Shown here: positions 1 to 64,000 of the stretch, one piece after another
Numbering within the stretch: position 1 is the stretch's first letter
How the letters are laid out: the number at the start of each line of letters is the position of its first letter
IMG/VR virus record: IMGVR_UViG_3300023184_004198
Span: 124,001-188,000 of that record
Length of the DNA stretch: 64,000 bases
Strand: one strand, 5' to 3'
Notes under the pieces: model-generated
The model's input: the letters and a program-made list of their open reading frames with translations, nothing else
What the model was told of the DNA's origin: nothing
Databases searched by the model: none
Position numbers and translations under genes: made by a program

Positions 1-56
1 CACCTAGAATTGGCTTTTGTTGCAAGTGGCTAAATGATCCCGCCGAATGTGGCGGC

Positions 57-1022
57 ATGAAAGTCAATGCAGTGGACCGTGACTTAAACGGCAGATCAAC
101 TACTATGAGGTGGCTCCGCGAGCATGCGGGCGAAGCCGAACAACGTCAGTGGGACATCATGAACCACAATGCTCGTGCGGCTGTGCTCCTTATTGAGCGT
201 GTGGCCACACTGCCCCCTGAACGCAGAATGGTACGACTGGGCAGTGAAATGCTACAAGGCTACACTGAACCATCGTGGATTGACTGGTGGCAACGCCAGG
301 AGATACAAGACCACTGTGCAAAGATCTTTGCACCCATTGGCGAGACTGCCCGACGTCTTGGTGTACGCATATCGTTCCATCCCGGACAGTTTTGTGTGCT
401 GGCATCAGAGTCAGATGAAATTGTAGAACGCAGTATATTAGAGTTTGAATATCATGCAGACATGGCACGGTGGATGGGCTATGGCACGTCGTGGCATGAT
501 CATGGTTTCAAGATCAATGTGCATTTGTCAGGCAAAGGCGGGCCTGAGAAATTCTTACGCACTCTGGGTAGACTCACACCCGAGGCGAGGAACTTAATCG
601 CTATCGAGAATGATGAGATATCAAATGGCCTGGATACTGTTTTGCTTGTGGCTGAGCATGTTGCTCTTACGTTGGACGTCCATCACCACTGGATCAACTC
701 CGGCGAATACATCACCCCTAGCGACCCTAGGGCACAGCGTGTCGTGGAGTCTTGGCGCGGTGTTCGTCCTGTACTTCACTACAGTGTTAGTCGTGAAGAC
801 GTTTTGGTTGGTCACGATGACAGAACTAGACCCGATTTGGCTGACCTTCTTGCTAGAGGCTTTAAAAAGCAAAAGCTCCGCGCTCACAGCGATTTCATGT
901 GGAACCATGCTGTGAATGACTGGGCATTGACTTTCGCTGACCAGTGGGACATACAAGTAGAGGCCAAAGGAAAAAATCTTGCTTCAGAGCAGTTGTACCA
1001 ACAATGGAGACAAAATGTATAA
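57..1022 (+). CDS. uvsE: UV DNA damage endonuclease (UvsE/UVDE)
   Basis: RISFHPGQF, IENDE, LDVHHHW, HYS and RAHSD motifs of the UVDE TIM barrel. Confidence 0.9.
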   Translation: MKVNAVDRDLNGRSTTMRWLREHAGEAEQRQWDIMNHNARAAVLLIERVATLPPERRMVRLGSEMLQGYTEPSWIDWWQRQEIQDHCAKIFAPIGETARRLGVRISFHPGQFCVLASESDEIVERSILEFEYHADMARWMGYGTSWHDHGFKINVHLSGKGGPEKFLRTLGRLTPEARNLIAIENDEISNGLDTVLLVAEHVALTLDVHHHWINSGEYITPSDPRAQRVVESWRGVRPVLHYSVSREDVLVGHDDRTRPDLADLLARGFKKQKLRAHSDFMWNHAVNDWALTFADQWDIQVEAKGKNLASEQLYQQWRQNV

Positions 1023-2175
1023 CGTATACCAACACTGGGATCCACTCAAAGTTTGTGTAGTAGGAAAATCATATCCGCCTGAGTTTTATTCTTGGATTAC
1101 CAAACCTGCTGTGCGAAGTTTGTTTGAAAAAATAGCCATCGAAACCGAAGAAGATTATCAAGTCATTATTAAAAAATTAAAAAGTTTTGGTGTAGAAGTA
1201 TTGAGACCTAACTTGCCTGCGAATTCATTTGTCAATGGTCAATTTGTAATGCCTCCAATGACTCCACGCGATGATACTGTTATGATTGGTGAAACATTCT
1301 ATTCTAAATTTAACTGGCACGAGGCTTCGTTTGAAGGTTTTTATAACAATGTCAAAGATACAAGCTGGCCAGAATGTGATTCTATTGAAAAGTTTTATCA
1401 TTTACCAAAACACATCCGAGACGAGTGTATTCAAGTACACAACATGCACAAATTTTTAGCTCGACACAAAAATATCAACGGAAATAACAGCAATGTGTAT
1501 CAAGATATTTTTGATCATGTTACATCTATTGGAAATCGTTTTGTAGAAGGTGCAGATTTAATTATCAACGGTGCCATGGTCACACGAATTGGTCGGGATT
1601 TGTATTTTGGAACAAAAAATTATGTAGAAGATCCATTTCGTATTATACAAGCAGTAGAAAAAGAATTTCCAGATAACAGAACTCATGTCGTTAATACTGG
1701 TGGTCATTCTGATGGAACTTATTGTCCTGTGTGCCCGGGTTTGATCATTAGTTTGTATGATGTGCCCACCTATGCTGACACCTTTCCGGACTGGGAAGTT
1801 GTGTATCTACCTGCTCAGGGATTTGATGCATTTGAAGACTTCATGGATCTCAAAGCCAAAAACAAAGGTAAATGGTGGATTCCAGGTTTTGAAAAAAACC
1901 AAGATGTCATTGACACTGTGGAAACTTGGCTAGGACATTGGACCGGCTATGTTGAAGAAACTGTATTTGATGTCAACATGTTGATCATTGATCCAAAAAA
2001 CGTCATGGTGTTTAATTATAATAAACAAGTATTTGACGCACTAGAAAAGTACGGTATTACTCCGCACATTGTACCATTTAGACATAGGTATTTTTGGGAT
2101 GGAGGTATCCACTGTGTCACAACAGATCTGCATAGGGAAGGTGGTATGCAAGATTATTTTCCACAGAGGGGATGA
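1015..2175 (+). CDS. Amidinotransferase (glycine/inosamine-phosphate amidinotransferase family)
   Basis: WDPLKVCVVG N-terminus, PRDD, HSDG, C-terminal GGIHCVT catalytic Cys; start moved to ATG 1015. Confidence 0.85.
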   Translation: MYNVYQHWDPLKVCVVGKSYPPEFYSWITKPAVRSLFEKIAIETEEDYQVIIKKLKSFGVEVLRPNLPANSFVNGQFVMPPMTPRDDTVMIGETFYSKFNWHEASFEGFYNNVKDTSWPECDSIEKFYHLPKHIRDECIQVHNMHKFLARHKNINGNNSNVYQDIFDHVTSIGNRFVEGADLIINGAMVTRIGRDLYFGTKNYVEDPFRIIQAVEKEFPDNRTHVVNTGGHSDGTYCPVCPGLIISLYDVPTYADTFPDWEVVYLPAQGFDAFEDFMDLKAKNKGKWWIPGFEKNQDVIDTVETWLGHWTGYVEETVFDVNMLIIDPKNVMVFNYNKQVFDALEKYGITPHIVPFRHRYFWDGGIHCVTTDLHREGGMQDYFPQRG

Positions 2176-2465
2176 TGCCCGATATTTTAACTGGAATTTT
2201 TGATTGGATAAGAGATGACTATCGAACTAATCGCATTAGGTTTGTTGTTGAGCTCTTGGCTTGGGCTGTTAGTATTGGCTGCTCAATTACCATGGCACTC
2301 ACCGTACCAAATCCACCTCTTCTGTACATGTATCCTGTGTGGATCAGTGGTTGTGCCATGTATGCTTGGGCTGCCTGGACTCGAAAGAGTTTTGGCATGC
2401 TGGCCAACTACATCTTGTTGACCACAATAGATAGTGTTGGCCTAGCCCGGATGCTGTTAAACTGA
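2172..2465 (+). CDS. Small multi-pass membrane protein
   Basis: 97 aa, about 3 hydrophobic segments, ATGA overlap with the upstream gene. Confidence 0.7.
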   Translation: MMPDILTGIFDWIRDDYRTNRIRFVVELLAWAVSIGCSITMALTVPNPPLLYMYPVWISGCAMYAWAAWTRKSFGMLANYILLTTIDSVGLARMLLN

Positions 2466-2786
2466 TTTCTTTTTGGCAGGTGCTTTTTTAGCGGCTGCCG
2501 GCTTTTTAGCAGGTGCTTTTTTGGCAGCAGGCTTTTTGGCAGGTTTGGCAACTGGTACATTGTCTGCAGGGTTGCTGTTGGTCACAACTGGTGCAGGTTC
2601 TTCTACTCGGTCATCTGCTGACTTTCCAGGTGCAACATCAGCAGACTTGACGTGAATCTTGCCTTCAGACAATGTTTCACCAAACGGCCAAAGTTTGTCT
2701 TTTTCGGTGTCTTTCTTCTTTTGGCTCATGTCATACATCCAATATGCTGCCAATCCCAACACCGCCAATATGATAATAATTTCCAT
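2457..2786 (-). CDS. Membrane-anchored protein with Lys/Ala/Pro (AKKPA) tail
   Basis: N-terminal TM segment, repeated KKPAAKK; RBS and late hexamer (TATTTA 2806-2811 on +) upstream. Confidence 0.7.
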   Translation of the reverse strand: MEIIIILAVLGLAAYWMYDMSQKKKDTEKDKLWPFGETLSEGKIHVKSADVAPGKSADDRVEEPAPVVTNSNPADNVPVAKPAKKPAAKKAPAKKPAAAKKAPAKKKSV

Positions 2787-2855
2787 GTGTAAATCTCCTA
2801 TGAAATATTTAGTGACAGAATTAGTGAGTGTACACTAATTTGCCAGAAAACCTAG

Positions 2856-2891
2856 ATTTATGTTGCATTGCAACATAAATAATGCTACAAT
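2856..2891 (+). promoter_or_regulatory. Sigma70 promoter (TTGCAT-17-TACAAT) overlapped by a perfect 25-bp palindrome, candidate PhaR operator
   Basis: ATTTATGTTGCA-T-TGCAACATAAAT at 2856-2880; -35 at 2863-2868, -10 at 2886-2891. Confidence 0.7.
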
Positions 2892-2958
2892 AGAAACACA
2901 AGGCGCTGAATGGTTCGGGTCTTGTGCTCTAGAACTTGCTTAATTTAAGGAGAAAAAC

Positions 2959-3216
2959 ATGTTCAATTCTGTAATCGAAGCTGTACAAACAGCACAAAAA
3001 ACTTTTGTCAACACCGTTGTCACCAACGAAGAAATTGCCAAGCCCATGATCAAAATGATCGACAGCCAGTGCGATGCTGCCAAATTGACTGCCAAGGCTG
3101 TGTTGGATATCACCACTTCGATGGCTGCCGTGACCACTGAGAAAGTGCAGGAAGCAATGAAGTTTGACTGGACCAAATTTGCTGACGCATTTACACCAGC
3201 CACTGCTAAAAAGTAA
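2959..3216 (+). CDS. Phasin-like amphipathic helical protein
   Basis: 85 aa Ala/Thr/Lys-rich helical protein with strong AAGGAG RBS; resembles phage phasin-like proteins. Confidence 0.6.
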   Translation: MFNSVIEAVQTAQKTFVNTVVTNEEIAKPMIKMIDSQCDAAKLTAKAVLDITTSMAAVTTEKVQEAMKFDWTKFADAFTPATAKK

Positions 3217-3237
3217 TACTCAAGTAGTACTTTTAGA

Positions 3238-3262
3238 GACCCTGCCTTGTGCAGGGTTTTTC
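3238..3262 (+). terminator. Intrinsic terminator
   Basis: ACCCTGC-cttgt-GCAGGGT followed by a T tract. Confidence 0.8.
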
Positions 3263-3297
3263 TTGACCAAAATTTCCCAAACTGCTATAATACGAAC

Positions 3298-3405
3298 ATG
3301 AAAACAAAAAAACACAAAAAGAAAACCCTGGGTGAACTGCTTCGCAAGCGGTTAGGAATCAAACCAACTCTGGGCCAACTGCTTCGCAAGCGGTTGTCCA
3401 GTTGA
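3298..3405 (+). CDS. 35-aa basic peptide with internal duplication (not in ORF track)
   Basis: MKTKKHKKKTLGELLRKRLGIKPTLGQLLRKRLSS; TTGACC-17-TATAAT promoter ends 6 nt before the ATG. Confidence 0.55.
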   Translation: MKTKKHKKKTLGELLRKRLGIKPTLGQLLRKRLSS

Positions 3406-3436
3406 CCAATAAAGATCAATCTGCTATAATTACAAC

Positions 3437-3586
3437 ATGAAAACACTCAGCTTCACTATACAACTGCCAAAGCAACGCCGACGTGCGGTGGAGTTGTACA
3501 GTCGCGACACTCCGTTCAAGCCAAAGATTGAACGTGTGAAGACAGTGTACAATCGCAAAGTCAAACATCGGAACCGTGATGAATAA
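3437..3586 (+). CDS. ArfA-like small basic protein (not in ORF track)
   Basis: 49 aa ending LYSRDTPFKPKIERVKTVYNRKVKH; own promoter TTGACC (3402)-17-TATAAT (3425). Confidence 0.6.
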   Translation: MKTLSFTIQLPKQRRRAVELYSRDTPFKPKIERVKTVYNRKVKHRNRDE

Positions 3587-3827
3587 ACTGTTGATCGCAC
3601 TATTGACCGTGACTGTGGTAGGCTGTGCAAGCCAGCCCTATCGTCCGCCCTTGGACGTCAGCACTATTCCCAACGATTGTGCCAATAAAAATTCTCTCAT
3701 AACCTGGCTTGATCGCCAGGCCTCAATCCCCCAGCAAGCATTAGAATCAAAGGAAGACTATGTTAGAAGCCGTGGACAAATTCGCTCGCGTATTTGGAGC
3801 CTGCGTTATTACTGCCAGCCTGTGTAG
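3576..3827 (+). CDS. Lipoprotein
   Basis: Signal peptide with lipobox VVGC. Confidence 0.75.
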   Translation: MMNKLLIALLTVTVVGCASQPYRPPLDVSTIPNDCANKNSLITWLDRQASIPQQALESKEDYVRSRGQIRSRIWSLRYYCQPV

Positions 3828-4062
3828 TGGCTGTGCTACAGGCACACCAACCGCTCAACCTCAAGCACAAGATTTGAACCGCTTTCAACCCGACTGCAGA
3901 ATTGTTGCACAACAACGTGCTATGTTGGAGAGCATGCGTCCCACAGCAGAAGAAATTGCTTGGAACAAATTGAATCCATTTGCTGAAAAATTTGGCGACA
4001 TCAATACACAGATCAATTTCAATCTTCATCAACTGTCATATTGCGACAAACCATACTCATGA
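3769..4062 (+). CDS. Lipoprotein
   Basis: Probable GTG start, lipobox-like CSGC. Confidence 0.6.
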   Translation, partial: AVDKFARVFGACVITASLCSGCATGTPTAQPQAQDLNRFQPDCRIVAQQRAMLESMRPTAEEIAWNKLNPFAEKFGDINTQINFNLHQLSYCDKPYS

Positions 4063-4619
4063 AAAGATTACTTGCTCTTGCCCTAATTCCGGCTACTGTA
4101 CTGGCATCTGAATGTGTGTTACAAGATCGCACTGTAAGCCGTTCGGCTGTGACCATCTCAGAACGTAGTAAAATTACCCCAGAGGTTGTGCCCTCAATCA
4201 ACAACGGCAAGCGGTGCCTGGTCACATTCCGTGTACGCATTGGCACAGACTGGCACAGTGCTCACGGCGAATATGAGTGGGCAGGCGATCGACCCAGGGA
4301 AGAAGCCTGTGCTGTGGCTGTAAGACGTGCCGAAGATGAAGTACGTGAGCGTGTAGGTCGACAACAAACTGTGAGTGAAAAAACAATGATATGTACGGAT
4401 CGTCCAGACTTGGATGCACTACGTAGCACCAATCCAGGGACCATCGCAGAACTGCATCAGTTCAGACCGCATCCGGATTTTCCCCGAGAATTTTGGCATA
4501 ATGGCGCACCTTGCAGATACTTTTTGGACAGTGCATACGTCCAATCGGATGTGCGCACCTTTCAAGGAGTGATCTGCAAAATCCATGACTCAAAATGGGT
4601 AGTGGTGGATAAATGGTAG
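4059..4619 (+). CDS. Secreted Cys-containing protein
   Basis: MKRLLALALIPATVLA signal peptide, six Cys. Confidence 0.7.
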   Translation: MKRLLALALIPATVLASECVLQDRTVSRSAVTISERSKITPEVVPSINNGKRCLVTFRVRIGTDWHSAHGEYEWAGDRPREEACAVAVRRAEDEVRERVGRQQTVSEKTMICTDRPDLDALRSTNPGTIAELHQFRPHPDFPREFWHNGAPCRYFLDSAYVQSDVRTFQGVICKIHDSKWVVVDKW

Positions 4620-4679
4620 TTGACCAATTATTCACATTGTGTTAAACTTGTGTTATTGTAAACTGTTCAAAGGAACATC

Positions 4680-5276
4680 ATGAAGAAAGTATTAGCAATT
4701 GTGCCCTTGGTAGCCCTTGTGGCCTGTAGTTCAACCAAGACTGCAAACACAGGTCCTGTATTACCCACAGAGACCTACGACAATCGTGCGGCTGTAAGCC
4801 AGATTGATCGAGAAGCCCAGGTCAACAAGTCTATTGCCCAGGCTCCTGACTGGATGACCAAGGTGCCTTCTAGCAACAATGCAGTCTACGCCAATGGCTC
4901 AGCAGTGAGCACAGACATGAGCATGGCTGACTACAAGGCCAAACTGTTTGCATACGGCAAGATCTGTATGGCAGCTGGTGGTCGGGTCAATCAACAAGCC
5001 AAGGTGTTCATGCAAGACACTGCTGTGGCCAGTACTGAAATTTCAGAACTTGCCATCAAGTCAATGTGTCCTGGGGTAGACATCACCGGCACTGAGATCA
5101 AAGAAGTCAAACGCATCTCTGAAGGTGGACGTTTTCGCACTTATGTGCTGTTGGCCCTGCCCACAGGTGATGCCAATGCACTGCAAAAACGCAAAGACCA
5201 GTTGAAACTCAATGAACGTGCGGAACAACGCAGTAAAGAAGCGTTTCAAGAACTAGATTCTGGCGACAAACTGTAA
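4680..5276 (+). CDS. Lipoprotein (LPP20-like)
   Basis: Lipobox LVAC, APDW motif; promoter TTGACC 4620 and RBS. Confidence 0.7.
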   Translation: MKKVLAIVPLVALVACSSTKTANTGPVLPTETYDNRAAVSQIDREAQVNKSIAQAPDWMTKVPSSNNAVYANGSAVSTDMSMADYKAKLFAYGKICMAAGGRVNQQAKVFMQDTAVASTEISELAIKSMCPGVDITGTEIKEVKRISEGGRFRTYVLLALPTGDANALQKRKDQLKLNERAEQRSKEAFQELDSGDKL

Positions 5277-5294
5277 AAACGGCGTATAAATAAC

Positions 5295-5320
5295 AGCGAC
5301 CTTCGGGTCGCTTTCTTCAT
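5295..5320 (+). terminator. cUUCGg hairpin, probable terminator
   Basis: AGCGACC-ttcg-GGTCGCT then a T-rich run; TATAAATA just upstream at 5285-5292. Confidence 0.65.
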
Positions 5321-5322
5321 TT

Positions 5323-5895
5323 ATGAAAATGCCCACAGAAAACGAAACCATTGATTATGGCCAACAACTACATGAAAACGGCATGTATGTTTTCATGGGC
5401 GAGGTCAATGATGAAAACATCTTGCCAGTCATCGAGTGGATACTGCATGAAAACTATGTCAGCAAAAAGAAACGCAAAGAACTGTTGTTGATGATTTGCT
5501 CAGAAGGTGGTGACATGGGTGCCGCCTTTGCACTAATAGATGTCATGCAAAGCAGTACCATCCCAATCAAAACAGTGGGCCTGGGCATGATCGCCAGTGC
5601 TGGATTGTTGATTTTTATCTCAGGCAGCGCGGGTCGTAGAATACTCACTCCCAACACGTCTATATTGAGTCATCAGTTTTCCTGGATGAACGAAGGCAAA
5701 GCACACGAACTGTTTGCCACCATGCGAGAATTTGAACTCACACAACAACGCATGTTAAATCACTATAGATTGTGTACCGGACTCAGTGACGAAGAAATAA
5801 GACAACACCTGTTGCCACCCAATGATGTTTGGTTGAGTGCTACCGAAGCCATGAGCCTCAATGTGTGTGATCACATTTCGGCACTGTCACGCTGA
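5323..5895 (+). CDS. Divergent ClpP-like protease
   Basis: ICSEGG, GMIASAG (Ser) and ILSHQFS (His) motifs. Confidence 0.85.
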   Translation: MKMPTENETIDYGQQLHENGMYVFMGEVNDENILPVIEWILHENYVSKKKRKELLLMICSEGGDMGAAFALIDVMQSSTIPIKTVGLGMIASAGLLIFISGSAGRRILTPNTSILSHQFSWMNEGKAHELFATMREFELTQQRMLNHYRLCTGLSDEEIRQHLLPPNDVWLSATEAMSLNVCDHISALSR

Positions 5896-5897
5896 CA

Positions 5898-7007
5898 TTA
5901 TTTGCCGGTAAATTTCTTGATGTAGTTTTGTGTTTCCGCTGGCAATAAGTCTTTCCAGTGTCGTCCAGTTTCTTTTGCTTTCTGCAAAATCTTGTCAATA
6001 CGTCCAGGGCCGGCATTGTAAGCAGCCGCGGCCAATTCTGAATTTCCATACTTGTTTTTCATTGCCGCAAAATAATCTTTACCCACGCGATTAGATTCTT
6101 CAGCACCAGTGTTGGCAGCAGGCTTGACTCCGTAACCAGGATTGGTGTTTGTGGCCGGCATGACCTGTGCTGCAAATTTTGCACCCTTGGGCGACGTAAT
6201 GGGCCTACCATAATCATCATAATCTCTGTTGCCGCTTTCGATGCCACGTATGGTATCAAACTCACTGCTGGAGGTTTTTGTACCTGCTGGAAGTTTTGGT
6301 GCTTTGTTTGGTCTTGAACGCTCTGGTGATTTTTGTAATCGTTTTTGTCTTTCACGATCCTGCTTTTCCAGTTTGTCCAACAGTTCTTGGTCTTTGGCAA
6401 ATTTTTTGGGATCCATTTTGTAACCAGGAATAGGTTGATCTGCACCAATGCGTTTTTTAATATCAGCGTCATCAACTGGTGTGTCAGGTGGTGCATCATA
6501 CACAGGATCATGATAGTCGGGCTTTGTGGGTTTTGTTGCAGCCTTGGGTGCATCAGGCGGCGGAGTTGCGGATTTTAATCTAGGATCATCTTTCATTGTG
6601 GGATGACCACGTTTGACTTCTGGTGGACCAACTCTAGGAAGGTTTATCTCCGGTGGCTTGGTCACCGGAGATGTTACCACTGAAGTACTTCTTTTAGCAA
6701 TGCCACCTGGATCTTTGCTGGGACTAGGTGTTGGGGGTTTTACCTGAGGAGATGGAATAGGCGCAGGTGGTTCCGCTGTGGTAGATGAACCAGAATTTGG
6801 GATTTGCCCCTTTCTGATGTTTTGCGCAATACCACTCAATGTGTCGCCAGGCTTTACTGTATAAGTCGTGCCTTTGGGCAATACTATGCCATCACCTATG
6901 TCGAGCACCTGGCCGGGAAGTATCAAATCAGGATTTGCTAGGTTATTGCGAGCCGCAATGGTCCGCCAGTTGGCCACTGTGTCGTTGGTGAATTCTTTCA
7001 ATCTCAT
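5898..7007 (-). CDS. LysM + Pro-rich linker + soluble lytic transglycosylase
   Basis: YTVKPGDTLSGIA (LysM); IESG, AQVMPAT, AYNAGPG, ETQNY (SLT). Confidence 0.85.
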   Translation of the reverse strand: MRLKEFTNDTVANWRTIAARNNLANPDLILPGQVLDIGDGIVLPKGTTYTVKPGDTLSGIAQNIRKGQIPNSGSSTTAEPPAPIPSPQVKPPTPSPSKDPGGIAKRSTSVVTSPVTKPPEINLPRVGPPEVKRGHPTMKDDPRLKSATPPPDAPKAATKPTKPDYHDPVYDAPPDTPVDDADIKKRIGADQPIPGYKMDPKKFAKDQELLDKLEKQDRERQKRLQKSPERSRPNKAPKLPAGTKTSSSEFDTIRGIESGNRDYDDYGRPITSPKGAKFAAQVMPATNTNPGYGVKPAANTGAEESNRVGKDYFAAMKNKYGNSELAAAAYNAGPGRIDKILQKAKETGRHWKDLLPAETQNYIKKFTGK

Positions 7008-8194
7008 TATCGTTTCCTTTTTTCTCTACCTAATGTGCCCACATCAGTTTTAGGTTCATTTTTCTTTCTGGCGGCCTTGGCTCCAGGACCTGTGAGCCGC
7101 TTATCTGCTACTGCATCCAGATCATCTGTGTCTAGTTCGGCATCAGGTTCAATCTCATCGGCTTTTTTACGTTCCACAACATTGCCATCTTTGTCCACCA
7201 GGATAACATCTTTGGTGCCTTTTTTGCCAATGCCACGTGTGAGTGTAACACCCATGATTCTAATGCCAGGTAGGCCCAAGGCTGTGCTGTTGCGATTGCT
7301 GTCGTTGCGCAACAACCAAACCATGAGATGACTTTCAGGAATGTCTGCCTTGTTGGTAATCACAGCGTGTGCTTCGATAGTAACATCCTGACCAGTTTGT
7401 ACAAAATGCTCAGGCTTGAATGTTTGAATCACAATACCGCCCTTGGGGTTTAAATCACTGCCAAATATGGCATTCATGGCTTCTTCCTCAGTGGGCTCTA
7501 CCACAATTTCTTTGCTGAGCGCATACACTGGCTGGCCATTGCGTGTTTTTTCTAATTTTTGTAATCGAACTTGCTTGTCCTTGACCAGGTCGTCAATGAT
7601 GCCGCGAGCCTTTTTACCAAACAAGTTGTCGGCGCTTTCCCATGCTTCGGCATTGAGTTTCTTGATGCTTATGGGCAAACTGCGTTCAGGACTCTGCAAC
7701 ACTACATCAGCTTTTTTGCGCCCACCAGTATCACGTCCTGCTACATCCACTGAATTGCAATCGTTGATTGTGAGTGTTTTGCCACGTGGATCCACAAATG
7801 TCACATTCACACTGCCATAGCGATCAATCACACTCTGTAATAAACTGGCCATTTCGATTTCGTTGGCCACCCCTGCACTTTGATCGCCTTGAATACCAGA
7901 ATCTTTGACTAAAATTTTAACCGGGGTATCAGCAAATTCAATGCCACCGATACTGCTGAGTCTGGGATCCATGCTCAATGTGGGACGACTCCGGGGAAAA
8001 TTCTGTTTCATTAGCCCTAGAATTTCCCTTAAAATTGCTGATCTAAATTGATCTTTTTTCTCACCGTCGGGAATCTGTACCAACACACCAATTTTGTTGC
8101 CAGACACTTTGAGATCTGAATACCCAGATTTTTTTAGCACTGATTCGATGTCAGGTTTGCTCAAGTTTTCGATTAAATTGATCAAGTCGCGCAT
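7007..8194 (-). CDS. Putative PD-(D/E)XK nuclease-fold protein
   Basis: ANE...KKADVVL...ISIKK arrangement; late hexamer variant TAAGTA upstream. Confidence 0.5.
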
Positions 8195-8245
8195 TGGTTT
8201 TCCGTGAGAAGTATGTTATACTTATGCAACCAACAAGGAGACCGT

Positions 8246-8836
8246 GTGCCAAATTTAGTACCCATAGTTTTAGAAAACACCGCCAAGGGCGAACGCAGTT
8301 ATGACATTTACAGCCGCTTGCTCAAAGATCGTGTGATCATGCTGGACACAGAAGTTACAGAACATTCAGCCAGTTTAATCGTGGCGCAGTTGTTGTTTCT
8401 AGAAGCAGACAATCCTGACAAAGACATCAGTCTATATATTAACAGCCCTGGTGGCGTGGTCACAGCAGGCATGGCCATTTATGATACCATGCAGTTTATC
8501 AAACCCGACGTGCATACCATTGTGATGGGACAAGCCTGTAGTATGGGTTCATTGCTGGCACAAGCAGGTGCGCCGGGCAAGCGTTTTATGTTGCCCAATG
8601 CCAGACACATGATTCATCAACCGTCAGGTGGCGCACGTGGACAAGCCACAGACATGCTGATTCAAGTGGAAGAAATTCTTGCTATGAAACGGAACTTGAC
8701 CGGCATCTATGTCAAGCACAACTCAGCAGATCGAACCTTTGAAGAACTCACAGCCGACATGGAACGTGACAACTTTATGTCAGCACAACAAGCAGTTGAC
8801 TACGGCCTGGCTGACAAGATTGTGCAGAACCGTTAA
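8246..8836 (+). CDS. clpP: ATP-dependent Clp protease proteolytic subunit
   Basis: [31 protein letters not shown]; GTG start after AAGGAG. Confidence 0.95.
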
Positions 8837-9303
8837 GTGGGCCAGACCCAGCCCATGTTTTCAAGTTGATGTATCCATGAAAACACAGGTGCGTTGAACT
8901 GCAACTGCCATCGACCATTCCACCCCAGGTGTGTTTCCCCGGCTTGAACAGGATTCGGCTGGGGATTTTGCTGACTGTACCAGGGTTCAGGAAACACTGG
9001 CTCATAAGTGGCCAGCCAGTTGAAACGTGGCACATGTATGCTGTTGATTCTAATGGCACCAATGGTGATGTACTTGTCTAGCCCAAGGTGTGGTATGCAG
9101 TCTGAATCTTGTTTGTTCACAAAATCAACGATCACACTGTGTGGACCAGCAGTCAACAGTTGATCAAATCTCAAAGTAGTTGGCCGGCTTAGTTGCATGC
9201 GATCAACTGCATGATCAACGCCGTACATGATTTCAGGCACACTGCTGTGATATGTGGGCATGACATCTATTTCAATTTCAGTTTGATATTTTTTTGTATC
9301 CAT
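8833..9303 (-). CDS. Hypothetical protein coupled to the radical SAM gene
   Basis: Overlaps the 3' end of the radical SAM ORF; start at MDTKK. Confidence 0.65.
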
Positions 9304-10639
9304 ATTGTTCCAAGAAGTCAGTCCATTCTGGATAGTAGTCTCTGGCATCTAACTCGCAGTGGTGATCCCATTTGTTGAGCCAGCCAACCAGTTCTGTTTT
9401 GAGTGCTTCGGCATTGGGCAGTTCGGGCACTTGAATCATCTTGTACACACTGTTGAGTTCGTTGTACAGGTTAAGGGCATTCTTGCCATACTCTCTGCTT
9501 TGTGGCATGTCTGGATGTTGGTCTTGTTTGATATATGTACTCAATTTGTCAAGCACACGCTCGTATTCGGCAAAATAACTTTGTCTAATGTCCAAGGGCA
9601 ATGCGGCCGCCCGCAAATACGCAGGATTCCAGCAGGTGTTGTTTTCTGTGATGATGTTGCTGTCAAACATCCACTCCGTGAGTGCAGGAAATGTGGGCAC
9701 AGTGAGTGCAGTGATGGTGGGCTTCAAACACACGCAGAATGTTTCACTTTGATGCGACAAGAATGAACGGATGTTGTTCCAGTACAGTTCTTTGTCCAGA
9801 CCCTGGCGAATGTAAAAATTGTTATCTGACACAGACTCAATGCTGATGTCAATGTCTGCTCGGAAGAATCGAGCAAACTTTTCAGCAATCTCTCGACTGT
9901 ATATGGTGCCGTTGGAGATCAAACTCACAGCAAAGTCAGTGCGATCATGCTCAATAAAGAAATCCAAGAACTGTTCCAGTCTGGGACTCATAAAAGGCTC
10001 GCCGCCCATGAAGTGAACACTGCGCAGGTTCTTCATGCCCAGCAGTTCGTTCAGGAACCGTTGCCAAACTTCTTCATCATCCATCCAGTTCATTCTGGTA
10101 TGGTAGTCTTCTTTGCTGAGTATGCCCCAGATTTTGTATTTGGTTGCAATCTGTGTGCTGTAACTGGGGTTGCAATGTTTACAGTATAGGTTACATTCAT
10201 TGCCCATGTCAATATGCAGGTCCACAGGCATGCCATCGTAGTGCTCGTCCACGGCTTGACCAGATTGTTCACTGGTGAAAATATCATGGTGTGGGCTTTG
10301 TTCAAAACTTTGTTGAAAGTTTTGTTGGGTAAAGATAACACTGCGCCAATTGTGAGTGTTGCGATAACTGTCATTGCCATACTGTTCGTCTTGATAGCAG
10401 CCGGCACATTCAGCCAAAGGTTGGTCGCCCAGCATGGCAGCACGATAACGTTTCATTTTTTCACTGCGATACCACTCACGGATTGACGTGGTTTTGATAT
10501 TGGCTTTTACTTGTTCGGGTTGTTTGGCATAGCCATCGAACACAGGTGCTCGTTCACTGCAACACAGACCATAACTGCCGTCGTGGTAAAGTTGCATGTG
10601 GAACCAAGGCACATTACAGAATATTTTGGGATTTGGCAT
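9278..10639 (-). CDS. Radical SAM protein with N-terminal SPASM/Twitch-like domain
   Basis: CNLYCKHC, FMGGEP; N-terminal C..PW..CC..C..C; late hexamer 6 nt upstream. Confidence 0.9.
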   Translation of the reverse strand: MPNPKIFCNVPWFHMQLYHDGSYGLCCSERAPVFDGYAKQPEQVKANIKTTSIREWYRSEKMKRYRAAMLGDQPLAECAGCYQDEQYGNDSYRNTHNWRSVIFTQQNFQQSFEQSPHHDIFTSEQSGQAVDEHYDGMPVDLHIDMGNECNLYCKHCNPSYSTQIATKYKIWGILSKEDYHTRMNWMDDEEVWQRFLNELLGMKNLRSVHFMGGEPFMSPRLEQFLDFFIEHDRTDFAVSLISNGTIYSREIAEKFARFFRADIDISIESVSDNNFYIRQGLDKELYWNNIRSFLSHQSETFCVCLKPTITALTVPTFPALTEWMFDSNIITENNTCWNPAYLRAAALPLDIRQSYFAEYERVLDKLSTYIKQDQHPDMPQSREYGKNALNLYNELNSVYKMIQVPELPNAEALKTELVGWLNKWDHHCELDARDYYPEWTDFLEQYGYKKISN

Positions 10640-10676
10640 TGAAAATATTTAGTGTGCCCTGGATGAGTGTGTTATT

Positions 10677-10859
10677 TCACACAATGCTTTGGCGATGTTG
10701 ATCGTAATGATACTGACGTTCCCAATGTTCCACATCAGCGGCGCTTTGTGGGTTGCGGTTGGCAATGTACTGTTCCAGTCTGCTTTGATAGTCAGACCCT
10801 GGGAACATTTCCGCCAAGCGCTCTATTAGCCCTAGCATAAAATCTGATAAAATCTTCAT
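10677..10859 (-). CDS. Small hypothetical protein (DUF3563-like)
   Basis: LEQYIANRNPQSAADVEHWERQY pattern. Confidence 0.55.
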   Translation of the reverse strand: MKILSDFMLGLIERLAEMFPGSDYQSRLEQYIANRNPQSAADVEHWERQYHYDQHRQSIV

Positions 10860-11002
10860 TGTGTATTTTCCTCTGTATTTGCACTGATATTTATCTCTCA
10901 TGGTTTCTACTGAGTAATACTGAAGTGTTACACACTACCCACTTGACCGATAATTCACCAAATGTTATAATTGTGGCATACAAACAAACAAAGGAGTATT
11001 GT

Positions 11003-11227
11003 ATGAAGAATCTAAAAGTCAAAGCACTGGCCTTGTTGGCTGGTTGGATGGCCGCAGTGTTTGCAGGCGTAGCAGTGGTTCAATTGCTGGCGCACCAGTT
11101 TGGCAGTGAAATTGTAATGAACATGATTACAGGTGGCATCATGGCATGGTTGTTGTACATGGTGTATACTTTAATTTTAGCCAAATTGGAATGGGACTCC
11201 AAGGTTGATGAACTCAACAAAAAGTAA
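11003..11227 (+). CDS. Small two-TM membrane protein
   Basis: Early promoter near 10943, AAGGAG RBS, two hydrophobic segments. Confidence 0.7.
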   Translation: MKNLKVKALALLAGWMAAVFAGVAVVQLLAHQFGSEIVMNMITGGIMAWLLYMVYTLILAKLEWDSKVDELNKK

Positions 11228-11311
11228 TACTTGAGTATTACTAATTTGGTGGTTGACCAATAATTGCCAAAATGCTATAATATGGACATATTGTAACAAA
11301 AGGAGTTCGAA
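11223..11311 (+). repeat. Stem-loop + early promoter + RBS cassette, copy 1
   Basis: AGTAATAC-ttga-GTATTACT, then GTTGACCAATAATTGCCAAAATGCTATAATATGGACATATTGTAACAAAAGGAG. Confidence 0.9.
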
Positions 11312-11581
11312 ATGCGTAAACAGCGACTGATCCAAGGCTTGAACAACAGCCAAAAAATTCGTTTCATTGTTGACGGTGTTGGCATGTACTGTCGCATTTC
11401 GGACGTGGAAAATTTTGCTACTTACTCTGCCCAGCAGGCGGTGATCACAGCCCTGCAAAATCTGCAGGCTCAACGTGAACTGGCGTTTACCATGTGCAAG
11501 TCACAACCCACTGGCTGGGGCACCAACAGCATTTTTGCCGGCCGGCAACACAATGTTCAAGTTGATTTGCTCAAGGGCTAA
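11312..11581 (+). CDS. Hypothetical early protein
   Basis: Directly downstream of the cassette RBS. Confidence 0.75.
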   Translation: MRKQRLIQGLNNSQKIRFIVDGVGMYCRISDVENFATYSAQQAVITALQNLQAQRELAFTMCKSQPTGWGTNSIFAGRQHNVQVDLLKG

Positions 11582-11582
11582 T

Positions 11583-11753
11583 ATGAATTACAAAATCAAA
11601 CTCCAGCCACATCAAATTTGGCAACCTGAGAAACTGTACACTGTGCCCACTCTGGGCGTTCAGGTACAAGTTACCAACACCCCACAACTTGAACCCGAAC
11701 TCATGGACCTCTCCGAGGCTCGTGCAGTGTTAAAAAGGATCATGGCGCTATGA
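11583..11753 (+). CDS. Small hypothetical protein
   Basis: ATG 11583 in a tightly packed operon. Confidence 0.55.
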   Translation: MNYKIKLQPHQIWQPEKLYTVPTLGVQVQVTNTPQLEPELMDLSEARAVLKRIMAL

Positions 11754-12028
11754 TGCAAGATTTTTACTTTGAAAAGACTCGTGACAGTGTAGATGATGAC
11801 TGGCCTGAAAGTTTTTCTTCAGACGACCTTGCCAAAGCATTGAATGTGGACCGGGTAAGTTATAGGATCTACTATAGCAAGGACAATCTTACTTGCCGAC
11901 TGTTTGTGTTTCGTGCTCACTGTACACCTGCTGAAATGGACACAATGTTAGATATGGGCTTTGTGTTTGCACAAGATAATGATACAGAAAATATCCCTGA
12001 TAAACCTGTAGAGGAAATTGAAGAATGA
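11750..12028 (+). CDS. Acidic hypothetical protein
   Basis: ATGA overlaps at both ends. Confidence 0.65.
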   Translation: MMQDFYFEKTRDSVDDDWPESFSSDDLAKALNVDRVSYRIYYSKDNLTCRLFVFRAHCTPAEMDTMLDMGFVFAQDNDTENIPDKPVEEIEE

Positions 12029-12375
12029 AATGGTTTGCTGAAACTACAGAATGGGCTGGTGCCACAGCACCCAACCATGTGTACTTGTTAGACGACTCAA
12101 AGAGCAAGATGTTTGCCTATGTGAAGTTTGGCACGGGACTGCCTGAAAAATTCAGCAAACCCATTCGCATTGACATTCGTGGACGCAAGTTCAAATTGAA
12201 CCCTGTGCAGTTCAAAGTTGACGTTGAGGCCGAAGTACCAGAAGGACGTGTGATTGAGGTGCAAGGCAGCAAAGGCGACATTTATCGAGTAACCGAACTT
12301 GGCGGCAACTACTCATGCACTTGCTCGGGATTCAAGTTCCGCGGTGACTGCAAACACATCAAAGGCGTGCAATGA
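12025..12375 (+). CDS. SWIM zinc-finger protein
   Basis: C-terminal YSCTCSGFKFRGDCKH (CxC..CxH). Confidence 0.8.
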   Translation: MKWFAETTEWAGATAPNHVYLLDDSKSKMFAYVKFGTGLPEKFSKPIRIDIRGRKFKLNPVQFKVDVEAEVPEGRVIEVQGSKGDIYRVTELGGNYSCTCSGFKFRGDCKHIKGVQ

Positions 12376-12713
12376 TTGATTGGCGAAACCGAGACCTGCG
12401 TGACATAGGCATGGAACTGAGCTTGGAAACGCAACAAAGCATTGAGAGTTATTTGCTACGTGGTTGGGCTCCGGGCGGCTATGTTGAGAGCATGTTGGCA
12501 CACGACTACGAACGTGCGTTTGCCTGTGCTGATGTTGCCAACCGACAGACCATTTGGGTGCTATGGCGTTGGCTCAGAGACGATGCACCCCCACTGTGTC
12601 ATGGCAGTTATCAGGATATTGACCTGTGGCGTGATGACGTTGGTGGCCGCAGAACCGATTATGCCCGAAAGGTAGAACAAGCGGCAATTTGGCAAAAGTT
12701 GAGCACTGTATAA
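12372..12713 (+). CDS. Hypothetical protein
   Basis: Coupled ORF, 113 aa. Confidence 0.7.
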   Translation: MIDWRNRDLRDIGMELSLETQQSIESYLLRGWAPGGYVESMLAHDYERAFACADVANRQTIWVLWRWLRDDAPPLCHGSYQDIDLWRDDVGGRRTDYARKVEQAAIWQKLSTV

Positions 12714-12716
12714 CAA

Positions 12717-12745
12717 GAAAGCCCCTTGCGGGGCTTTCATTTTTT
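12717..12745. terminator. Bidirectional intrinsic terminator between convergent genes
   Basis: GAAAGCCCC-ttgc-GGGGCTTTC with flanking A/T runs. Confidence 0.85.
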
Positions 12746-12971
12746 ACGCCTGGTCTACAAACTTTTTAAGTTCTTCGGCCTTGGCCACAATGTCCGTACT
12801 GGACGGAAAATCGGGCAAGGTTGGGAACGGATACAATTCGCGATTGGCTTCGGTCAACTTGGAATGGTATTCGTCTGTGAGTGCTTGGCGCTTTTGAAAG
12901 ACGGGTGTAACAAGAATCTCGTTAGCCATCTTGAGTAGTTCGAGACGGATCTCGTAAGGTGTTTTGCTCAT
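12744..12971 (-). CDS. Conserved phage small protein (MSKTPYEIRLELLKMA...)
   Basis: AAGGAG RBS; late hexamer at 13030-13035. Confidence 0.75.
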   Translation of the reverse strand: MSKTPYEIRLELLKMANEILVTPVFQKRQALTDEYHSKLTEANRELYPFPTLPDFPSSTDIVAKAEELKKFVDQA

Positions 12972-13063
12972 ATTTTTCTCCTTTGTGTGTATGTGTGTTA
13001 AACACGAGCCGTGATTTGCATCACGCAAATATTTAGTTCGGCAAAACTGATCCCCAAAATATC

Positions 13064-13092
13064 TTGCATTGCTCTGCAACATCACTTATACT
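13064..13092 (+). promoter_or_regulatory. Sigma70 promoter TTGCAT-17-TATACT containing TGC repeats
   Basis: TTGCATTGCTCTGCAACA overlaps the -35, same layout as at 2863. Confidence 0.6.
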
Positions 13093-13136
13093 AGTGGAAT
13101 GCTGTATGTGACAGCTATTTTTTAAAGGAACTTTTT

Positions 13137-13403
13137 ATGACTATCAATCCAGGAACTAAAACCTACAAGTTGTTCTCCGCTCTCAGCAACGGCGAACGTG
13201 TCAGCGCCAGCCAGGCCGCCAAACGTTTTGGCATCAAGAACATCTCTGCTGAGGTGAGCCGTATTCGTCACAGCGGATTCGCAGTGTACGCAAACACACG
13301 CAAGGCCGGCAATGGCGTGCAAGTGACCGAGTACCGCATTGGTACACCAAGCCGCAAGTTGGTTGCCGCTGGTTACAAAGCCATGGCACTTGGTTTGGTC
13401 TAA
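13137..13403 (+). CDS. Small basic HTH-like DNA-binding protein
   Basis: SASQAAKRFGIKNISAEVSRIR helix-turn-helix-like segment. Confidence 0.65.
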   Translation: MTINPGTKTYKLFSALSNGERVSASQAAKRFGIKNISAEVSRIRHSGFAVYANTRKAGNGVQVTEYRIGTPSRKLVAAGYKAMALGLV

Positions 13404-13442
13404 ACCAACTCGCTGTCCAATTCACAGTGGACACACATGAAC

Positions 13443-13470
13443 AAAACCCTGCAACCGGCAGGGTTTTTTC
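13443..13470 (+). terminator. Intrinsic terminator
   Basis: AAAACCCTGC-aaccg-GCAGGGTTTTTT. Confidence 0.85.
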
Positions 13471-13505
13471 TTGACCGTTTATTCAACATAGTGTATAATA
13501 ACGCT

Positions 13506-13964
13506 ATGATTAAAGAACTCTTTGAACGTTGGGGCAGGCACCGTGTTATCATGGACAGGGTAAATGGCGAACCTTATTTGGAACGCTACTACGTGTTCTT
13601 GAAAGACCGCAAACGTTTTCCCTTCAACATCTTTGTGCATAAATTTCTCAAGTCAGATCCCGACGATGTGCATGACCATCCCTGGCCCTATGCCACATTG
13701 ATTCTCAAAGGTGGCTACTATGAATGGACACCACAGTTTGATGCACAAGGTAATAAAATTGGTGAGATAGCCAAATGGTGTAAACCAGGCAGTTTTAGAT
13801 TTGCTGGTGCCCGAACATATCATAGAATTGAATTGGATCCTGAGGTGGAATGTTGGACCTTGTTCATGCCTGGTGTCAAACAACGTGACTGGGGTTTTCT
13901 TGTTAAAAATAAATGGGTGCAGTGGCAAGAATACTTGGCACAACGCAAGAGTCAACAAAACTGA
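13506..13964 (+). CDS. Cupin-fold protein
   Basis: HDHPW..ILKGGYYE and YHRIEL cupin motifs; ATG 6 nt after TATAAT. Confidence 0.8.
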   Translation: MIKELFERWGRHRVIMDRVNGEPYLERYYVFLKDRKRFPFNIFVHKFLKSDPDDVHDHPWPYATLILKGGYYEWTPQFDAQGNKIGEIAKWCKPGSFRFAGARTYHRIELDPEVECWTLFMPGVKQRDWGFLVKNKWVQWQEYLAQRKSQQN

Positions 13965-13974
13965 AAGTAAATAA

Positions 13975-14382
13975 ATGGAAGACTTAGGAACTTTTTTCAT
14001 GGAATTTGTCAATTTTTTGATTTACTTTGGACTTGCATACTTTGTGATTAGTATAGCATTTGGCCTGCTGGAGGCATGGCTGATGCACAGGCTTTCTCAA
14101 GGGCTTGGCGAAGAGTTAAATTCAGTGGGCCAGGCTCTGGATGAAGAACGACTGATTGCACTCACCGTGGAAGTTGATAACGATCAGTATTTTTGTTACA
14201 ACAGTATCACAAAAGATTTTGTGTGTCAAGGGCGGGACTTGAAAGAAATCCGAGAACGATTTCGTGCCAGATACCCCGACAAAGATGCAGCCATATATGA
14301 TGGCGACAAATCGGCAGTGGCCATATTAAAATCACAGTTAAAAGATTTGAAAGCAAAAAATGAAAATAGCATTAGTGTCTGA
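13975..14382 (+). CDS. Membrane-anchored hypothetical protein
   Basis: N-terminal TM segment. Confidence 0.7.
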   Translation: MEDLGTFFMEFVNFLIYFGLAYFVISIAFGLLEAWLMHRLSQGLGEELNSVGQALDEERLIALTVEVDNDQYFCYNSITKDFVCQGRDLKEIRERFRARYPDKDAAIYDGDKSAVAILKSQLKDLKAKNENSISV

Positions 14383-15193
14383 CGTACACTTGGAATTTGG
14401 CGATTTAGACTTTGACAACGACAGCGGTGCCGATGTTTTAATCCTGAGCGGCGACATCTGCATTGCCTCAGACATTGTTCAACGTGATCCTTACAACACC
14501 ATGGGTGAGGAATACCGTAGCAACCGTTTTCATGCGTTCTTCCAACGATGCTGTGCTCGTTTCCCACATGTGATTTTCATTGTGGGCAATCACGAACACT
14601 ATCATGGCGACTTTGCCAAAACCATTCCACACTTTCGAGATGTGTTGGGTTATTTGAAGAATTTGCACATTCTGGAAAAAGAAACCGTTGTGCTGGATGA
14701 CATCACATTTATCGGTGGCACATTATGGACTGACATGAACCGGCGCGACACACGCACCTTGCATGAGATTTCACGAATGATGAACGATTTCCGGTGTGTC
14801 AGCAACAGTGCCAGATTGGATGATCATCGTGGATGGGCTGACCGTTTTACCACCACAGACGCCGCCGATGATCATGCGGCTATGGTGGCATTTATTGACC
14901 AAACCATTGCTGCCAATCCCTCTGGACGCTATGTTGTGGTGGGGCATCATGCACCCAGCAGGCTCAGCACTCATCCAAGATACCAACATCAACATATCAT
15001 GAATGGTGGCTACAGTAGTGAGCTGGATGACTTTATTCAGGACCGTCCACAGATCAAACTTTGGACACACGGCCACACACATGAAGATTTTGACTATATG
15101 ATTGCTGGTTGCCGAATCCTGTGCAACCCAAGAGGCTATGTTAACTATGAAGAAAGGGCAGATCAATGGCGACTGAAAACAGTAGAAGTATAA
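14360..15193 (+). CDS. Calcineurin-like metallophosphoesterase
   Basis: SDVHLE, GDI, GNHE, GHHAP, HGHTH. Confidence 0.92.
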   Translation: MKIALVSDVHLEFGDLDFDNDSGADVLILSGDICIASDIVQRDPYNTMGEEYRSNRFHAFFQRCCARFPHVIFIVGNHEHYHGDFAKTIPHFRDVLGYLKNLHILEKETVVLDDITFIGGTLWTDMNRRDTRTLHEISRMMNDFRCVSNSARLDDHRGWADRFTTTDAADDHAAMVAFIDQTIAANPSGRYVVVGHHAPSRLSTHPRYQHQHIMNGGYSSELDDFIQDRPQIKLWTHGHTHEDFDYMIAGCRILCNPRGYVNYEERADQWRLKTVEV

Positions 15194-15358
15194 AAAACTG
15201 GTTGCGTTATTCGGGATTTAGTGTTATACTAGTAGGAAATCCTTGTCATTGGAGTCTACTGCCCTGGTGGCGACGAGAAGCCAATGACGGATGGCCCAGT
15301 CCCAACGAACGCACTTGGAGTGTGGGTTGGATTTTTTTAACTGTAAGAATATGGATCG

Positions 15359-15568
15359 ATGATGGAAGCTGGTAAAACAAAAACTCGTTTTGACATGGAA
15401 CAAGAAATCATGCAGGCCTGGCAAGTGCTGGATGATATCAAGATGTTGAGTGCTCGTGAGGGCACTGACAAGGAAGACTGGGACGCAGTGTATCGACTGT
15501 ACCAAATTCGTTTTGAAACCTTGTTTGAAACATTTGAACAACTGATCAAAGCAGGCACCATACTGTGA
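15359..15568 (+). CDS. Hypothetical protein
   Basis: 69 aa, operonic. Confidence 0.6.
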   Translation: MMEAGKTKTRFDMEQEIMQAWQVLDDIKMLSAREGTDKEDWDAVYRLYQIRFETLFETFEQLIKAGTIL

Positions 15569-15762
15569 TGCGCAGAATGAACCTGACCCGCCATCAGTGG
15601 GAACAGGTAAGTGTGTGGTTGGCCTTGAATCAACAGGTAAACGAAGTGGAAATTGTGGAATCAAAGACCACAGGCATTGGACTGGATCACACTGCCAAGT
15701 TTTTTTACAAAGAACACATACTGTTGAGTGAGATGGACATAACTGATGTATCAAACTGGTAA
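15565..15762 (+). CDS. Hypothetical protein
   Basis: 65 aa, operonic. Confidence 0.6.
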   Translation: MMRRMNLTRHQWEQVSVWLALNQQVNEVEIVESKTTGIGLDHTAKFFYKEHILLSEMDITDVSNW

Positions 15763-15764
15763 AT

Positions 15765-16319
15765 GTGATGTTTACGGAATCTATTGCAACTGATCGATTT
15801 GTTTTGAGAGTGCCAAGATCCACAGATGGTGTGGCAGTACATAATGCTGTGGTAGAAGTGATTGAGCAACTTCGTGCCTGGCCTGGATCATGGCCTTGGG
15901 CTGGACAAGAGCAAAGTGTAGCAGTTTCCACAGCACATTGTGAACAAGCACGTGATCGTTTTGAGCGTCAACAAAAATGGAACTTGTTTGTACATGATCG
16001 AGACACCGAGTCGGTGGTTGGCAATGTAGAGTTTCATACCATACATGCACAGTCGAACATGTGGGAACTGGGGGTGTGGACAAGGCCTTCTTGGCAACAC
16101 CGTGGAGTGATGGGCGAGGCGTTGACGGCTGTGTTGTCATGGATGAGATCAAACAATCCTGACATTGAAATAGTTATAAAAATTGATGCCGCCAATACTG
16201 TGAGTTGGAAGTTGGCAGAAAAAGTAGGATTTAAATCAGTTGGCGTTTATCAAATTGACGGATTTACAATTAAAATGTATTCCAGCAACCCACAGGGAGT
16301 TGATCATGTGGGCCCGTGA
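15765..16319 (+). CDS. GNAT acetyltransferase, RimJ/RimL family
   Basis: TDRFVLR, ELGVW..WQHRGVM, NTVSWKLAEKVGF. Confidence 0.85.
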   Translation: MMFTESIATDRFVLRVPRSTDGVAVHNAVVEVIEQLRAWPGSWPWAGQEQSVAVSTAHCEQARDRFERQQKWNLFVHDRDTESVVGNVEFHTIHAQSNMWELGVWTRPSWQHRGVMGEALTAVLSWMRSNNPDIEIVIKIDAANTVSWKLAEKVGFKSVGVYQIDGFTIKMYSSNPQGVDHVGP

Positions 16320-16518
16320 ACAAAGTGTGCGTTATCTCCGGCAGTATATCCATGCTAGAAATGAAACACCTTGGGTGACAAGGATGTGCCCTGATATTGA
16401 AGATCGTGCTAGATGTGCATTGCAATATCTAGGCGGCATGGCAGGAGATTGGTACGGCCAACGGAGCGACTGCACCTACTACTATCCACAAAGGAATGCT
16501 AATGAACGAAAAGTTTAA
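16306..16518 (+). CDS. Hypothetical protein
   Basis: ATG 16306 after GGAG, coupled. Confidence 0.5.
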   Translation: MWAREQSVRYLRQYIHARNETPWVTRMCPDIEDRARCALQYLGGMAGDWYGQRSDCTYYYPQRNANERKV

Positions 16519-16720
16519 ACTGTTGGCTCTAGAGGCCAAGATGGGCACTGCTGACTTTGATGCAGGGTCGTACTATGTGGCCACACCAGACCGCATGCAA
16601 CTGTTTGCCGAGTTGATTGTGCGGAAATGTATGGATGTTTTGGATCCAGGCGAACATCAATTGATAGCACGTTTTCAAGCAAGACAATGGCTGGCAGAAC
16701 ATTTCGGAGTTGAAGAATGA
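16496..16720 (+). CDS. Hypothetical phage protein
   Basis: FAELIVRKC...EHFGVEE pattern typical of small phage proteins. Confidence 0.65.
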   Translation: MLMNEKFKLLALEAKMGTADFDAGSYYVATPDRMQLFAELIVRKCMDVLDPGEHQLIARFQARQWLAEHFGVEE

Positions 16721-17442
16721 AAATTTACATCAGCGGATATCGAGATCATTGGATCTCACCTTACACCATGTTGGACTATGTGTTCTTCTGGACTGACTGG
16801 TCCAAGTGTGCTCGTTGGACTGTGGAACAATCACTTGAAGATCATCGCAGAGAAAAATCTCAGTTTGTGGAACGTCCAGACTGGTGTGAAAAGTGGAGTG
16901 ACCGACTCACACCCATCAGCCGGGCCATCATGTGGGTGCTGGATCGTGTGCATCCAGAGATCAGGTATATCAAGATTGACCGCTATGATACCTGGAGCAT
17001 GGATCAGACCCTCAGTCCCATCATCCTGCCCATGCTGAAACAACTGAAAGAAACCAAACACGGTAGTCCATTTGTGGACGATGAGGATGTGCCCGAAGAA
17101 CTCAAGTCAACCTCTGCACCAGCCAAAGAAAACGAGTGGGACACAGATGCCAACCACTTTGCACGTTGGGACTGGGTCATGGATGAAATGATCTTTGCAT
17201 TTGAGTGCAAGGTAGATGACTCCTGGCAAGATGCTTTCCGCGAAGGTGAACATGATATCTTGTGGGTGCCAGTGGACCGGGAAGGCAACGAAGTCGCCAA
17301 AGGTGAGCACAAGTACTACCAAATGAAGGATGGACCAAACAACACATACAAGTGCGATTACGAAGGCATGAAGGTGGTAGAAACACGCATCCAAAACGGC
17401 TTCCGCTTGTTTGGCAAATACTATCAAGGTCTCTGGGACTGA
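16717..17442 (+). CDS. Conserved hypothetical phage protein
   Basis: DTWSMDQTL...WDWVMDEMIFAF...LFGKYYQGLWD. Confidence 0.8.
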   Translation: MKIYISGYRDHWISPYTMLDYVFFWTDWSKCARWTVEQSLEDHRREKSQFVERPDWCEKWSDRLTPISRAIMWVLDRVHPEIRYIKIDRYDTWSMDQTLSPIILPMLKQLKETKHGSPFVDDEDVPEELKSTSAPAKENEWDTDANHFARWDWVMDEMIFAFECKVDDSWQDAFREGEHDILWVPVDREGNEVAKGEHKYYQMKDGPNNTYKCDYEGMKVVETRIQNGFRLFGKYYQGLWD

Positions 17443-17717
17443 TGTTTGGTAGCAACTACAACGATCACAGGGCCAGCCTGGGATACTCAGTTAGAAGTAT
17501 GGAAGAAGCGGACCGCGCATTTTATAGCCGTGCTCGGTGGTCAATGAAATTTGCTATATTGCCGCACAGGTGTGACGTAACTAAAAAAATCATTTGGTTA
17601 GAATATGCTTATTGTGGTGTTGCTATATGGACCGGACCCGGGGACGATGCGGTAGAAGTTCGTTGGCATGATCGCCATGAACATTTGATTTACACACTAA
17701 AAGGTCCTTATGGGTGA
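17442..17717 (+). CDS. Hypothetical protein
   Basis: TGATG overlap with the upstream gene. Confidence 0.6.
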   Translation: MFGSNYNDHRASLGYSVRSMEEADRAFYSRARWSMKFAILPHRCDVTKKIIWLEYAYCGVAIWTGPGDDAVEVRWHDRHEHLIYTLKGPYG

Positions 17718-17964
17718 TTCAGTATTTGAAAACATGACAGCGGGCTTGATGGCCATTGACAACAAAGTCAACCGTGCATACAGCATTACTGAAGCAGAAT
17801 ATAGTGAGTGGAAGCGAGCATTTACATTTGAAGGTATCAAAGGATTAAGATACGGACAGAGTTTTTGCAATCATTTTGGATTGACAGACTATGTGCTGTT
17901 TTACAAAGTGGATTGGGCCAGTGCTGACCAACACATTAGGGCGGTGTATCTTGCGAAACCCTGA
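17710..17964 (+). CDS. Hypothetical protein
   Basis: 84 aa, coupled. Confidence 0.6.
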   Translation: MGDSVFENMTAGLMAIDNKVNRAYSITEAEYSEWKRAFTFEGIKGLRYGQSFCNHFGLTDYVLFYKVDWASADQHIRAVYLAKP

Positions 17965-17977
17965 ATATTCACATGGC

Positions 17978-18181
17978 ATGACCTTGGACTGGAACGATTC
18001 CTACAATGAAATGTTGCGATGGAATGAAATGATGGCCAATGTAGTACAAGTGTTTGGCCTGCCCGGCGACAGATACATCACAGACGTCAATGTCAACGAC
18101 ATGACCTTTTGGTTCCGCGATCTGCACGATGCACTGCTGTTTAAACTAAGCCATGGACACAGTAGACTACATCCGGCTTAA
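17978..18181 (+). CDS. Hypothetical protein
   Basis: Ends in a D-A-x-x-F-K-L motif shared with neighbouring small ORFs. Confidence 0.6.
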   Translation: MTLDWNDSYNEMLRWNEMMANVVQVFGLPGDRYITDVNVNDMTFWFRDLHDALLFKLSHGHSRLHPA

Positions 18182-18380
18182 TTGCGATGCGCAACGGGCC
18201 TTGGCATACAAGCATCAGTTGGATCTGGACGGACTCATTGTGAACCAAGACTATGAGTGGCGCTATCAAAAACCCGTGTACGATGAATTTGCTTGGACCG
18301 ACTCAGAAGTCAGCAATGTGACTTTTACGTTTCGTAATCCTGCTCTGGCCACATTTTATCAACTCAAATGGGCTCGGTAA
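18153..18380 (+). CDS. Hypothetical protein
   Basis: Ends ATFYQLKW, same small-protein type. Confidence 0.6.
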   Translation: MDTVDYIRLNCDAQRALAYKHQLDLDGLIVNQDYEWRYQKPVYDEFAWTDSEVSNVTFTFRNPALATFYQLKWAR

Positions 18381-18387
18381 ATATCCT

Positions 18388-19179
18388 ATGAGGTATTTAA
18401 TATTGACCCTTTTGTTTGTTTTCAGCACTGCTCATGCACGTGAGCCCAGTGTCTACGTTTACAATGAAACCACAGACCGTGTGGAATACCAACGCAACTC
18501 AACAGAGTATCGTCCCATTGCCAGCATCACCAAGCTGATGACTGCCATGGTGGCCTTAGATCACAGCAAAGACCTGTTTCGTCAGCTGCCACTCAATACC
18601 ACGGTAAAAAGCAACTTGCTACGTGGCAACTACACTAGGCAAGAACTGTTCACGGCCATGCTGGTGCGAAGTGACAATGCAGCCGCAGAAACACTGGCTG
18701 CAGACTATCCTGGTGGTCGTAAAGAGTTTGTATGGCGCATGAATCAACAGGCCCGGGAATGGGGTATCAATGCTGTATTCCGTGACCCCACTGGCTTGGA
18801 CGCACACAACATGGCCACTGCTGGTGATGTTGGCACCATGGCTGGATATGCCGCGGGCTATTGGGTCATACGTGAAGCCAGTGTGAAAAAGACCGTGGCG
18901 TTTGAACGCAAGTTCAAAAAGAAATTACGCAAGATTCAACTCAACAATACCAACCGCCCATTGTTGATGGAGTTTGACGAAATCATTGCTTCAAAAACTG
19001 GATTTACCAATCCTGCAGGATATTGTGTTGCACTTGTGGTAGAACACAAAAAACAACGGCGAGTGATTGTGGTCTTGGGCGAACGAAACAAAAGCCGTAG
19101 AATAGACACTGTACAGGATATCATGTACAATCATGTGCTGGACCAAAATTTACAGGATCCCAAGTACATCAATAACTAA
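18388..19179 (+). CDS. D-alanyl-D-alanine carboxypeptidase/endopeptidase (peptidase S11)
   Basis: Signal peptide; SITK (SxxK), SDN (SxN) and KTG motifs. Confidence 0.92.
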   Translation: MRYLILTLLFVFSTAHAREPSVYVYNETTDRVEYQRNSTEYRPIASITKLMTAMVALDHSKDLFRQLPLNTTVKSNLLRGNYTRQELFTAMLVRSDNAAAETLAADYPGGRKEFVWRMNQQAREWGINAVFRDPTGLDAHNMATAGDVGTMAGYAAGYWVIREASVKKTVAFERKFKKKLRKIQLNNTNRPLLMEFDEIIASKTGFTNPAGYCVALVVEHKKQRRVIVVLGERNKSRRIDTVQDIMYNHVLDQNLQDPKYINN

Positions 19180-19181
19180 AG

Positions 19182-19421
19182 TTGATGCAACTGCAACACC
19201 CCATAGGCACCATACGGCTCGGCGAAAGTTTTAACCATGCTCGAGAAATTGCCCGACCTTTTGGGCAAATAGATCGAATCATAGAGTGGTGCAAAACTGA
19301 ACTCACAGGCGACTGGCGCTGGCAGGTTGTGACAACCAGTAGTGACCGTGCTCCGGGACGCTACATTTTCTACTTTGACTCAGACCGAGACGCCGCTGCC
19401 TTATTGCTGTTTTGGGCCTAA
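19182..19421 (+). CDS. Hypothetical protein
   Basis: WCK..YIFYFDSDRDAAAL pattern. Confidence 0.65.
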   Translation: MMQLQHPIGTIRLGESFNHAREIARPFGQIDRIIEWCKTELTGDWRWQVVTTSSDRAPGRYIFYFDSDRDAAALLLFWA

Positions 19422-19497
19422 TGCTTTTTACTGACTTGACTAGATATTTCTGATCTGTTATACTAGACGCATTGTATTGCATAGTATAGGACATGAT

Positions 19498-19716
19498 ATG
19501 AATTCGTGGGATCGTGAAAATCTACATTTTATTCTAGATTCAGACGAGGAGACCTTGGCTGATTTTTATTCCTGGGCCACTGAAGATGACTTGACCTATG
19601 CGCTGGAACTGGTGCGCACTGCTATGTCTGAACTCATAGTGCAGGAAGCAGAACTCATGGATGAAGTTGAGGACTTGAGTGCGGCCCGTGGTGTATTAAA
19701 ACAATTTCAACTATGA
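19498..19716 (+). CDS. Acidic hypothetical protein
   Basis: Promoter and AGGA RBS upstream. Confidence 0.65.
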   Translation: MNSWDRENLHFILDSDEETLADFYSWATEDDLTYALELVRTAMSELIVQEAELMDEVEDLSAARGVLKQFQL

Positions 19717-20048
19717 GCCATCAGTTTCTCATAGTGTGGGACAATCTGGGTCTTGAGTGTTGCATAGACATCACTGAGGACCAACAACGCCGCATGTGGC
19801 AAACACTGCAAGGTGAGCCAGTGAGTGGAAGCACAATTCCCAACATCAATCACCTCATGCTACGTGCTAGATTCAACACTCACAGGCACTATGAGATCTA
19901 CACTTGCGAAGCAGTGGATGGTATCACTGCTGAGGATATTCGAGAAATGTTTGAAGCCAATCCGCAGAACGCGGCTGACACAATTCGACGCTTGGGACAC
20001 TGTATTCACAGTGATCGAGCAGAAAAACACAGGGTGTTGATCACCTAA
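19713..20048 (+). CDS. Conserved hypothetical phage protein
   Basis: WDNLGLEC...ARFNTHRHYEIY. Confidence 0.7.
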   Translation: MSHQFLIVWDNLGLECCIDITEDQQRRMWQTLQGEPVSGSTIPNINHLMLRARFNTHRHYEIYTCEAVDGITAEDIREMFEANPQNAADTIRRLGHCIHSDRAEKHRVLIT

Positions 20049-20055
20049 CTGAACG

Positions 20056-20245
20056 TTCTGCCTAATCAGCAGATAGTATGACCCGTACGATGAGAAGTGG
20101 TGTGATAGCCAAGGGTGGTAGTCTTCTTACCGAAAGGCCGCTGGCAATGCGAGAACGGACCCTGTCGGGAAGCGGGTGGAAGGTGTGTGAGATTTGCGGG
20201 GCAACCCAAGAGATGATACACTAAATTACCGCCGGGGGTCGCAGA
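20056..20245 (+). ncRNA. Candidate structured non-coding RNA, family unknown
   Basis: About 200-nt gap in otherwise dense coding; nested helices 20080-84/20236-40 and 20114-22/20225-33; GGG-gcaa-CCC hairpin. Confidence 0.55.
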
Positions 20246-20259
20246 GCATTAAGTATCAC

Positions 20260-20811
20260 ATGAACTCACAAATAATCAACGACTTTAAACAGTTTTCTTG
20301 GCAAAAAATCATAGACTACAGCAACAGCCTTGAAGACTTAAATGATGCCCAGTTAAGATTTGCCAAAGGATTGGCAATTGAAGCCGCGGTAGAAAAACTC
20401 AGCAACAGTGATCTTACCTATGTAGGAGAACCACACAGAGATTATCACTGGCCCAAACACAACGTTGATGTAGAACTTAAAAGCATTGTCAGTCAAAAAA
20501 TGTATGATCGCAATGGTCAACTCAAAGCACCTCCCAGTGTTCGTCTCAATAACAGTATGGGCAGTAACAGCAATCAACTAGATCCTGATACTATTGCAGA
20601 CATCATTGTCATAGTGTGTGCAGACGGAGCATTTGCAGCCAGCAGACAAGATGTTTTGGACACTGCATCACATCGTGGTGATGGATGGTATCTCCGGCTC
20701 AAACAAAATCAAATTGTAGAACTGTCCGGTCACATTGTACAACAAAACAAGTACGATCTTAATCTTGCTACCAAAGTTCGGGACGCAATCAAGGAAAGTA
20801 TATTGATTTAA
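20260..20811 (+). CDS. Putative PD-(D/E)XK restriction-endonuclease-like protein
   Basis: GLAIE...HRDY...VELK. Confidence 0.55.
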   Translation: MNSQIINDFKQFSWQKIIDYSNSLEDLNDAQLRFAKGLAIEAAVEKLSNSDLTYVGEPHRDYHWPKHNVDVELKSIVSQKMYDRNGQLKAPPSVRLNNSMGSNSNQLDPDTIADIIVIVCADGAFAASRQDVLDTASHRGDGWYLRLKQNQIVELSGHIVQQNKYDLNLATKVRDAIKESILI

Positions 20812-20871
20812 CTGGTTGACCAATAAAGATCAAAGTGCTATAATTTTAACATCTATTAACCACAAAGGACT

Positions 20872-22017
20872 GTGATGATTCCTGCCTACGAAAAAGTTCA
20901 ACGTCGACCCAACGTGATGAGAAATCGCAATCCGCTGAAATCCACCACCAGCAAAGTTATCAAACTTGCCCAACGGGTAAAAGAACTACAAAACTACAAA
21001 GCATGGCAACGATTAATGGCCGAATACAGAGCACAAGGCATTGTGTTGAGTCCAAAACTTCGTCCTTTAATTAAAATGGTCAAACTTGGTGCTATCTGCA
21101 TCGATGAAGATATTCAACGAGCACTTGATGCCAGTCATTGTACAAAGATTTGTAAAATTGGCAATTTTAATCCCATGTATCTTCAGGTTATCTACTGTGT
21201 GAAGATTCCCGGAAAAGATGAATATCATGCTGTAGATGCACAACACACGGCCACTTTTTTGGCTGCCATGATTGACGCTGGCGTGTTTGATGGCGAAGCA
21301 GACTGGCAAGAAGTTGAAATGCCTGTGTTGTACATCGAAACAACCAGTAAGGCATTTGCTCGTAAAGCATTTGCATTGATCAATGGCAAAGGCAAAAAGA
21401 AAATCAGTCCTTGGTACGAACACCGTACCAAGGTGATGAGTGCTAGAATCGATGGCAGTCAAGATGATGACGATCAAGAAGCACTGCGAAAACAGAAAAT
21501 TTGCGAAAAATACGATTGTTACCCAGTGGACAAAGAAAGTGATTTTGTAGGCTTACCAGGTACATTCACTCACATGGAAGCCCTGCGTCTCAACGAAAAT
21601 GTTCTTGAACTGGCCTGCAAGTTTCACAATGATTATTTCCACTATGACGAGATCAACGGTGCGCTGTGGTTTATGATTGAAGATTTGCACAAATCATTTG
21701 ATGCCGCACACATTAAAATCACTGACAAGTTTTTAAGAGAACTTGCTGGCATCATACAAGGATACTTTGCAGGCATTGCACAGTTTCATGATGCAGTACA
21801 CAATGCCCATGTCAAATGGGGAGAGTACACTTATGGGTATAGAGTGAGTTGGCAGGATGATGCTATTGCTTCAGTGTTGGTGTTGCTGTATCAGAAACTT
21901 GGTGGTACCCAACAAATTCCCAAACCTTTGTTGGATCGATTTGAAAAGATTTTGGATTTTTTTGATGATGACATCAAAGCGTTGTTTGAAGAACAAGAAG
22001 AACTGGCAGTGGCCTAA
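20872..22017 (+). CDS. ParB/DGQH(R/T)-like domain protein
   Basis: IDEDIQR, HAVDAQHT, FALING; own early promoter TTGACC at 20816. Confidence 0.55.
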   Translation: MMIPAYEKVQRRPNVMRNRNPLKSTTSKVIKLAQRVKELQNYKAWQRLMAEYRAQGIVLSPKLRPLIKMVKLGAICIDEDIQRALDASHCTKICKIGNFNPMYLQVIYCVKIPGKDEYHAVDAQHTATFLAAMIDAGVFDGEADWQEVEMPVLYIETTSKAFARKAFALINGKGKKKISPWYEHRTKVMSARIDGSQDDDDQEALRKQKICEKYDCYPVDKESDFVGLPGTFTHMEALRLNENVLELACKFHNDYFHYDEINGALWFMIEDLHKSFDAAHIKITDKFLRELAGIIQGYFAGIAQFHDAVHNAHVKWGEYTYGYRVSWQDDAIASVLVLLYQKLGGTQQIPKPLLDRFEKILDFFDDDIKALFEEQEELAVA

Positions 22018-22325
22018 TGAAATTTTACATATTGCCAGGACCCTTTAGAGTAGGATTTGGTATCACCGGAGATCATGACCGCAGAGAAAAAGATTACACT
22101 GGTGCCTGGGGAGGTATTGCTCAATTCAAATATTTGTTTGAAGGGCCAGGCCCACATGTCAAACGCCTTGAAAATATTATCAAAAAACAAAACAGAGACA
22201 TGTTGTGGAAAGTAGACGAGTGGGAAACTGAATGGCTGGACAATGGCTGGACTGCCGAACAGTTGTTGGAATTTGTACAAGCCACTATTGCAGAACGTCA
22301 TTTAAAAATTCAACAGATACGATAA
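22017..22325 (+). CDS. Small GIY-YIG/T5orf172-like protein
   Basis: FYIL..VGFGITGD..RR..Y..LEN. Confidence 0.4.
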   Translation: MKFYILPGPFRVGFGITGDHDRREKDYTGAWGGIAQFKYLFEGPGPHVKRLENIIKKQNRDMLWKVDEWETEWLDNGWTAEQLLEFVQATIAERHLKIQQIR

Positions 22326-22326
22326 T

Positions 22327-22560
22327 ATGAGCTCACTACATCTCAATGCTAGACCTTGGGTAGTATTTGATCCTGCCAATGACGACCATCGTCGTTATTA
22401 CTATGATTTTGTATCCACTGGTACATGGGGTCGATGTCCGGTGCGTTTTGTAGTGCCTGATGCACACGGTGACTTGATCTCAATGATTCAACGCAGCCTG
22501 ATCAAGTGGTACGTGATCAACGAGTTCAAACCCAAACCCAAGCGCCGACGCACTGCATGA
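22327..22560 (+). CDS. Hypothetical protein
   Basis: RPWVVFDPANDDHRR..WGRCPVRF. Confidence 0.7.
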   Translation: MSSLHLNARPWVVFDPANDDHRRYYYDFVSTGTWGRCPVRFVVPDAHGDLISMIQRSLIKWYVINEFKPKPKRRRTA

Positions 22561-23891
22561 CAGATCTAACTCAAGCCACAGCCACAGAATTATTCCAACT
22601 ATACCAATCTGGTGCTGTGAGTCCTGTTGCTGTGGCCGAGCAAGTGTTGTCCAAAATCGAACGTGTAAATCCTGTGATCAATGCGTTTTGTTTTGTAGAT
22701 CCTGAGACTACAATGATTCAAGCACAGGATAGCGAACAACGCTGGCAACAAAATTGTCCACTGGGACCACTGGACGGAATACCTATAGCAGTCAAAGATT
22801 CAATACTTACACACGGCTGGCCCACTCTTCATGCAAGTCAAGCCATTGATCCTGATCAGTCTTGGGCAGAAGATGCACCAGCAGTGGCAAGATTACGTGA
22901 AGCAGGTGCAGTATTTGTGGGCAAAACTACAATGAGTGAATTTGGATTCAATGCACATGATTCAAATTCGTTACTGTATGGCAAGGTACACAATCCATGG
23001 AACCTTGCAAATTCTCCAGGTGGCAGCTCGGGAGGATCCGCAGTGGCAGTGGCCGCTGGTCTGGTTCCTATTGCACTGGCTTCGGATCTTGGAGGTAGCA
23101 TTGCAGTGCCAAGTGCTTGGTGTGGCGTGGTTGGCATCAAACCAAGCACCGGACTGGTGTCACAGTTTCCTACGGATGTTCTTGAACTTACCACTGTGGG
23201 ACTTATGGCAAGATCGTGTCAGGATCTTTCAACAGGCATGAACATAATCTCAAGATCCGATTGGCGTGACAGCACTGCATTTGCTGGCGGAAGTTTGGTG
23301 TTTGATTTAAATTCTCCATACACTTTAAAAAACAAAAAAATAGCATGCCTTGCACCCATTGACCAGTCAAACAATGTTGTTCAATATCTAATTGATCAAT
23401 CAGCCATGATCGATTTTGTTCAAATTGATGCCGGTGTCGCAACAGAAGTGTTTGCCAAATTACTAGATCCAAAATTATTACAACAGTGGTCAGATATCCC
23501 TGAATCTTTGCGGCAAAAAACTGGTCGTAAAATACAACAACTGGCGGTGATTGCACACAAAAAAGAAAAAACGTATTCTCATCTCTTAGAGCGCCACAAG
23601 TTAATTGCACACATGCGCAGATTTATGGAATCTTATGATTTGATTATTTGTCCTGCAACTGTAGACAGTGCAGACAACGCTAATAACATTGTGTCAGATG
23701 TTTCGCCTATGTCGGTATTTTTTTGTATGACCAAACAACCCACAGTGACTATGCCCATTGGTGTAGATTCAGATGGTGCCCCAATGGCTATAATGATAGC
23801 CGGTGCAGTATACAAAGATCACGATCTCATGTGTGCGGCGCACATGATTCAATCTGCTTTTCCCATTCCTGCTTGTCCGGTAATACTGTAG
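22557..23891 (+). CDS. Amidase signature family enzyme (GatA/AtzE-like)
   Basis: GPLDGIPIAVKD, PGGSSGGS, SDLGGSI (Lys-Ser-Ser triad). Confidence 0.92.
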   Translation: MTDLTQATATELFQLYQSGAVSPVAVAEQVLSKIERVNPVINAFCFVDPETTMIQAQDSEQRWQQNCPLGPLDGIPIAVKDSILTHGWPTLHASQAIDPDQSWAEDAPAVARLREAGAVFVGKTTMSEFGFNAHDSNSLLYGKVHNPWNLANSPGGSSGGSAVAVAAGLVPIALASDLGGSIAVPSAWCGVVGIKPSTGLVSQFPTDVLELTTVGLMARSCQDLSTGMNIISRSDWRDSTAFAGGSLVFDLNSPYTLKNKKIACLAPIDQSNNVVQYLIDQSAMIDFVQIDAGVATEVFAKLLDPKLLQQWSDIPESLRQKTGRKIQQLAVIAHKKEKTYSHLLERHKLIAHMRRFMESYDLIICPATVDSADNANNIVSDVSPMSVFFCMTKQPTVTMPIGVDSDGAPMAIMIAGAVYKDHDLMCAAHMIQSAFPIPACPVIL

Positions 23892-23967
23892 TATTACTTT
23901 TGTAGTGGTTGACCAATAATTGCCAAAATGCTATAATATGGACATATTGTAACAACAAGGAGCCCAA
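23880..23967 (+). repeat. Stem-loop + early promoter + RBS cassette, copy 2
   Basis: GTAATAC-tgta-GTATTAC, then promoter/leader nearly identical to copy 1. Confidence 0.9.
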
Positions 23968-24240
23968 ATGAAAGCACTCAACGCATTGATCAAACAAGAG
24001 AACGACTGGTCCAGCATTTTTAATAGCAAGTTTGTGGCTTACGAAGTTGCCACTGCTCAAGGACGCGAACGTGTGGCAAAAATGATTGACTGCAAGCTCA
24101 GCCCAGAAAATCTTTCCTGTGACGGCGAACTGCCCCGTGCAGAAGTCAACCGTCGTTATCGTGCGCTGACCAGTGCCGCACAAGATCTGCTGAAACTGGA
24201 CCCCAGCATGGCTCAGTTCATGTACGAGTTTGGTGAGTAA
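23968..24240 (+). CDS. Hypothetical early protein
   Basis: Follows cassette copy 2. Confidence 0.75.
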   Translation: MKALNALIKQENDWSSIFNSKFVAYEVATAQGRERVAKMIDCKLSPENLSCDGELPRAEVNRRYRALTSAAQDLLKLDPSMAQFMYEFGE

Positions 24241-24242
24241 CA

Positions 24243-24328
24243 AAAAGTAGTACTTTTGCAGTACTACTTTTGTGGTTGACCAAAAATAGCCGAAATGCTA
24301 TAATATAGACATATTGTAACAAAAGGAG
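24243..24328 (+). repeat. Stem-loop + early promoter + RBS cassette, copy 3
   Basis: AAAAGTAGTAC-ttttgca-GTACTACTTTT, TTGACC 24276, TATAAT 24299. Confidence 0.88.
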
Positions 24329-24820
24329 TTGATGATGGGAACACGCAGTCGAATTGGTGTCATGCACGGTGACAAAGTCAAAAGCATTTACTGTCATTGG
24401 GACGGTTATCTGGGCTACAATGGTCAGGTCCTGCAAGAGCACTATGACAGTGCCAAGGCCAACAATCTTGTGGCCTTGGGCGACATGTCAAGCCTGCGAG
24501 CCGACATTGGTGAGAAGCATGCGTTCAGCAAGTTTGAACTTCCTGCAGAAGAAGTTGAAGCATTTGAAACACTGACCGAAAACTGGTGTACATTTTACGG
24601 CCGTGATCGTGGCGAGAAGGACACTGAGTGGCAAGTGGCCACCACGTTTGATCAGTTCCTGGAACAATGCGACAACTGTGGTGCTGAATACTACTACATC
24701 ATGAAAGATGGCGTTTGGTATTGCGGTGACACTTACGAGTCTAGCCCGTTAAGCAAAAAGTTAACAGTTTTGGCTGAAGCTTTGGAACAGTTTGCAGACG
24801 CTGAAGAGGTTGACCAATAA
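24329..24820 (+). CDS. Conserved phage protein (MGTRS..YCHWDGY type)
   Basis: SIYCHWDGYLGYNG..EYYY. Confidence 0.8.
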   Translation: MMMGTRSRIGVMHGDKVKSIYCHWDGYLGYNGQVLQEHYDSAKANNLVALGDMSSLRADIGEKHAFSKFELPAEEVEAFETLTENWCTFYGRDRGEKDTEWQVATTFDQFLEQCDNCGAEYYYIMKDGVWYCGDTYESSPLSKKLTVLAEALEQFADAEEVDQ

Positions 24821-24868
24821 TTGCCAAAATGCTATAATATGAACATATTGTAACAAAAGGAGCCCACA
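24808..24868 (+). repeat. Early promoter + RBS cassette, copy 4 (no stem-loop)
   Basis: GTTGACCAATAATTGCCAAAATGCTATAATATGAACATATTGTAACAAAAGGAG; starts inside the 3' end of the previous gene. Confidence 0.88.
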
Positions 24869-25093
24869 ATGCAAGACACAAAAGAAATCTATTACGGCAT
24901 GTTTTCAGATGCAGGCAACCAGGCTGTGCATGCTATCGTTGAACAGGCTCGTGAGAGCAAAATGGCTTGGCTCGAAGTGTACCAAGAACTGTGTCGTCTT
25001 GCTGATGTCAAGGCATTTGGTGAAGCCACTGACACCATGGTGCGTGAGATTGTTTATGACGCCCTGGGTTTCAATTCTGATTTTTACGTTTAA
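24869..25093 (+). CDS. Hypothetical early protein
   Basis: Follows cassette copy 4. Confidence 0.75.
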   Translation: MQDTKEIYYGMFSDAGNQAVHAIVEQARESKMAWLEVYQELCRLADVKAFGEATDTMVREIVYDALGFNSDFYV

Positions 25094-25103
25094 GGAGATC
25101 ACA

Positions 25104-25289
25104 ATGCGTGAAGAATATTTTTGGCTTGCACTGTTGATAGTTGTTGTTGTTGCAGGTCCGCTGTTGAGTATTTGGGCCTTGAACACCTTGTTCCCAGTGT
25201 TGGCTATTCCCTACACCATGGAAACTTGGGCCGCAATGGCCTTGGTTGGTGGCGTGTTTCAAGGTTTGAGAATTGGTAAGAAAGACTAA
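25104..25289 (+). CDS. Small two-TM protein
   Basis: AAGGAG RBS, hydrophobic. Confidence 0.7.
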   Translation: MREEYFWLALLIVVVVAGPLLSIWALNTLFPVLAIPYTMETWAAMALVGGVFQGLRIGKKD

Positions 25290-25290
25290 T

Positions 25291-26058
25291 ATGTTTGTAG
25301 ATGTTTCTAACATGACAGCCCGCGAAATACAACGCCTGGGCCACGAGGACGATGAAGGTCCTGTGCAACGCCGGTGGACTTCACGTACCACTGCCGGTAG
25401 TGGGCATCGCGGCTACAGTATCAGCGATGTGTGGGGTGCGGCATGCCATGCGCAACGCATCAACGGTGCCTACATCAAACAAGATGAATGGGAACTGCCT
25501 TCAGAGTCGGCCACTGCTGTGCAACTCAAACGCAAGAGCAATCGCAACATCATGATGGAAGCACTGGAAAATCCTTTCATGATCACAGATGAAGATCGAG
25601 TGGCAGGTGCGGAGTGCCTAAAGTTCTTGCAAAATGACTTAACTTTCCGCGCACTGCAAAACCGGCTCACAGACTTTGACCGCGGTGTGATCAAGATCAC
25701 TGCTTGGTCAGACCAATTCTTTCCGCAGGCACACAAACTGGAATTGGCCACAGTGGCTTGTTTGCCCAACAGTCACCAACGTGCCCTGAAACGCATTGAA
25801 GAACAGGACAGACTCAATCAAACTGCTGGCTATATTGGCGCCATTAGTGACAAAGTCACAGTCACAGTGGACATTGTTCGTTGTGTTTTCAGTCAAAAGT
25901 GGAACACCTACTACGCCACTGGTATCACCAGCAACAACGAAACAGTGTTCTTTTCCATCCGTGAACCACTAAACACCGGCACACTGCTGACCGTCCGTGG
26001 TACTGTGAAAGCACACAGGGACGGACAGACTCAACTCAACCGTGTAGCAGTGGTATGA
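25291..26058 (+). CDS. Hypothetical protein with C-terminal OB-fold
   Basis: C-terminal YIG..VTVD..VFF..VRGTVKAH..TQLNRV. Confidence 0.7.
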   Translation: MFVDVSNMTAREIQRLGHEDDEGPVQRRWTSRTTAGSGHRGYSISDVWGAACHAQRINGAYIKQDEWELPSESATAVQLKRKSNRNIMMEALENPFMITDEDRVAGAECLKFLQNDLTFRALQNRLTDFDRGVIKITAWSDQFFPQAHKLELATVACLPNSHQRALKRIEEQDRLNQTAGYIGAISDKVTVTVDIVRCVFSQKWNTYYATGITSNNETVFFSIREPLNTGTLLTVRGTVKAHRDGQTQLNRVAVV

Positions 26059-26189
26059 GGGCTGTGCTGATTGCGTTTGTGTTAACCGGATGCAGTGTGT
26101 TTCACGATGCCCGTGATGAGCTCCGAAAAGACATCATAGGCGTTCAGGCAGAATTTGCTAGACTTTACAACAAGGAGAACTCGCAATGA
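26055..26189 (+). CDS. Small lipoprotein (not in ORF track)
   Basis: MRAVLIAFVLTGC lipobox. Confidence 0.5.
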   Translation: MRAVLIAFVLTGCSVFHDARDELRKDIIGVQAEFARLYNKENSQ

Positions 26190-26447
26190 GAGGATACTTA
26201 ATTGGTTTTGTATTGGGCTTGGTTGTGGCGTCAGTGGGTTTTTCGGGCATTGCTCGAATTGCCGACCGCGGTGTCCAAACCATCCAAACACAGAGCCGAG
26301 AATTGGCCCAGTAAAACGGGCAACCAGAACCAAAATTATGCAAAAAGTAGTTGACCAATATATCATCTTTTGCTATAATAATGGTATGTTGTGCAGTAGT
26401 GCAACATTTTTTAAACGTGATAGGCAACTTTTTTGAAAGGCAACACC

Positions 26448-26801
26448 ATGTCAAATGACAAAACTTTTACCGTAGCAGGTACTGCAACTAACAAAGATGG
26501 CACCGTCAAGGTCCGCTTTGCAAACGACCTTGTGGCTCGTATCAAGATCCTGAACAAGGCAGGTTGTAGCAACATCAACTTGATCGAATTGCCCCGTGCA
26601 ATGACCAAGTTGGAAGCTCTGCAACACCTGCAGGCACAAGGCATCACCGGTGGTGATGAAGGCTATGCTGTGGCCAATAAATTGGCTGAAAAGAGCAAGG
26701 TCGCTAAGAAAGGCGAAGTCAAGGTCTCTGCAAAGAGTGCCAAGGCCAAGAGTGCTCCTGCAACTGTTAAGTCAGATGCAGTTGAAAGCACCAACGCCTA
26801 A
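26448..26801 (+). CDS. Basic hypothetical protein with Lys/Ala tail
   Basis: FTVAGT..KVRFAND; early promoter near 26351. Confidence 0.75.
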   Translation: MSNDKTFTVAGTATNKDGTVKVRFANDLVARIKILNKAGCSNINLIELPRAMTKLEALQHLQAQGITGGDEGYAVANKLAEKSKVAKKGEVKVSAKSAKAKSAPATVKSDAVESTNA

Positions 26802-26817
26802 TCTACTAGGCTCCCAC

Positions 26818-26843
26818 AGCGCCGTTTAATACGGCGCTTTTTA
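26818..26843 (+). terminator. Intrinsic terminator
   Basis: AGCGCCGT-ttaat-ACGGCGCT followed by TTTT. Confidence 0.85.
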
Positions 26844-26871
26844 TTGGCCGCACAAAAGAGATAATTACTGT

Positions 26872-27132
26872 ATGCACGATTTTGAAGATGACCCCATTTA
26901 CGAATATGCAAAAACTGTGATGTTTCAAATCATGACAGTGCTGTACATGAACGGTCGCCGGGAAGCACATGTGGGTGCCATAATGCGCCTGTTGGGCGTG
27001 GATGAAGACCACGCCCGCCTGCACGATGATGAGCGCATAGAGTTGGATGAAAATTTTGCCAGGATGGCGGCAGAATTAAATATGCATGAGCTTGTGTCTG
27101 CTCAAATCCCCCTAGGAACCACAATCCATTAA
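26872..27132 (+). CDS. Hypothetical protein
   Basis: TAATTA hexamer 4 nt upstream. Confidence 0.7.
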   Translation: MHDFEDDPIYEYAKTVMFQIMTVLYMNGRREAHVGAIMRLLGVDEDHARLHDDERIELDENFARMAAELNMHELVSAQIPLGTTIH

Positions 27133-27377
27133 TGTCCATACCCACGTACCGTGCAGTTGAACCGCTGTACATTGTAATGTTACGCAACACCCAAGCAGAA
27201 CCCATGTTCAAGACTTGGATACGTAAAAATCAAATCGAGCATGCCACGGTCGCCGGCAACAAGATGATGCTTCACCACCAGCAGGCATTTGATCGATTTC
27301 TTGTGACTTGGACCCATGAGTGGAATATGATCACTGTATGGGATACGTGGAACCGCAGACACATCTACGTTGACTAG
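27132..27377 (+). CDS. Hypothetical protein
   Basis: TAATG overlap with the upstream gene. Confidence 0.65.
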   Translation: MSIPTYRAVEPLYIVMLRNTQAEPMFKTWIRKNQIEHATVAGNKMMLHHQQAFDRFLVTWTHEWNMITVWDTWNRRHIYVD

Positions 27378-27459
27378 GCTGGAGTGCCAAAATCAATGAT
27401 TTTTCTTGACATGCTCACACAAGGCATGTATAATTACTATTCACAACAAAGGAGTCTCG

Positions 27460-27651
27460 ATGACTAATCATGAACAAATCGTAGCCGCTTACGAAACATA
27501 CATTGCGGAAAATGAAAAATTCACAGCCAAGGGTGTCAAAGCCGCGGCTGCCCGTGCCAGAAAAGCCTTGCAAGAAATGAGCAAAGGCATCAAAGAACGT
27601 CGCAAGGAAATCACAGCGGAGAAGGAAGCTCTTGCGGCAGCACCCAAGTAA
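27460..27651 (+). CDS. Histone H1-like protein, Hc1 family
   Basis: EKFTAKGVKAAAARARKALQEMSKGIKERRKEI; promoter and AAGGAG RBS. Confidence 0.75.
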   Translation: MTNHEQIVAAYETYIAENEKFTAKGVKAAAARARKALQEMSKGIKERRKEITAEKEALAAAPK

Positions 27652-27800
27652 CGCCCAGCCTGAGATGCATGAACTACATTCATGGCCAGTGCATCTCACT
27701 GCCGACCTCAGGCAGAAACTGTTGGATGACAAACTGCGTCGAGCCCAGCATTACTGGCAGGCGCAACAAAAATCCGCAGTGCCAAAAATCGCAAATTCCC

Positions 27801-28289
27801 ATGTCAATATCAGCAACACCAATTCCCACGCTAACATTAGATGAAGTTAATGAGTTGACCACTAGTATAACCAGTGGTATAGGAACCGACACTATCACCT
27901 ACAGTCCAATCTGGAGCACAACAGGCACAGTGGTACCAGGTTATGGTGCTGCCATTGGTAATGGTGGAACTGGATACACCTACACAACCAATACAACCGG
28001 TCCTTGGATTGCCACTGGTAGTAGCCCTGGTACTTTAAGTGTCGAACAAAGCGGTACCATTGATCTGCGAGGCGAAAACCCTGACATCAAGATCAACGGC
28101 AAAAGCATGGTGGCCTGGATGGAAAAGGTAGAGGAACGACTAAACATCCTCACACCTAATCCTGAGCTGGAAAAAGAATGGGACGATTTGCGCAGACTGG
28201 GTGAACGCTATAGAGCATTGGAAAAGAAGTGTAAGGAAAAAGCCCAGATGTGGGAAGCCTTGAAAAAAGTACAACCTAAACAACCATGA
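27801..28289 (+). CDS. Thr/Gly-rich protein with C-terminal coiled coil
   Basis: ADI-like GENPDIKING..IEERL-type segment, PNPELEKEW. Confidence 0.7.
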   Translation: MSISATPIPTLTLDEVNELTTSITSGIGTDTITYSPIWSTTGTVVPGYGAAIGNGGTGYTYTTNTTGPWIATGSSPGTLSVEQSGTIDLRGENPDIKINGKSMVAWMEKVEERLNILTPNPELEKEWDDLRRLGERYRALEKKCKEKAQMWEALKKVQPKQP

Positions 28290-29074
28290 TACCCAAGCAA
28301 ATGACACCCAAACAACGCATCAAACACATCTCCAAATGGATCCGAGACTATGCCCGCAAGGCCAAGGTAGATACTTTGGTAGTAGGCATTTCGGGCGGTA
28401 TTGATTCATCAGTTGTCAGTGCCTTGTGTGCAGAAACTGGCCTAAAAACTGTTGTGGTACAAATGCCTATTCGGCAGAATCGCAAATTGGACAATCTAAG
28501 TTCAGCACAAGCAGGCTGGCTGTTGGAGCACTATCCCAACAACGTCACGCACATGAGCATGGATCTAACTCCAGTGTTCACTGCATTTGAGAAAAAAGTT
28601 TCTCCTTTTGGAGACAGTGAATTAGCGTTTGCTAATAGCAGAGCCAGATTGCGCATGATGACCCTGTATCAAATTGCACAAAGTCATGGTGGTATTGTGG
28701 TGGGCACAGGCAACCGAGTGGAAGACTTTGGCGTGGGATTCTTTACCAAGTATGGTGATGGCGGTGTGGATATTTCCCCCATTGGCGACTGCATGAAAAC
28801 TGAAGTGTGGGACCTGGGCCGCGAACTGGGCCTGCTGAAAGAAATCATTGATGCACCACCCACAGACGGCTTGTGGGCTGATGGTCGCAACGACGAAGAT
28901 CAGTTAGGCATGACTTATCCTGAACTGGAAAAGGCCATGTTGCAAGACACTTACTCAGGCATTCGCGAGTATGCCACTGCGCCAGAAAAGAAGTTACTCA
29001 AACGTTATCGTGAGATACGTGCAAGAAATCTGCACAAGATGACACCTATTCCTGTTTGCACAATACCTCATTAA
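28286..29074 (+). CDS. nadE: NH3-dependent NAD+ synthetase
   Basis: VVGISGGIDS, ANSRARLRM, VGTGN, FFTKYGDG, PPTDGLW..DE. Confidence 0.95.
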   Translation: MIPKQMTPKQRIKHISKWIRDYARKAKVDTLVVGISGGIDSSVVSALCAETGLKTVVVQMPIRQNRKLDNLSSAQAGWLLEHYPNNVTHMSMDLTPVFTAFEKKVSPFGDSELAFANSRARLRMMTLYQIAQSHGGIVVGTGNRVEDFGVGFFTKYGDGGVDISPIGDCMKTEVWDLGRELGLLKEIIDAPPTDGLWADGRNDEDQLGMTYPELEKAMLQDTYSGIREYATAPEKKLLKRYREIRARNLHKMTPIPVCTIPH

Positions 29075-29140
29075 CTACAATGTTAATGACAAAAACACAC
29101 CATTTTGACAGTTTTTTGACCGGCCTAGTGCCAAATAAAA

Positions 29141-29469
29141 TAAGTAAAAGTGGTGGTAGAACAACACATTGCAATCAAATAGGATCTTCTACTGCTGATT
29201 GGTATCTTGTCCAATTGAAAAAAACAAGTACCCGTAGCACTGGCAGAGGTTTGTCCAAGCCAACATCAGTGTTCGAAAGAGACTCTCGGAAAGTCTCTTC
29301 GTTGACAACTAGAATTGGACAGGGTCATTTCTCAGGACGCGACCTTGTCCCAAACGAGTATGCCAAGGAGGCCCGAGGTCTATCTATGCTCATCTCAATC
29401 CCTAATCTGTCAACGTGATTTACTCGGGTAACCGCGTACGGCCACGTATTGGCTTCTAAAGGAAATCTA
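29141..29469 (+). ncRNA. Long structured 5' leader or ncRNA upstream of the SleB-type hydrolase
   Basis: TAAGTA hexamer at 29141; at least five hairpins, e.g. AAGAGACT/AGTCTCTT and GGACAGGGTC/GACCTTGTCC. Confidence 0.6.
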
Positions 29470-30045
29470 ATGAAATTGAATGTTAATCGACCCAATGCTC
29501 TAGCAACTTGGGCAGGTAGAATTATCAAAACTGTGGCTCTGTTTGCAGTGGCATTTACAGTATGGTCAGTGTGTCAATCACGCATGGAAGACCTAAGACA
29601 GAATCAAAACAATTGGGACCAGTCACATGTGAGTGCCGCAGAACGACTGCGCCAGTTGAACTGCTTGACCCAAAACATCTACTGGGAGGCAGCCTCAGAA
29701 CCATTTGAGGGCAAAGTAGCAGTGGCGCAGGTCACGTTAAATAGAGTGGAATCAGGTAGATTTGCACCCACAGTATGCGGTGTGGTTTACCAGAAGAATG
29801 TGTTTTACGAAAAGGTAGTTTGCCAATTCAGCTGGTTGTGTGAGAGCACACACAAAACACGCCCAGTTTATCAGCCCATGTGGCAAGAGAGCGAACTAGT
29901 GGCCAAGAAAGTGTTGTTGGAAAACTTCCGATTGCCCAGCATGAAAAATGCGTTATACTATCACGCTGACTACGTAAACCCCAACTGGCGCAAGCCAAAA
30001 ATTGACCAAATTGGTCGTCACATCTTTTATGGAGAACGTTCATGA
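29470..30045 (+). CDS. Cell wall hydrolase, SleB family
   Basis: CLTQNIYWEA, AVAQVTLNRV, CQFSW, YYHADYVNPNW, IGRHIFY. Confidence 0.92.
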   Translation: MKLNVNRPNALATWAGRIIKTVALFAVAFTVWSVCQSRMEDLRQNQNNWDQSHVSAAERLRQLNCLTQNIYWEAASEPFEGKVAVAQVTLNRVESGRFAPTVCGVVYQKNVFYEKVVCQFSWLCESTHKTRPVYQPMWQESELVAKKVLLENFRLPSMKNALYYHADYVNPNWRKPKIDQIGRHIFYGERS

Positions 30046-30353
30046 ACAACTGGCCCTTTAATCTGCAAACTATCCGTGATTTTTTGAACAACCATTTGCA
30101 CAAAATTTCGGCAGACACCCTGGGCTGGTTGGCAGCCATTGTGTTGCATTGTGCCACTGTGCCTACATTGCTGGCACTAATGACTGGACTTTCAGATCGA
30201 GTGCCCAGTTTGGATGTGGTGGCATTTCTTTGGGCAGGACTGGTCATGCTGTTCCTGCGAGCCATTGTGTTAAAAGACACCCTAAACATCATCACAATTG
30301 GGGTGGGTTTTATAGTGCAAGCCGGGCTCATGGCCTTGATCCTGTTTAGGTAA
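30042..30353 (+). CDS. Three-TM membrane protein
   Basis: Hydrophobic, coupled to sleB. Confidence 0.7.
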   Translation: MNNWPFNLQTIRDFLNNHLHKISADTLGWLAAIVLHCATVPTLLALMTGLSDRVPSLDVVAFLWAGLVMLFLRAIVLKDTLNIITIGVGFIVQAGLMALILFR

Positions 30354-30426
30354 TACTTCAGTAGTATTGACCGGAAATTGCGATCATGCTATAATACAGC
30401 ATGATTAGCAACTCTGGAGTACTGCA

Positions 30427-30819
30427 ATGACTATGCATCTTGAAGGTCCGTGGCTCAGCATGAGCGGTAAAAAGCGCGGCAAGGTCAAGTTCCGCAATGC
30501 CGAAGAGGCCCGGCGTGCCCGCGAACTAGAACAGTCGTGGCGAGAACTGCTGAAACGCCAAGGCGTTGAAGCAGAAGAAAAGAAACGTGCTAGAGCCATG
30601 AAGGCACCTGCACTGGATTACAAACTGAGTGCCCCTCCTGGGCGTACAACCAGCACACACATTCCCAGCCGCGACACAGGTGGCAACGCTACACTGGCCG
30701 CACCCAAGGTTTACACAGGCACCAAGGTCAAGGGCATTGCCACCATGCACAAGTCAAATGCTGTGCCAGTGTTCTCGGACGAGGAGGCAGTGGAGATTTC
30801 CAGGATGCGCCGTGGCTAA
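30427..30819 (+). CDS. Conserved basic phage protein
   Basis: YTGTKVKGIATMHKSNAVPVFS motif; promoter TTGACC 30367. Confidence 0.8.
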   Translation: MTMHLEGPWLSMSGKKRGKVKFRNAEEARRARELEQSWRELLKRQGVEAEEKKRARAMKAPALDYKLSAPPGRTTSTHIPSRDTGGNATLAAPKVYTGTKVKGIATMHKSNAVPVFSDEEAVEISRMRRG

Positions 30820-31093
30820 TACTTACTACGGGGTCGCTGGTGCTGTTGTATGGAAACTACAATGGCAACACGTATCGGGTTCCTTGGAACGAAACTGGTA
30901 TCATCAACCCCGACTCATACGTGAAAGTGAACAGGTGTGGTGTCAAGGCCCACGTGGTGGCGTCAAGTTGGTCAAAGACAGCAGTGAATCACTTCCCTGG
31001 AATGTATGGGCACCGTATCTGCGGCAGGATTCAGAAAAAATGAAACAGTTTGCCTGGATCAAACTACGAGCACGGGCGTTGAAGCAATCATGA
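30812..31093 (+). CDS. Hypothetical protein
   Basis: GTG start after a GGAG-rich region. Confidence 0.5.
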   Translation: MANTYYGVAGAVVWKLQWQHVSGSLERNWYHQPRLIRESEQVWCQGPRGGVKLVKDSSESLPWNVWAPYLRQDSEKMKQFAWIKLRARALKQS

Positions 31094-31332
31094 TGCTACT
31101 GGGACATGGCACAGTGTATGGCGCACAGTATTATACTGTGGCTCCGCCCATGGCAGGTGTGTCATGGAGTGATATGGAAGAATGGTGTACGGAAACTTTT
31201 GGGTCCAGCACTGGCAGTATTTGGTTCAAGGCCAATATACAGGCACCTAATGAACGTTGGTATCAAAACAACAGCAAGTTTTGGTTCCGTGATGAAGCAG
31301 ATAGAACTTGGTTCTTGTTGAGGTGGTCATGA
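31090..31332 (+). CDS. Hypothetical protein
   Basis: EWCTETFG..FWFRDEADRTWFLLRWS. Confidence 0.65.
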   Translation: MMLLGHGTVYGAQYYTVAPPMAGVSWSDMEEWCTETFGSSTGSIWFKANIQAPNERWYQNNSKFWFRDEADRTWFLLRWS

Positions 31333-31568
31333 AACGATATCACAGTGAAGGTGGCACACAAAATCCTGACTTCCTGTATCAGGTTCGAGTGCGCGATTTC
31401 ACCACAGAAATGTATGACTGGTGTGAGGCCTATGATGATCAAGGCGAAACATTTTGTAGATTTCATGTGAAATGGAATCTGTATGACGATCACAATGAAT
31501 ATGATCGTGTGACATTTGAGCAGGAAGCACCGGCCATAATGTTTGCACTGAGATTTGGCAAGGCATGA
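31329..31568 (+). CDS. Hypothetical protein
   Basis: DWCEAY..FEQEAPAIMFALRF, same small-protein type. Confidence 0.65.
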   Translation: MKRYHSEGGTQNPDFLYQVRVRDFTTEMYDWCEAYDDQGETFCRFHVKWNLYDDHNEYDRVTFEQEAPAIMFALRFGKA

Positions 31569-32011
31569 AAAAGAAACGTTTATTAACCTATAGAGGAGAA
31601 CCTATGTTTGAAGAACCATTGAGCTGGGAACAGCAAGAAGTGTTTAGGTTGTTGAAAGCACAACCGGGCACCACTTACCAAGAAGCCGATGAAACAGGCC
31701 GGCACGTTTTTAGAGACTGGATGCGCGGCCTGCTGAATGTGGCAGAAATCACAGTGACGTTTGTCAAAGCAGATGGCACACTGCGTGACATGCGATGCAC
31801 CCTGGACCAGGATCGTATTCCGCCCCAGCCACCACGTGCAGCCAAGCCTGCTAAGGAAGCACCAGTAGATGGTATTGTGCGTGAGAGCAAAGAAGTCACC
31901 AAGCCCGAAGAAAACCACACCCAAAAAGTGTTTGATTTAGACGCAGGTGCTTGGCGCAGTTTTCGTTATGATCGGCTCAAAAAGGTCAGTGCCAGCATGA
32001 GTTTTGAATAA
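31565..32011 (+). CDS. WYL-like/SH3-barrel protein
   Basis: VTFVKADGTLRDMRCTL..VFDLDAGAWRSFR. Confidence 0.7.
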   Translation: MKKKRLLTYRGEPMFEEPLSWEQQEVFRLLKAQPGTTYQEADETGRHVFRDWMRGLLNVAEITVTFVKADGTLRDMRCTLDQDRIPPQPPRAAKPAKEAPVDGIVRESKEVTKPEENHTQKVFDLDAGAWRSFRYDRLKKVSASMSFE

Positions 32012-32037
32012 GTAATAGTATCACTTTAAGGAAACGC

Positions 32038-33033
32038 ATGGCCGCAGAATTAACTATCAAATATGTTGTAGACTCTATTGAAGGCAATTCATTGAGTACC
32101 ACTGTCACTGGACCGGAACATGGTTGGGTAGAATATTGCAATCAACGAGGACAACTTGTTTATGCTGATGCGGTCAGTGAAGAGTTTTATAAAAAATGCC
32201 ACCAACAAGTCATTGAACTCATTACCAAACATGCCATAGAAGATAACAAAAAAAATCTTGGATTTATAAATCACATAAGCAACATACTAGTCAATGATGA
32301 TTTTGTATTTCCCATGTTCGGATCAGTGCCCAACGGCGGCAGTGAACTTGAAATTACCACGGGGGTTACAAGATTAATTGCCAGCATAATGAATGGTCGT
32401 ACCGCTCGAGAATTAAAGACTGTGGCATTTACACCTAAAGGACAATCAGCAACGCAATTAGAAAATTTAAAACCTTTGACCAGTACTGCTAATTTTGAAA
32501 AAATATACAATCTTGCAGATATTGATTACGAAATCAGCATGTCGGACTCCCCAGCTGGCGATATGAGTGAGTTTCGATTTGATCGAAGTGTGCTGAAATA
32601 TTCAATCTATGACAAAAAAGATCAGGCACTGCCACATACTCAAATAGGAGCAAACGTTTCAAATTTTTGGAGTAGACATATTAAAAAAGATAAAATTCAA
32701 TTGAACATAAGATGTACTCCTGAAGTAGAAAAATTAATTCAACCCAGTAAAATTTTTAACTGGAATGTAGTGCATGAAAAACACGAAGAATGGCAATGGA
32801 GTTATGGAAGAATTTTGGGTGCATATCGAAAAACAGAAGTACCTTTGTCCTTTGATGAGTCTCAAATTCATCTCTGGTTGTACGATGTGTCTGAACCTGT
32901 GTACTTGGAATTGTTATTGCCTTGGGTCACTGGACAATATACTTGTTGCCATACCAAAAATAAAAAAGCATTGTTTTTTGACACTTCCAGTGATGTGACC
33001 AGTATGCAAATTGTTGGAGACTGGGTCAAATAA
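32038..33033 (+). CDS. Hypothetical protein (AT-rich gene)
   Basis: 331-aa ORF, TAAGTA upstream; no family recognised. Confidence 0.7.
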
Positions 33034-33251
33034 TGGCCAAGGAAGAAACAATTAATATGGAAGGCAAGGTGCAAGAAATTCTACCCAATGCCATGTTTAG
33101 AGTATTGCTGGATGATGTCAACACAGAAGTTATAGGATACTTGTCGGGAAAAATGCGCACTCATAATATCAAGGTGTTGCTGGGTGATAGGGTTGCCATG
33201 GAATTTAGTCCTTACGATTTGACACGTGGGCGTATTACAAGAAGAAGATGA
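33033..33251 (+). CDS. infA: Translation initiation factor IF-1
   Basis: [44 protein letters not shown]. Confidence 0.95.
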
Positions 33252-33868
33252 TAACAGAGTACAGTGCAAAGAAACCCAATATACGAGGATTGATTTTATT
33301 AGATTGTTGGGAACCGGAAGTTCGCGATCATTTTTATAAAGACAAGTATTATGTAAATCTCATTGAAAAACTCAAAGATAAAAATTTTGAGTACATAGTT
33401 CACAGCGCCCATGGATTACAAATAGATTTAAATGATACTGTCATGTCCAACACCTTCAAAGTTTGCGACTACTCTGACAATCATTCAATCATGCGTAGTT
33501 TGTTGGAACACGCAGGGGATCTTAGAACATCAAATTTGTTGGAAAAATATCTTCTCAAGCAAAATGGAGCTTCAATTAACATCATAAACATCCACGACTT
33601 TGTTTGGTTCTCTAAGGATTATTTGTTAAACCGGATAAAAAACTGGTTGATTGTAGGACATACCTGGCAGATGTGTACGCATGACCATGCACTTGGGTTG
33701 CCTCGACTGGCCAACTTATCAAAAACATATAATTTAAATTTTTATGCTACTGATTACAGTTTTTGCACTATGACCGAGCAAACAGCAGGATTAAAAGAGT
33801 TTGAACAAGACAGTCTGAATTGGTGTTTGATTGAAGATTTTGGATATCAATTACTGCCGCAGGACTAA
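33248..33868 (+). CDS. Possible isochorismatase/cysteine-hydrolase-fold protein
   Basis: LILLDCW and [11 protein letters not shown] resemble the D and C motifs of the fold. Confidence 0.4.
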
Positions 33869-33884
33869 CTAGATAAATATCTAC

Positions 33885-34433
33885 ATGGAACTGAGAGATC
33901 ACATTAACCTAGTAGAGGCCAGTACTAGACCGGCCAAGTTGGAAACCACTCCCTTGCCTTATGGTCCCAAAGACTTGGCACCGGTGATGAGTGCTGACAC
34001 AATTAATTATCATTTTGAACACTTGGCCAAGGGCTATGCAAAACGTTATAATGCTGGAGAAGGCAATGCAGATTTCAATCGTGCTGGCAGTTTTTTACAC
34101 AATAAGTTTTTCCCTCAGCTTCGCGCTCCCAAAGGTGCCAACAGACCCCGTGGTGCTGTACTTGCCTTGATTGAAGAGCATTTCAAAACCTACGAAGACT
34201 TCAAAGAGGCTGTTAAAGAAAAGGCCATGAAGATACAGGGTTCAGGTTGGGTGTATTTGAGCACTGGTGGTGAAATCAAAACCATTGCCAACCATGCTGT
34301 GCGCACAGATATCTGTGTGCTCATTGACTGGTGGGAACACGCCTGGGCATTGGATTATCAAAGCGACAAAGAACGCTATCTAGATAACATCTGGAAAATA
34401 ATAGATTGGGACGTCTGTAACGAACGTCTGTAA
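33885..34433 (+). CDS. sod: Fe/Mn superoxide dismutase with N-terminal extension
   Basis: LPY..LAPVMS..YHFEH, FLHNKFF, GSGW, DWWEHAW. Confidence 0.92.
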   Translation: MELRDHINLVEASTRPAKLETTPLPYGPKDLAPVMSADTINYHFEHLAKGYAKRYNAGEGNADFNRAGSFLHNKFFPQLRAPKGANRPRGAVLALIEEHFKTYEDFKEAVKEKAMKIQGSGWVYLSTGGEIKTIANHAVRTDICVLIDWWEHAWALDYQSDKERYLDNIWKIIDWDVCNERL

Positions 34434-34442
34434 GGAGTCGGC

Positions 34443-34706
34443 ATGTGGCAACTACTGTGGGTACTACTGCCCGTTGTGGCACATGCGGACATGAATGATT
34501 GTGTGAGAGAACCCAACCAGGATAAAAAGAATTATTGTATGGCTACTTACAGCGGGAGTGCCGCTTTTTGCGATCGAATACGAGGCTACGAATATCGAAC
34601 ACAATGCATGCGAATGGTCATTGCCAAGCAACGAGAAGTCGCATATCAAACACCCAAACCACCCACAAAGGAAAAAAAGAATGAACCTGCAACCAGCGGC
34701 CATTAG
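34443..34706 (+). CDS. Small secreted Cys-rich protein
   Basis: Signal peptide plus four Cys. Confidence 0.65.
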
Positions 34707-35001
34707 CAAACTAAAAGAACTTGTTGCTGAAGAAGGCAACCCTGAACTAAAACTACGAGTATTTGTACAAGGTGGAGGATGTTCAGGATTCAGTTATGGT
34801 TTTACATTTGATGAAGCTCGAAACGAAGATGATTTTGATTTCTCTTACGACACTGTGCAAGTTGTTGTAGATGCCATGAGCATGCAGTATCTACAAGGAT
34901 CAGAGATTGATTACAAAGAAGATATGATGGGCGCCAGCTTTGTGATCAACAATCCGCAAGCAGTCAGCACTTGCGGATGTGGATCAAGTTTTAGCATTTA
35001 A
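34681..35001 (+). CDS. erpA: A-type Fe-S carrier (HesB/IscA/ErpA)
   Basis: [28 protein letters not shown]. Confidence 0.92.
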
Positions 35002-37775
35002 ACTGTTTCACCATTTTCGCGGATGAACTCAGTGTCTCCGCCTACAATATCAAACACACGCATCCAGAAGCGTTCCACTGGTCGGAATATCCAACCCCAG
35101 CGGTTTTCGCCGTAATAGTATTTGCCATAGCATACCAAGGGATCTGCAAAAGTCTTTGTGACCAAGAACTTGAACACACGTGACTCACGCATGAGTGGCA
35201 CCAGTACTTCTGCCAGTCGGTAGTAGCCTCTGCGGTTTCGACCAGTCATCTTCTCATCACGGTATCTGCGTACCACTGAATCCATGGTGCCATCACCGTA
35301 GCGAGCTTCAAGCATGATGAAGCAGCAACCACCACCACCACCGCCGCCGCCACCTGCACTGCAACCACTGCCGGCTGAACTGCTGCAACTGCCTGCACTG
35401 CCGTCGCCACCAAATCCTGTTTGTCCCTTGTTATGAACCACAAGGTTGTTGGCTATGTAAGTGTTGTTGCCATCTAGTTTGAAATTATAGATTACTTGTT
35501 GTTGATCTTGATCGCTGTATTCTTCAATTGAGTCGATTACAACCCCCACGCCGTCTTCAGTTTCGACTACATCGCCCACGGCATATTTGCCCACGGTCAT
35601 TTTATACTTGGCGTAGGTCATTACAGGGTCAAAAGATCGCCAACCATGGCCACGTATCCATACTGGGTGATCGCTGGTCATAAATGGTGTGCTGCCGTTG
35701 AATGCCATCATGGTGGCACCGGTTTCGCCCAAAGTGGGTCGCAAAAACTCCAGCACGGTGTTGTGTGCGCCATCCATACCCAGCACAACTTCCCCTAGCG
35801 CAACATCTTCGATATTTTTGCGTGAACCGTCGGCCATGGTAATTTGTGTACCAGCCACAAAGCAACAACAAATACGAACAGTGTCATACACTTTTGGTGG
35901 GGGAGGAGGCAACGCTCTCAAATCCGGGGGTCTAGATACTCTGGCCCAATCATCTGATTGAGATATAAAATAGGGCACAAAAGTTCCAACCACCGGTTCC
36001 CATACCCCAGCTTCGTTTACATACATGCCGTCAATTTGTTTCCACTCGCCATCTACATTAACAAAAATAGTTTTAACTTCTTGCCAACCGCCGGCAGTTC
36101 TCACTCTAGGACCAAAACTGTTGAATATGAACACAGCGCCACCGTTGCCACCTTGCACCGAACCTGGCAGTCCACCTTGTCCTACTCCGGGCAACAGGTT
36201 ATGATATGGACCAGTAAAAGCCACACCCGCACCATTGGGACTTAATGCTGTGCCAGTGGCAATTGGATTTAGATAACTTACTCCTACACCACCGGCTTGT
36301 CCGTAAGCATCACCTTCGCTACTGTAACCATTTTTTCCAGCGCCGCCAGGACCGCCAGGACCGCCTGCCCCTCCACCGCCACCATCTTTGTAGAAATCGC
36401 CTTGATTTTGGCCAACTTGTCCATTGGAAATTCCAGCGGCAGTCTGTCCACGTGGTCCTGGTGCATTGGATTCAGAAATACCAGTATCACTGTTGCCAGC
36501 ACCACCGCCACCAGCGCCACCTACTGCAACTGCTATCAATGTTTCATTTGGTGTTTGTGGATTTAGTACCAATGTGGTACAACCGCCAGACCCACCACCA
36601 CCACCTGAACTGCCCACAGGACCTGCCAGTCCACCAGTGGCGCCTGACCAACTTTTACTAATGACAATGGCCACACCTGCACTTGGCAAAGCTGTTTGAC
36701 TAAATGAAGCAAAGAATGAAATTGTGTGATAGCCTTGACTTACTGTAACATTTGTAGTGTATGCTGTGCTGTATGAATCAGAACCCGGTGTGGTATACAC
36801 CACAACACCATCAATGCTGAGTGTGGCTGTGTTGGCAGCAGCCATCTCAACTTGATAAGACCCAGTGTAAGGAAAATACACATTGGCATAGGTTCTAGCG
36901 CATGAACTGGCTTTGAAATTTTGTTCCCACATACCAAAGTCCAACATCAAATTGCTGTAAATATTGTCAGGCTCTGTGTCAGGATTTGGCACGTATAAAG
37001 GCGGACTGGCTACAGCACTTCTAGTATCAAATACATTTCTCACCAAACCATATCCACCCAACCCTGCATTGCCAGTTGTGGCTATGGTAAGTCCTACTCC
37101 AAATACGCCGTATGTGGCTCCAACATTGGCATTGGCAAGAATACGTATGGTATGATTACCCGGAGTTATAGTGCGTACAAATTGCACACCGCCTGACTCT
37201 TGTGTCTTCCAACTGTCAACACCGGATTCCAACAATACTTCGCCGTCAAGAAAAACTGTGGCTTGGTAATACGCTGCTAATCTAAAAACATAAGTGATAG
37301 AAAAAGGAAAAAATACAGTAAATGATTGATCAAAGTTTAAAGTATTGGCTAAACTGGTGGTACTGCCATCCAATGCTGTGCCAGTGTTCCACACACCAGT
37401 GTCATTCAAAAATTTTGACCAGCGAGCAACCGTGGTAGCACTGGCACGAGGCAGTGCTGTGGTTCTTCCAATAGGAACAGCGGTGCGTGTGTTAAAAATA
37501 CTGTCTTCGTAAGAATTGGCTATGCTACTGTTTCGGCCACTGCCACCAGCAGCGCCCACTGCAATCTCAATCACATCACCAGGATTAACAGTAAACGACG
37601 CTGATACATATCCACCACCAGAGCCTGAGCCACCTTGACGACTCCCGTCGCTGCCGCCGGAACCTCCGCCTGCACCCCAGAGATAAGCCTGTACAGTTTG
37701 TGAATATCCGGCAGCAGGCAAAGTCAGGGTTTGCCGAGCGTTGATCATGCTCAAAGGTCTAATTAGTGTGGTCAT
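34998..37775 (-). CDS. Gly-rich fibre/adhesin with two PA14-like modules, Hint domain and C-terminal CFI-box domain
   Basis: WGAGGG repeats; CFVAGT...VVHN (Hint, 35430-35864); GGCCFIM C-terminal domain. Confidence 0.8.
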
Positions 37776-37778
37776 TGT

Positions 37779-39176
37779 TTACGCTACAATTTGATACCAA
37801 ATATCTCCAGTGACACCAGCAATGTTGGGTCCTGTGGTTCCAATGTAACGTGTGCCGTATCCGTTACTGGTGGTGGCGATAGTAATAGTTCGATCGGCAC
37901 TGAGATCGCCACCACCAGTCAAACCACCTGTGCCTGTAATTGTTCTAGTGTTGGGTGGCACGCCAAGATTGGTTCTTGCCACTGCGGCAGTTGCACCACC
38001 GGTACCACCATCTGCCACAGCCAGTGGAGTGATACCACTTACAGCACCGCCAGTTATGACAACAGCATTGGCATTTTGCACTGCCATGGTGCCCACTGTT
38101 GTGATAGCACCTGTGGCTAGTCCAAGATTGGTTCTTGCATCAGCAGCATTGCTGGCGCCAGTGCCGCCATCTGCTACAGCCAGGTCTGTAATGCCTGAAA
38201 TACTTCCGCCCAAAATAGACACAGCAGTTCTATCTTGTGTGGACATCGTGCCCAGGCCGAGGTTGGTTCTTGCGCCGGCTGCGGTACTAGCACCTGTACC
38301 GCCATCTGCTACAGCCAGATCTGCAATACCTACAATGAACCCACCAGTGATAGCAACCACAGTGGAGTCTTGGAATGCCATGGTGCCTAGAGTGTTTATG
38401 TTGTTGATTACAAACTCAGTACTGGCAATTTGTGTGGTGCTGGTTCCATTGGCAGCAGTGGGCGCTCTAGGTATTCCAGTAAAAACAGGACTGACTTTTT
38501 CATTTTGCACAAAACTAGTTGTGGCAATTTGTGTGGTGTTAGTGCCATATGCCGCAGTGGGTGCAGTGGGTACACCGTTGAATGCTGGACTGTTGGACAC
38601 AAACGCTGTGGTAGCAATTTGTGTGGTGTTGGTTCCTGCCACAGCAGTGGGTGCTGTGGGTGTGCCAGTAAATGCAGGTGAAACTTTTTCTCCTTGTACA
38701 AATGCTGTGGTAGCAATTTGTGTTGTTCCGGTTCCTGCTGTGGCTGTGGGTGCAGTAGGTGTGCCCGAAAATGCAGGAGATACTTTGTTGTTTTGTACAA
38801 ATGCTGTAGTAGCAAGTTGTGTAGTACTGGTGCTGGTGCTGGCTGTGGGTGCAGTGGGTGTGCCTGAGAATGCAGGACTAATTTTTTGTAATTGCACATA
38901 ATCTTGACTGGCCAGCGCAACCCAAACATTTGCTGTGCTGTAAGCACTGATGATATCATTGCCGGAATCATACCAAAGTTGACCCAAAATAGGCTGGGTA
39001 GGTGCAGTACCGTTGGCAAAATTTTCCAACAAATATACATAGTTTTCGTTTTGATAATCCCCGTAGTTGGTAACAGCACGACCCACTAGGGCAAGATCTG
39101 TGGCAGTGGTGTTAACTGTGCCGTCTCCTACAACTGCTACAATTTGTCCACGAGTGTTATTGATGATATATGACAT
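37779..39176 (-). CDS. Tail fibre-type protein with TPTAPTA and DGGTGA repeats
   Basis: Five SPAFxGTPTAPTA..TTQIATTAFV repeats and three LAVADGGTG..ARTNLG repeats; LENFA..P..GQLWYD N-terminal module. Confidence 0.85.
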   Translation of the reverse strand: MSYIINNTRGQIVAVVGDGTVNTTATDLALVGRAVTNYGDYQNENYVYLLENFANGTAPTQPILGQLWYDSGNDIISAYSTANVWVALASQDYVQLQKISPAFSGTPTAPTASTSTSTTQLATTAFVQNNKVSPAFSGTPTAPTATAGTGTTQIATTAFVQGEKVSPAFTGTPTAPTAVAGTNTTQIATTAFVSNSPAFNGVPTAPTAAYGTNTTQIATTSFVQNEKVSPVFTGIPRAPTAANGTSTTQIASTEFVINNINTLGTMAFQDSTVVAITGGFIVGIADLAVADGGTGASTAAGARTNLGLGTMSTQDRTAVSILGGSISGITDLAVADGGTGASNAADARTNLGLATGAITTVGTMAVQNANAVVITGGAVSGITPLAVADGGTGGATAAVARTNLGVPPNTRTITGTGGLTGGGDLSADRTITIATTSNGYGTRYIGTTGPNIAGVTGDIWYQIVA

Positions 39177-39195
39177 TGACCGCTCCGATTGTCAG

Positions 39196-39226
39196 TATTT
39201 AGCGGCACGCAAAGTTTTGGTAAATA
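39196..39226. promoter_or_regulatory. Back-to-back late promoters for the fibre and baseplate blocks
   Basis: TATTTA 39196-39201 (minus strand) and TAAATA 39221-39226 (plus strand). Confidence 0.7.
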
Positions 39227-39244
39227 CTCAACTGGAACACAAAC

Positions 39245-41434
39245 ATGGCACAAGAAATTATCAACATCGGAGCAGTGGCCAACGACGGCGCTGGAGATCC
39301 TTTACGCACTGCGTTTACCAAAACCAACAACAACTTCAGTCAGTTGTTTGCAGCAGGTGGCGTGTCAGGTATTTCAAACGGCACTAGTAATATCAACATA
39401 TTAAACAGTGGTGCTATATTGATGAGCCCACAAGGCGTGGCCAATGTGATCACTGTCACTGCAACTGGCGCTACTGTTACAGGAACACTGATTGGAAACA
39501 CCACAATCAGTGCCGTGGGCAACGTTTTAGCAGGTCAGTTTTTCATTGGCAATGGATCACAACTTACTGGTGTTGTGTCTGTGGCTGCTGCGGCTCTGAT
39601 TACCGGAAACACATTGAGTTCTAACGTTGTAACCAGCAGTTTGACCACAGTGGGCACATTGGGTACGCTCAGTGTCACTGGTAATATTCGCGGTGGCAAT
39701 ATCAATACTCCTGGTGCAGTAGTTGCATCAGGTGATGTTTCTGGCACAAATGTCAATGCAGGCAGCAATGTTAACGCTTCAGGCAATGTCACTGGTGGAA
39801 ATGTAATAGTTGTAGCAGATGTATCAGCAGGTGGTGTTGTCAGTGCTGTGGGCAATGTCAGTGGCGCATATTTCATTGGCAATGGATCACAACTATCAGG
39901 TATTTCTGTAAGCTCTAATGCAGCATTATTGACTTATACCACATTGAGTAGTAATGTTACAGACAGTAGTCTGCGACAACTTGGTACATTGAATTATTTA
40001 AATGTTGGAAATGCATTAGGTGGCAATGGTGCCATCAACTCCAACAGTATTTCTGCTGGAACAACCATTGTGGCCACCGGCAACATCACTGGTGGTAACA
40101 TCAACACTGGAGGCATAGTCACCGCCACAGGGAATATTAATTCAGGTGCAATTATTTCTGCATTTGGCAACATTGCCACAGCAGCCAATATCTCAGGAGG
40201 CAATTTAAATATTGCTACTCAAATTTTCAGTGCTGGAGACATCAACGCTGTTGGTAATATTACAGGCGGTAATGTCAACACCGGTGGCGAATTGTTTGCT
40301 GCTGGCAATGTTTATGGCGCCAATATTCAAGGTGGTGCCAATGTATTTGCTACATTGCACACAGGAACCACAGTGTCAATGACTGGTAATATACGTGGTG
40401 GTAACCTGATCACAGCCGGTTTGGCCAATGTAGCAGGACGAGTAGAAGCTGGCAACATTTTAACTTATGGTACAGTTACTGCTATTGGCAACGTCACAGC
40501 ACCAAACTTCATAGGCAATGTTGTTGGTAATATCACTGGTACATTGTCTGCACCAGGATCCAATACACAAGTGGTGTTTAACGATTCTGGTACAGCCAAT
40601 GCCAATGCAAGTTTAACATTCAACAAGACCACTGGAGCACTCACAGCCAATGGTACTATAACAGGCGGCAATATTAACACAGCAGGCACACTCAGTGTTG
40701 GTGGTAGCACCATTATTGCTGGCAACTTGACAGTGAGTGGCACAACTGAATATACCAACGTTTCCACTTTGGCCATACAAGATCCTATCATCAGCATAGG
40801 TCGTGGTGCCAACAATGCTGCGCTGTTGAGCAGTGACGGCAAAGATCGCGGCGAACAATTGTATTATTTTAGTTCTGCTGAGCGATCGGCGTTTATTGGT
40901 TATCAAGCCAGCTCAGGCAAATTGATAGCAGCAGTACAAACTACCATTACCAACGAAGTTGTAACAGTCAACAGTTATGGAACCATTGTGGTTGGCACAG
41001 TAGAAGGCACAGCACTCAATGTCACCGGCAATGTACAAGGTGGCAATGTGATATCCAATGCTCTGGTGCAAGGTGCAAGCCTCAGCGTTACTGGTAACAC
41101 CGCCACAGTCACAAGTGCCAATTATCAAATTGGCTACAGAGACTTGCCGCAGATTACCACATTCAGCACTTTGGTTGCAGATGCCGGTGGCAAACATTAC
41201 TACGGTTCGGGCACTATTACTATCCCTGCCAGTGGTACACTGAATTTTGCTGTGGGCACTGCTATCTTGATTATTGCTAGTAACAGCACTACCATTGCTA
41301 ATGCCGCTGGTGTCACACTGATTCAAGCCGGCACTGGATCCACAGGATCAAGAACTTTGGCACAATACGGTGAGGCCAGCTTGGTCAAAGTGGCCACAGA
41401 TACCTGGTACATATCAGGCGTAGGAATAAGTTAA
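39245..41434 (+). CDS. Tail/baseplate fibre protein with T4 gp9/gp10-like N-terminus and GNITGGN repeats
   Basis: INIGAVANDGAGDPLRTAFTKTNNNF; many GNVxGGN repeats; C-terminal W-Y-I-S-G module. Confidence 0.85.
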   Translation: MAQEIINIGAVANDGAGDPLRTAFTKTNNNFSQLFAAGGVSGISNGTSNINILNSGAILMSPQGVANVITVTATGATVTGTLIGNTTISAVGNVLAGQFFIGNGSQLTGVVSVAAAALITGNTLSSNVVTSSLTTVGTLGTLSVTGNIRGGNINTPGAVVASGDVSGTNVNAGSNVNASGNVTGGNVIVVADVSAGGVVSAVGNVSGAYFIGNGSQLSGISVSSNAALLTYTTLSSNVTDSSLRQLGTLNYLNVGNALGGNGAINSNSISAGTTIVATGNITGGNINTGGIVTATGNINSGAIISAFGNIATAANISGGNLNIATQIFSAGDINAVGNITGGNVNTGGELFAAGNVYGANIQGGANVFATLHTGTTVSMTGNIRGGNLITAGLANVAGRVEAGNILTYGTVTAIGNVTAPNFIGNVVGNITGTLSAPGSNTQVVFNDSGTANANASLTFNKTTGALTANGTITGGNINTAGTLSVGGSTIIAGNLTVSGTTEYTNVSTLAIQDPIISIGRGANNAALLSSDGKDRGEQLYYFSSAERSAFIGYQASSGKLIAAVQTTITNEVVTVNSYGTIVVGTVEGTALNVTGNVQGGNVISNALVQGASLSVTGNTATVTSANYQIGYRDLPQITTFSTLVADAGGKHYYGSGTITIPASGTLNFAVGTAILIIASNSTTIANAAGVTLIQAGTGSTGSRTLAQYGEASLVKVATDTWYISGVGIS

Positions 41435-41973
41435 TGACTGGCATAATGACCGCTATCTCAGGATCAGTTGCTGGGAGAGTTTACGCCAGTGGCCTGTATC
41501 GAAGAACATATTCTGGATATTTCGCGGACAATGTAAACTATTTTGATGGTGCCTCACCCACTGCCTCGGCAGTGGACACATCACCTGTTGCTGTGCCAGG
41601 AACAATCCCCGCCGCAACCAGTTATCAATGGCTGGGCTACTGGTTGTCCACAGCAGACACACTGGTTGGTGGCACTAATACATTTTTTGGAATCACCTCA
41701 GATGATGCCAGTTACATGTGGGTTGGCAATACTGCAATCACAGGATATACCACAGGCAATGCCTTGATCAACAACGGTGGCCTTCATTCACCGGCTAGCA
41801 TTTATGCTGCATACCCAATGACTGCAGGAGTGTATTATCCCATTAGAATACAATATGGCAATAGTGGCAGCGGTGGCGCATTTGAATTTGTTGTGTACAG
41901 CAATTCTCTAGGGCTCTATACCACCACAATGACCAGTAATATCTTTTATAATTTGGTGCTAAATGGCTTCTAA
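41434..41973 (+). CDS. PA14-domain (carbohydrate-binding) protein
   Basis: GLYRR, SDDASYMW, NNGGLH, YYPIRIQYGN. Confidence 0.8.
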   Translation: MTGIMTAISGSVAGRVYASGLYRRTYSGYFADNVNYFDGASPTASAVDTSPVAVPGTIPAATSYQWLGYWLSTADTLVGGTNTFFGITSDDASYMWVGNTAITGYTTGNALINNGGLHSPASIYAAYPMTAGVYYPIRIQYGNSGSGGAFEFVVYSNSLGLYTTTMTSNIFYNLVLNGF

Positions 41974-42008
41974 CGTCACAATAAATATGTCAAAGGCTTA
42001 ATAACAAC

Positions 42009-45000
42009 ATGGCACAACCTGTTTGGATCACCCCCGCTGGAAGCCTAGGCATCATACCTGAAGGCATATTTTATCAAAACAGCATGCGGGCCTACGATCC
42101 TGATCCTGCACCAGGCACAGATCTGTATTATCGAGTCATATCAGGTACCTTGCCAGCCGGAATTCAATGCAGTGTCACTGGTTTAATTGCCGGCGTACCT
42201 CAGGCTGTGGCCAGTTTGCAAGGTGTACCACAACCAGTTAATCGCAACGAAACCAGCAAATTTACTCTGCGTGCCTACACTGAAAATGAAGCCACTGGGC
42301 AAATTTTGCGCATTGCGGATCGTACATTTACTCTCACAGTCAGTGGCAATGACATACCTGAATTTACCACGCCTATTGGATCATTCACCGCTAGTAATAC
42401 TGCACAGTTTGTGGGTGCAATTTCCGGCACAGAACTCACTGTAAGTTCTATTACATCAGGCACATTGAGCAATGGCATGGTTTTGCGCGGAACCAATATT
42501 GTTCCTGGAACAACCATTGTTGACACAGGAACAGCCAATGGCGGCACAGGCAAATACACTGTAAATATCAGTCAAACCAATTTAGGTACAACAATCACCG
42601 GCTGGATAGGCACCTATTACGACGGAGACCTTGTTGATCTAACATTTGGGTATACCAGTTTGGATCCCGACGAAACTATCACAGTCAGGCTGGTGTCAGG
42701 TGAATTACCATTGGGGCTGACACTCAGTACTTCAGGGCGTTTGTATGGATACATAGAACCTGCTGCCAATGTAAACAAAACTCCAGGTTACGACGAAACA
42801 CAAATTGACACAGTGCCTTATGACTTTGTAGTGTCTGCTATCAACAAAAATTATCAATTCACACTAGAAGTCACTGATGGGAAAAGCAGTAGTCTAAGAA
42901 CATTTACAATTTATGTTTACAACAAAAGTGATCTCACAGCAGACAATTCAATAGTAACAGGGGACAACACATTTGTCACAACTGATCAAATTGTGGATCG
43001 AAATCCATTCTTGGTCAATGCTGAGCCCAGTTATCTTGGTCGTGTGCGTTCTGACAACTATTTTGCCTATCAATTCAGGGCCAATGACTACGACACTGTG
43101 GATCTCACATATTCAATTGAAGTCAATCAAGGTGAGGGTCTTCCACCAGGATTAACACTGGATCCCACAACTGGTTGGTACTACGGATACATTCCAGATC
43201 AGGGACTGTTGGAAGTTACCTACAGTTTCAACATCACGGTAAGTCAAACTGACAATCCCACAATTACCAGTCAGCCATATCCTTTTACCTTGACCATTGT
43301 GGGCATTACCGACAGTGAATGTACTTGGATAACAGATTCAGATCTTGGTGTACTGGAAAATGGTGCCACAAGTTTGCTCAAAGTTGAAGCCATCAATCGT
43401 GGCAACAAACCACTGAGTTACAGATTAAAGAGTGGTGCATTCAATGAGTTACCACAGGGACTGACATTGTTGCCATCGGGAGAAATTGCCGGACGAGCAA
43501 CATTCAACACGTTTTCAGTGGACTTGGGATTTACCACATTTGATAAATCACAAAGCAACATCACCGGTATTAGTGAAACCACGTTTGACAGCTCATACAC
43601 GTTTACTGTAAACGCTTATGCTGAGGATCCCAGCCAAGATGTTTACAATGTGGCCAGTGTCACTGTGACCAATGGTGGTTCAGGCTACAGCGGCATCAAT
43701 TTACCTACATTGGAATTTTCAGCACCAATTGGTGCTGATGCAGAGCGAGCACAAGGAACGGCAGTGGTTTCAGGAGGTCAAATAGTTGCGGTTAATGTGA
43801 CCAATCAAGGTGCTGGTTACTACAGTCAACCCACACTGACAGTGACTCAAGGATTTGGTGGATCAGGTGCTGTGCTTACGCCGGTGATACAACCCTATGG
43901 CGCCAGAGATGCTATCTCAGTGTTCAAAACTTTCACTATCAGAGTATTCAGAGCTTACAACTATCCATATCAAAACTTGTATGTGGTGGCCATGCCGCCT
44001 GTAAATGACCGTGTACTGTTGGATCAACTGCTGACTAATCAAGAAATTTTTGTACCTGAATACATTTATCGCCCAGACGATGCCAACTTTGGTGTCAGTA
44101 CCGCGGTAAAATACGAGCATGCATATGGATTAGCACCTGAAACAATCGACACTTACGTGGCTAGTTTGTATCTGAATCATTATTGGAAGAATTTGATCTT
44201 AGGATCAATTGAAACAGCCCAGGCATTGGATGCCAATGGCAACGTGGTGTATGAAGTTGTTTACAGTAAAATTGTTGATGACCTTGTAAATTCAGCCGGA
44301 GAAAGTGTGAGCAAAATTGTAAATTTGCCATATTCCATAACTGATCCTGCAGATGGCAGCACAGAAATCACACAGGTGTATCCCAACAGTCTTGTGAACA
44401 TGCGAGATCAAGTTATTGACGTTGTGGGACAAATCAGCACAAAACTACCACTGTGGATGACTTCAAAACAAACCAATGGTCGTGTGTTGGGCTTTACCCC
44501 TGCTTGGGTGATATGTTATGCCAATCCTGGGCGATCAAAACAGATTGCTTATTATATTTCTGAATATTTTGCTCAACAATTAAACAGTGTAGATTTCAAA
44601 GTTGATAGGTATGTGCTAGACCGTACATTGAGCAAAAATTGGAATACCGAAACACAACAATGGACTCCCACAGGAAGTCTTACCACATTTGACTACTATA
44701 ATACCACTGGATATGTTGACATTGGTCTAGTGGAATGTGCTACCAATCTAGCCTATGACGACATCAATTACAGAACCCTGGACGAAATAAATGCCTTGGG
44801 CGGCATAGATGGACTGACCTGGATCGATGATGGTGGTGTAGCACCATTTGGCACCAAGGTAGTAATCAGAGATGGTACACGAATTATTTTTGTCAAACAA
44901 GAAGGATATTTCAATTATAGCACACCAGACGATGCTTGGCAACAATACACTTCTTTGTATGATGAAACTTCATTTGACCCTGTGTTGATAAATGATGCTG

Positions 45001-45839
45001 TGGGCAGTTTTGATAGTGCTTACACCATTCCCGGCGGATATCAAGTGCAATGTTCTGCCACTGTTGCTGCCACAGATCGAATCACTTGTTCAGATACCAC
45101 AGACATGACTGTGGGGGACATTATTTGGTTCACTGGTTCAACATTTGGTGGAGTCGTAGGATTTGGCACCAACAATCAAATTTATTGTGTGTATGACAAA
45201 CCCAATGCCACTCAATTCCGTATTGCAGAAATTGATGGCACTTTTCGAGCATCAATTTCAGGAACCACACTTGTTGTGAGCACTGTGCTCACTGGTGTTT
45301 TACAAGTTGGTGACGTTTTATTAGGAAGCGGAATTGCGGCTGGCACCCAGATCACTGCTTTTGCTAATGGCAGTGGGGGGACAGGAACATACACTGTTAG
45401 CATAAGTCAAACTGTGGCTCTTTCTACTGTGACTGCTACTGCCAGTCCGCCTTTGCAACTGACCACTGCCACAGGAGATATGACCGCTAGTTGGGGCAAT
45501 TACCGCATGGACATTTATAAGATTTCTATACAACCTGCCACAGCAACTGATCCAGCAATTGTTACGTTGAATCCATTACAACAAGTTGCACCCAATGACT
45601 TTGTCACAGTCACGCAAGGTACAACGTACGGTACAGCACAGTTGTACAGACCCACTGCACCAGGATCTGGGCTGAACTTAATAAATTGGCAGTCACTGAT
45701 CACTGTGATCACTGTGATTGGCAATGAAACCACATTTGATGAAGCCAGTATGCAGTTCATTGAGCCTGTGGATATGTACGATACTAGCGATGCACTAGAT
45801 AAATATCTGGTATTTCCCAAACAGAATATTTTGGTATAA
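42009..45839 (+). CDS. Large baseplate/tail structural protein with Ig-like repeats
   Basis: [11 protein letters not shown], repeated LPxGLTL..G, TTFD motifs. Confidence 0.8.
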
Positions 45840-45851
45840 CAAGGATAACCA

Positions 45852-47354
45852 ATGTCAAGTAATATTAACCCAAACAACATTGACGGCACATACCCCATTG
45901 CTGGTCAAGACAATAACTCACAAGGTTTTCGTGACAATTTCACGCAGACCAAAGTTAACTTTCAGTATGCAGCCGATGAAATCAATGACTTGCAGGCCAA
46001 GGGTATTTTCAAAGCAGCACTTACTGGTACCACACTTGACAACAACATGAATGATGCGCTGTTGTATGCTGCCTTGATTCAAGATTTTGCCGCGGTAAAA
46101 ATTGCACCCAGTCCGATTTCAGGCACATTAACATTGAATTATGCATCAGCACACTATCAAAGTTATACCACTGCCTCAGCAGGCAGTGTAACTCTGGCAT
46201 TTTCTAACTTTCCACCGTCGGGTACATATGGTTACATGAAATTGCAATTTACTGTGACCAATGTGAGTTACACATTGACCTTGCCTGCCGCAGTGAGTTT
46301 GGGTATCACAGGTGTGCAAGGTATTAGTCCTGGCACAGCAGGTATTCCCAATACCATTACATTTGGAACTACTGGTGTATATGAATTTGGTTTTGGCAGT
46401 TATGATGGTGGTAGCACCATAACCGTGTTTGACTTGAATCGTCCGTTGACATCCTTAGGAGGTGGTGCAGTCACTGTAGGTAGCCTAACTGCCAGTAGTT
46501 TTGTCAGCGCAACAGGCAATGTGATTGGTGGCAACATCAACTCAGCAGGTCTAGCATCAATCACTGGCAATGTGATTGGTGGCAACATCAACTCAGCAGG
46601 TCTAGCATCAATCACTGGCAACATTCAAGGTGGCAATCTTCGCACAGTTGGCTTGGTCAGTGCCACAGGCAATGTCACAGGTGGCAACATTAATGGATTT
46701 GTCAGACCCTCCGTAGGCACTGCAACAGTTCCTGCATTGTCATTTACCACAGGCCTCAATATGACCACTCCTACAGCAGGTGCTGTAGAGTATGACGGTG
46801 TTACATTCTATGGTACTCCCAATGCCAGCAATCGCGGTGTTTTAAACACATCGCACTTCATGGTCCTGGCCAGCGATTACATTGGCAGCGATACAAGTTC
46901 TGCACAAAAAGTTTTTAACCTAGGCACAGGATCAGCAGGTGCAATCACACTGCCTGCCAGCACCGCTTATTTCATGGAAGCAGTGTACTACATCACACGA
47001 GGAGTGGGATCAAATTCACACACATTGAGCACACTGTTTGCACTGAGTTCAGCATTGACCGGTATTACATACACTGCCGATACTACTAGTACCACTGGTA
47101 ATACCCTGGGTGCTGTGAGTAGAATATATGGTACAGCGGCCACAGCAGTGGCAGTCACTGGTGCCAGTACCAGTACAACTGAAAACATCACTGTGGTAAT
47201 TCGTGGCATTGTTCGTACCAATGCATCTACAACCTTTACACCACAAGTGCAATACAGTTCGGCACCAGGTGGCGCTCCCACATTCTTGACCAACAGTTAT
47301 ATTCGATTGACACCAATCGGTAGCGGTGCTGTGACTTATGTGGGCAACTGGTAA
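45852..47354 (+). CDS. Virion structural protein
   Basis: MSSNINPNNIDGTYPIAGQDNNSQGFRDNF N-terminus; GNxxGGN repeats. Confidence 0.8.
   Translation: MSSNINPNNIDGTYPIAGQDNNSQGFRDNFTQTKVNFQYAADEINDLQAKGIFKAALTGTTLDNNMNDALLYAALIQDFAAVKIAPSPISGTLTLNYASAHYQSYTTASAGSVTLAFSNFPPSGTYGYMKLQFTVTNVSYTLTLPAAVSLGITGVQGISPGTAGIPNTITFGTTGVYEFGFGSYDGGSTITVFDLNRPLTSLGGGAVTVGSLTASSFVSATGNVIGGNINSAGLASITGNVIGGNINSAGLASITGNIQGGNLRTVGLVSATGNVTGGNINGFVRPSVGTATVPALSFTTGLNMTTPTAGAVEYDGVTFYGTPNASNRGVLNTSHFMVLASDYIGSDTSSAQKVFNLGTGSAGAITLPASTAYFMEAVYYITRGVGSNSHTLSTLFALSSALTGITYTADTTSTTGNTLGAVSRIYGTAATAVAVTGASTSTTENITVVIRGIVRTNASTTFTPQVQYSSAPGGAPTFLTNSYIRLTPIGSGAVTYVGNW
46515..46621 (+). repeat. Perfect 51-bp tandem duplication (17 aa)
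   Basis: GGCAATGTGATTGGTGGCAACATCAACTCAGCAGGTCTAGCATCAATCACT twice. Confidence 0.95.
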
Positions 47355-47399
47355 TCCAAACGCCTTGACTTTCATCAGCGGTCTGCTGTATAATATACT

Positions 47400-47636
47400 A
47401 TGGAACATCCGCTGATAGGCCCACTTGATGAATTAACGCTGGAAGAACTCGGCGCCAAAGTCAACGAACTGGGTAAAAAATTGGGCATTGCTGCCCGCAC
47501 TGGAAATGGCCATTTGTGTAATCAAATACGCATGGCCATGGAAAACTATCAAAACATGTATCAAACCCGGTTGCAAGAGAGTTATAAAAAAGCTCAAGGT
47601 GACTCAAACTTCGACGACAAAATAAACATCCAATGA
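47400..47636 (+). CDS. Hypothetical protein
   Basis: Promoter TTGACT-18-TATAAT directly upstream. Confidence 0.75.
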   Translation: MEHPLIGPLDELTLEELGAKVNELGKKLGIAARTGNGHLCNQIRMAMENYQNMYQTRLQESYKKAQGDSNFDDKINIQ

Positions 47637-48235
47637 ACGTTAGACTACAATACGACCTAGATTTCCTGGCAGGAATCTACTACGACGACCGATTGCAATT
47701 AAACAGTTACTCAGTGAGCATGAGTTTGTTGACCAAAACCATGGATGCTGCCAACACTAACATTGCCATGGATCGACTGAAAATGTTCATGCACGGTGAA
47801 TTGGCCAATACTGTGTTCGTTAACCAAGCACACAGAGAACGTGCTGAAATGTTGCAGATCATGGGTGTGAATGTGACCACATTGCCCGAAGAACCAGTAG
47901 ACCAGATTGTGGGCATGATGCTATACTACAAGCTCAATGCCATCATGGAAGGACGCATGAGTGTGACCAGATTGGATCTCATGAGTGCATTAGGCGATTC
48001 AGTTTGGTATCAACATGACGCTGATGAAGACTCACCAGGTCCATTCAGAGCCGAAGGCTGGTGGCATGAACCCACTGTGCAACATGACACTGTGGCTCAG
48101 GGAGATGCTGGAGACAACGTGGTCAAAGTCATACCCAATGCCTGGATTGAATACGGCTTGACCTGGCCCGAAAACACACCTGAACCCACTGCCAACACTG
48201 TGGTATTTGCCAATTTCTCAAAAAATGAAGACTAA
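47633..48235 (+). CDS. Conserved hypothetical protein upstream of the DnaE fragment
   Basis: 200 aa, LPEEPVDQ..WW. Confidence 0.8.
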   Translation: MNVRLQYDLDFLAGIYYDDRLQLNSYSVSMSLLTKTMDAANTNIAMDRLKMFMHGELANTVFVNQAHRERAEMLQIMGVNVTTLPEEPVDQIVGMMLYYKLNAIMEGRMSVTRLDLMSALGDSVWYQHDADEDSPGPFRAEGWWHEPTVQHDTVAQGDAGDNVVKVIPNAWIEYGLTWPENTPEPTANTVVFANFSKNED

Positions 48236-48737
48236 TCAATACGGCGAAATTATATATAACGAAAGTGATCTTGTGAACATGATCATGAGTGGCGCTACTA
48301 TAGATGGCTTGAAAGGCATGCTGGTTGAGTCAGGCGTGAATTTAGAAACAGCGTCAGCATATTTAGAGCAGGTGCCGGAACTAATTGAATACTCATTTAC
48401 AGACATGACTGTGGAAGAGTTTGATGTAATGAAACAGAACTCCTGGCACATGCCTGAAGAGTACAAACAGTTGGACATTGCCGAATATGTGTTGAGCCTG
48501 TGCGACTCAGATGCTCGACTGCAACGCTGTGGTCAAGAACTGTTGTTGTTTCAAGAACGCAACTTGTTTGATTTGTTGCGTTATCTCAAATATCTTGTGG
48601 ATACGTTGACAGCCAACCACATGATTTGGGGAGTAGGACGTGGGTCCAGTGTGGCCAGTTACGTGTTGTACTTGTTGGGTGTGCATAGAATTGACAGTAT
48701 GTTCTATGATTTAGATCCCACAGAGTTCTTGCGTTAA
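48225..48737 (+). CDS. DNA polymerase III alpha (DnaE)-like fragment, about 170 aa
   Basis: RCGQELLLF..WGVGRGSSVASYVLYLLGVHRID; ends before the PDxDxD motif. Confidence 0.85.
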   Translation: MKTNQYGEIIYNESDLVNMIMSGATIDGLKGMLVESGVNLETASAYLEQVPELIEYSFTDMTVEEFDVMKQNSWHMPEEYKQLDIAEYVLSLCDSDARLQRCGQELLLFQERNLFDLLRYLKYLVDTLTANHMIWGVGRGSSVASYVLYLLGVHRIDSMFYDLDPTEFLR

Positions 48738-48758
48738 ATAGAGTTTTAGGAGAAAGAC

Positions 48759-48986
48759 ATGACCAAAGAAGTATACAAAAGTGCTCGTGGCAAACCTGTG
48801 GACATGGGAGCATTGCGTTTAAAAAATGAAAAAGAACGTGCAGTAGGCAATATGAAAGTGAATGCTCGTGGTGACGCTGTGGATGAAGGCAATCACCCAG
48901 TTCAAAGCCGACCACAACAGGTGCATAAACAATATCAACAACAGATTCAAGCAAAAACTTCTTCACACAAATGGGATTTAGATTAA
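48759..48986 (+). CDS. Conserved hypothetical late protein
   Basis: GKPVDMGAL..AVGNMKVNARGD; TAAATA and AGGAG upstream. Confidence 0.75.
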   Translation: MTKEVYKSARGKPVDMGALRLKNEKERAVGNMKVNARGDAVDEGNHPVQSRPQQVHKQYQQQIQAKTSSHKWDLD

Positions 48987-49363
48987 TGAAAGCAGCATAC
49001 AGCGCACATAGAGTTAGCAAGTTACAAGCATTAAATGATTCAGTGTTAGTAGAAGATATGGTATTTGATGAACGCCTTTCAAATGGCGGTATTGTGCTGT
49101 TAAACGACAATGGCAAGAGTTCAGGTATTCGTCCACGCTGGGGGCGAGTGTATGCCATTGGTCCTGAGCAGCAAGATGTGCGGGTAGGTGAGTGGATTTG
49201 TGTGGCACACGGACGTTGGACACGTGGCCTGGACATTGAAGATGACAAAGGCAAACGTACCATTCGCAAAATTGACCCCAAAGATATCTTGATGTCAGCA
49301 GATGAAAAACCATCAGATGTCACATTCTCTGATGCTATTCACGTTGAACGCAAAGAACGATGA
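48986..49363 (+). CDS. groES: Co-chaperonin GroES-like
   Basis: ALNDSVLV..GGIVL..GRVYAIGP..VRVGE. Confidence 0.8.
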   Translation: MKAAYSAHRVSKLQALNDSVLVEDMVFDERLSNGGIVLLNDNGKSSGIRPRWGRVYAIGPEQQDVRVGEWICVAHGRWTRGLDIEDDKGKRTIRKIDPKDILMSADEKPSDVTFSDAIHVERKER

Positions 49364-49593
49364 AAATTGACTGGAACGTTGACCAAGTGATTGGTGAATG
49401 TCAAAAAATGTATTACGGGGCAACGGATCCATATGTCACAGGTTGGAACAATTGGCCTTGCAAACAAGACTTGTATCGTGTAAAATTTGCTGTGGACGAA
49501 ATGTTAAAAAACACCAGTACGTTCACTGGTGAAGAAAAGTGGTTGTTGGAACAAGAACAACAACAGATGTGGAAAATACTAAAATCAAGGTAA
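49360..49593 (+). CDS. Hypothetical protein
   Basis: 77 aa, coupled. Confidence 0.65.
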   Translation: MKIDWNVDQVIGECQKMYYGATDPYVTGWNNWPCKQDLYRVKFAVDEMLKNTSTFTGEEKWLLEQEQQQMWKILKSR

Positions 49594-49596
49594 AAC

Positions 49597-50520
49597 ATGA
49601 AACAGTTATGGACAGAAAAATATCGGCCCAACACTTTGGCGGATTATGTTTTTCGTGACCAAGCACAGCGAGAGCAGGTAGAGGGTTGGGTCAAATCTGG
49701 CGCTATCCCACACTTGCTGTTCTCTGGATCACCAGGTGTGGGCAAGACCACCTTGGCCAAGATCCTGATACATGAACTAGGCATTGATCCGTTTGATGTC
49801 ATGGAAATCAATGCGTCAAGAGAAAACAACATTGATACTATTCGTGCCAAGATCACAGGCTTTGTGCAGACCATGCCGTTTGGTGATTTTAAAATTGTGT
49901 TGTTGGACGAAGCAGATTACATCACTCCCAACGGCCAAGCAGCCTTGCGTGGTGTAATGGAAACCTACTCCAGCACTGCCAGATTCATACTCACTTGCAA
50001 TTATCCCAATCGTGTTATCCCGGCCTTGCACAGCAGATGTCAAGGATTCCACATTGAGAAAGTGGATGTCACAGAATTCACTGCTAGAATGGCCACCATC
50101 TTGGTAACAGAGAGTGTGGAGTTTGACCTGGATACCTTGGACAGTTATGTCAAGGCCACATATCCAGACCTGCGCAAGTGTATCAACTTGTGCCAAATGA
50201 ACACAGTGGATGGCAGGTTGTCAGCCCCTCATGGGGACGAAGGTGGCGCAACATCTGACTATTTGTTGGCGGCTGTGGACATGTTCAAACGTGGCAAAAT
50301 ACGTGAAGCCAGAACATTGTTGTGCCAAAATGTGCGCAGTGAGGACATGGAAGCCCTGTTCCGCTGGATGTACGACAACTTGGACTTGTGGGGCACAACA
50401 CCCGAACGCCAGGACCAAGCCATTATAATCATACGCAACAGTGCGGCCAATAACAGCCTTGTGGCGGATCACGAAATCAACTTGAGCGCAACCATTGTAG
50501 AACTGTGCAACATTCAATGA
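49597..50520 (+). CDS. Sliding clamp loader ATPase (RFC small subunit/T4 gp44-like)
   Basis: WTEKYRP, GSPGVGKTT, NAS, LDEAD, SRC. Confidence 0.95.
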   Translation: MKQLWTEKYRPNTLADYVFRDQAQREQVEGWVKSGAIPHLLFSGSPGVGKTTLAKILIHELGIDPFDVMEINASRENNIDTIRAKITGFVQTMPFGDFKIVLLDEADYITPNGQAALRGVMETYSSTARFILTCNYPNRVIPALHSRCQGFHIEKVDVTEFTARMATILVTESVEFDLDTLDSYVKATYPDLRKCINLCQMNTVDGRLSAPHGDEGGATSDYLLAAVDMFKRGKIREARTLLCQNVRSEDMEALFRWMYDNLDLWGTTPERQDQAIIIIRNSAANNSLVADHEINLSATIVELCNIQ

Positions 50521-50807
50521 GATACTTACTTTTAACCTATTACAAAAAACCCGACGGCAAGATTGACGAAGTCATGGCCGTGGCCAAAAACTTGAAAAAA
50601 CGCGACATTGCAACTTGCAACGTCATACTTGACTTTAAAAAATTAGAAGTGATCAAAGCCAGTATGTCGGGCACAGATGTACCAAAAGATTTTGACCGCA
50701 TTGCAGGGTATTACCATCAACACTATGCTGCCACCATAGAGCGATTGTTCAACGAGAATGGCTACGAAGTTGAAGTCAACAAACCCCAACAAGATGCGGC
50801 TGGATGA
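50517..50807 (+). CDS. Hypothetical protein
   Basis: MRYLLLTYYKKPDGKIDE, coupled. Confidence 0.7.
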   Translation: MRYLLLTYYKKPDGKIDEVMAVAKNLKKRDIATCNVILDFKKLEVIKASMSGTDVPKDFDRIAGYYHQHYAATIERLFNENGYEVEVNKPQQDAAG

Positions 50808-51732
50808 TTTAGATGGTTTACACATTGAACTGACCAATCTGTGTACGTTGAAATGTCCAGGTTGCCTGAGAACACAGTTGATTAAAAAATGGCCTCGCCA
50901 TTGGAAAAATTACAGTTTAGATTTGGATGTTGTTGCAAAATTCTTAGACGTTGATTTGCAGGGCAAAACCATTACCTTGTGTGGCAACACAGGCGATTCT
51001 ATATATCATCCCAAGTTTCATGACTTTGTGGCATATTTTAAAAATCGCGGTGCCCAGCTTCGAGTGTTTACCAATGGTAGTTATCGCAATCAGTCTTGGT
51101 GGGACACCACTGTTTCTTATTTGGACAGCGCAGATACAGTGATTTTTAGCGTGGATGGTCTGCCAGAAAATTTTACACAATATCGAATCAATGCAGATTG
51201 GCAATCAATTTTGATTGGCATGCAGGCTTGTATACAAGCATCTTGCAAAACTGTGTGGAAATACATTCCGTTCAATTTCAATGAAAATGACATTGCTGCC
51301 GCAGAACAACTCAGTCAAAACATGGGCTTTGATGTTTTTAAAATTGAACAAAGCAGCAGATTTGACGAACGCAATGGAGTAGATTATCAGTTGATGTCTT
51401 TCATGCCCAGCGGCAATCAACACATAGATGCAAGATATCAACATCAAGCAGAATGGAAAAACTCAAGGCTCACAATCCAGATTGATCCTGTTTGCAATGA
51501 TCAAAGAAGTCATTACATTTCGGCCAACGGGTTTTACAGTCCCTGTTGTTTTGTATCTGACTATGCATTTTATTACAAGACAGAATTTGGTAAAAACAAA
51601 AAAATGTACAACATTGCAGACCGTACACTCACCGGGTTGTTTCAACAAACAGAATTCAATGAGTTTTACAATAATTTACACGATCACGCAGTTTGTCAAT
51701 TTAGTTGTCCCGCTACACAGGAAAGAAAATGA
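50794..51732 (+). CDS. Radical SAM protein with C-terminal Twitch-like domain
   Basis: CTLKCPGC, CGNTGD, FTNG, SVDG, PCC. Confidence 0.9.
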   Translation: MRLDDLDGLHIELTNLCTLKCPGCLRTQLIKKWPRHWKNYSLDLDVVAKFLDVDLQGKTITLCGNTGDSIYHPKFHDFVAYFKNRGAQLRVFTNGSYRNQSWWDTTVSYLDSADTVIFSVDGLPENFTQYRINADWQSILIGMQACIQASCKTVWKYIPFNFNENDIAAAEQLSQNMGFDVFKIEQSSRFDERNGVDYQLMSFMPSGNQHIDARYQHQAEWKNSRLTIQIDPVCNDQRSHYISANGFYSPCCFVSDYAFYYKTEFGKNKKMYNIADRTLTGLFQQTEFNEFYNNLHDHAVCQFSCPATQERK

Positions 51733-52310
51733 AAAAGAAATTAATATTAGTTGATGCAGATGGTGTATTGTTAGACTGGGAGTTTGCGTTCTCAGTGTGG
51801 ATGGAAGAACACGGGTTTGCCAAACAGGAAGGACATCAGTTTGAATACGATATTGGTGTTCGCTACGGCATTGATCGAGAGCAGAGTTTCAAACTGATCA
51901 AAATGTTCAACGAGTCGGCTGCAATTGGATTTTTGCCACCGCTGCGTGATGCCATGTACTATGTGAAACGCCTGCACGAAGAGCATGGCTATGTGTTTCA
52001 CTGCATCACCAGTTTGAGTACAGACGTCAATGCTGGTAGATTGAGAGAAATGAACCTGCGTAAGTTGTTTGGCAAGACTGCATTTACAGGTGTCACATGT
52101 TTGGCCACTGGTGCAGATAAACACTCGGCACTGGAGCCTTATACCAATTCGGGTCTGTGGTGGATTGAAGACAAGCCCGAAAATGCTGACCTAGGCTATG
52201 ATCTGGGTTTGCAGAGCATATTAATGGAACACGGGCACAACATGAATCATGAGTGCCCGTATCCTGTGGTTAAAAATTGGCGGGAAATCTACGCAATAAT
52301 CACCTCCTAA
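51729..52310 (+). CDS. HAD-family 5'(3')-nucleotidase-like
   Basis: DADGVLLDW, ITSL, WIEDK. Confidence 0.85.
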   Translation: MKKKLILVDADGVLLDWEFAFSVWMEEHGFAKQEGHQFEYDIGVRYGIDREQSFKLIKMFNESAAIGFLPPLRDAMYYVKRLHEEHGYVFHCITSLSTDVNAGRLREMNLRKLFGKTAFTGVTCLATGADKHSALEPYTNSGLWWIEDKPENADLGYDLGLQSILMEHGHNMNHECPYPVVKNWREIYAIITS

Positions 52311-53041
52311 GCGGCGTAGAGTTTCAACACTGACCCAATGATGCTGTGGCGTTGCACGTCACGAGTTTGCATTTCGCACACAGCAATTCCCGCCACTGGT
52401 GTTTGACCCAGTTTAGCGCATAGATCGTACAAGCCATTGTCCCCTCTAGCACGATCGGCTTGTTCCACATCTCCTGTAATCACTATCTTAGAGTTCTGTC
52501 CAATGCGTGTCATCAGCATTTTTACTTGTGCTGGTGTGGCATTTTGCATTTCGTCTGCGATGATCCACGAATTTTTGAAGGTTCGGCCTCTCATGTATGC
52601 CAGAGGAGATATTTCCAGAACTTGATCTTCAATCATGGCCACGATGTCTTGTGGCCTATAGTATTCACGCATGACATCCAATAAGGGACGAGTCCAAGGT
52701 TCCATTTTGGCAACTAAATTGCCGGGCAAAAAGCCATGGCTTTCGCCCTCTACACCCACTGCGGGTCTTGTCAGCACTATTCGATCGCATACTCCTTCTC
52801 TTAGATTTTTAACAGCAGCCAGCATCGCCAGGTACGTTTTACCTGTTCCAGCGGGACCTGCTGTGACGACAATGTGTTGATCAGGGTCCTGTAGTGCCAT
52901 GACCAGGCGCTCTTGATTTCGTGTTCGAGGGATCAAGTCTATGCGGCGAGGTTGTGCCCGCGGCGCTTGGTTAAAGTTAATGGTGTTTTCTACTGCCTGA
53001 TTCATACGTTTTTGTGCTTTTGTTGCTCGTTGTCTACTCAA
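52307..53041 (-). CDS. phoH: PhoH-like ATPase
   Basis: GPAGTGKT, RPAV, GFLPG, YMRGRT, DEMQN, TGDVEQ. Confidence 0.95.
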   Translation of the reverse strand: MSRQRATKAQKRMNQAVENTINFNQAPRAQPRRIDLIPRTRNQERLVMALQDPDQHIVVTAGPAGTGKTYLAMLAAVKNLREGVCDRIVLTRPAVGVEGESHGFLPGNLVAKMEPWTRPLLDVMREYYRPQDIVAMIEDQVLEISPLAYMRGRTFKNSWIIADEMQNATPAQVKMLMTRIGQNSKIVITGDVEQADRARGDNGLYDLCAKLGQTPVAGIAVCEMQTRDVQRHSIIGSVLKLYAA

Positions 53042-53207
53042 GTGTGATTCTCCTAAGCCCTGTAGGGCCAGGTATTTACGGTCAGCATTTTGATGATAAC
53101 GGAGTGGTATTCTTTAATTCTTGGTCACTAAATACTGACCAGGCCGCAAAAAGCACACAGGCCTAAGTCTATTGTGCGCTCACAACAACTTTGGTAAATA
53201 ATGCATT

Positions 53208-53819
53208 ATGCAAACAAAGAACATACACGGCACCAACGACAAAGAACTGTTCAAGAATCACGAAGATTATTGGCAGGTCGCTGACAACATTCGTGACATT
53301 TACATGAGCGATGGCAGTCTGACCACGCTGTTGGACTTTGAACGTGTGTTGGACGAGATGGATATTTACGCATTTCGTAACTGGGAAATTGGCGAATTAG
53401 TTGCTGGCCCAGACATTGGCAAATACACAGTGGGTGTGACATTTATGTGGCCAGAAAAAATGATGCCTGACCCACGCGGCGGCAAAAGGCTGCTGCCATT
53501 TGATTGCAAAGTCACATACAAAAAACAAAAGATCAAAATCCCCATCAAAATTGATGATCCATCGGATTACATTCCTGGCACCAAGAAAGCCAAGATTGTT
53601 GAGAAGCCTGTGTGGCTGGTGGAGATTGTCATGCCCAAGCGCCTCATGAGCGAGATCCGTACAGGCTCAATTGAGATGGAAGATCAAGAAATTGACTTGG
53701 ATGAACTAGACGCAGCCTACGAGCAGGATCTAGACAAAGAAGACACACAAAGTGATGCAAAGGCACAAAATGCACAACAAAACTTACAACAAGACCTCCA
53801 ACCCGTCCCGGCTGCTTGA
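53208..53819 (+). CDS. Conserved hypothetical late protein with acidic tail
   Basis: LLDFERVLDE..NWEIGE..MPDPRGG; TAAATA 7 nt upstream. Confidence 0.8.
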   Translation: MQTKNIHGTNDKELFKNHEDYWQVADNIRDIYMSDGSLTTLLDFERVLDEMDIYAFRNWEIGELVAGPDIGKYTVGVTFMWPEKMMPDPRGGKRLLPFDCKVTYKKQKIKIPIKIDDPSDYIPGTKKAKIVEKPVWLVEIVMPKRLMSEIRTGSIEMEDQEIDLDELDAAYEQDLDKEDTQSDAKAQNAQQNLQQDLQPVPAA

Positions 53820-54339
53820 AGGGTTGCAATATCGTGACCTAGAAGGCATGATGAAGCCTACCATTCATGTGGATGAATTTAGTGGCAAAATGGGCGATGA
53901 TGAGGATATCATTGTGTTGAGTTTCTTTGTGCGTGACAAACAAGCAGCCAAAGACCTAGTGGCCTGGTTTGAAAAAGGCTATGATTTTGTACTGGATGCT
54001 GACCGCAGCCCAGGTGAAATCAAACCCAGCCGCTATTTGGTGTATGTGGAAATGCGTCGCCGCAGTGCTGCACCACAGTATGTGGCCGAATTGATTAATG
54101 ATTTAACTACACTCACAGAACATGAACCTGAAGATTGGATAATGCGATATAATAATCAAACACAGCCTTGGAGTGAAGAAGCATTTGCAAGCACTGTGCC
54201 GCTGACTCCAGATGAGTATCGTAGAACACACGAATCAGATTTGAATGAGTGGCGCACTGCCGCTGGGTTGCCTGTAAAACAGATTCACGAAACCCGGCCT
54301 GACATGCGGGCACTACAGGCTGCTGCTGGACTTATCTAA
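53770..54339 (+). CDS. Conserved hypothetical late protein
   Basis: IHVDEFSGKMG..FEKGYDFVLDAD; start uncertain. Confidence 0.75.
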   Translation: MHNKTYNKTSNPSRLLEGLQYRDLEGMMKPTIHVDEFSGKMGDDEDIIVLSFFVRDKQAAKDLVAWFEKGYDFVLDADRSPGEIKPSRYLVYVEMRRRSAAPQYVAELINDLTTLTEHEPEDWIMRYNNQTQPWSEEAFASTVPLTPDEYRRTHESDLNEWRTAAGLPVKQIHETRPDMRALQAAAGLI

Positions 54340-54847
54340 TCCATTCACAGTAGATTCTATTGTTGCTGTCCTGCTGTAAATCAGCAACACGGAATCCAAA
54401 CTGGTCAGCATATTGATGCAACCGTTCAGGAGTCCAGTCAAAAAAATCAATAGACTTGCATTGTTCATTGCCGTGGTCTTGACGTCCAGGATTGCAACGC
54501 CAGTATATTCTAGCATGCGGAGTCAGCAATTGAACCACATGATCAATTTGCTTTAATATTGTTTCCTCACTACCAAAATTGATACTGCCCAGGCAAAATG
54601 CCACATTAAATTGTATATTGCTTTCAAACTCTTCAATGGTGCATTTGTAGTCAGCCTGATCAAACGCAGGATCTATGCCGGTTAGATTGGCAATGCGTCC
54701 TCGAAACGGATTGGTGCCGCAGCCTACATCCAGCACTGATTCGCCTAGTTTTATTTTTTGGAGAAGTGCCCATCCAGAATATTCATATTGATCAATGTTT
54801 GAGTGCCAATGAGTGCTGAAATATTTGTCTAAGGTGTGTTGGTCCAT
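54332..54847 (-). CDS. Class I SAM-dependent methyltransferase
   Basis: VLDVGCG, GIDP, GSINFG. Confidence 0.88.
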   Translation of the reverse strand: MDQHTLDKYFSTHWHSNIDQYEYSGWALLQKIKLGESVLDVGCGTNPFRGRIANLTGIDPAFDQADYKCTIEEFESNIQFNVAFCLGSINFGSEETILKQIDHVVQLLTPHARIYWRCNPGRQDHGNEQCKSIDFFDWTPERLHQYADQFGFRVADLQQDSNNRIYCEWIR

Positions 54848-54863
54848 ATAATTAATTATACAC
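54847..54863. promoter_or_regulatory. Palindromic bidirectional late-promoter candidate
   Basis: TATAATTAATTATA; TAATTA at 54853-54858 is 5 nt from both divergent ATGs. Confidence 0.6.
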
Positions 54864-55439
54864 ATGCTTCCCAACAGAATATTTCTAACAGGCGTGCCCG
54901 GCTCACGCTGGTCAGGTATTGCACAAACACTAGAAACCATTCCAGGTTTTAATACCACAGACCGCACACCAGCACGTACATACAGTCATCATAGTTACAC
55001 AGGACACCAAGGTGCTTACTTTGGTCCAGGTATGGAACTGGAATGTAGATTAAATGACCAGTATATTGATGCGGCCTGGACTGAGCCTGGTGGCACACGA
55101 TTGATTAAAAGTCATGACTGGGCATATGTGTTGCCTCAAGTACAACATTATTTTCCCAAAGACTGGATCATGTTGGTGTATCGTCCAGACATGGCGTCAT
55201 ATGCATGGTGGCACGAAGCAGGCGGGTTTCAAATCAAATACCCTTGCTATAATGCTTACCAGGACAGTACAGGCATGTTGGCAGCCATAACAAGACAGAA
55301 TCAGTGCATACTTGAATATGCACACAGTCGTAATGCCACTTGGCATCACTTTACACCTGAATGGGTTGAAAGTACATTTGGACATAAGGTTGAAATTAAG
55401 AAGACTTTTCCAGATATTTTAGTAACGGTGCTCAAATGA
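54864..55439 (+). CDS. Sulfotransferase-like P-loop protein
   Basis: IFLTGVPGSRWS, LIKSH, MLVYR. Confidence 0.5.
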   Translation: MLPNRIFLTGVPGSRWSGIAQTLETIPGFNTTDRTPARTYSHHSYTGHQGAYFGPGMELECRLNDQYIDAAWTEPGGTRLIKSHDWAYVLPQVQHYFPKDWIMLVYRPDMASYAWWHEAGGFQIKYPCYNAYQDSTGMLAAITRQNQCILEYAHSRNATWHHFTPEWVESTFGHKVEIKKTFPDILVTVLK

Positions 55440-55666
55440 GAGATCATGTTTGGTATATCAAATACGCCAGTGCCATAACCATATTATGTGCAATGGTGTT
55501 ACACGTTTTGGGCATCACGCCCTGGAACAGTTTTGTGCAAATGATCGGAGCCGCTGGCTGGATCTATGTGGGCTATCGCTGGAATGAGCGAGCTCTGATG
55601 TTGAATTTCTTGCCCCAGTTCTTCATTATTATCCCGGGGCTGGTGTACATGTATTTTTTGCGATGA
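55436..55666 (+). CDS. Small membrane protein
   Basis: Two to three TM segments. Confidence 0.7.
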   Translation: MRDHVWYIKYASAITILCAMVLHVLGITPWNSFVQMIGAAGWIYVGYRWNERALMLNFLPQFFIIIPGLVYMYFLR

Positions 55667-56064
55667 AACGCATACTGATCATGGGTTTGAGTGGTACAGG
55701 CAAGACCACACTGGCTAAGTCACTGCAAACCAAATTGAACTCTGTACATTTTAATGCAGATCAAGTTAGAGGTATGTTCAATGACTGGGACTTCAGTGCA
55801 GAAGGACGCATACGTCAAAGTCAACGCATGCGAGATCTTGCTGATGCAGCCCAGGCTGACTATGTGATTGCTGATTTTATTGCACCATTGAATCGCATGC
55901 GAGTAATATTTGACGCTGATTTTACCATATGGATGGACACTGTACAGCGCAGTCGGTTTGCAGACACTGACCAAATGTTTGTACCTCCTACTAGTTGGGA
56001 ATATGACATGAGGATCACCTCATTTGACTACAATATAGATAATATCTTAAAGGAACTACCATGA
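55663..56064 (+). CDS. Short adenylylsulfate kinase (CysC)-like protein
   Basis: GLSGTGKTT, NADQVR, DFIAP. Confidence 0.75.
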   Translation: MKRILIMGLSGTGKTTLAKSLQTKLNSVHFNADQVRGMFNDWDFSAEGRIRQSQRMRDLADAAQADYVIADFIAPLNRMRVIFDADFTIWMDTVQRSRFADTDQMFVPPTSWEYDMRITSFDYNIDNILKELP

Positions 56065-57026
56065 AACGATTACTCTTACTGTTATTAATGATTCCCATGA
56101 TGGCCCTGGCCTGGGAACCCAGCCGCCCAGTTACTGTGGTGATAGGCAATGCACCTGGTGCAGGCAATGAACTAGCATTTAGAAAACTGTCACAGATCAT
56201 CAATCGCACCAACAAAAAAATTACGTTTGTTGTTGAAAACCGTGCAGGCGCAGACAGCGTGATTGCAATGAATCACATGATGCAAGTATTGCCAGATGGG
56301 CATACCATTGCTGCTTTTAATCACATGAGCCAATATGTTACCCAGGACATTTGGCAGCGCGACATCAAAAAGTATGACTACAACACATTTGAGGATGTGC
56401 TTACCATAGGCAAAAGTCCCTTAGTGCTTGTTGCTATTTCCACCAGCGCAGTCAACACTCCAGATGAATTTGCTACACTGTTGCGTACCACACAACAACC
56501 CGTGTTTGTGGCTGTGGGGTCAGGCGCACATAGAATCACATTTGAGTATTTGATGCTGAAGACCGGGGGCAATAAAAACTTGGTTCGGCACATTGCTTTT
56601 AATGGGCCGGCACAGGCATTGCAAAGTGTTGCTAGTAGTGCAGGTGGCACAGAGTTTGGTATCATGCCCTTGACTGTGGCCCGTCCCTTGATCGAAGCAG
56701 GCCGGGTCAAAGCCATTGGCATCACTGGTGATCGAAAAATAGCGCAAATGCCAAATATCCCACTATTACGAAAGATCGCCCCGGGCATCAACATATTTGC
56801 TGCCTGGAACATTGTGTTGCCGCCACGCACTGATCGTGTGATTGTGGACTATTATGCGGATTTATTTGCTCGGGCTATAAATACTACAGAATACCAAGAA
56901 TGGATGGATCAAAACTTGGTATTTGTGGAAAGCCGAGAGTTAGATCCAGATGGTTTACGGCAACATGCCCAAGAACTACGCCGAACATTCCTACCCCTAG
57001 CAAACCAAATCAACCCCACCGAATAA
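56061..57026 (+). CDS. Tripartite tricarboxylate transporter substrate-binding protein (Bug/TctC)
   Basis: Signal peptide, P.RPVTVV..APG, VENRAGA, GRVKAIG. Confidence 0.88.
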   Translation: MKRLLLLLLMIPMMALAWEPSRPVTVVIGNAPGAGNELAFRKLSQIINRTNKKITFVVENRAGADSVIAMNHMMQVLPDGHTIAAFNHMSQYVTQDIWQRDIKKYDYNTFEDVLTIGKSPLVLVAISTSAVNTPDEFATLLRTTQQPVFVAVGSGAHRITFEYLMLKTGGNKNLVRHIAFNGPAQALQSVASSAGGTEFGIMPLTVARPLIEAGRVKAIGITGDRKIAQMPNIPLLRKIAPGINIFAAWNIVLPPRTDRVIVDYYADLFARAINTTEYQEWMDQNLVFVESRELDPDGLRQHAQELRRTFLPLANQINPTE

Positions 57027-57065
57027 CATAAATATTCGTGTATCGATACACTTAAGGAGAATTCC

Positions 57066-57761
57066 ATGGATGCAAAACAATTTGTTAAAAAACTAGTTGA
57101 GGACAATCAAGCATTGTTCAAGGCCAGCCAGTATAACGTTAAAGAATACTTCGACAGCAAACCTGCTCAAGAAGAATTAGTCGAGCACTTTGTTGGCCGC
57201 ATGGTCAACGAGCGCATGAACATGGTGGAAATTGCCAATGCAGTTGCTGCCATGCCTGCTGACACCCCAACAGAAGAACTAGAACTGTTGACACGTCAGG
57301 CACAAGACGAAGCCCGTCACTTCCGCATGGTCAAAGAAGTCATTGAGCACATGACTGGTCAGCCGCTAGACGTAGCCGCTGCCATCGCTGCTGAGGCTGC
57401 CAAACCCACTGCCAAAGGTGCTGGCTTGTTGGCCAAGTACGAAGCAGAAACTGATCCTGTTGCCCTGGCAGCATATCAGTTGGTTGCTGAAGGCCGCGCT
57501 GAGGCTGTATGGAACCAAATGGCTGACTGCATTGAAGACGAGTTCATCTCTACTAGTTACGCCAAGATTGCCAAAGACGAAGGTTTCCACGCCAACATTG
57601 GTGGTTGGAAACTGGAAAAATTGGTTCAAGACGAAGCCACACAACAACGTGTTGAAGTGTTGGTCGCTAAAATGCGCCGGGACTTGTATGACATTTCATG
57701 CCGGAACACCACTGCTGCTGCGGCAGGCAAGCAACTAGTGGCCGAAGCCTACGGTTGGTAA
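57066..57761 (+). CDS. Ferritin-like diiron protein
   Basis: E..DEARH and E..DEGFH; TAAATA and AAGGAG upstream. Confidence 0.85.
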   Translation: MDAKQFVKKLVEDNQALFKASQYNVKEYFDSKPAQEELVEHFVGRMVNERMNMVEIANAVAAMPADTPTEELELLTRQAQDEARHFRMVKEVIEHMTGQPLDVAAAIAAEAAKPTAKGAGLLAKYEAETDPVALAAYQLVAEGRAEAVWNQMADCIEDEFISTSYAKIAKDEGFHANIGGWKLEKLVQDEATQQRVEVLVAKMRRDLYDISCRNTTAAAAGKQLVAEAYGW

Positions 57762-58294
57762 TGAAGATAGGACTCACACAACGAGTCCTGTTTCACCAAG
57801 ATCGGGCGTATGATTCCTTGGAGCACTCGTGGTACGAGTTTTTGCAAGGACATACGCTCATTCCAATTGCAAACAGACTTCCTGTAAACATCACAGATCT
57901 AGACGCACTAATCATCACAGGTGGCGATGATCATGTCATACGCAACCAAGTAGAACATGAACTAGCAGATTGGATGTTTTTGCTCAATCTTCCTGTGTTA
58001 GGTATTTGTCATGGATGCCAATTCCTAACACAGAAACTGGGTGGCACAGTTGTGCCCGTTGACGATCACATGGACAGTTATCATGAAGTTGATTATCACG
58101 GTGAATCGCACCTGGTCAACAGTTATCATTCTCTGCGTATAGAACACCCACCCCCAGGCGCCACAGTGCTGGCACGTGACCCCGATGGCTATGTAGAATC
58201 CTGGATCCAGGGACGCACCGCTGGCATCATGTGGCATCCTGAGCGCATGTCACAACCTTGGATACCCCAAGAAATACAAAACTTACTAAATTGA
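57761..58294 (+). CDS. Class I glutamine amidotransferase-like (peptidase C26/PuuD-like)
   Basis: ITGGD, LGICHG, NSYH, WHPE. Confidence 0.9.
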   Translation: MKIGLTQRVLFHQDRAYDSLEHSWYEFLQGHTLIPIANRLPVNITDLDALIITGGDDHVIRNQVEHELADWMFLLNLPVLGICHGCQFLTQKLGGTVVPVDDHMDSYHEVDYHGESHLVNSYHSLRIEHPPPGATVLARDPDGYVESWIQGRTAGIMWHPERMSQPWIPQEIQNLLN

Positions 58295-59292
58295 ATCGAC
58301 TGGTTTATTATCCCACAGGCAGTTACGGTACATTTATGCAGTGGCTGTGCAATACTCCCAATATTTCTTCAGCAGAAGATTTACCATTCCATGTTGATGG
58401 CAACAGTCATCAATATGTGCTGAGTGATCAATTCAAATTATTAGTGTCAGATCAAGACACTGAAGAATTTGTTTTGACTAAAAATTCTACTGTGGTATCC
58501 TGTATTCCTCCAGTAGACCACAACAGCAAACTTTACAACAAACATGAACAACAAGATTTTTATTACCAGACCACTTTACAACACATAGAATATTTTGATA
58601 AACGATTGGTAAAAATATTGGTACTTTATCCAACTGAAACTAGTAAAATATGGTGGTGGCATAACAACTGCAAAAAAGTATTTTACACCGAAGAAATGTT
58701 TGATAGAAAAATCAAACATGCTCATCCTGATATCCCTTGGTTGACCACAATAGATCCTGTACAACGTGCTAGGGTGCAAATGAATTATTATCAAAGTCGT
58801 GCATGGTATCAAACATTGTTAGAAAATTTTAACTGCGTAAATGCACATCAACTCAGGCCTGGGCAACTGCGCACAGTGATGGCGCAAGCAATACATTACG
58901 AAACATTTGACAGTTTGAGTCATTGGGCGCAATTGCCCCCACAATTGCCCAATGTTAAATTTGTGTCTTTAGATCAACTACGAGATTGCACAAAGCAAAC
59001 AGTACAAAACATATTTGAATATTTCAAAGTGCAATCTAATTTGCCATTGGATTTTGTTTTGGATCAGTGGACTATGCGACAAACAACTCGCAATAGAGAC
59101 GTCGAACACAGTAAAATTATAAACTGCATAGTTAACAATCAAACCTGTGATTGGAGCAATTTGAATTTTGATTTGTTTGACGAAGTGTACCTTTATTATG
59201 CATTAAAATATCAACACAATATCTTATTAGACACAGACAGCATAGATTGTTTGCCAACCAACTCACAGGATCTACTGCGCCTGGCCCGCTAA
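58291..59292 (+). CDS. Hypothetical protein, possibly sulfotransferase-like (AT-rich)
   Basis: YYPTGSYGTF N-terminal loop; TTG start overlaps the upstream stop. Confidence 0.55.
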   Translation: MNRLVYYPTGSYGTFMQWLCNTPNISSAEDLPFHVDGNSHQYVLSDQFKLLVSDQDTEEFVLTKNSTVVSCIPPVDHNSKLYNKHEQQDFYYQTTLQHIEYFDKRLVKILVLYPTETSKIWWWHNNCKKVFYTEEMFDRKIKHAHPDIPWLTTIDPVQRARVQMNYYQSRAWYQTLLENFNCVNAHQLRPGQLRTVMAQAIHYETFDSLSHWAQLPPQLPNVKFVSLDQLRDCTKQTVQNIFEYFKVQSNLPLDFVLDQWTMRQTTRNRDVEHSKIINCIVNNQTCDWSNLNFDLFDEVYLYYALKYQHNILLDTDSIDCLPTNSQDLLRLAR

Positions 59293-59300
59293 ATAATCAC

Positions 59301-59759
59301 ATGTGGATTTTACACTTCTTACCGGACACACTCATACTTTGGATCTGCAACACGGTGTTGTTGGCAGGCATCTTGCTGACTGTGACAGCATTTTTTATCA
59401 AACGCATACCTGTCATAAACCAATACCGGATACCCGCACAAGTTCTGGGCATCGCACTGCTGGTGATAGGCGTATACTGGCGCGGTGGCTATGCTATCGA
59501 AATGGAATGGCGAGAACGTGTGGCCGAAGTAGAAGCCAAGGTAGCGGCTGCTGAAGCACAGAGCCGAGAAGCCAACACAAAAATTGTAACCAAAGTTGTT
59601 ACAAAAACACAGGTTATACGAACTCGTGGCGAAACTATCACCAAATACATTGACCGGGAAATTGTACAGTATGATACAAAGTTTGCCCCAGGTGGCCAGT
59701 GTGAAATACCACAAGAATTTATCAAAGCACACAACAGTGCAGCAGAGGCACCCAAATGA
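59301..59759 (+). CDS. Putative i-spanin (Rz-like)
   Basis: N-terminal TMs, coiled coil, C-terminal CEIPQEFIKAHN. Confidence 0.65.
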   Translation: MWILHFLPDTLILWICNTVLLAGILLTVTAFFIKRIPVINQYRIPAQVLGIALLVIGVYWRGGYAIEMEWRERVAEVEAKVAAAEAQSREANTKIVTKVVTKTQVIRTRGETITKYIDREIVQYDTKFAPGGQCEIPQEFIKAHNSAAEAPK

Positions 59760-60292
59760 AAATTAACGACATTATTACAGAAGCCAAATCGGCACATCCA
59801 CGACAGGCTGCAAAAGCCATAGCCATGAGAAATGCGGGCATAAAACCCAAGCACATGGGCGAGAGTGCAGAGTTGGCTGAAGAGTTTGATCTCATTGAAT
59901 CAATCATTGAACGCCTGGCCGAACACAACGGTGTGGATTCTGAAGTGATCTGGGAAGATTTAGAAACACTGTCAGAAGATGAACTGTATGTGTTTGCTGT
60001 GACATCAGAGCCCATCATGGAAAGTGAAGCCTGGCAAAAAGCCAACAACCGTGACAAAACAGATGGCATGAGTCGCAAAGCAGTGAAAACTTATCGCAGA
60101 GAACATCCAGGCAGTAAACTACAAACAGCAGTTACTACCAAGCCTAGTAAACTCAAGCGTGGTAGCAAGGCCAGCAAGCGTAGATCAAGTTATTGCAGTC
60201 GCAGTCGTGGACAGATGAAGATGCACAGCATTTCGTGTTCCAAGACTCCAGACAAAGCAATATGCAAAGCACGTCGTCGTTGGAACTGCTGA
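59756..60292 (+). CDS. Protein with acidic middle and basic Cys-containing C-terminal domain
   Basis: MKINDIITEA; C-terminal KRRSSYCSR...ARRRWNC. Confidence 0.75.
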   Translation: MKINDIITEAKSAHPRQAAKAIAMRNAGIKPKHMGESAELAEEFDLIESIIERLAEHNGVDSEVIWEDLETLSEDELYVFAVTSEPIMESEAWQKANNRDKTDGMSRKAVKTYRREHPGSKLQTAVTTKPSKLKRGSKASKRRSSYCSRSRGQMKMHSISCSKTPDKAICKARRRWNC

Positions 60293-60552
60293 TGCGAGTA
60301 CTACTGTTATCATTGCTACTCACCGGTTGCAGTACTGTGGTACCTGTCACTGCCAAGTTTCCTGAAGCACCGGGTAACATAGCAATGACCCCTTGTCCAC
60401 AACTGCAAAAATTAGCAGAAGATGCCAAGTTAAGTGACATCACAAAAACTGTCACAGTAAACTATGGCACGTATTATGAATGTGCTGTGAAAACAGATGC
60501 CTGGATTGAGTGGTATCAAAAACAACAACAAATATTCAACAACATAAAATAA
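60292..60552 (+). CDS. Putative o-spanin lipoprotein (Rz1-like)
   Basis: Lipobox LTGC, Pro-rich, PCPQL and YECA. Confidence 0.7.
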   Translation: MRVLLLSLLLTGCSTVVPVTAKFPEAPGNIAMTPCPQLQKLAEDAKLSDITKTVTVNYGTYYECAVKTDAWIEWYQKQQQIFNNIK

Positions 60553-60562
60553 GGAGCCACAA

Positions 60563-61177
60563 ATGGAACTAACAATCGGTCAACTAAAACAAATGGTGCC
60601 CGGCATACCCTATGCTGAACACTGGTATGAAGCATTAGACCAATTATTACCCGACTATGAGATCAACACACCCGAACGCATTGCTGCCTTTATAGCACAG
60701 TGCGCACATGAGTCAGGCGGATTCCGGTTCATCAAAGAAAACTTGAACTACAAAGCAGAAAGTCTGCGTAAAATTTTTAGCAAGTATTTTCCCACAGATG
60801 AACTAGCACAGGCCTATGCTAAAAAGCCTGAAATGATTGCCAACAGAGTTTACGCTAATCGCATGGGCAACGGTGACGAGCACTCCGGTGACGGGTATCG
60901 CTACTGCGGACGTGGGCTGATCCAACTTACTGGCAAAAGCAATTACGAAAACTTTGCTGCCAGTTTGGAAATTTCCCCAGAAGAAGCCGCAGAGTACCTG
61001 GGCACATTTGAAGGTGCCGCACAAAGTGCCTGCTGGTTCTGGGAAAGCAACAACTTGAATGTGGAAGCCGACGCCGGCGACATCAAGAAAATGACCAAGA
61101 AGATCAATGGTGGTTACATTGGTTTGGAAGATCGTATCAAGCACTACGAACACGCATTACACATCATGGGAGCATAA
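60563..61177 (+). CDS. Endolysin, glycoside hydrolase family 19
   Basis: AAFIAQCAHES, ENLNY, YCGRGLIQLTG, INGG..GLEDR. Confidence 0.92.
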   Translation: MELTIGQLKQMVPGIPYAEHWYEALDQLLPDYEINTPERIAAFIAQCAHESGGFRFIKENLNYKAESLRKIFSKYFPTDELAQAYAKKPEMIANRVYANRMGNGDEHSGDGYRYCGRGLIQLTGKSNYENFAASLEISPEEAAEYLGTFEGAAQSACWFWESNNLNVEADAGDIKKMTKKINGGYIGLEDRIKHYEHALHIMGA

Positions 61178-61178
61178 C

Positions 61179-61892
61179 ATGCCAATACAAATTGGCGGCG
61201 GCATTAGTATAGGTGGTGGGATTACTATAGATCAGGGATTTGCACCAAGTGTGACCTTGTCGTATGATTTAGATGCTGCCAACTATTCAGCAGTGCCCAC
61301 AAACGGTTCATTGGATGCCACAGGTACCTATGCTATCACTGTGGCCAATGCTGGTGCTAGTATTTCTTGGCAGGCTGACAATGGTGGATTATTTAGAAAA
61401 AGCAACGCTACAGGCACAGATGTAATCTACGGTGGACCCAACTGGGTTACTGGGCAAAGTTATTCAGTATTCATGGCCTACAGACGCATAGCCACATCCA
61501 GTGGACGACTGCTGAACACACAAAGCGAAGCATCAAAAGACTGGCTCATGGGATTGTACAACGGCAACCCCAACACATTCTATCCCAACTTCTCAGTGAA
61601 CTTGCCTGCCACTGGTGCTGACCTTGTGTGGCGCTTTGGCTGGGCCACATGGAATACCTCTACCAGCACAGGACAGATATGGGGCGCCACTAATACTTTG
61701 CCCACAAATTACTTGTTCACAGGTACCAATGGTGCTGGCGGCGGCTTCAATCAACTGCGAATGTTCAGCAGATCCGCAGGCAGCGAAGTGCAAACCGCTG
61801 ACATAGGCTTTGTCAAAGCCTACAGTGGTATACTGACATTGGCAGACATACAAGGTCTATACAATCAATACCGAACAAGATTTGGATACTAA
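61179..61892 (+). CDS. ConA/LamG-like putative adhesin
   Basis: GGGISIGGGITI leader; beta-rich; ends DIQGLYNQYRTRFGY. Confidence 0.6.
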   Translation: MPIQIGGGISIGGGITIDQGFAPSVTLSYDLDAANYSAVPTNGSLDATGTYAITVANAGASISWQADNGGLFRKSNATGTDVIYGGPNWVTGQSYSVFMAYRRIATSSGRLLNTQSEASKDWLMGLYNGNPNTFYPNFSVNLPATGADLVWRFGWATWNTSTSTGQIWGATNTLPTNYLFTGTNGAGGGFNQLRMFSRSAGSEVQTADIGFVKAYSGILTLADIQGLYNQYRTRFGY

Positions 61893-61903
61893 AGGAGAAT
61901 ACC

Positions 61904-62449
61904 ATGGCTGAAGAGCAAACACAACCCAAACCACTGTCACGTAGCGAACGTGAAGCAGCAATCAAAGACAAAGCAGGCCTAGTGATTGTGATCATGGCCC
62001 TGTTCATGGCTGTGACCACTTACTTTAGCAACAGTTACTCAGGTGCTGTGTTAAAGAACATGCTCAAGGCCACAGACACCTATGCTTTCTATCAGAGCAA
62101 AAGTATCAAGCAAAGCATTGCCGAAGGACAGTTAGAACAAACTCAAAATCCTCAGCGTCGAGCAGAACTCGAAGCCAAAATTGCACGTTACGAAAGTGAC
62201 CCTGCCAAGGGCGAAGGCAAACGTGAACTGTTGCAAAAGGCACAGGCCTATGAAGCAGCACGTGATGAAGCCACCCGACACTCGCCATGGTTGACATTTG
62301 CGTCCCTGGCATTTCAACTGGCCATTGTGCTGTTGAGTGCCAGCATTTTGAGTGTGAACAACACCATGTACAGAATAAGTGAAGTTGTGGCTGTGATTGG
62401 CACAGTGCTGTTGAGCCAGGGTATCTGGCTGTGGATTCCGTTCATCTAA
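61904..62449 (+). CDS. DUF4337-like membrane protein
   Basis: TM, then DTYAFYQSKSIK, coiled coil and two TMs. Confidence 0.7.
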   Translation: MAEEQTQPKPLSRSEREAAIKDKAGLVIVIMALFMAVTTYFSNSYSGAVLKNMLKATDTYAFYQSKSIKQSIAEGQLEQTQNPQRRAELEAKIARYESDPAKGEGKRELLQKAQAYEAARDEATRHSPWLTFASLAFQLAIVLLSASILSVNNTMYRISEVVAVIGTVLLSQGIWLWIPFI

Positions 62450-62506
62450 CACGCACTTAATCTAGCACAAGATCCGTTAAATACTCATAGCCACCATCGA
62501 AGTGGC

Positions 62507-63340
62507 ATGAGTTATAATAAGATGGATCCACTAACACTATTTGCATTAGCCAACGGTGCAGTTCAGGCTGTGAAAAAAGGATGTCAACTGTACAAGGACA
62601 TCAAATCCGCTGCGGGCGATGTAAAAGGCGTACTTAAAGATCTTGACAATCAGTTTCACAAAAAGTACGATGGCAAGCCTGTGCCTGACGCTGCTGTCAA
62701 ACAACTCAACGAAGAAAAAGCCCGGGTCAAAGACCTAAACAAACGCAGTGAAGAAAGCACCAATATCTACACAGAGATTGGAGATGCCTTGGGACAGTAC
62801 TACGACAACTATTTCAAATGTTTAGCAGTGCTGGAAGATGAAGAAAAACGTAGCAAAACTGAAGTATACAGTGGTGGTGACAGTCTGGCCAAACGTGCGT
62901 TGAAACGTGTGTTGATGAAAAAGCAACTGGAACAAATGGGCACTGAACTGCGTGAACTCATGATTTATCAAAGCCCACCTGAACTGGGTGCGCTGTTCAC
63001 TGAAGTAGAGGCCATGACCAAAGAACTAGGCAAAGAACAACGAGTTCTCATGGCACGTGAACTAGAAAAAGCACATCGTCGCCGGCAACGCATGGCCAAG
63101 TATCAATTTGAATTTGCATTAGGCATTGCTATTCTTGTGTTGATTCTCATCATGGGCGGATTTTTCATGTGGGTAGCCTATGATGCGCAACGTCGTTGGG
63201 GTAACCCCACTCAATACCGAGACACCTTGGCTGCGGTACAAAAACAAGAATGGTTTGAGCAACAGAAAAAACTCAAAGACTACGAACAATTTTTAGAACA
63301 ACGTCGGCGTGAGGCGGAACAAAATGAATCCAGTCGCTAA
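62507..63340 (+). CDS. Coiled-coil protein with C-terminal TM
   Basis: MDPLTLFALANGAV..; hydrophobic stretch near the C-terminus. Confidence 0.75.
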   Translation: MSYNKMDPLTLFALANGAVQAVKKGCQLYKDIKSAAGDVKGVLKDLDNQFHKKYDGKPVPDAAVKQLNEEKARVKDLNKRSEESTNIYTEIGDALGQYYDNYFKCLAVLEDEEKRSKTEVYSGGDSLAKRALKRVLMKKQLEQMGTELRELMIYQSPPELGALFTEVEAMTKELGKEQRVLMARELEKAHRRRQRMAKYQFEFALGIAILVLILIMGGFFMWVAYDAQRRWGNPTQYRDTLAAVQKQEWFEQQKKLKDYEQFLEQRRREAEQNESSR

Positions 63341-63659
63341 AACTCTGTTGTTGGTCATGGGCACAATACTTGCTGTGTTTGCAATACCTGCTGTATTAAT
63401 CATATTTCATGAGTACTTGAATGCGTTTTTTGCCATTGTGCTGGTGCTGGCCTGTTTTGTGTTGTTTGCCTATTACACCTATCAAGAGTTCTTGCCAGAG
63501 TTTCAGCGAGCACAATTAGAAGAAGAGCAAATTGTAGCCGGCTTTGACGGTGACCCTGAAAAAATACGTTTTTACCGGGGATTCAAAAAACACTTTGATG
63601 GTGATTTAAACTTAGATGAGTTAAAGCAGTGGTTAATTGATCATCCAAGAAAATATTAA
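63324..63659 (+). CDS. Two-TM membrane protein
   Basis: Two hydrophobic segments. Confidence 0.7.
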   Translation: MNPVAKTLLLVMGTILAVFAIPAVLIIFHEYLNAFFAIVLVLACFVLFAYYTYQEFLPEFQRAQLEEEQIVAGFDGDPEKIRFYRGFKKHFDGDLNLDELKQWLIDHPRKY

Positions 63660-63881
63660 TGTCGGGTGTATACCCATACAAAGGTCAAAGTCACTGCGCC
63701 GGCCACAATAAAAATCAAACCCACGGTCAGCATGAATGACCATACAGCAACATTTTCTAAGTATTTTATAAGACGATCAACAAAGGATTTACGCATTTTA
63801 TTATTTAAATACAAGTTGTTTAAAGAATACACAGCAGTTATCTGTATGCAAAAACCATAAATATTCTAAAAGGAGCCTGAC

Positions 63882-64000
63882 ATGGCAGAAGAACAAAAAC
63901 CAGAAAAGAAAGACGAAGACTGGATGCAGAAAAAATGGCGTCCAGCCATGGGATGGATGTACATGTTGGTATGTACCCTGGACATGGCAGTATTCCCTGT
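63882..64000 (+). CDS. Probable 3TM holin (truncated by window end)
   Basis: DWMQKKWRPAMGWMYM; TAAATA and AAGGAG upstream. Confidence 0.65.
   Translation, partial: MAEEQKPEKKDEDWMQKKWRPAMGWMYMLVCTLDMAVFP

Follow-up and report, generated by a model that had tools for sequence, protein, structure and literature searches.

PhaR (AniA) is the bacterial sensor of stored bioplastic (PHB) and represses phasin promoters such as those of phaP1/phaP3 in Cupriavidus necator, phaP1/phaP2 in Sinorhizobium meliloti and phaP1/4/5 in Bradyrhizobium diazoefficiens. The PhaR sites are palindromic boxes with the core TGCRNYGCA, a single free central base and AT-rich arms; they overlap or flank the -35, and phaP promoters often have two of them. 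Short two-hairpin ROSE-like RNA thermometers (Rfam RF02523, ROSE_3), as described for the Pseudomonas ibpA leaders (PMC3669281), start with a stable hairpin I followed by a weak hairpin II in which U(U/C)GCU, with a bulged G, pairs imperfectly with the Shine-Dalgarno (SD) and the AUG is left free. They are driven by a sigma-32 promoter, and known ROSE elements precede small heat-shock or ABC-transporter genes. PhaM of C. necator and PhaF of Pseudomonas putida are granule-associated proteins with lysine-rich histone-like tails, the PAKKA tail tethering granules to the nucleoid (PMC9049629). In phages, auxiliary genes and switches that read host signals place a phage gene under the operator of a host regulator, so that host physiology sets its expression. 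The papers searched describe no phage gene under PhaR control, no phage phasin and no ROSE element in a phage, although this absence is not proof that none exists, and in that sense the combination described here is new for a phage.

We analysed a window of 64,000 nucleotides (64 kb; positions 124,001 to 188,000 of IMG/VR record IMGVR_UViG_3300023184_004198) from an uncultured freshwater jumbo phage (212.6-kb contig) and found a cassette in which a PhaR-type palindrome lies over a promoter, followed by a 62-nt ROSE-like leader, a gene for a small amphipathic protein and a terminator that makes the gene a monocistronic unit (Table 1). The preliminary description had reported the perfect palindrome over the -35, the promoter, the leader hairpin and the 85-aa amphipathic protein, and we confirm all of these at the positions given there. 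The interpretation offered with them, a phasin-like protein made only when the host accumulates PHB so that the phage could sense or mobilise granule carbon, is supported in part: the operator holds by every sequence test available, phasin membership is not shown, and the leader adds a second predicted gate that had been missed.

Table 1. Features of the cassette and its surroundings, in positions of the 64-kb window
Position	Strand	Feature	Sequence and remarks
2457-2786	-	Divergent neighbour gene	109 aa; AGGAGA 8 nt before the ATG; shares the 172-bp intergenic region with the cassette
2821-2838		Second conserved palindrome	TTAGTG-N6-CACTAA; centre about 68 nt upstream of the predicted transcription start
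2856-2880		PhaR (AniA)-type operator	ATTTATGTTGCA-T-TGCAACATAAAT; perfect 12-1-12 palindrome (12-nt arms, 100% complementary); core TGCATTGCA at 2864-2872; centred about 30 nt upstream of the predicted start; covers the -35 and the spacer up to the extended -10
2863-2868	+	-35-like hexamer	TTGCAT; 3 of 6 to consensus; in the left arm of the operator; 17-nt spacer to TACAAT
2883-2891	+	Extended -10	TGCTACAAT (TGcTACAAT); TACAAT at 2886-2891
about 2897-2899	+	Predicted transcription start	
2897-2926	+	ROSE-like leader, hairpin I	CACAAG/CTTGTG; stable 5'-terminal stem-loop
2935-2952	+	ROSE-like leader, hairpin II	anti-SD UUGCU at 2936-2940 with G2938 bulged, paired with the SD AAGGAG at 2947-2952; AUG at 2959 unpaired
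2959-3216	+	Gene for the amphipathic protein	85 aa, 9.3 kDa
3235-3264	+	Intrinsic terminator	stem CCCTGC/GCAGGG (core 3240-3245 / 3251-3256) followed by TTTTTCTT; MFE -15.3 kcal/mol with the extended stem
3263-3291		Next promoter	TTGACC-17-TATAAT

The palindrome is the only one in the window with arms of 12 or more and a spacer of 0-3, and one of 40 locally shuffled windows reached a 12-nt arm. The half-site is not repeated elsewhere in the window. A simple promoter scan did not list this promoter, because TTGCAT matches only 3 of 6 positions of TTGACA, and the simple terminator scan did not list the terminator, which was read directly from the sequence. The -35-like hexamer nevertheless stands at the same distance from the -10 as the TTGACC of an 11/12-consensus promoter family in the window, and the extended -10 belongs to a 13-member promoter family, with TGCTAYAAT found 13 times against 1.6 expected, 12 of them on the + strand. 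In relatives it is conserved as TGnTACAAT or TATAAT. In three lake metatranscriptomes, contigs of relatives cover about 2885-3200 while 2576-2883 and 3192-3280 are empty; these are contigs, DNA carry-over cannot be excluded and no 5' end was mapped.

To estimate how closely the palindrome resembles PhaR sites, we compared it with the published motifs of three species. It matches the S. meliloti motif WNWDDNYGCRNYGCRNHHWNW at 21/21 positions (PMC12542648) and the C. necator motif YTKNTGCRNYGCANMAR at 15/17, differing only at the two outermost positions and thus within that paper's criterion of 3 or fewer mismatches (PMC12849132). It matches the B. diazoefficiens motif TGCRNYGCASMA at 11/12, and its 12-mer at 2864-2875, TGCATTGCAACA, is identical to the site listed for the PhaR-repressed gene bsr4236 (PMC6201568), while the S. 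meliloti site ATGTTGCATTGCAGCAT (SMc02856) differs by one base. On a matrix built from 16 gel-shift-validated S. meliloti sites the palindrome scores 24.3 bits, at the top of the 10.0-25.3 bits that the true sites reach in leave-one-out scoring. The next best site in the window scores 11.1, and 0 of 200 shuffles reach 24.3. The degenerate motif is not rare in itself, with 0.6 matches to the 21-mer expected per window, and part of the core (TTGC) doubles as the -35. The region upstream of pHG1 phaP2, tried as a positive control for the matrix, has no high-scoring box and is not informative. The position over the -35 and spacer is where PhaR sites repress phaP promoters (PMC12849132, PMC12542648, PMC6201568), although here there is a single box.

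Loss of the palindrome upstream of homologues had been named in advance as an outcome that would count against the reading, and we found the opposite. A box of 14 bits or more is present at the same promoter position in 75 of 109 distinct upstream regions (about 70 %), against 0.26% of 3,082 control windows, and this includes a subfamily only about 40% identical in protein. The box is also present upstream of a two-gene variant, the operon-type loci carrying it in front of an extra paralogue. About a quarter of loci carry discrete variants that score poorly, namely the right halves TGCCAGGTAAAT and a centre longer by 1 nt, and a few loci have no box. Among 58 distinct boxes, positions +/-2, 3 and 7 never vary, position 4 does so only on the right side, and the centre is free (A11 C18 G13 T16). 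Positions +/-1 vary independently as R and Y (A/T 29, A/C 12, G/T 9, G/C 6), and the core is kept with 15 different central triplets in relatives, 13 of which obey R-N-Y. This is the degeneracy of the PhaR consensus and not hairpin complementarity, and it echoes the C. necator report that positions 1-4 and 7 are the conserved ones (PMC12849132). Taken together, the PhaR-type operator is well supported in silico; binding by PhaR and release by PHB granules were not assayed, and the host, hence its possession of phaR, is not known. No PhaR, PhaC or PhaZ domain was found in the 48 window ORFs scanned.

The leader hairpin pointed out in the preliminary description is hairpin I of a two-hairpin ROSE-like leader whose hairpin II would occlude the SD. 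The leader matches the two-hairpin architecture described for Pseudomonas ibpA (PMC3669281), and shares with such thermometers a 5'UTR of about 62 nt. The Rfam ROSE_3 model aligns over its full length, including the hairpin I loop region GCyGAA...CGGGUC and the consensus ACUcGCuGA...UCaGgAG at hairpin II, and scores 36.8 bits (E 6.3e-4). It is the only Rfam match in the 64 kb at E <= 0.05, but it lies below the gathering score of 43 bits; relatives score 36.5 and 34 bits and none of the 20 loci scanned at the gathering score reach it. Across relatives 97.1% of cells are paired against 88.3% in shuffles, 8 of 16 pairs show changes on both sides, and the covariation score is 0.414 against 0.234, reached by 0 of 500 shuffles. 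Hairpin I has 10 pairs, 6 of them with compensatory changes on both sides and 98.8% of cells paired, and hairpin II has 94% of cells paired, with U/C variation exactly at the U(U/C)GCU position. A model built from the leader found no second copy in the window.

We addressed temperature dependence with an energy model only. The predicted dG of hairpin II is -3.1, -1.8, -0.4 and +0.5 kcal/mol at 10, 20, 30 and 37 C, and the hairpin is marginal in all 28 distinct versions, with medians of -4.5, -3.1, -1.6 and -0.9 kcal/mol at the same temperatures. A partition-function estimate of SD accessibility did not change with temperature and was discarded as unreliable, so that these calculations do not settle whether warming frees the SD. 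Hairpin II is AU-rich and predicted to melt at about 20-30 C, which would suit lake temperatures but is untested. The element differs from the ibpA leaders in being driven by an extended -10 sigma-70 promoter with an operator, and in preceding a phage gene whose product has no alpha-crystallin, Hsp20 or other chaperone domain.

The gene encodes a protein of a phage-only family, with 135 close homologues and 130 remote cluster representatives. An AF2 model (pLDDT 79) predicts helices at 2-20, 24-68 and 71-77. The hydrophobic moment is 0.49 for helix 2-20 and 0.35 for helix 24-68, each exceeded by 0.25% or fewer of shuffles, and the protein is in this respect small, amphipathic and predominantly alpha-helical as phasins are. 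A match to phasin families by profile or structure had been set beforehand as a condition for the phasin reading, and it was not obtained. The protein has no Pfam, NCBIfam or PHROG hit, and none to a phasin model even at E <= 1. Phasin_2 (PF09361) is the only Pfam family hit by more than one member, with 6 of 130 at E <= 0.01, always in the same register, and three more hits from subfamily B, but scores of 14.9-22.3 bits stay below the cut-off of 24.9. TIGR01841 (8 of 130) and TIGR01985 (3 of 130) head the NCBIfam list with best E-values of 1e-3 to 2e-3, and one member gives a weak Perilipin hit. A comparison by hhalign with a single PhaP2 was negative, and with a Cupriavidus PhaP2 profile it gave probabilities of 0.2-0.8%. 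Five fold searches covering PDB, AFDB clusters and Swiss-Prot (Foldseek) and the Atlas returned only generic helical hairpins, and a PDB sequence search only a designed helical repeat protein at E 0.04. The PhaP2 profile was narrow, as the homologue search behind it returned close relatives only, and helical folds match poorly, which makes this weak negative evidence; conversely, an Ala/Lys/Thr-rich amphipathic helix can imitate phasin profiles by composition alone. The name phasin remains a lead, and binding to the surface of PHA granules was not examined. The only recurrent protein-family signal, in two independent libraries, is phasin.

The divergent neighbour has an N-terminal hydrophobic helix and a C-terminal Pro/Ala/Lys tail of PAKK/AAKK-type repeats. 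Its homologues occupy the same divergent position in 24 loci of both subfamilies, and co-regulation with the cassette is possible. The tail resembles those described for PhaM and PhaF (PMC9049629), but the protein has no Pfam family and no detectable sequence homology to them, the likeness is compositional and untested, and such tails are low-complexity and common; the same stretch attracted very deep unrelated metatranscriptome contigs. The second palindrome has one exact copy in the window and is exact in 51 of 145 fetched loci, once each and always inside the cassette. Its spacer sequence varies freely and no T-run follows it on either strand. It shows that another, unidentified factor is involved.

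We also looked for relatives and hosts. DNA and protein searches of 50,697 GenBank phage records with the locus, the window protein and a remote relative found nothing, so no cultured relative is available. A scan of a genome collection returned the family in only two metagenome-assembled genomes, one Haliscomenobacter and one Polynucleobacter, which are probably mis-binned phage DNA and give only a weak host hint; the family is thus phage-only rather than a captured host phaP. Polynucleobacter, one candidate host lineage, has a PHA synthase and a phasin (PMC7522526). A TctC/Bug gene tried as a host marker was not informative, its best plasmid hits being only 25-29% identical. A search along the genome beyond the window returned a near-identical 60-kb contig and was not continued, leaving 148 kb uninspected. 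Two other readings of the promoter region were rejected: a sigma-54 reading of TTGCA, by eye, because there is no GG element 10-11 nt upstream, and a divergent promoter using the palindrome as a face-to-face -35, because no -10 is present on the minus strand and nothing is conserved there.

Sequence and comparison establish a self-contained cassette with an extended -10 sigma-70 promoter whose weak -35 and spacer lie inside a 25-bp palindrome, a two-hairpin leader whose second, marginally stable hairpin pairs UUGCU with the SD, an amphipathic helical protein and an intrinsic terminator, the whole arrangement being conserved by descent across a phage clade whose copies of the protein have diverged to about 40% identity. 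What follows is inference, since no binding, melting or localisation has been measured. We hypothesize that the host's PhaR dimer binds the palindrome and blocks RNA polymerase while the cell has no growing PHB granules, and that when PHB is being made PhaR moves to the granule surface and the gene is transcribed. The ROSE-like leader would then limit translation at low temperature and open on warming or heat stress. Expression would therefore be gated twice, and production only upon PHB accumulation, as first proposed, is at best half of the logic. The product, a phasin-like amphipathic protein, would coat or remodel PHB granules to the phage's benefit, for example through access of depolymerase, chaperone-like action or keeping PhaR titrated, and the divergent neighbour may belong to the same module. 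PhaP overproduction has been linked to heat tolerance (PMC6201568). We favour this explanation over each alternative, but only tentatively.

Alternatively, the palindrome may be the operator of another dimeric regulator, either phage-encoded (a temporal switch) or a different host factor, and the protein a helical phage protein unrelated to PHB, such as an assembly or scaffold factor or an anti-defence or host-takeover factor. The likeness to PhaR boxes and to phasins would then be coincidence helped by composition. Phage promoters with palindromic operators are usually controlled by phage proteins, the protein fails every phasin threshold and profile test, the family is phage-only, a second unexplained palindrome is present, and the uninspected part of the genome could encode such a regulator. 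The discrete operator variants recur in both subfamilies, a pattern that would fit co-evolution with a phage-encoded binder. However, a phage regulator usually has several sites whereas only one exists in the 64 kb, and it is the best PhaR-matrix hit by 13 bits. The box also agrees with the PhaR consensus sequences of three species at every conserved position and varies only where they are degenerate, and phasin is the only protein-family signal that recurs. We consider this alternative unlikely, though it survives better than the others.

Less likely still, the cassette may be primarily a stress or heat module in which the ROSE-like thermometer is the main control and the operator, whoever binds it, only sets the timing. 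The product would be a small chaperone-like or holdase protein, or a membrane- or aggregate-binding protein, made when the infected cell is warm or stressed. The leader is the best-supported RNA feature in the window, ROSE elements classically gate small heat-shock proteins (PMC3669281), and two ClpP genes lie nearby. Phasins themselves have reported chaperone-like effects (PMC6201568), so this view overlaps with the favoured one. Against it, the protein lacks a chaperone domain, thermometer function is predicted only, with hairpin II marginal already at 20-30 C, and a PhaR-type box kept at the promoter across the clade is not explained.

That the palindrome acts as a DNA cruciform or as an RNA stem terminating or stabilising a minus-strand transcript is very unlikely: a consensus scan listed it as terminator-like on the minus strand (11 pairs, followed by CTAGGTTTTC) and in locus L003 the innermost pair is compensated from A-T to G-C, but across the 58 distinct boxes mismatched A/C and G/T combinations at the innermost positions are as common as independence predicts, the arms are broken in many loci while the GC core is kept, the T-run is poor and not conserved, the palindrome lies upstream of the predicted start on the + strand, and the minus-strand gene lies downstream of it so that it would terminate nothing.

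It is conceivable, although we regard it as doubtful, that a whole clade of freshwater jumbo phages keeps a vertically inherited cassette wiring a phage-made, phasin-like protein of the host's PHB granules, and possibly the divergently transcribed membrane protein with its PAKK tail, to two host signals at once, PHB-granule status read through the host repressor PhaR and temperature read through a ROSE-type RNA thermometer. If true, this would be the first virus-encoded PHB-granule protein, the first viral promoter under PhaR control and the first ROSE thermometer in a virus, and it would imply that phages sense and remodel the host's stored carbon during infection.

PHB is a major carbon and energy store of aquatic and soil proteobacteria, and whether phages sense or exploit it is essentially unexplored. 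The cassette offers a compact and directly testable case of about 400 bp, with a promoter that looks like a perfect PhaR box, a leader that looks like a thermometer tuned to lake temperatures and a small protein that may bind granules. It is present in more than 100 distinct metagenomic phage contigs and is represented in lake metatranscriptomes, and any function would therefore be ecologically widespread. The conserved second palindrome points to yet another unknown input. The cassette would extend ROSE thermometers and the PhaR regulon beyond cellular genomes and would provide a natural two-input switch responding to metabolite store and temperature together.

The window is part of a 212.6-kb uncultured viral contig from freshwater metagenomes, of which it covers positions about 124,001-188,000. 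It has 45% G+C and contains no tRNA genes. The observation in the preliminary description holds: the perfect palindrome, the promoter, the stem-loop in the leader and the 85-codon ORF all read in the sequence as claimed. A GC-rich stem followed by a T-run (-15.3 kcal/mol), which was not mentioned there, lies downstream of the ORF, and since the next promoter begins at 3263 the gene is a monocistronic unit. The palindrome is the only one in the window with arms of 12 or more, while one of 40 locally shuffled windows reached that length. The coordinates of the cassette and of the other features that we observed are collected in the table.

Positions of the cassette elements and of other features (window coordinates unless a locus is named; handles beginning with L denote other loci or contigs)
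Feature	Position	Strand
Divergent neighbour gene, PAKK/AAKK-repeat tail	2457-2786; L009:2208-2552	- (both)
Conserved palindrome TTAGTG-N6-CACTAA	2821-2838	
Perfect 12-1-12 palindrome, PhaR-type box	2856-2880	
TTGCAT, followed by a 17-nt spacer	2863-2868	
TACAAT, preceded by TG	2886-2891	
Rfam ROSE_3 (RF02523) match	2897-2964	
Stem-loop, ROSE-like hairpin I	2897-2926	
ROSE-like hairpin II	2935-2952	
AAGGAG	2947-2952	
85-codon ATG ORF	2959-3216	
GC-rich stem plus T-run	3240-3264	
Extra 101-aa paralogue in one lineage	L009:2703-3008 (also L005, L008, L037, L043, L045, L051-L054)	
Discrete operator variants: right halves TGCCAGGTAAAT and TGCCGCATAAAT, and one extra central base (ATGCTGCGACCGCACAT)	L004, L013, L020, L027, L034, L041, L044, L046, L079, L132; L073, L075, L076, L080; L081, L083, L114, L125, L133, L135, L139	
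Near-consensus promoters TTGACC-17-TATAAT with TG extension	3263-3291, 3402-3430, 11273, 20836, 23929, 24296, 24830, 26371, 30387 and others	
30-nt direct repeat, inside the 35-codon ORF 3298-3405	3324-3395	
49-aa very basic protein	3437-3586	
Two ClpP-family protease genes	5323-5895 and 8204-8836	
Host-like metabolic genes: TctC/Bug solute receptor, Fe/Mn superoxide dismutase, NAD synthase, amidase, PhoH, D-Ala-D-Ala carboxypeptidase and two radical-SAM/SPASM proteins; in a near-identical contig, just left of the window, a Porin_4 porin, a solute-binding protein and UDP-glucose dehydrogenase	56061-57026, 33885-34433, 28286-29074, 22506-23891, 52307-53041 (-), 18388-19179, 9278-10639 (-), 50758-51732; L146:646-1800 (-)	- where marked
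925-aa ORF, Hint / homing-endonuclease-associated domain at residues about 638-737	34998-37775	-

The window holds a family of near-consensus promoters of the form TTGACC-17-TATAAT with a TG extension, and TGCTAYAAT occurs 13 times against 1.6 expected, 12 times on the + strand. Several of these promoters are followed by a shared ACATATTGTAACAAAAGGAG leader, while the two at 3263 and 3402 have an ATG 6 nt after the -10, suggesting leaderless mRNAs. The promoter of the 85-codon gene keeps the extended -10 but has, in place of TTGACC, the hexamer TTGCAT, which is the left arm of the palindrome. The weak -35 is therefore the price of the operator.

The encoded protein is 9.3 kDa with a pI of 6.2 and is rich in Ala, Thr and Lys. 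The predicted structure (pLDDT 79) has helices at residues 2-20, 24-68 and 71-77, and the helices are significantly amphipathic. We found 135 close homologues (66-100% identity), all metagenomic, on contigs of up to 354 kb, and a profile search of 1.84 billion cluster representatives returned 130 remote relatives of 50-195 aa, most of them 65-110 aa. A second large subfamily, which we call B, is about 90 aa long and about 40% identical and lies on contigs of 235-378 kb. Gene order around the gene (UvdE, small basic proteins, lipoproteins and ClpP) is shared by both subfamilies, and they are therefore orthologues within one phage clade. No cultured phage in GenBank has the gene and, among 185,579 species genomes, only two MAG contigs carry it. 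The family is phage-only.

To ask whether this protein is a phasin, we compared it with phasin families by sequence model and by structure, the comparisons on which the phasin reading had been staked at the outset, and membership is not shown. The window protein has no Pfam hit even at E <= 1. Phasin_2 is nevertheless the only Pfam family matched by more than one of the 130 remote relatives: six match at E <= 0.01 (a seventh long member only at E 0.016) with scores up to 22.3 bits against a cut-off of 24.9, always in the same register, and three subfamily B members repeat the match at 14.9-18 bits. In NCBIfam the two phasin models head the list, and one member also touches Perilipin. Against this, hhalign against a real PhaP2 profile, built from the annotated pHG1 gene and its relatives, gives a probability below 1%, and five structure searches return only generic helical hairpins. 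Phasin is therefore the nearest known family, but composition alone could produce that signal.

The evidence that the palindrome is a PhaR operator is much stronger than could be known from the sequence alone. PhaR motifs derived from footprints, gel shifts or regulons have been published as YTKNTGCRNYGCANMAR for C. necator (PMC12849132), WNWDDNYGCRNYGCRNHHWNW for S. meliloti (PMC12542648) and TGCRNYGCASMA for B. diazoefficiens (PMC6201568), and the window site fits them 15/17, 21/21 and 11/12 respectively. Its 12-mer at 2864-2875 is letter for letter the site listed for the PhaR-repressed gene bsr4236. Because the degenerate 21-mer is not rare in itself (0.6 expected per window), we built a weight matrix from the 16 S. 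meliloti sites that shifted efficiently with His6-PhaR. The phage site scores 24.3 bits on this matrix, compared to 10.0-25.3 for the true sites in leave-one-out scoring and 11.1 for the next best 21-mer in the 64-kb window. None of 200 shuffled windows reaches 24.3.

Loss of the palindrome upstream of homologues had been set in advance as a result that would count against the operator, and we addressed this by examining 109 distinct upstream regions from 62 loci of subfamily A and 80 of subfamily B. Of these, 75 carry a box of 14 bits or more at the same distance from the -10, while only 0.26% of 3,082 control windows from the same loci do. The loci that seemed to lack a promoter carry the full cassette about 400 nt upstream, where it stands in front of an extra, divergent 101-aa paralogue without Pfam hit, placed before the 85/87-aa gene to form, in one lineage, a two-gene operon. 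Among 58 distinct boxes, positions 2, 3 and 7 from the centre never vary, position 4 does so only on the right side (A 50, C 8), and the central base is free. Positions +/-1 vary independently as purine and pyrimidine, with the mismatched combinations A/C and G/T as frequent as independence predicts. That pattern is what a protein reading YGCRNYGCR would tolerate and not what a nucleic-acid hairpin would require, and it also echoes the C. necator observation that positions 1-4 and 7 are the conserved ones (PMC12849132). There are exceptions, for which we have no explanation: the right halves TGCCAGGTAAAT or TGCCGCATAAAT recur in both subfamilies, as do the versions with one extra central base (ATGCTGCGACCGCACAT), which are found in both orientations, and a handful of loci have an unrelated promoter. 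The recurrence of these discrete variants is not simple decay and may reflect other hosts or another binder.

We next compared the window with all 4,227 Rfam families, and the only match at E <= 0.05 is ROSE_3, which falls on the leader with 36.8 bits over the full model length (E 6.3e-4), below the gathering score of 43. Relatives from both subfamilies reach 36.5 and 34 bits, and none of 20 reaches the gathering score. The alignment shows that the leader hairpin of the preliminary description is hairpin I, including the loop-region letters GCyGAA...CGGGUC, and reveals a second hairpin in which UUGCU with a bulged G pairs with the Shine-Dalgarno and leaves the AUG free. This is the architecture described for the short two-hairpin ROSE-like thermometers of Pseudomonas ibpA, with 61-62-nt leaders, a U(U/C)GCU motif and a stable first hairpin (PMC3669281). 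On 52 distinct leaders, 97.1% of cells pair, compared to 88.3% in shuffles and 31-57% when partners are slid, 8 of 16 pairs change on both sides, and the covariation score exceeds all 500 shuffles. The one variable anti-SD position toggles U/C, exactly as in U(U/C)GCU. Hairpin II is predicted to be marginal, with -3.1, -1.8, -0.4 and +0.5 kcal/mol at 10, 20, 30 and 37 C, and is similarly marginal in all 28 versions. Such values would suit lake temperatures, although they come from an energy model only. A model built from these leaders finds no second copy in the window.

Just upstream of the box, a second palindrome with a free spacer and no T-run is exact in 51 of 145 loci, always once per locus and at the same position. 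It looks like another protein site, whose binder and role are unknown. The divergent gene encodes a hydrophobic N-terminus in front of its repeat tail and is syntenic in both subfamilies. The tail recalls the PAKKA and histone-like tails of the granule proteins PhaM and PhaF (PMC9049629), a resemblance of composition only.

In three lake metatranscriptomes, contigs of relatives cover about 2885-3200 while the intergenic region and the terminator region are empty, and a fourth library of uncertain kind covers everything. The repeat region of the divergent gene (2444-2575) attracts very deep, unrelated metatranscriptome contigs, so depth there is meaningless. The coverage of the cassette is consistent with the predicted transcript, but it does not map its ends or exclude DNA carry-over.

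Downstream of the cassette, the 30-nt direct repeat is present in two copies 42 nt apart (90% identical), each holding a short inverted repeat (CTGCTTCG/CAAGCGG), and might be a structured RNA rather than coding sequence. The 49-aa basic protein is conserved in 45 loci with a weak PHROG 6310 hit, and its C-terminal K/R-rich stretch recalls the ribosome-rescue factor ArfA, a likeness that we did not test. Of the two ClpP-family genes, which lie 2.3 kb apart, one is divergent (93 bits) and one is close to consensus (265 bits). The Hint domain in the 925-aa ORF suggests an intein inside a large phage gene.

The host is unknown. Hints of a proteobacterial, perhaps betaproteobacterial, host are the TctC/Bug-family receptor, the Porin_4 porin in the near-identical contig and one relative binned with a Polynucleobacter MAG. 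None of the 48 window ORFs scanned has a PhaR, PhaC or PhaZ domain, and 148 kb of the genome was not inspected. Polynucleobacter has a PHA synthase and a phasin (PMC7522526).

Alternatively, the box may be read by a different, possibly phage-encoded, regulator and the protein may be unrelated to PHB, which we consider unlikely but the strongest of the rival explanations. A stress module in which the thermometer dominates is less likely still. A purely structural hairpin can be all but dismissed.

PhaR-phasin circuits and ROSE thermometers are already known in bacteria. In the literature that we searched, no paper describes either of them in a phage or the two combined on one gene. The interpretation in the preliminary description is supported in part, being right about the operator, unproven about the phasin and incomplete about the leader.

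Taken together, the comparisons demonstrate the anatomy of the cassette and its conservation, whereas PhaR binding, melting of the leader and granule binding are what we infer from them. We think it probable that a PhaR-type protein binds the box and very likely that a structured leader occludes the SD. That the leader works as a thermometer is only slightly more likely than not, and that the protein binds granules is possible but doubtful. The mechanism that we favour, tentative when taken as a whole chain, is that a host PhaR dimer sits on the box and blocks the promoter until nascent PHB granules titrate it. The transcript would start at about 2898 with a protective hairpin, and translation would be held down at low temperature by the SD-occluding hairpin and released on warming. 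The amphipathic product would then act at the granule surface.

What the first reader, a model, noticed from the sequence alone, without database searches (positions are those of the whole stretch)
5898..60292. Capsid-targeting-like N-termini on SOD, SLT, a nuclease and a lysis-region protein
Seen: late genes start MRLKEFT (7007, minus), MRDLINLIE (8194, minus), MELRDHINLVEA (SOD, 33885) and MKINDIITEA (59756). Known: T4 internal proteins carry a short N-terminal capsid-targeting sequence (MKTYQEFIAE type) cleaved after Glu. Inference: these proteins are packaged and injected; a virion-borne superoxide dismutase would be notable.
Basis: inference. Interest (0 to 1): 0.65.

Follow-up and report, generated by a model that had tools for sequence, protein, structure and literature searches.

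The report
T4-like capsid-targeting leaders on phage enzymes
An uncultivated jumbo phage with a T4-type head puts a short leader resembling T4's capsid-targeting sequence on unrelated proteins, including a superoxide dismutase, so these are probably loaded into the capsid; no experiment on this phage shows it.

Summary
They belong to a larger set: at least 13 genes of the 212.6-kb phage record start with the same kind of peptide (M-K/R-x-x-E/D-F/I-I/L-x-E, or ...I-N-L-I/V-E).

The peptide is far more frequent at gene starts than chance allows. It is conserved in orthologues while the residues after it vary. It sits on otherwise unrelated proteins and lies outside the folded domains.

The phage has a T4 gp23-type capsid protein. 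Nine of ten long related records encode a T4 gp21-type (S77) prohead protease; this contig breaks off just where that gene should be. Most leaders end in [L/I]-x-Glu, like known T4 cleavage sites (IAE-10, ITE-6).

In the cultured relative PA5oct, genes with this leader are enriched among virion mass-spectrometry hits. Its SOD homologue, which carries a similar extension, is among those hits.

So the capsid-targeting reading is well supported but indirect. Cleavage and injection are untested. The "nuclease" label is not supported. The SLT leader lacks the downstream Glu.

I class it as a new member of a known kind: the T4 capsid-targeting sequence with new cargo.

The parts
33885..34433 (+). 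Fe/Mn superoxide dismutase gene (182 aa) with an 18-residue N-terminal extension
   Evidence: Pfam Sod_Fe_C at 77 bits; Sod_Fe_N at 24.9 bits, below its cut-off of 27. PDB SODs align from residue 19-21 onward. The AF2 model matches Fe/Mn SODs only. Metal ligands H43, H72, D148 and H152 are invariant in 16 orthologues.
33885..33917 (+). SOD leader MELRDHINLVE; proposed cleavage after Glu11 (LVE|A)
   Evidence: In 80 orthologues the first residues vary in length and sequence, but [ILV]x[LIMF][VIL]-E-A-S/N/T-T-R/K-P-A-K-L-E-T-T is conserved. pLDDT is below 50 for residues 7-15.
33873..33879 (+). ATAAATA element 5 nt upstream of the SOD ATG (resembles the T4 late promoter)
   Evidence: TAAATA lies 4-5 nt before the ATG in 71 of 80 orthologues, amid variable flanks. 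The same element precedes sheath, tube and fibre genes in this genome.
7007..8194 (-). 395-aa protein (phrog_12709): leader, then Pol-beta-NTase-like N-domain, then a middle domain with a D163...S176-I-K178 motif
   Evidence: There is no Pfam or PDB sequence hit.
8168..8194 (-). Leader MRDLINLIE; proposed cleavage after Glu9 (LIE|N)
   Evidence: Relatives start MRELINILTE|T, MRYNEFSRHLVE|S or MTTDIRNILNVLE|A. A linker of variable length follows, then the conserved domain. pLDDT is below 50 for residues 1-9.
5898..7007 (-). LysM + SLT lytic transglycosylase gene (369 aa)
   Evidence: Pfam LysM at 39.8 bits and SLT at 31.3 bits, both over their cut-offs. PHROG hits to virion structural and internal virion proteins with an endolysin domain.
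6984..7007 (-). Leader MRLKEFTN directly before the first LysM; no Glu at the canonical cleavage position
   Evidence: MRL[KRNSD]EF is nearly invariant in about 110 of 120 homologues of 37-98% identity.
59756..60292 (+). 178-aa modular protein with a C-terminal DUF6321, lying between a spanin-like gene and an endolysin
   Evidence: Pfam DUF6321 at 34 bits. Neighbours: 59247-59759 (phrog_2536, Rz-like spanin) and 60563-61177 (phrog_181, endolysin).
59756..59782 (+). Leader MKINDIITE; proposed cleavage after Glu9 (ITE|A)
   Evidence: 59 of 71 related loci start with M[KR]xx[ED][FI][ILV]xE, including MKTYNQFIAE. The leader is fused to shuffled downstream modules. PA5oct virion protein gp150 starts MKINDIITEG.

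Best explanation
The four N-termini, and at least nine more in the same genome, are capsid-targeting leaders of the T4 type. Each is a roughly 8-12-residue amphipathic peptide (M, basic, x, x, acidic, F/I/L, I/L/V, x, Glu).

Proposed mechanism: during late infection the leader directs the attached protein into the scaffolding core of the assembling T4-type prohead. For most cargoes the S77 (gp21-type) prohead protease then removes it by cutting after the Glu of an [L/I]-x-E site.

The cargo stays in the head with the DNA. It comprises a probably active Fe/Mn SOD, a LysM-SLT murein hydrolase, an NTase-fold protein and small mosaic basic proteins.

Shown here:
- the motif, its excess at gene starts, its conservation and its modularity;
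- that it lies outside the folded domains;
- T4-type head genes in the lineage;
- enrichment of such leaders among virion mass-spectrometry hits in one relative.

Inferred: binding to the core, cleavage, copy number, and delivery into the host.
For: 1. Similarity to T4. The T4 CTS is MKTYQEFIAE, cut once next to it (PMC8442874). T4 Alt loses six residues at ITE-6 (PMC5694885). Here the leaders read ...EFITE, EFINE, DIITE, INLIE, INLVE. Family members include MKTYNQFIAE, which matches T4 at 8 of 10 positions.
2. Head genes. There is a T4-type capsid protein (PF07068, 323 bits). Peptidase_S77 scores over its cut-off in 9 of 10 long related records. The gene order portal, protease, scaffold, capsid in relatives puts the missing protease just beyond the contig end.
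3. Excess at gene starts.
4. Modularity. The leader-bearing proteins are mutually unrelated except one pair. The same leader is fused to shuffled modules. The same module occurs without a leader in cyanophage S-SRM01. The same SOD occurs without the extension in Vibrio phage 2.275.O. This mirrors T-even internal proteins, which share only the CTS (PMC3012670).
5. Conservation in orthologues, with synonymous codon variation under the peptide.
6. Low model confidence for the leaders.
7. PA5oct. 8 of 13 motif ORFs are virion MS-positive against a 21% base rate (Fisher p = 0.0017). With a regex derived from this genome alone the count is 6 of 11 (p = 0.015). The SOD homologue gp261 (MNDSIKKYISIAE|A) is MS-positive. 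gp150 lies between the portal and protease genes and starts MKINDIITEG.
8. The SOD has a late-promoter-like element shared with structural genes.
Against: - There are no proteomic, cleavage or expression data for this uncultivated phage.
- The S77 protease is absent from the record itself. This is explained by truncation but not proven.
- The regexes were defined after seeing the data.
- The PA5oct mass-spectrometry list includes RNR, thymidylate synthase, ClpP, FtsH and ligase, so presence there is not proof of packaging.
- The SLT leader, and the g86269 leader outside the window, lack the canonical downstream Glu.
- A folded SOD dimer would have to unfold to pass through a tail tube, so 'injected' is doubtful for it.
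- The SOD sits among non-structural genes (an IF-1 homologue lies nearby). In PA5oct and the Vibrio phage it lies in a ClpS/heat-shock module.
Confidence: 0.6

Rival explanations
1. The leader targets proteins to the virion but does not work as a cleaved T4-style head CTS. It could be an uncleaved anchor to core, portal or tail components, or be cut at another site. The cargo would then be structural or assembly-related rather than free internal or ejected protein.
For: - The SLT leader has no downstream Glu.
- g36763 and g37628 lie in the neck/tail gene block.
- PHROG hits of the SLT domain include tail-associated lysins.
- The PA5oct data show virion association only, not location or processing.
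Against: - Most leaders end in [L/I]-x-E followed by a small residue, and that Glu is invariant in SOD orthologues.
- The leaders closely resemble T4's head-specific CTS.
- PA5oct gp150, which has the same leader, is encoded between the portal and prohead protease genes.
Confidence: 0.17
2. The N-terminal peptide is a recognition tag for the phage's own Clp machinery or another intracellular regulator. It would be a degron or adaptor signal and unrelated to the capsid.
For: - The phage lineage encodes ClpX, ClpA-like, ClpS and two ClpP proteins.
- The SLT gene and its 395-aa neighbour lie between the two clpP genes.
- In PA5oct the SOD gene follows clpS.
- Cutting after the first Glu of M-R-L-x-E|F would expose an N-end-rule residue. 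This last point is my inference.
Against: - Motif proteins accumulate in PA5oct virion preparations rather than disappearing.
- From my own knowledge (Flynn et al. 2003), the motif does not fit published ClpX N-motifs.
- The space between the two clpP genes is a variable slot in relatives that lack these two genes.
- This reading does not explain the resemblance to the T4 CTS.
Confidence: 0.08
3. The resemblance reflects selection on translation initiation (A/T-rich early codons of highly expressed late genes) or chance, with no protein-level function.
For: - Lys (AAA), Arg (AGA), Ile, Asn, Glu (GAA) and Phe (TTT) codons dominate the leader.
- The SOD mRNA may be leaderless, which could put special constraints on its first codons.
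Against: - The most abundant late proteins (capsid, sheath, tube, fibres) lack the motif.
- Synonymous codons vary under conserved residues.
- The SOD extension of 18 residues is kept in 80 orthologues, with an invariant E-A-S-T-x-P-A-K-L-E-T-T segment beyond the first codons.
- The excess is 40-fold or more over background.
Confidence: 0.04

Closest known systems
[quoted passage not shown]
   Same: - A roughly 10-residue N-terminal leader with an E-F-I-x-E core ending in [I/L]-x-Glu.
- It is attached to otherwise unrelated, fast-evolving proteins.
- The phage has a gp23-type capsid and a gp21-type protease.
   Different: - The leaders here are usually one residue shorter (MRAxEFIxE) or belong to an ...INL[IV]E subtype.
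- The cargo includes recognisable enzymes (Fe/Mn SOD, LysM-SLT, NTase-fold protein), not only small basic proteins.
- The host phage is an uncultivated jumbo phage of about 345 kb.
- Packaging and cleavage are not shown.
T4 Alt (ADP-ribosyltransferase), packaged and processed at ITE-6 (PMC5694885)
   Same: A large enzyme cargo with a very short N-terminal propeptide ending in I-T-E. This matches DIITE and EFITE here.
   Different: Alt is also processed at its C-terminus and is known to be injected. Neither is known for these proteins.
Long N-terminal propeptides of phiKZ and SPN3US ejection proteins (PMC5694885, PMC10052503)
   Same: These are jumbo-phage head proteins targeted by N-terminal propeptides that a gp21-related protease removes after Glu.
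   Different: Those propeptides are 80-130 residues long. They are cut at A/S/G-x-E by an S80 protease, in phages without a recognisable gp22-type scaffold.
PA5oct gp261 (EST35_0261), annotated as hypothetical and flagged ESI-MS/MS (MK797984)
   Same: It is 37% identical to the window SOD and carries an N-terminal extension ending I-A-E|A. The phage has a T4-type head module.
   Different: It is a cultured Pseudomonas phage. The leader sequence differs, and the published paper does not mention a SOD.
Capsid-internal murein hydrolases such as T7 gp16, and virion-packaged Cu,Zn-SODs of giant eukaryotic viruses (both cited from my own knowledge, not checked here)
   Same: The idea is the same: a virion carries a lytic transglycosylase or a SOD into the next infection.
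   Different: The virus lineages, targeting mechanisms and SOD family (Cu,Zn versus Fe/Mn) all differ.

Membership tests
T4-type CTS-bearing head-internal proteins | The phage builds a T4-type (gp23) capsid | tested here: met
   PF07068 at 323 bits, genome 216-1184. About 65% identity to the capsid proteins of PA5oct and Vibrio phage 2.275.O.
T4-type CTS-bearing head-internal proteins | The phage encodes a gp21-type (Peptidase_S77) prohead protease | tested here: inconclusive
   Not found in this 61%-complete record. The contig starts at the capsid gene, and in relatives the protease lies two genes upstream of it. It was found over the cut-off in 9 of 10 long related records.
T4-type CTS-bearing head-internal proteins | An N-terminal peptide of about 6-12 residues resembling MKTYQEFIAE and ending in [L/I]-x-Glu | tested here: met
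   Met for three of the four: LIE-9, LVE-11 and ITE-9. Not met for the SLT protein (MRLKEFTND), unless it is cut at LKE-5.
T4-type CTS-bearing head-internal proteins | The leader is shared by otherwise unrelated cargo and is separable from the cargo domain | tested here: met
T4-type CTS-bearing head-internal proteins | The protein is physically present inside purified capsids | not testable with these tools
   Only indirect evidence: leader-bearing ORFs, and the SOD homologue, are enriched in the PA5oct virion mass-spectrometry list.
T4-type CTS-bearing head-internal proteins | The leader is removed by cleavage after Glu during head maturation | not testable with these tools
   The PA5oct supplementary peptide tables are not held in the paper library.
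Fe/Mn superoxide dismutase | Both Pfam domains (Sod_Fe_N and Sod_Fe_C) | tested here: inconclusive
   Sod_Fe_C at 77.3 bits, over its cut-off. Sod_Fe_N at 24.9 bits, below its cut-off of 27. The helical hairpin is roughly 20 residues shorter than in solved SODs.
Fe/Mn superoxide dismutase | Four metal ligands (His, His, Asp, His) and the SOD fold | tested here: met
   H43, H72, D148 and H152 are aligned to the ligand positions and invariant. All top Foldseek hits are Fe/Mn SODs, at E about 4e-9 and TM about 0.55, from a model with mean pLDDT 71.
Fe/Mn superoxide dismutase | Catalytic activity | not testable with these tools
   Needs an enzyme assay.
SLT lytic transglycosylase | SLT domain over the Pfam cut-off | tested here: met
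   PF01464 at 31.3 bits against a cut-off of 21.3, residues 271-347. A G-I-E-S-G segment at 256-260 is kept in the L251 homologue. Its role as the catalytic Glu-Ser motif is my inference.
   There is no Pfam or PDB sequence hit. Residues 11-102 resemble Pol-beta-type nucleotidyltransferases at Z 7-9. The middle domain has invariant D163...S176-I-K178. One weak atlas lead points to R.HinP1I-like clusters (score 0.92).

The most novel reading that the evidence does not exclude
A widespread clade of uncultivated jumbo phages of about 345 kb uses a T4-like capsid-targeting leader as a general address label. It would load a changing set of enzymes into the head, among them an active Fe/Mn superoxide dismutase. 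The virion would then carry its own antioxidant, either to protect packaged DNA in the particle or to act at the start of infection. As far as I know this would be the first virion-borne SOD in a phage, and a natural counterpart of engineered T4 protein delivery.
Probability: 0.45. Interest if true: 0.72.

Novelty: new member of a known kind. Interest (0 to 1): 0.58.

Why it matters
If the leader is a working capsid-targeting sequence, several things follow:
- The T4 targeting mechanism would extend from T-even phages to a distant and abundant group of jumbo phages. The SOD alone has 260 relatives in IMG/VR, and the DUF6321 family has about 600 related loci.
- Head-internal or ejected proteins could be predicted from sequence alone in uncultivated phages.
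- A superoxide dismutase would be identified as virion cargo. The PA5oct virion proteome already lists such a protein, but that paper never mentions a SOD.
- Natural leader variants would be available for protein-packaging applications.

Tried and rejected
- Near-identity DNA search of the phage collection found nothing.
- Peptidase_S77 is not in the window's own record. I put this down to contig truncation rather than true absence.
- BLAST of the leader proteins against PA5oct found only the SOD and three non-leader neighbours.
- The SLT gene and its 395-aa neighbour have no orthologue in three complete relatives.
- A first loose regex ([DENQ]-hydrophobic-x-x-E anywhere in residues 3-13) was uninformative in PA5oct and was replaced.
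- PDB sequence search and Foldseek gave nothing for the 395-aa protein. Only VIA-align gave mid-range NTase-fold matches.
- The PA5oct supplementary tables are not held. The MIJ3 proteome covers only four gel bands.
- The held paper library has nothing on a capsid-targeting sequence in PA5oct- or RaK2-like phages.
- A Sec or Tat signal peptide is rejected, because the leader has no hydrophobic core.
- Complex prediction was not used. The leader is shorter than the 30-residue minimum, and the binding partner in the core is unknown.
- One family scan failed on a bad coordinate and was dropped.
Full report
**1. What the window is**

The window is bases 124,001-188,000 of a 212,614-bp IMG/VR virus record that CheckV rates 61% complete. 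The record starts with a T4 gp23-type major capsid protein (PF07068, 323 bits).

Its nearest cultured relatives, at about 65% capsid-protein identity, are Vibrio phage 2.275.O (349 kb) and Pseudomonas phage PA5oct (287 kb, Arenbergviridae). CBB-, BF- and RaK2-like jumbo phages follow. IMG/VR holds hundreds of closer relatives, including complete genomes of 342-364 kb with terminal repeats.

**2. The observation**

- 5898-7007(-): MRLKEFTND, LysM + SLT.
- 7007-8194(-): [10 protein letters not shown], phrog_12709, no Pfam family.
- 33885-34433(+): MELRDHINLVEA, Fe/Mn SOD.
- 59756-60292(+): MKINDIITEA, C-terminal DUF6321.

A crude gene call of the whole record shows the four are part of a larger set. 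The others, in genome coordinates, are:
- MRAQEFVTE (36763)
- MRAREFITE (37628)
- MKLNELATP (86269)
- MRIDEVESE (87210)
- MRNYINLIEA (201203)
- MKYREILEA (202217)
- MIIDELFEA (202567)
- MRAQEFINEA (204075)
- MRAREFIREL (204905)

Apart from one weak pair (36763 and 37628), these proteins share nothing beyond the first residues.

**3. More than chance**

- ^M[KRH]xx[ED][FILVM] occurs at 9 gene starts against 1.1 expected from its frequency inside proteins.
- The stricter nine-residue pattern occurs at 5 first ATGs against 0.11 expected. Three complete relatives give 6/0.19, 4/0.18 and 2/0.15.
- I wrote these patterns after seeing the sequences, so the p-values are optimistic. The excess is 40-fold or more and recurs in independent genomes.
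- The abundant late proteins (capsid, sheath, tube, fibres) start MS.../MA... and lack the motif.

**4. Conservation and modularity**

*SOD.* In 80 orthologues of 84-93% identity, the extreme N-terminus varies in length and sequence (MELRDHINLVE, MREQIDLIE, MRKEINLIE, MDTAASIYDFINIVE and others). The segment hydrophobic-x-hydrophobic-hydrophobic-E-A-S/N/T-T-R/K-P-A-K-L-E-T-T is nevertheless conserved.

*The 395-aa protein.* Relatives begin MRELINILTE|T, MRYNEFSRHLVE|S or MTTDIRNILNVLE|A. A linker of variable length follows, and then the conserved domain.

*The SLT protein.* MRL[KRNSD]EF is nearly invariant in about 110 of 120 homologues of 37-98% identity, and it directly precedes the first LysM.

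*The DUF6321 protein.*
- 59 of 71 related loci begin with the nine-residue motif (MRAIEFLTE, MKANEFITE, MKINEIITE and others). The set includes MKTYNQFIAE and MKTYKQFVTE.
- The leader is fused to a mosaic of shuffled small modules.
- One of the six scan patterns used to find these loci was the leader itself. However, most hits have different leaders and matched through the C-terminal part.

*Further points.*
- Orthologues of the out-of-window leader genes keep the motif in three complete relatives.
- Codons vary synonymously under the conserved residues.
- The same module occurs without a leader in cyanophage S-SRM01: MGWSEKYKKSIDC... against MKANEFITE-KWSQKYKSSINC....
- The Vibrio phage SOD has no N-terminal extension.
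- AF2 models give pLDDT below 50 for residues 1-9 of the 395-aa protein and 7-15 of the SOD.

Together these results describe a short, separable, protein-level address tag.

**5. Why a capsid-targeting tag**

- The T4 CTS is MKTYQEFIAE. It is cut once next to the sequence, and it carries any fused protein into the head (PMC8442874; PMC5694885).
- T4 Alt loses six residues at ITE-6.
- T-even internal proteins are diverse and share only the CTS (PMC3012670).
- The leaders here share the E-F-I-x-E core. Three of the four in the window, and most of those outside it, end in [L/I]-x-Glu followed by a small or polar residue: LIE-9, LVE-11, ITE-9, INE-9, ILE-8 and LFE-8.
- The lineage has the matching machinery. 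Peptidase_S77 scores over its cut-off in 4 of 5 and 5 of 5 long related records.
- In relatives the gene order is portal, small ORFs, protease, scaffold, capsid. This places the missing protease just left of this contig's first gene, and explains why one search did not find it.

**6. Indirect experimental support**

The PA5oct GenBank record flags the 93 proteins found by ESI-MS/MS of virions (PMC7318152).
- Of 13 PA5oct ORFs with the leader pattern, 8 are flagged, against a base rate of 90 in 419 (odds ratio 6.3, Fisher p = 0.0017).
- With a pattern derived only from the window's genome the count is 6 of 11 (p = 0.015).
- One of them is gp150, a 73-aa protein encoded between the portal and protease genes. 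From my knowledge of the T4 map, that is where T4 has the core protein gp67. It starts MKINDIITEG, the same leader as the window's DUF6321 protein.
- The PA5oct SOD homologue gp261 is 37% identical, is annotated as hypothetical, and starts MNDSIKKYISIAE|A. It is also flagged. The paper never mentions superoxide.

Caveat: the list also contains RNR, thymidylate synthase, GTP cyclohydrolase, FtsH, ligase, ClpP and MazG. Presence in the list is therefore suggestive only. None of those likely contaminants starts with the leader.

**7. The cargo**

*SOD.*
- The SOD domain aligns to solved Fe/Mn SODs from residue 19-21 onward.
- The four metal ligands H43, H72, D148 and H152 are invariant.
- The AF2 model matches only Fe/Mn SODs.
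- The N-terminal hairpin is about 20 residues shorter than usual, and Sod_Fe_N falls just under its Pfam cut-off.
- In 71 of 80 orthologues a TAAATA element (usually [A/G]ATAAATA) lies 4-5 nt before the ATG. The same element stands 17-26 nt upstream of the sheath, tube and fibre genes.
- By analogy with the T4 late promoter TATAAATA (my knowledge), the SOD is a late gene, possibly with a leaderless mRNA.

*The 395-aa protein.* It is not demonstrably a nuclease.
- Residues 11-102 resemble Pol-beta-type nucleotidyltransferases (GLD-2, TUTases, CD-NTases) at Z 7-9.
- The middle domain has an invariant D...S-I-K motif.
- Only one weak atlas lead points to HinP1I-like proteins.

*The SLT protein.* It carries a conserved G-I-E-S-G segment.

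*The DUF6321 protein.* It lies between a spanin-like gene and an endolysin, but it has no membrane segment. In the relative G003 its orthologue sits in a cluster of other leader genes.

**8. Mechanism, rivals and limits**

The most likely mechanism, at confidence about 0.6, has three steps:
- The leader binds the prohead core.
- The S77 protease removes it after Glu.
- The cargo stays with the DNA.

Not shown: binding, cleavage, copy number and delivery into the host.

The SLT leader has no downstream Glu, so it may be uncleaved or cut at LKE-5. A SOD dimer is an unlikely passenger through a tail tube, so it may act inside the particle rather than be injected.

The rivals are:
- virion targeting without T4-style cleavage or head location;
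- a tag for the phage's Clp system, suggested because the SLT gene and its neighbour lie between two clpP genes;
- selection on translation initiation.

**9. Novelty**

The mechanism is the known T4 CTS. What is new:
- its apparent use in a distant, abundant clade of uncultivated jumbo phages;
- its attachment to recognisable enzymes, above all a Fe/Mn SOD;
- the observation that a cultured relative's virion proteome already contains that SOD, unremarked.

I found no paper in the held library that describes this.

Noticed in passing
window 5323-5895 (+) and 8204-8836 (+): Two clpP paralogues (PF00574, 93 and 265 bits) flank the minus-strand SLT gene and its 395-aa neighbour. In relatives G002 and G003 the two clpP genes lie 1.6-3.4 kb apart with other content between them and lack these two genes. 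The space between them is therefore a variable slot.
   Followed up: partly
window 33873-33884, and 30 nt upstream of the SOD start in L013-L092: TAAATA (usually [A/G]ATAAATA) lies 4-5 nt before the SOD ATG in 71 of 80 orthologues. This implies a T4-late-type promoter and a leaderless or nearly leaderless mRNA. The same element lies 17-26 nt upstream of the sheath, tube and fibre genes, where a GGAG-like ribosome-binding site follows it.
   Followed up: partly
window 33033-33251 (+): A phage-encoded translation initiation factor IF-1 homologue (PF01176, 76 bits), two genes upstream of the SOD.
   Followed up: no
outside the window: G000 genome 195757-200673 (window scale 71757-76673): A 1638-aa protein that starts MNINELDSY. 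It has a GS...DID nucleotidyltransferase-like motif and an HELVH metalloprotease-like motif. It heads a cluster of five leader-bearing genes (201203-205546). It may be a polyvalent ejected protein.
   Followed up: no
L008:32921-33142 (PA5oct gp150) and G003 203301-203522: A 73-aa ORF lies between the portal and prohead protease genes. It starts MKINDIITEG in PA5oct, where it is virion MS-positive, and MILNELYQRE in G003. It is possibly the counterpart of a T4 prohead core protein and may be the model for the cargo leaders.
   Followed up: partly
L171-L250 (relatives of the DUF6321 protein): Downstream of the leader these proteins are mosaics of a few small modules in varying order and number. 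The modules are KWSQKYKSSINCSHPKGFSQKAHCAGKKK, CWxGxxKxGTxxKGGxxVxNCVP, AAQQAAIAxxMKK, EEFDxIE...HGVD..IWEDLE and DUF6321. DUF6321 also occurs in T4-like cyanophages and in pelagiphages.
   Followed up: partly
window 9278-10639 (-) and many places in G000, G002-G004: There is a large family of radical-SAM/SPASM paralogues, with a dozen or more tblastn matches per genome in G003.
   Followed up: no
window 7007-8194 (-), residues 11-102: The N-domain of the 395-aa protein resembles the Pol-beta nucleotidyltransferase fold (CD-NTase, TUTase, OAS) at Z 7-9, but only one Asp (D98) stands where the catalytic pair is expected. It may be an inactive or divergent NTase.
   Followed up: partly
window 4041-4619 and 4680-5276 (+): Two predicted secreted or lipoprotein genes (MRQTILMKRLLALALIPATVLA... 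and MKKVLAIVPLVALVACSS...) lie next to the clpP-like gene. They are conserved in G002, G004 and L251.
   Followed up: no
L005:1468-2037 (Vibrio phage 2.275.O SOD): This SOD has no N-terminal extension. Instead it has a C-terminal tail of about 25 residues (...SKNHKMLDESVNIRHLINFISK) that contains an I-R-H-L-I-N-F motif reminiscent of the INL[IV] leaders. Its meaning is unknown.
   Followed up: no

What the first reader, a model, noticed from the sequence alone, without database searches (positions are those of the whole stretch)
20056..20245. Candidate novel ~190-nt structured RNA just upstream of a nuclease-like gene
Seen: a non-coding gap that looks GC-rich. Pairings found by eye are TCTGC/GCAGA (20057-72), GACCC 20080-84 with GGGTC 20236-40, GGTGGTAGT 20114-22 with ATTACCGCC 20225-33, CTTC/GAAG, GGTGTGT/ATACACT, and GGG-gcaa-CCC. 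It matches no riboswitch or ribozyme I recognise. Inference: a ribozyme, riboswitch, or the RNA partner (antitoxin or guide) of the downstream PD-(D/E)XK protein.
Basis: partly seen in the sequence, partly recalled or inferred. Interest (0 to 1): 0.7.

Follow-up and report, generated by a model that had tools for sequence, protein, structure and literature searches.

The report
New structured RNA of jumbo phages
The gap holds one intact copy of a previously undescribed ~200-nucleotide folded RNA gene that more than 120 uncultivated freshwater giant phages carry, usually as an extra gene inside their tRNA clusters, and it is unrelated to the nuclease gene next to it here.

Summary
Window 20051-20250 (+ strand) is a non-coding, G-rich gap that holds a full-length copy of a conserved structured RNA (189 bits to a covariance model built here).

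There were none in 50,697 GenBank phage records. An exact-pattern scan of the core across 185,579 bacterial and archaeal genomes gave only a chance hit. No Rfam 15 family matches.

Eight helices are supported by covariation: 98.8-99.2% of cells pair, against 37-52% in slid controls, and 18-19 pairs carry compensatory changes. Two have the wrong partner.

In 107 of 123 loci the RNA lies in a tRNA island, and all 1,609 tRNAs there are on its strand. It often starts 2-6 nt after a tRNA's CCA and ends 4-12 nt before the next tRNA. Only the window and one relative have the downstream gene beside it. That gene is a PD-(D/E)XK restriction-endonuclease-like protein, and 7 of 8 of its homologue loci lack the RNA.

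Most likely this is a trans-acting stable RNA released by tRNA-end processing, as for T4 rnaC/rnaD, GOLLD and ROOL. Its function is unknown. A self-cleaving ribozyme role is not excluded.

The parts
20051..20250 (+). Whole conserved RNA gene, about 200 nt, running from GAACGU to GCAGAGCAUU.
   Evidence: R1 matches 20074-20247 full length at 189 bits. The 5' leader and H1 are conserved in alignment A1. In relatives the same unit is bounded by tRNAs.
20051..20056 (+). 5' leader GAACGU. The CG is invariant. In tRNA islands it follows a tRNA's CCA after 2-6 nt.
20057..20073 (+). H1 hairpin, UCUGC / GCAGA.
   Evidence: RNAalifold on A1. Its five pairs carry 3-20 double changes each.
20076..20088 (+). 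H2 hairpin, GUAUG / CGUAC, with a conserved triloop ACC (20081-83).
   Evidence: helix 1: 100% and 99.5% paired; CG/GC swaps. The loop is nearly invariant.
20089..20098 (+). Conserved single strand GAUGAGAAGU. Its U (20091) covaries with a base of the H3 loop.
   Evidence: (UG 49, GC 5, UA 4, CG 3).
20098..20111 (+). H3 hairpin, UGGU / GCCA.
   Evidence: helix 2: all four pairs have double changes.
20113..20119 (+). Nearly invariant GGGUGGU. Candidate docking strand for the ACC(C) of the H2 loop and the ACC of the H4 loop (a double pseudoknot). Inferred.
   Evidence: Only three informative variants exist: L033 changes all three partners together, L091 changes one pair, and L032 gives a wobble.
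20121..20138 (+). H4 hairpin, GUCUU / AAGGC. The loop CUUACCGA carries an ACC (20129-31) that is conserved in all but L033 and L091.
   Evidence: helix 3: four of five pairs have double changes.
20139..20151 (+). H4b, CGC / GCG, with the 7-nt loop UGGCAAU. The loop looks T-loop-like by eye; this was not tested.
   Evidence: pair CG 53 / UA 9 in A3, and CG 33 / UA 8 in A4.
20152..20157 (+). Conserved junction AGAACG.
20158..20175 (+). 5' strand of the long-range helix: GACCCU, then CG, then GCGG, with bulges GU and GGAA.
   Evidence: helices 5-7: 100% paired; AU/UA swap at 20159-20239.
20229..20240 (+). 3' strand of the long-range helix, CCGCCGGGGGUC.
20176..20181 (+). Conserved internal loop, 5' side, GUGGAA. 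The 3' side is AAAUUA at 20223-28.
20182..20222 (+). P8 helix, GGUGUG / UACACU, closing a variable-length arm. The arm is nearly absent in the shortest relatives and well over 100 nt in the longest (whole-element length 178-286 nt).
   Evidence: helix 8: five of six pairs have double changes.
20241..20250 (+). Conserved single-stranded 3' tail GCAGAGCA. In tRNA islands the next tRNA starts 4-12 nt later.
19436..19464 (+). Context: promoter-like site (TTGACT-17-TATACT) ahead of ORFs 19477-19716 and 19713-20048. It probably drives transcription through the RNA here.
   Evidence: Consensus match only.
19713..20048 (+). Context: upstream 111-aa ORF, a lineage core gene with no known family.
20260..20811 (+). 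Context, not part of the RNA: 183-aa PD-(D/E)XK restriction-endonuclease-like gene.
   Evidence: In relatives it is followed by an N6_N4 methyltransferase, which is absent here.

Best explanation
Window 20051-20250 (+ strand) is a gene for a compact, pseudoknot-prone, ~200-nt non-coding RNA. It belongs to a family so far found only in uncultivated freshwater jumbo phages.

Shown:
- The fold has five short hairpins followed by a long irregular helix that closes a variable arm.
- The fold is strand-specific.
- Most genomes carry one copy.
- The usual home is a tRNA island, co-oriented with the tRNAs and spaced from them like another tRNA gene.

Inferred:
- The RNA is cut out of the polycistronic tRNA precursor by the host's tRNA-end enzymes. 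RNase P would cut at the 5' end of the next tRNA. 3'-end processing would cut after the CCA of the previous tRNA.
- It then acts in trans as a stable RNA. Its invariant purine-rich single strands and loops (GAUGAGAAGU, GGGUGGU, UGGCAAU, AGAACG, GUGGAA, GCAGAGCA) would contact a partner in tRNA or translation metabolism.
- This would match how the other orphan RNAs of phage tRNA islands are thought to be made (T4 rnaC/rnaD, GOLLD, ROOL).

In the window's sub-lineage the ~200-nt unit has moved out of the island. It now sits between a 111-aa core gene and a restriction-endonuclease-like gene, and would be transcribed as the tail of the upstream operon. It does not regulate or partner the nuclease gene.
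For: Family and structure:
- 74 + 50 loci match model R1 at 100-202 bits.
- 98.8% and 99.2% of cells pair, against 37-52% with slid partners.
- 19 and 18 pairs carry compensatory changes.
- 0 of 500 shuffles reach the observed value on any measure.
- G-U pairs are frequent (for example GU 58/62, UG 40/61, GU 28/61), so the fold exists only on the + strand.

Not coding: open frames are scattered over all frames, and lengths mod 3 split 24/22/17.

Context:
- 107 of 123 loci lie within 300 nt of a tRNA.
- All 1,609 tRNAs in these loci are on the RNA's strand.
- 75 loci abut an upstream tRNA and 45 abut a downstream tRNA at 4-20 nt.
- The ordinary tRNA-tRNA spacer in the same islands has a median of 8 nt.

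Copy number: 1, 1, 2, 1, 1 in five records, four of them 97-100% complete.

Position-independent: in G005, close kin of the window's phage, the RNA is at 66.8 kb and the 33-tRNA island is at 160-172 kb.

Expression hint:
- At least 10 metatranscriptome assemblies from at least 6 studies hold 40-70% of its words, including libraries of only 39-79 million letters.
- In three true RNA runs, only 20092-20259 of window:19000-21500 is covered.

Analogy: T4 rnaD starts 1 nt after tRNA-Arg, and rnaC follows 6 nt later. GOLLD and ROOL are often near tRNA islands and have unknown function (PMC12286853). GOLLD and tmRNA occur in the same islands as this RNA.
Against: - No RNA ends were seen. The public runs are held as contigs only.
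- One RNA-library contig joins a tRNA 3' end to the RNA's 5' part, which could be precursor or contaminating DNA.
- Flank coverage is a weak control, because the flanks are less conserved than the RNA.
- No partner is known. Ro60/TROVE is absent.
- The function is entirely inferred from context.
- The candidate pseudoknots rest on three variant sequences, and these do not agree on the register.
- All carriers may belong to one phage lineage, so the many copies are not many independent origins.
Confidence: 0.6

Rival explanations
1. Self-cleaving or other catalytic RNA that helps to process tRNA-island transcripts. For example, it could cut at its own 5' end to free the upstream tRNA's CCA end, as HDV-like theta ribozymes do in gut phages.
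For: - 75 of 123 copies begin 2-6 nt after a tRNA's CCA.
- About 70 invariant positions and a pseudoknot-prone core are typical of catalytic RNAs.
- Theta ribozymes set a precedent for ribozymes beside phage tRNAs (PMC10879173).
Against: - The CCA-to-RNA spacing matches ordinary tRNA-tRNA spacers, so it is not special.
- 48 copies have no abutting upstream tRNA, and 12 loci have no tRNA at all. The window is also in this class: no tRNA in it or in its 212-kb record. The RNA is equally conserved in all of these.
- No hit to any Rfam ribozyme family, even at E<=10.
- 200 nt is four times the size of theta ribozymes.
Confidence: 0.15
2. One reading: a cis-acting riboswitch or leader, or an RNA antitoxin or guide, that serves the downstream PD-(D/E)XK gene.
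For: - The RNA ends 13 nt before the ATG at 20260.
- The gene is nuclease-like.
- One relative, L215, has the same RNA-gene arrangement.
Against: - More than 120 copies have other neighbours, mostly tRNAs.
- Close relatives L002, L003, L041, L052, L060 and L062 keep the RNA but have lost the gene. There a sigma-70-like promoter follows the RNA.
- 7 of 8 loci with homologues of the gene lack the RNA.
- No terminator or sequestering hairpin follows the RNA.
- No repeats.
- No variable guide-like end. The 3' tail is invariant.
Confidence: 0.03
3. A tRNA-sensing RNA that binds the 3' NCCA end or the elbow of tRNAs, working like a T-box but in trans, or as a switch between two pairings of ACCGCC.
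For: - The T-box signature AGGGUGGNACCGCG (from my own knowledge) appears here in split form: GGGUGGUA at 20113-20 and AAUUACCGCC at 20224-33, plus a second GGGUGGAA at 20174-81.
- The UGGCAAU loop is T-loop-like (by eye).
- Home is in tRNA islands.
- ACCGCC could pair with either GGUGGU or GCGG.
Against: - The Rfam T-box model does not match.
- L033 replaces GGGUGGU with AGGACCU, with matching changes in its own two loops. This fits an internal pairing, not pairing to the invariant tRNA CCA.
- L053 and L033 are compatible only with the GCGG/CCGC pairing.
- No specifier loop or terminator is present.
Confidence: 0.1
4. Not an RNA at all: a small protein-coding gene, or a DNA-level site such as an origin, packaging site or recombination site.
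For: - ORFs of 48 and 51 aa overlap the gap.
- 24 of 63 copies have some stop-free frame over more than 90% of their length.
Against: - The open frames fall in five of the six frames, mostly on the C-rich minus strand.
- Length differences are not multiples of three.
- Compensatory changes and strand-specific G-U pairs are present.
- The element is present in RNA libraries.
- It is always co-oriented with the tRNAs.
Confidence: 0.02

Closest known systems
T4 small stable RNAs rnaC and rnaD (species 1 and 2)
   Same: Non-tRNA stable RNAs of 119-139 nt encoded inside a phage tRNA cluster. They lie on the tRNA strand, 1-6 nt from their neighbours. Their function is unknown (own knowledge).
   Different: No sequence or structure similarity: R1 scores at most 2.4 bits on them with filters off. 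The new RNA is larger, has far more invariant positions, and keeps its conservation when it lies far from the tRNA island.
GOLLD (RF02032) and ROOL RNAs
   Same: Ornate orphan RNAs of phages and prophages, often near tRNA islands, with unknown function (PMC12286853). GOLLD occurs in the same islands as this RNA (L029, G004).
   Different: GOLLD and ROOL are 400-800+ nt and form multimeric cages. The new RNA is about 200 nt, has no Rfam match to either, and is more widespread in this lineage: 5 of 5 records against 1 of 5 for GOLLD. Oligomerisation was not tested.
HDV-like theta ribozymes next to phage tRNAs
   Same: Structured RNA placed directly 3' of phage tRNA genes (PMC10879173).
   Different: Theta ribozymes are minimal (about 50-60 nt) nested double pseudoknots. 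No HDV-family match here. Many copies are not next to a tRNA. Cleavage was not tested.
T-box riboswitch
   Same: Shares the short motifs GGGUGG(U/A)A and ACCGC, and a link with tRNA biology.
   Different: The motifs are split and used in other pairings. No Stem I or specifier, no terminator, not a 5' leader of a gene, and no match to the Rfam T-box model.

Membership tests
Any Rfam 15 family (4,227 models, including riboswitches, ribozymes, RNase P, 6S, SRP, Y RNA, raiA, GOLLD, ROOL) | Score at or above the family's gathering threshold, or a consistent sub-threshold match. | tested here: not met
   No hits at gathering score in the window. At E<=10 there was only noise. Eight other copies gave only tRNA-driven weak hits (sX4, tmRNA_permuted) that extend from the adjacent tRNA.
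tRNA / tmRNA | Cloverleaf or tRNA-like domain recognised by ARAGORN or Rfam. | tested here: not met
   ARAGORN finds none in the window or in the whole 212-kb record. Real tRNAs and tmRNAs are found beside other copies, not over them.
Riboswitch / cis-regulatory leader | Conserved aptamer upstream of a recurring set of regulated genes, with an expression platform (terminator or RBS-sequestering helix). | tested here: not met
   Downstream neighbours are tRNAs, promoters or unrelated genes. No terminator-like site follows the RNA.
RNA partner of the adjacent nuclease (type III antitoxin, guide or omega-RNA-like) | Co-occurrence of the RNA with the protein gene. | tested here: not met
   The RNA occurs without the gene in more than 120 loci. 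The gene occurs without the RNA in 7 of 8 loci.
RNA partner of the adjacent nuclease (type III antitoxin, guide or omega-RNA-like) | Tandem repeats (ToxI-like) or a variable guide segment. | tested here: not met
   No tandem repeats. Both ends of the RNA are conserved, and only internal arms vary.
T-box riboswitch | Match to the T-box model; Stem I with a specifier; antiterminator/terminator switch in a 5' leader. | tested here: not met
   No Rfam T-box match. No terminator. Not a leader. Only short motif resemblance.
HDV-like / theta self-cleaving ribozyme | Nested double-pseudoknot fold that begins at the cleavage site directly after the tRNA. | tested here: inconclusive
   No match to Rfam HDV-type models. 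Position after CCA holds in 75 of 123 loci, with ordinary spacer lengths. The fold found here is a series of hairpins, not that topology.
HDV-like / theta self-cleaving ribozyme | Site-specific self-cleavage. | not testable with these tools
   Needs an in vitro assay or end-resolved RNA-seq. The runs are available only as contigs.
GOLLD / ROOL (orphan RNAs of phage tRNA islands) | Homology to the family model. | tested here: not met
   No match over the element. GOLLD is found elsewhere in the same islands.
GOLLD / ROOL (orphan RNAs of phage tRNA islands) | Location in phage tRNA islands. | tested here: met
   107 of 123 loci.
T4 rnaC / rnaD | Sequence or structure similarity. | tested here: not met
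   R1 with filters off scores at most 2.4 bits over rnaC and rnaD.
Bacterial Y RNA (YrlA) with Ro60 | Ro60 (TROVE) gene in the genome, and a terminal stem plus tRNA-like module. | tested here: not met
   TROVE is absent from 5 of 5 RNA-bearing records, four of them 97-100% complete. No YrlA match over the element. No closing terminal stem.
PD-(D/E)XK restriction endonuclease (for the neighbouring 183-aa protein) | D...(D/E)XK catalytic signature, alpha-beta-beta-beta-alpha-beta core fold, and a partner methyltransferase. | tested here: met
   D61, E72 and K74 are invariant in 38 homologues. The AF2 model has pLDDT 90.9. Top fold matches are NhoI, DpnI, Eco15I-N, PvuII and NaeI, at E 7e-4 to 5e-2 and TM 0.28-0.50, which is moderate. 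An N6_N4 methyltransferase follows the gene in relatives but not in the window. No catalytic test was done.

The most novel reading that the evidence does not exclude
This is a new functional class of phage RNA. It would be a ~200-nt pseudoknotted catalytic or tRNA-recognising RNA (or an RNA-only assembly) that giant phages carry with their tRNA sets to process, sense or protect tRNAs during takeover of host translation. It would have no counterpart among known ribozymes, riboswitches or ribonucleoprotein RNAs.
Probability: 0.25. Interest if true: 0.9.

Novelty: categorically new. Interest (0 to 1): 0.75.

Why it matters
Orphan structured RNAs with this much conservation and covariation are rare. 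About 70 positions are invariant and eight helices covary. Past examples (RNase P, glmS, GOLLD, ROOL, OLE, raiA) turned out to be catalytic, regulatory or architecturally unprecedented.

This one is carried by genomes of 340-525 kb next to full tRNA sets, tmRNA and sometimes GOLLD. It survives relocation away from the tRNA island. That makes it a candidate piece of the machinery by which giant phages remodel host translation or resist tRNA-targeting defences.

It is small enough (about 200 nt) for direct probing, cleavage assays and cryo-EM. There are more than 100 distinct natural sequences to guide such work.

"Categorically new" here means a new RNA family with no detectable relative. It does not mean a demonstrated new mechanism.

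Tried and rejected
1. Single-sequence folding gives no signal (z = -0.89).
2. Two search patterns were mis-designed.
   - One search used N{1,2} where N{0,1} was needed. It still netted 20 copies.
   -, the only metagenome scan, had one N too many. It gave 29 chance hits and 0 model matches. So I have no count for metagenome contigs.
3. The genome-contig scan gave one chance hit in a high-GC Mycobacterium, with no model match and no tRNAs.
R1 therefore lacks the leader and H1.
5. Protein-coding reading: rejected.
6. My interim idea that the 183-aa gene was an insertion was wrong. The ancestral order is orf111, orf183, methyltransferase, and the RNA is the inserted piece.
7. The search for related loci found no relatives of the 183-aa protein in viral contigs, but the protein search found 72 clusters. 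The first result was a limit of the method.
8. The single-sequence AF2 model of that protein was useless (pLDDT 37.5). The alignment-based model was good.
9. The Atlas search of the 111-aa protein gave nothing.
10. Ro60/TROVE is absent.
11. T4 rnaC and rnaD are unrelated.
12. No match in GenBank phages.
13. Weak tmRNA_permuted and sX4 hits are explained by the adjacent tRNA's 3' half.
14. The palindromes in the leader (GAACGUUC) and internal loop (UAAUUA) are not conserved well enough to argue for dimerisation. Complex prediction was not used, because it gives no verdict for RNA.

Full report
**What is at the coordinates**

The window is part of a 212,614-base IMG/VR virus record that CheckV rates 61% complete. 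The genes run tightly on the + strand:
- An S11 D-Ala-D-Ala carboxypeptidase at 18388-19179.
- ORFs of 79 and 111 aa, ending at 20048.
- A 211-nt gap.
- A 183-aa ORF from the ATG at 20260.
- A strong promoter-like site at 20816-20844.
- A 381-aa ORF.

The gap is richer in G+C than its surroundings (0.52-0.57 against about 0.42) and is G-skewed on the + strand. It contains no tRNA or tmRNA and no tandem repeat. No Rfam 15 family matches at gathering score or at E<=10. Folded alone, it is no more stable than shuffled sequence (z = -0.89 on +, -0.01 on -).

**Relatives**

Homologues of the upstream 111-aa gene led to three phage contigs with a conserved copy of the gap. I then scanned IMG/VR with short core patterns:
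- The first pattern found 53 contigs.
- A second, mis-designed pattern added 20.

A covariance model (R1; 181 positions, from H2 to the 3' end) matches exactly one site in each of 74 + 50 loci at 100-202 bits. The window's copy is full length at 189 bits. There are 103 distinct sequences.

Other collections gave nothing:
- No match in 50,697 GenBank phage records.
- The exact-pattern scan across 185,579 prokaryote species gave one chance hit in a Mycobacterium, with no model match.
- My single metagenome scan was wasted on a faulty pattern.

**Structure**

RNAalifold and pair counts agree on eight helices.
- On the first set (62 distinct rows), 98.8% of cells form standard pairs, against 37-52% when the 3' partners are slid by 1-3 columns. 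Nineteen of 35 pairs show changes on both sides. The covariation score is 0.474, against at most 0.095 for the slid controls. No shuffle out of 500 reaches any observed measure.
- The second set, which was not used to build the model, repeats this: 99.2% paired, 18 pairs with double changes, score 0.369 against at most 0.060.
- H1, which lies outside R1, also covaries.
- Abundant G-U pairs place the fold on the + strand only.

In window coordinates the layout is:
- Leader GAACGU, 20051-56.
- H1, 20057-73.
- H2, 20076-88, with loop ACC.
- Single strand GAUGAGAAGU.
- H3, 20098-111.
- GGGUGGU, 20113-19.
- H4, 20121-38, with ACC in its loop.
- H4b, 20139-51, with loop UGGCAAU.
- Junction AGAACG.
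- A long-range helix pairing 20158-75 with 20229-40.
- An internal loop, GUGGAA against AAAUUA.
- P8, 20182-87 with 20217-22, closing a variable arm.
- A conserved tail GCAGAGCA.

Arm lengths vary. Some copies also carry an extra 30-50-nt insertion after GGGUGGU.

Four are right: H1, H4 (in a slightly different register), P8 and its tip. Two are mis-partnered.
- GGGTC 20236-40 pairs with the second GACCC at 20158-62. Pair 20159-20239 is standard in 61/61 sequences and swaps AU with UA.
- The CCGC of ATTACCGCC pairs with GCGG 20172-75. Two independent compensatory changes support this.

**Candidate tertiary pairs (inferred)**

- The H2 loop ACC(C) and the H4 loop ACC could each dock on the tandem GGGU-GGU strand.
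- L033 changes the strand to AGGACCU and both loops to matching sequences.
- L091 changes one pair (GGC with GCC).
- L032 gives a wobble.
- The three variants do not fix the register.
- A further covarying pair links the U of GAUGAGAAGU with the H3 loop (UG 49, GC 5, UA 4, CG 3).

**Not coding, not a DNA site**

Stop-free frames occur in five of the six frames, mostly on the C-rich minus strand. Element lengths mod 3 split 24/22/17. With the strand-specific G-U pairs, this excludes a conserved ORF and argues against a duplex-DNA site.

**Context, which decides the interpretation**

- 107 of 123 loci have the RNA within 300 nt of a tRNA gene.
- All 1,609 tRNAs predicted in these loci are on the RNA's strand.
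- The median locus holds 13 tRNAs and the largest holds 30.
- In 75 loci the conserved leader starts 2-6 nt after an upstream tRNA's CCA.
- In 45 loci a tRNA starts 4-20 nt after GCAGAGC.
- Ordinary tRNA-tRNA spacers in the same islands have a median of 8 nt.
- The flanking tRNAs are of many kinds.

So the RNA is packed like one more tRNA gene. The same islands hold GOLLD, betaproteobacterial-type tmRNA and a group I intron, but nothing from Rfam over the element.

Five carrier records of 225-525 kb, four of them 97-100% complete, have 1, 1, 2, 1 and 1 copies and 23-33 tRNAs each in the four records that were searched for tRNAs. None has Ro60. Only one has GOLLD.

**The window's own lineage is the exception**

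Twelve loci, and separately the window itself with its whole 212-kb record, have no tRNA nearby. In the close relative G005 the RNA is at 66.8 kb and the tRNA island is at 160-172 kb.

Synteny gives the history.
- In more distant kin, the 111-aa gene overlaps the start of the 183-aa gene. An overlapping N6_N4 DNA methyltransferase follows, and no RNA is present (L216-L219; L220-L222 also lack the RNA).
- In the window and L215, the ~200-nt unit sits exactly between the 111-aa gene's stop codon and the 183-aa gene.
- In L002, L003, L041, L052, L060 and L062 the RNA remains but the 183-aa gene is gone. A TTGACA...TATAAT promoter follows the RNA there.

The RNA is therefore a self-contained module. 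It was inserted here, and it has no obligate link with the nuclease gene.

**The neighbouring gene**

- Thirty-eight homologues keep H59, D61, E72 and K74.
- The alignment-based AF2 model is confident (pLDDT 90.9).
- Its best fold matches are PD-(D/E)XK restriction endonucleases (NhoI, DpnI, Eco15I N-domain, PvuII, NaeI). The scores are moderate: E 7e-4 to 5e-2, TM 0.28-0.50.
- In relatives the gene is paired with a methyltransferase. In the window it is not.

**Expression**

At least ten metatranscriptome assemblies from at least six studies hold 40-70% of the element's sampled words. They include libraries of only 39-79 million letters.

In three true RNA runs laid on window:19000-21500, only 20092-20259 is covered, at 99-100% identity. 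The flanking genes get nothing.

This fits an abundant, conserved RNA, but it is not proof.
- The flanks are less conserved than the RNA, so they are a weak control.
- Only contigs are held, so no ends can be read.
- One contig joins a tRNA 3' end to the RNA's 5' part, which could be precursor or DNA.

**How it most likely works**

Shown: a conserved, strand-specific, intricately folded RNA gene, normally embedded in co-oriented tRNA arrays.

Inferred: it is transcribed with the tRNAs. It is released by RNase P at the next tRNA and by 3'-end processing of the previous one. It then accumulates as a stable RNA that acts in trans through its invariant single strands and loops.

This is the arrangement of T4 rnaD and rnaC. 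rnaD lies 1 nt after tRNA-Arg, and rnaC follows it after 6 nt. It is also the arrangement of GOLLD and ROOL. None of these is homologous to the new RNA.

In the window the RNA would be the 3' part of the operon that starts at the promoter-like site at 19436-64. What it binds or does is unknown.

**Novelty**

No Rfam family, cultured phage or prokaryote genome carries it. I found no paper describing it. I therefore treat it as a new RNA family in the known niche of phage tRNA islands.

I label it "categorically new" at the level of RNA family, because its function is open. All carriers may belong to one jumbo-phage lineage of freshwater. The tmRNA type hints at betaproteobacterial hosts (inference).

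Noticed in passing
L044:9558-9719 (also L013, L140, L175, L010, L040, L042, L011 and others): A second conserved non-tRNA block of about 160 nt lies in the same tRNA islands and on the same strand. It is found in 37 of 123 loci, at varying positions relative to the first RNA. It has a terminal stem of about 20 bp (UAUAGUCAAGCA.../...UGCUUGACUAUA) and inner hairpins that change in a compensatory way. MFE z = -5.55, and there is no Rfam match. It is probably another undescribed RNA gene.
   Followed up: partly
L029:311-775 and G004:362284-362748: GOLLD RNA (RF02032, 189-204 bits) lies in the same tRNA islands, but in only 1 of the 5 large carrier records.
   Followed up: partly
L010:13913-14302 and L044:4087-4531: The phage tRNA islands carry a betaproteobacterial-type, permuted tmRNA gene. 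This hints at Betaproteobacteria as hosts.
   Followed up: no
L070:6439-6638: A group I intron (57.5 bits) lies inside the tRNA island of one carrier.
   Followed up: no
window 20260-20811: A PD-(D/E)XK restriction-endonuclease-like gene. Its closest fold matches include the methyl-directed enzymes NhoI and DpnI. In relatives it is followed by an overlapping N6_N4 DNA methyltransferase, but here it stands alone, directly before the promoter-like site at 20816-20844.
   Followed up: partly
L215:497-545: In this relative the 111-aa gene upstream of the RNA is reduced to an 8-codon stub. The stub joins the gene's first and last codons (ATG AAT CAT CAG GTG TTG ATC ACC TAA).
   Followed up: no
G003:119584-119771 and G003:424216-424391: The largest carrier (525 kb, rated 100% complete) has two copies of the RNA, on opposite strands and 300 kb apart.
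   Followed up: no
window 34998-37775 (- strand): A 925-aa ORF with a Hint (intein or homing-endonuclease-associated) domain at residues 638-737, which suggests an intein-bearing gene.
   Followed up: no
window 18388-19179, 22506-23891, 9278-10639: The phage encodes an S11 D-Ala-D-Ala carboxypeptidase, an amidase-family protein, and a radical-SAM/SPASM protein.
   Followed up: no
L012, L023, L048, L049, L084, L070 and others, between GGGUGGU and H4: A subset of copies carries an extra insertion of 30-50 nt with one or two hairpins at one fixed point of the RNA. This is typical of a peripheral expansion in a structured RNA.
   Followed up: no
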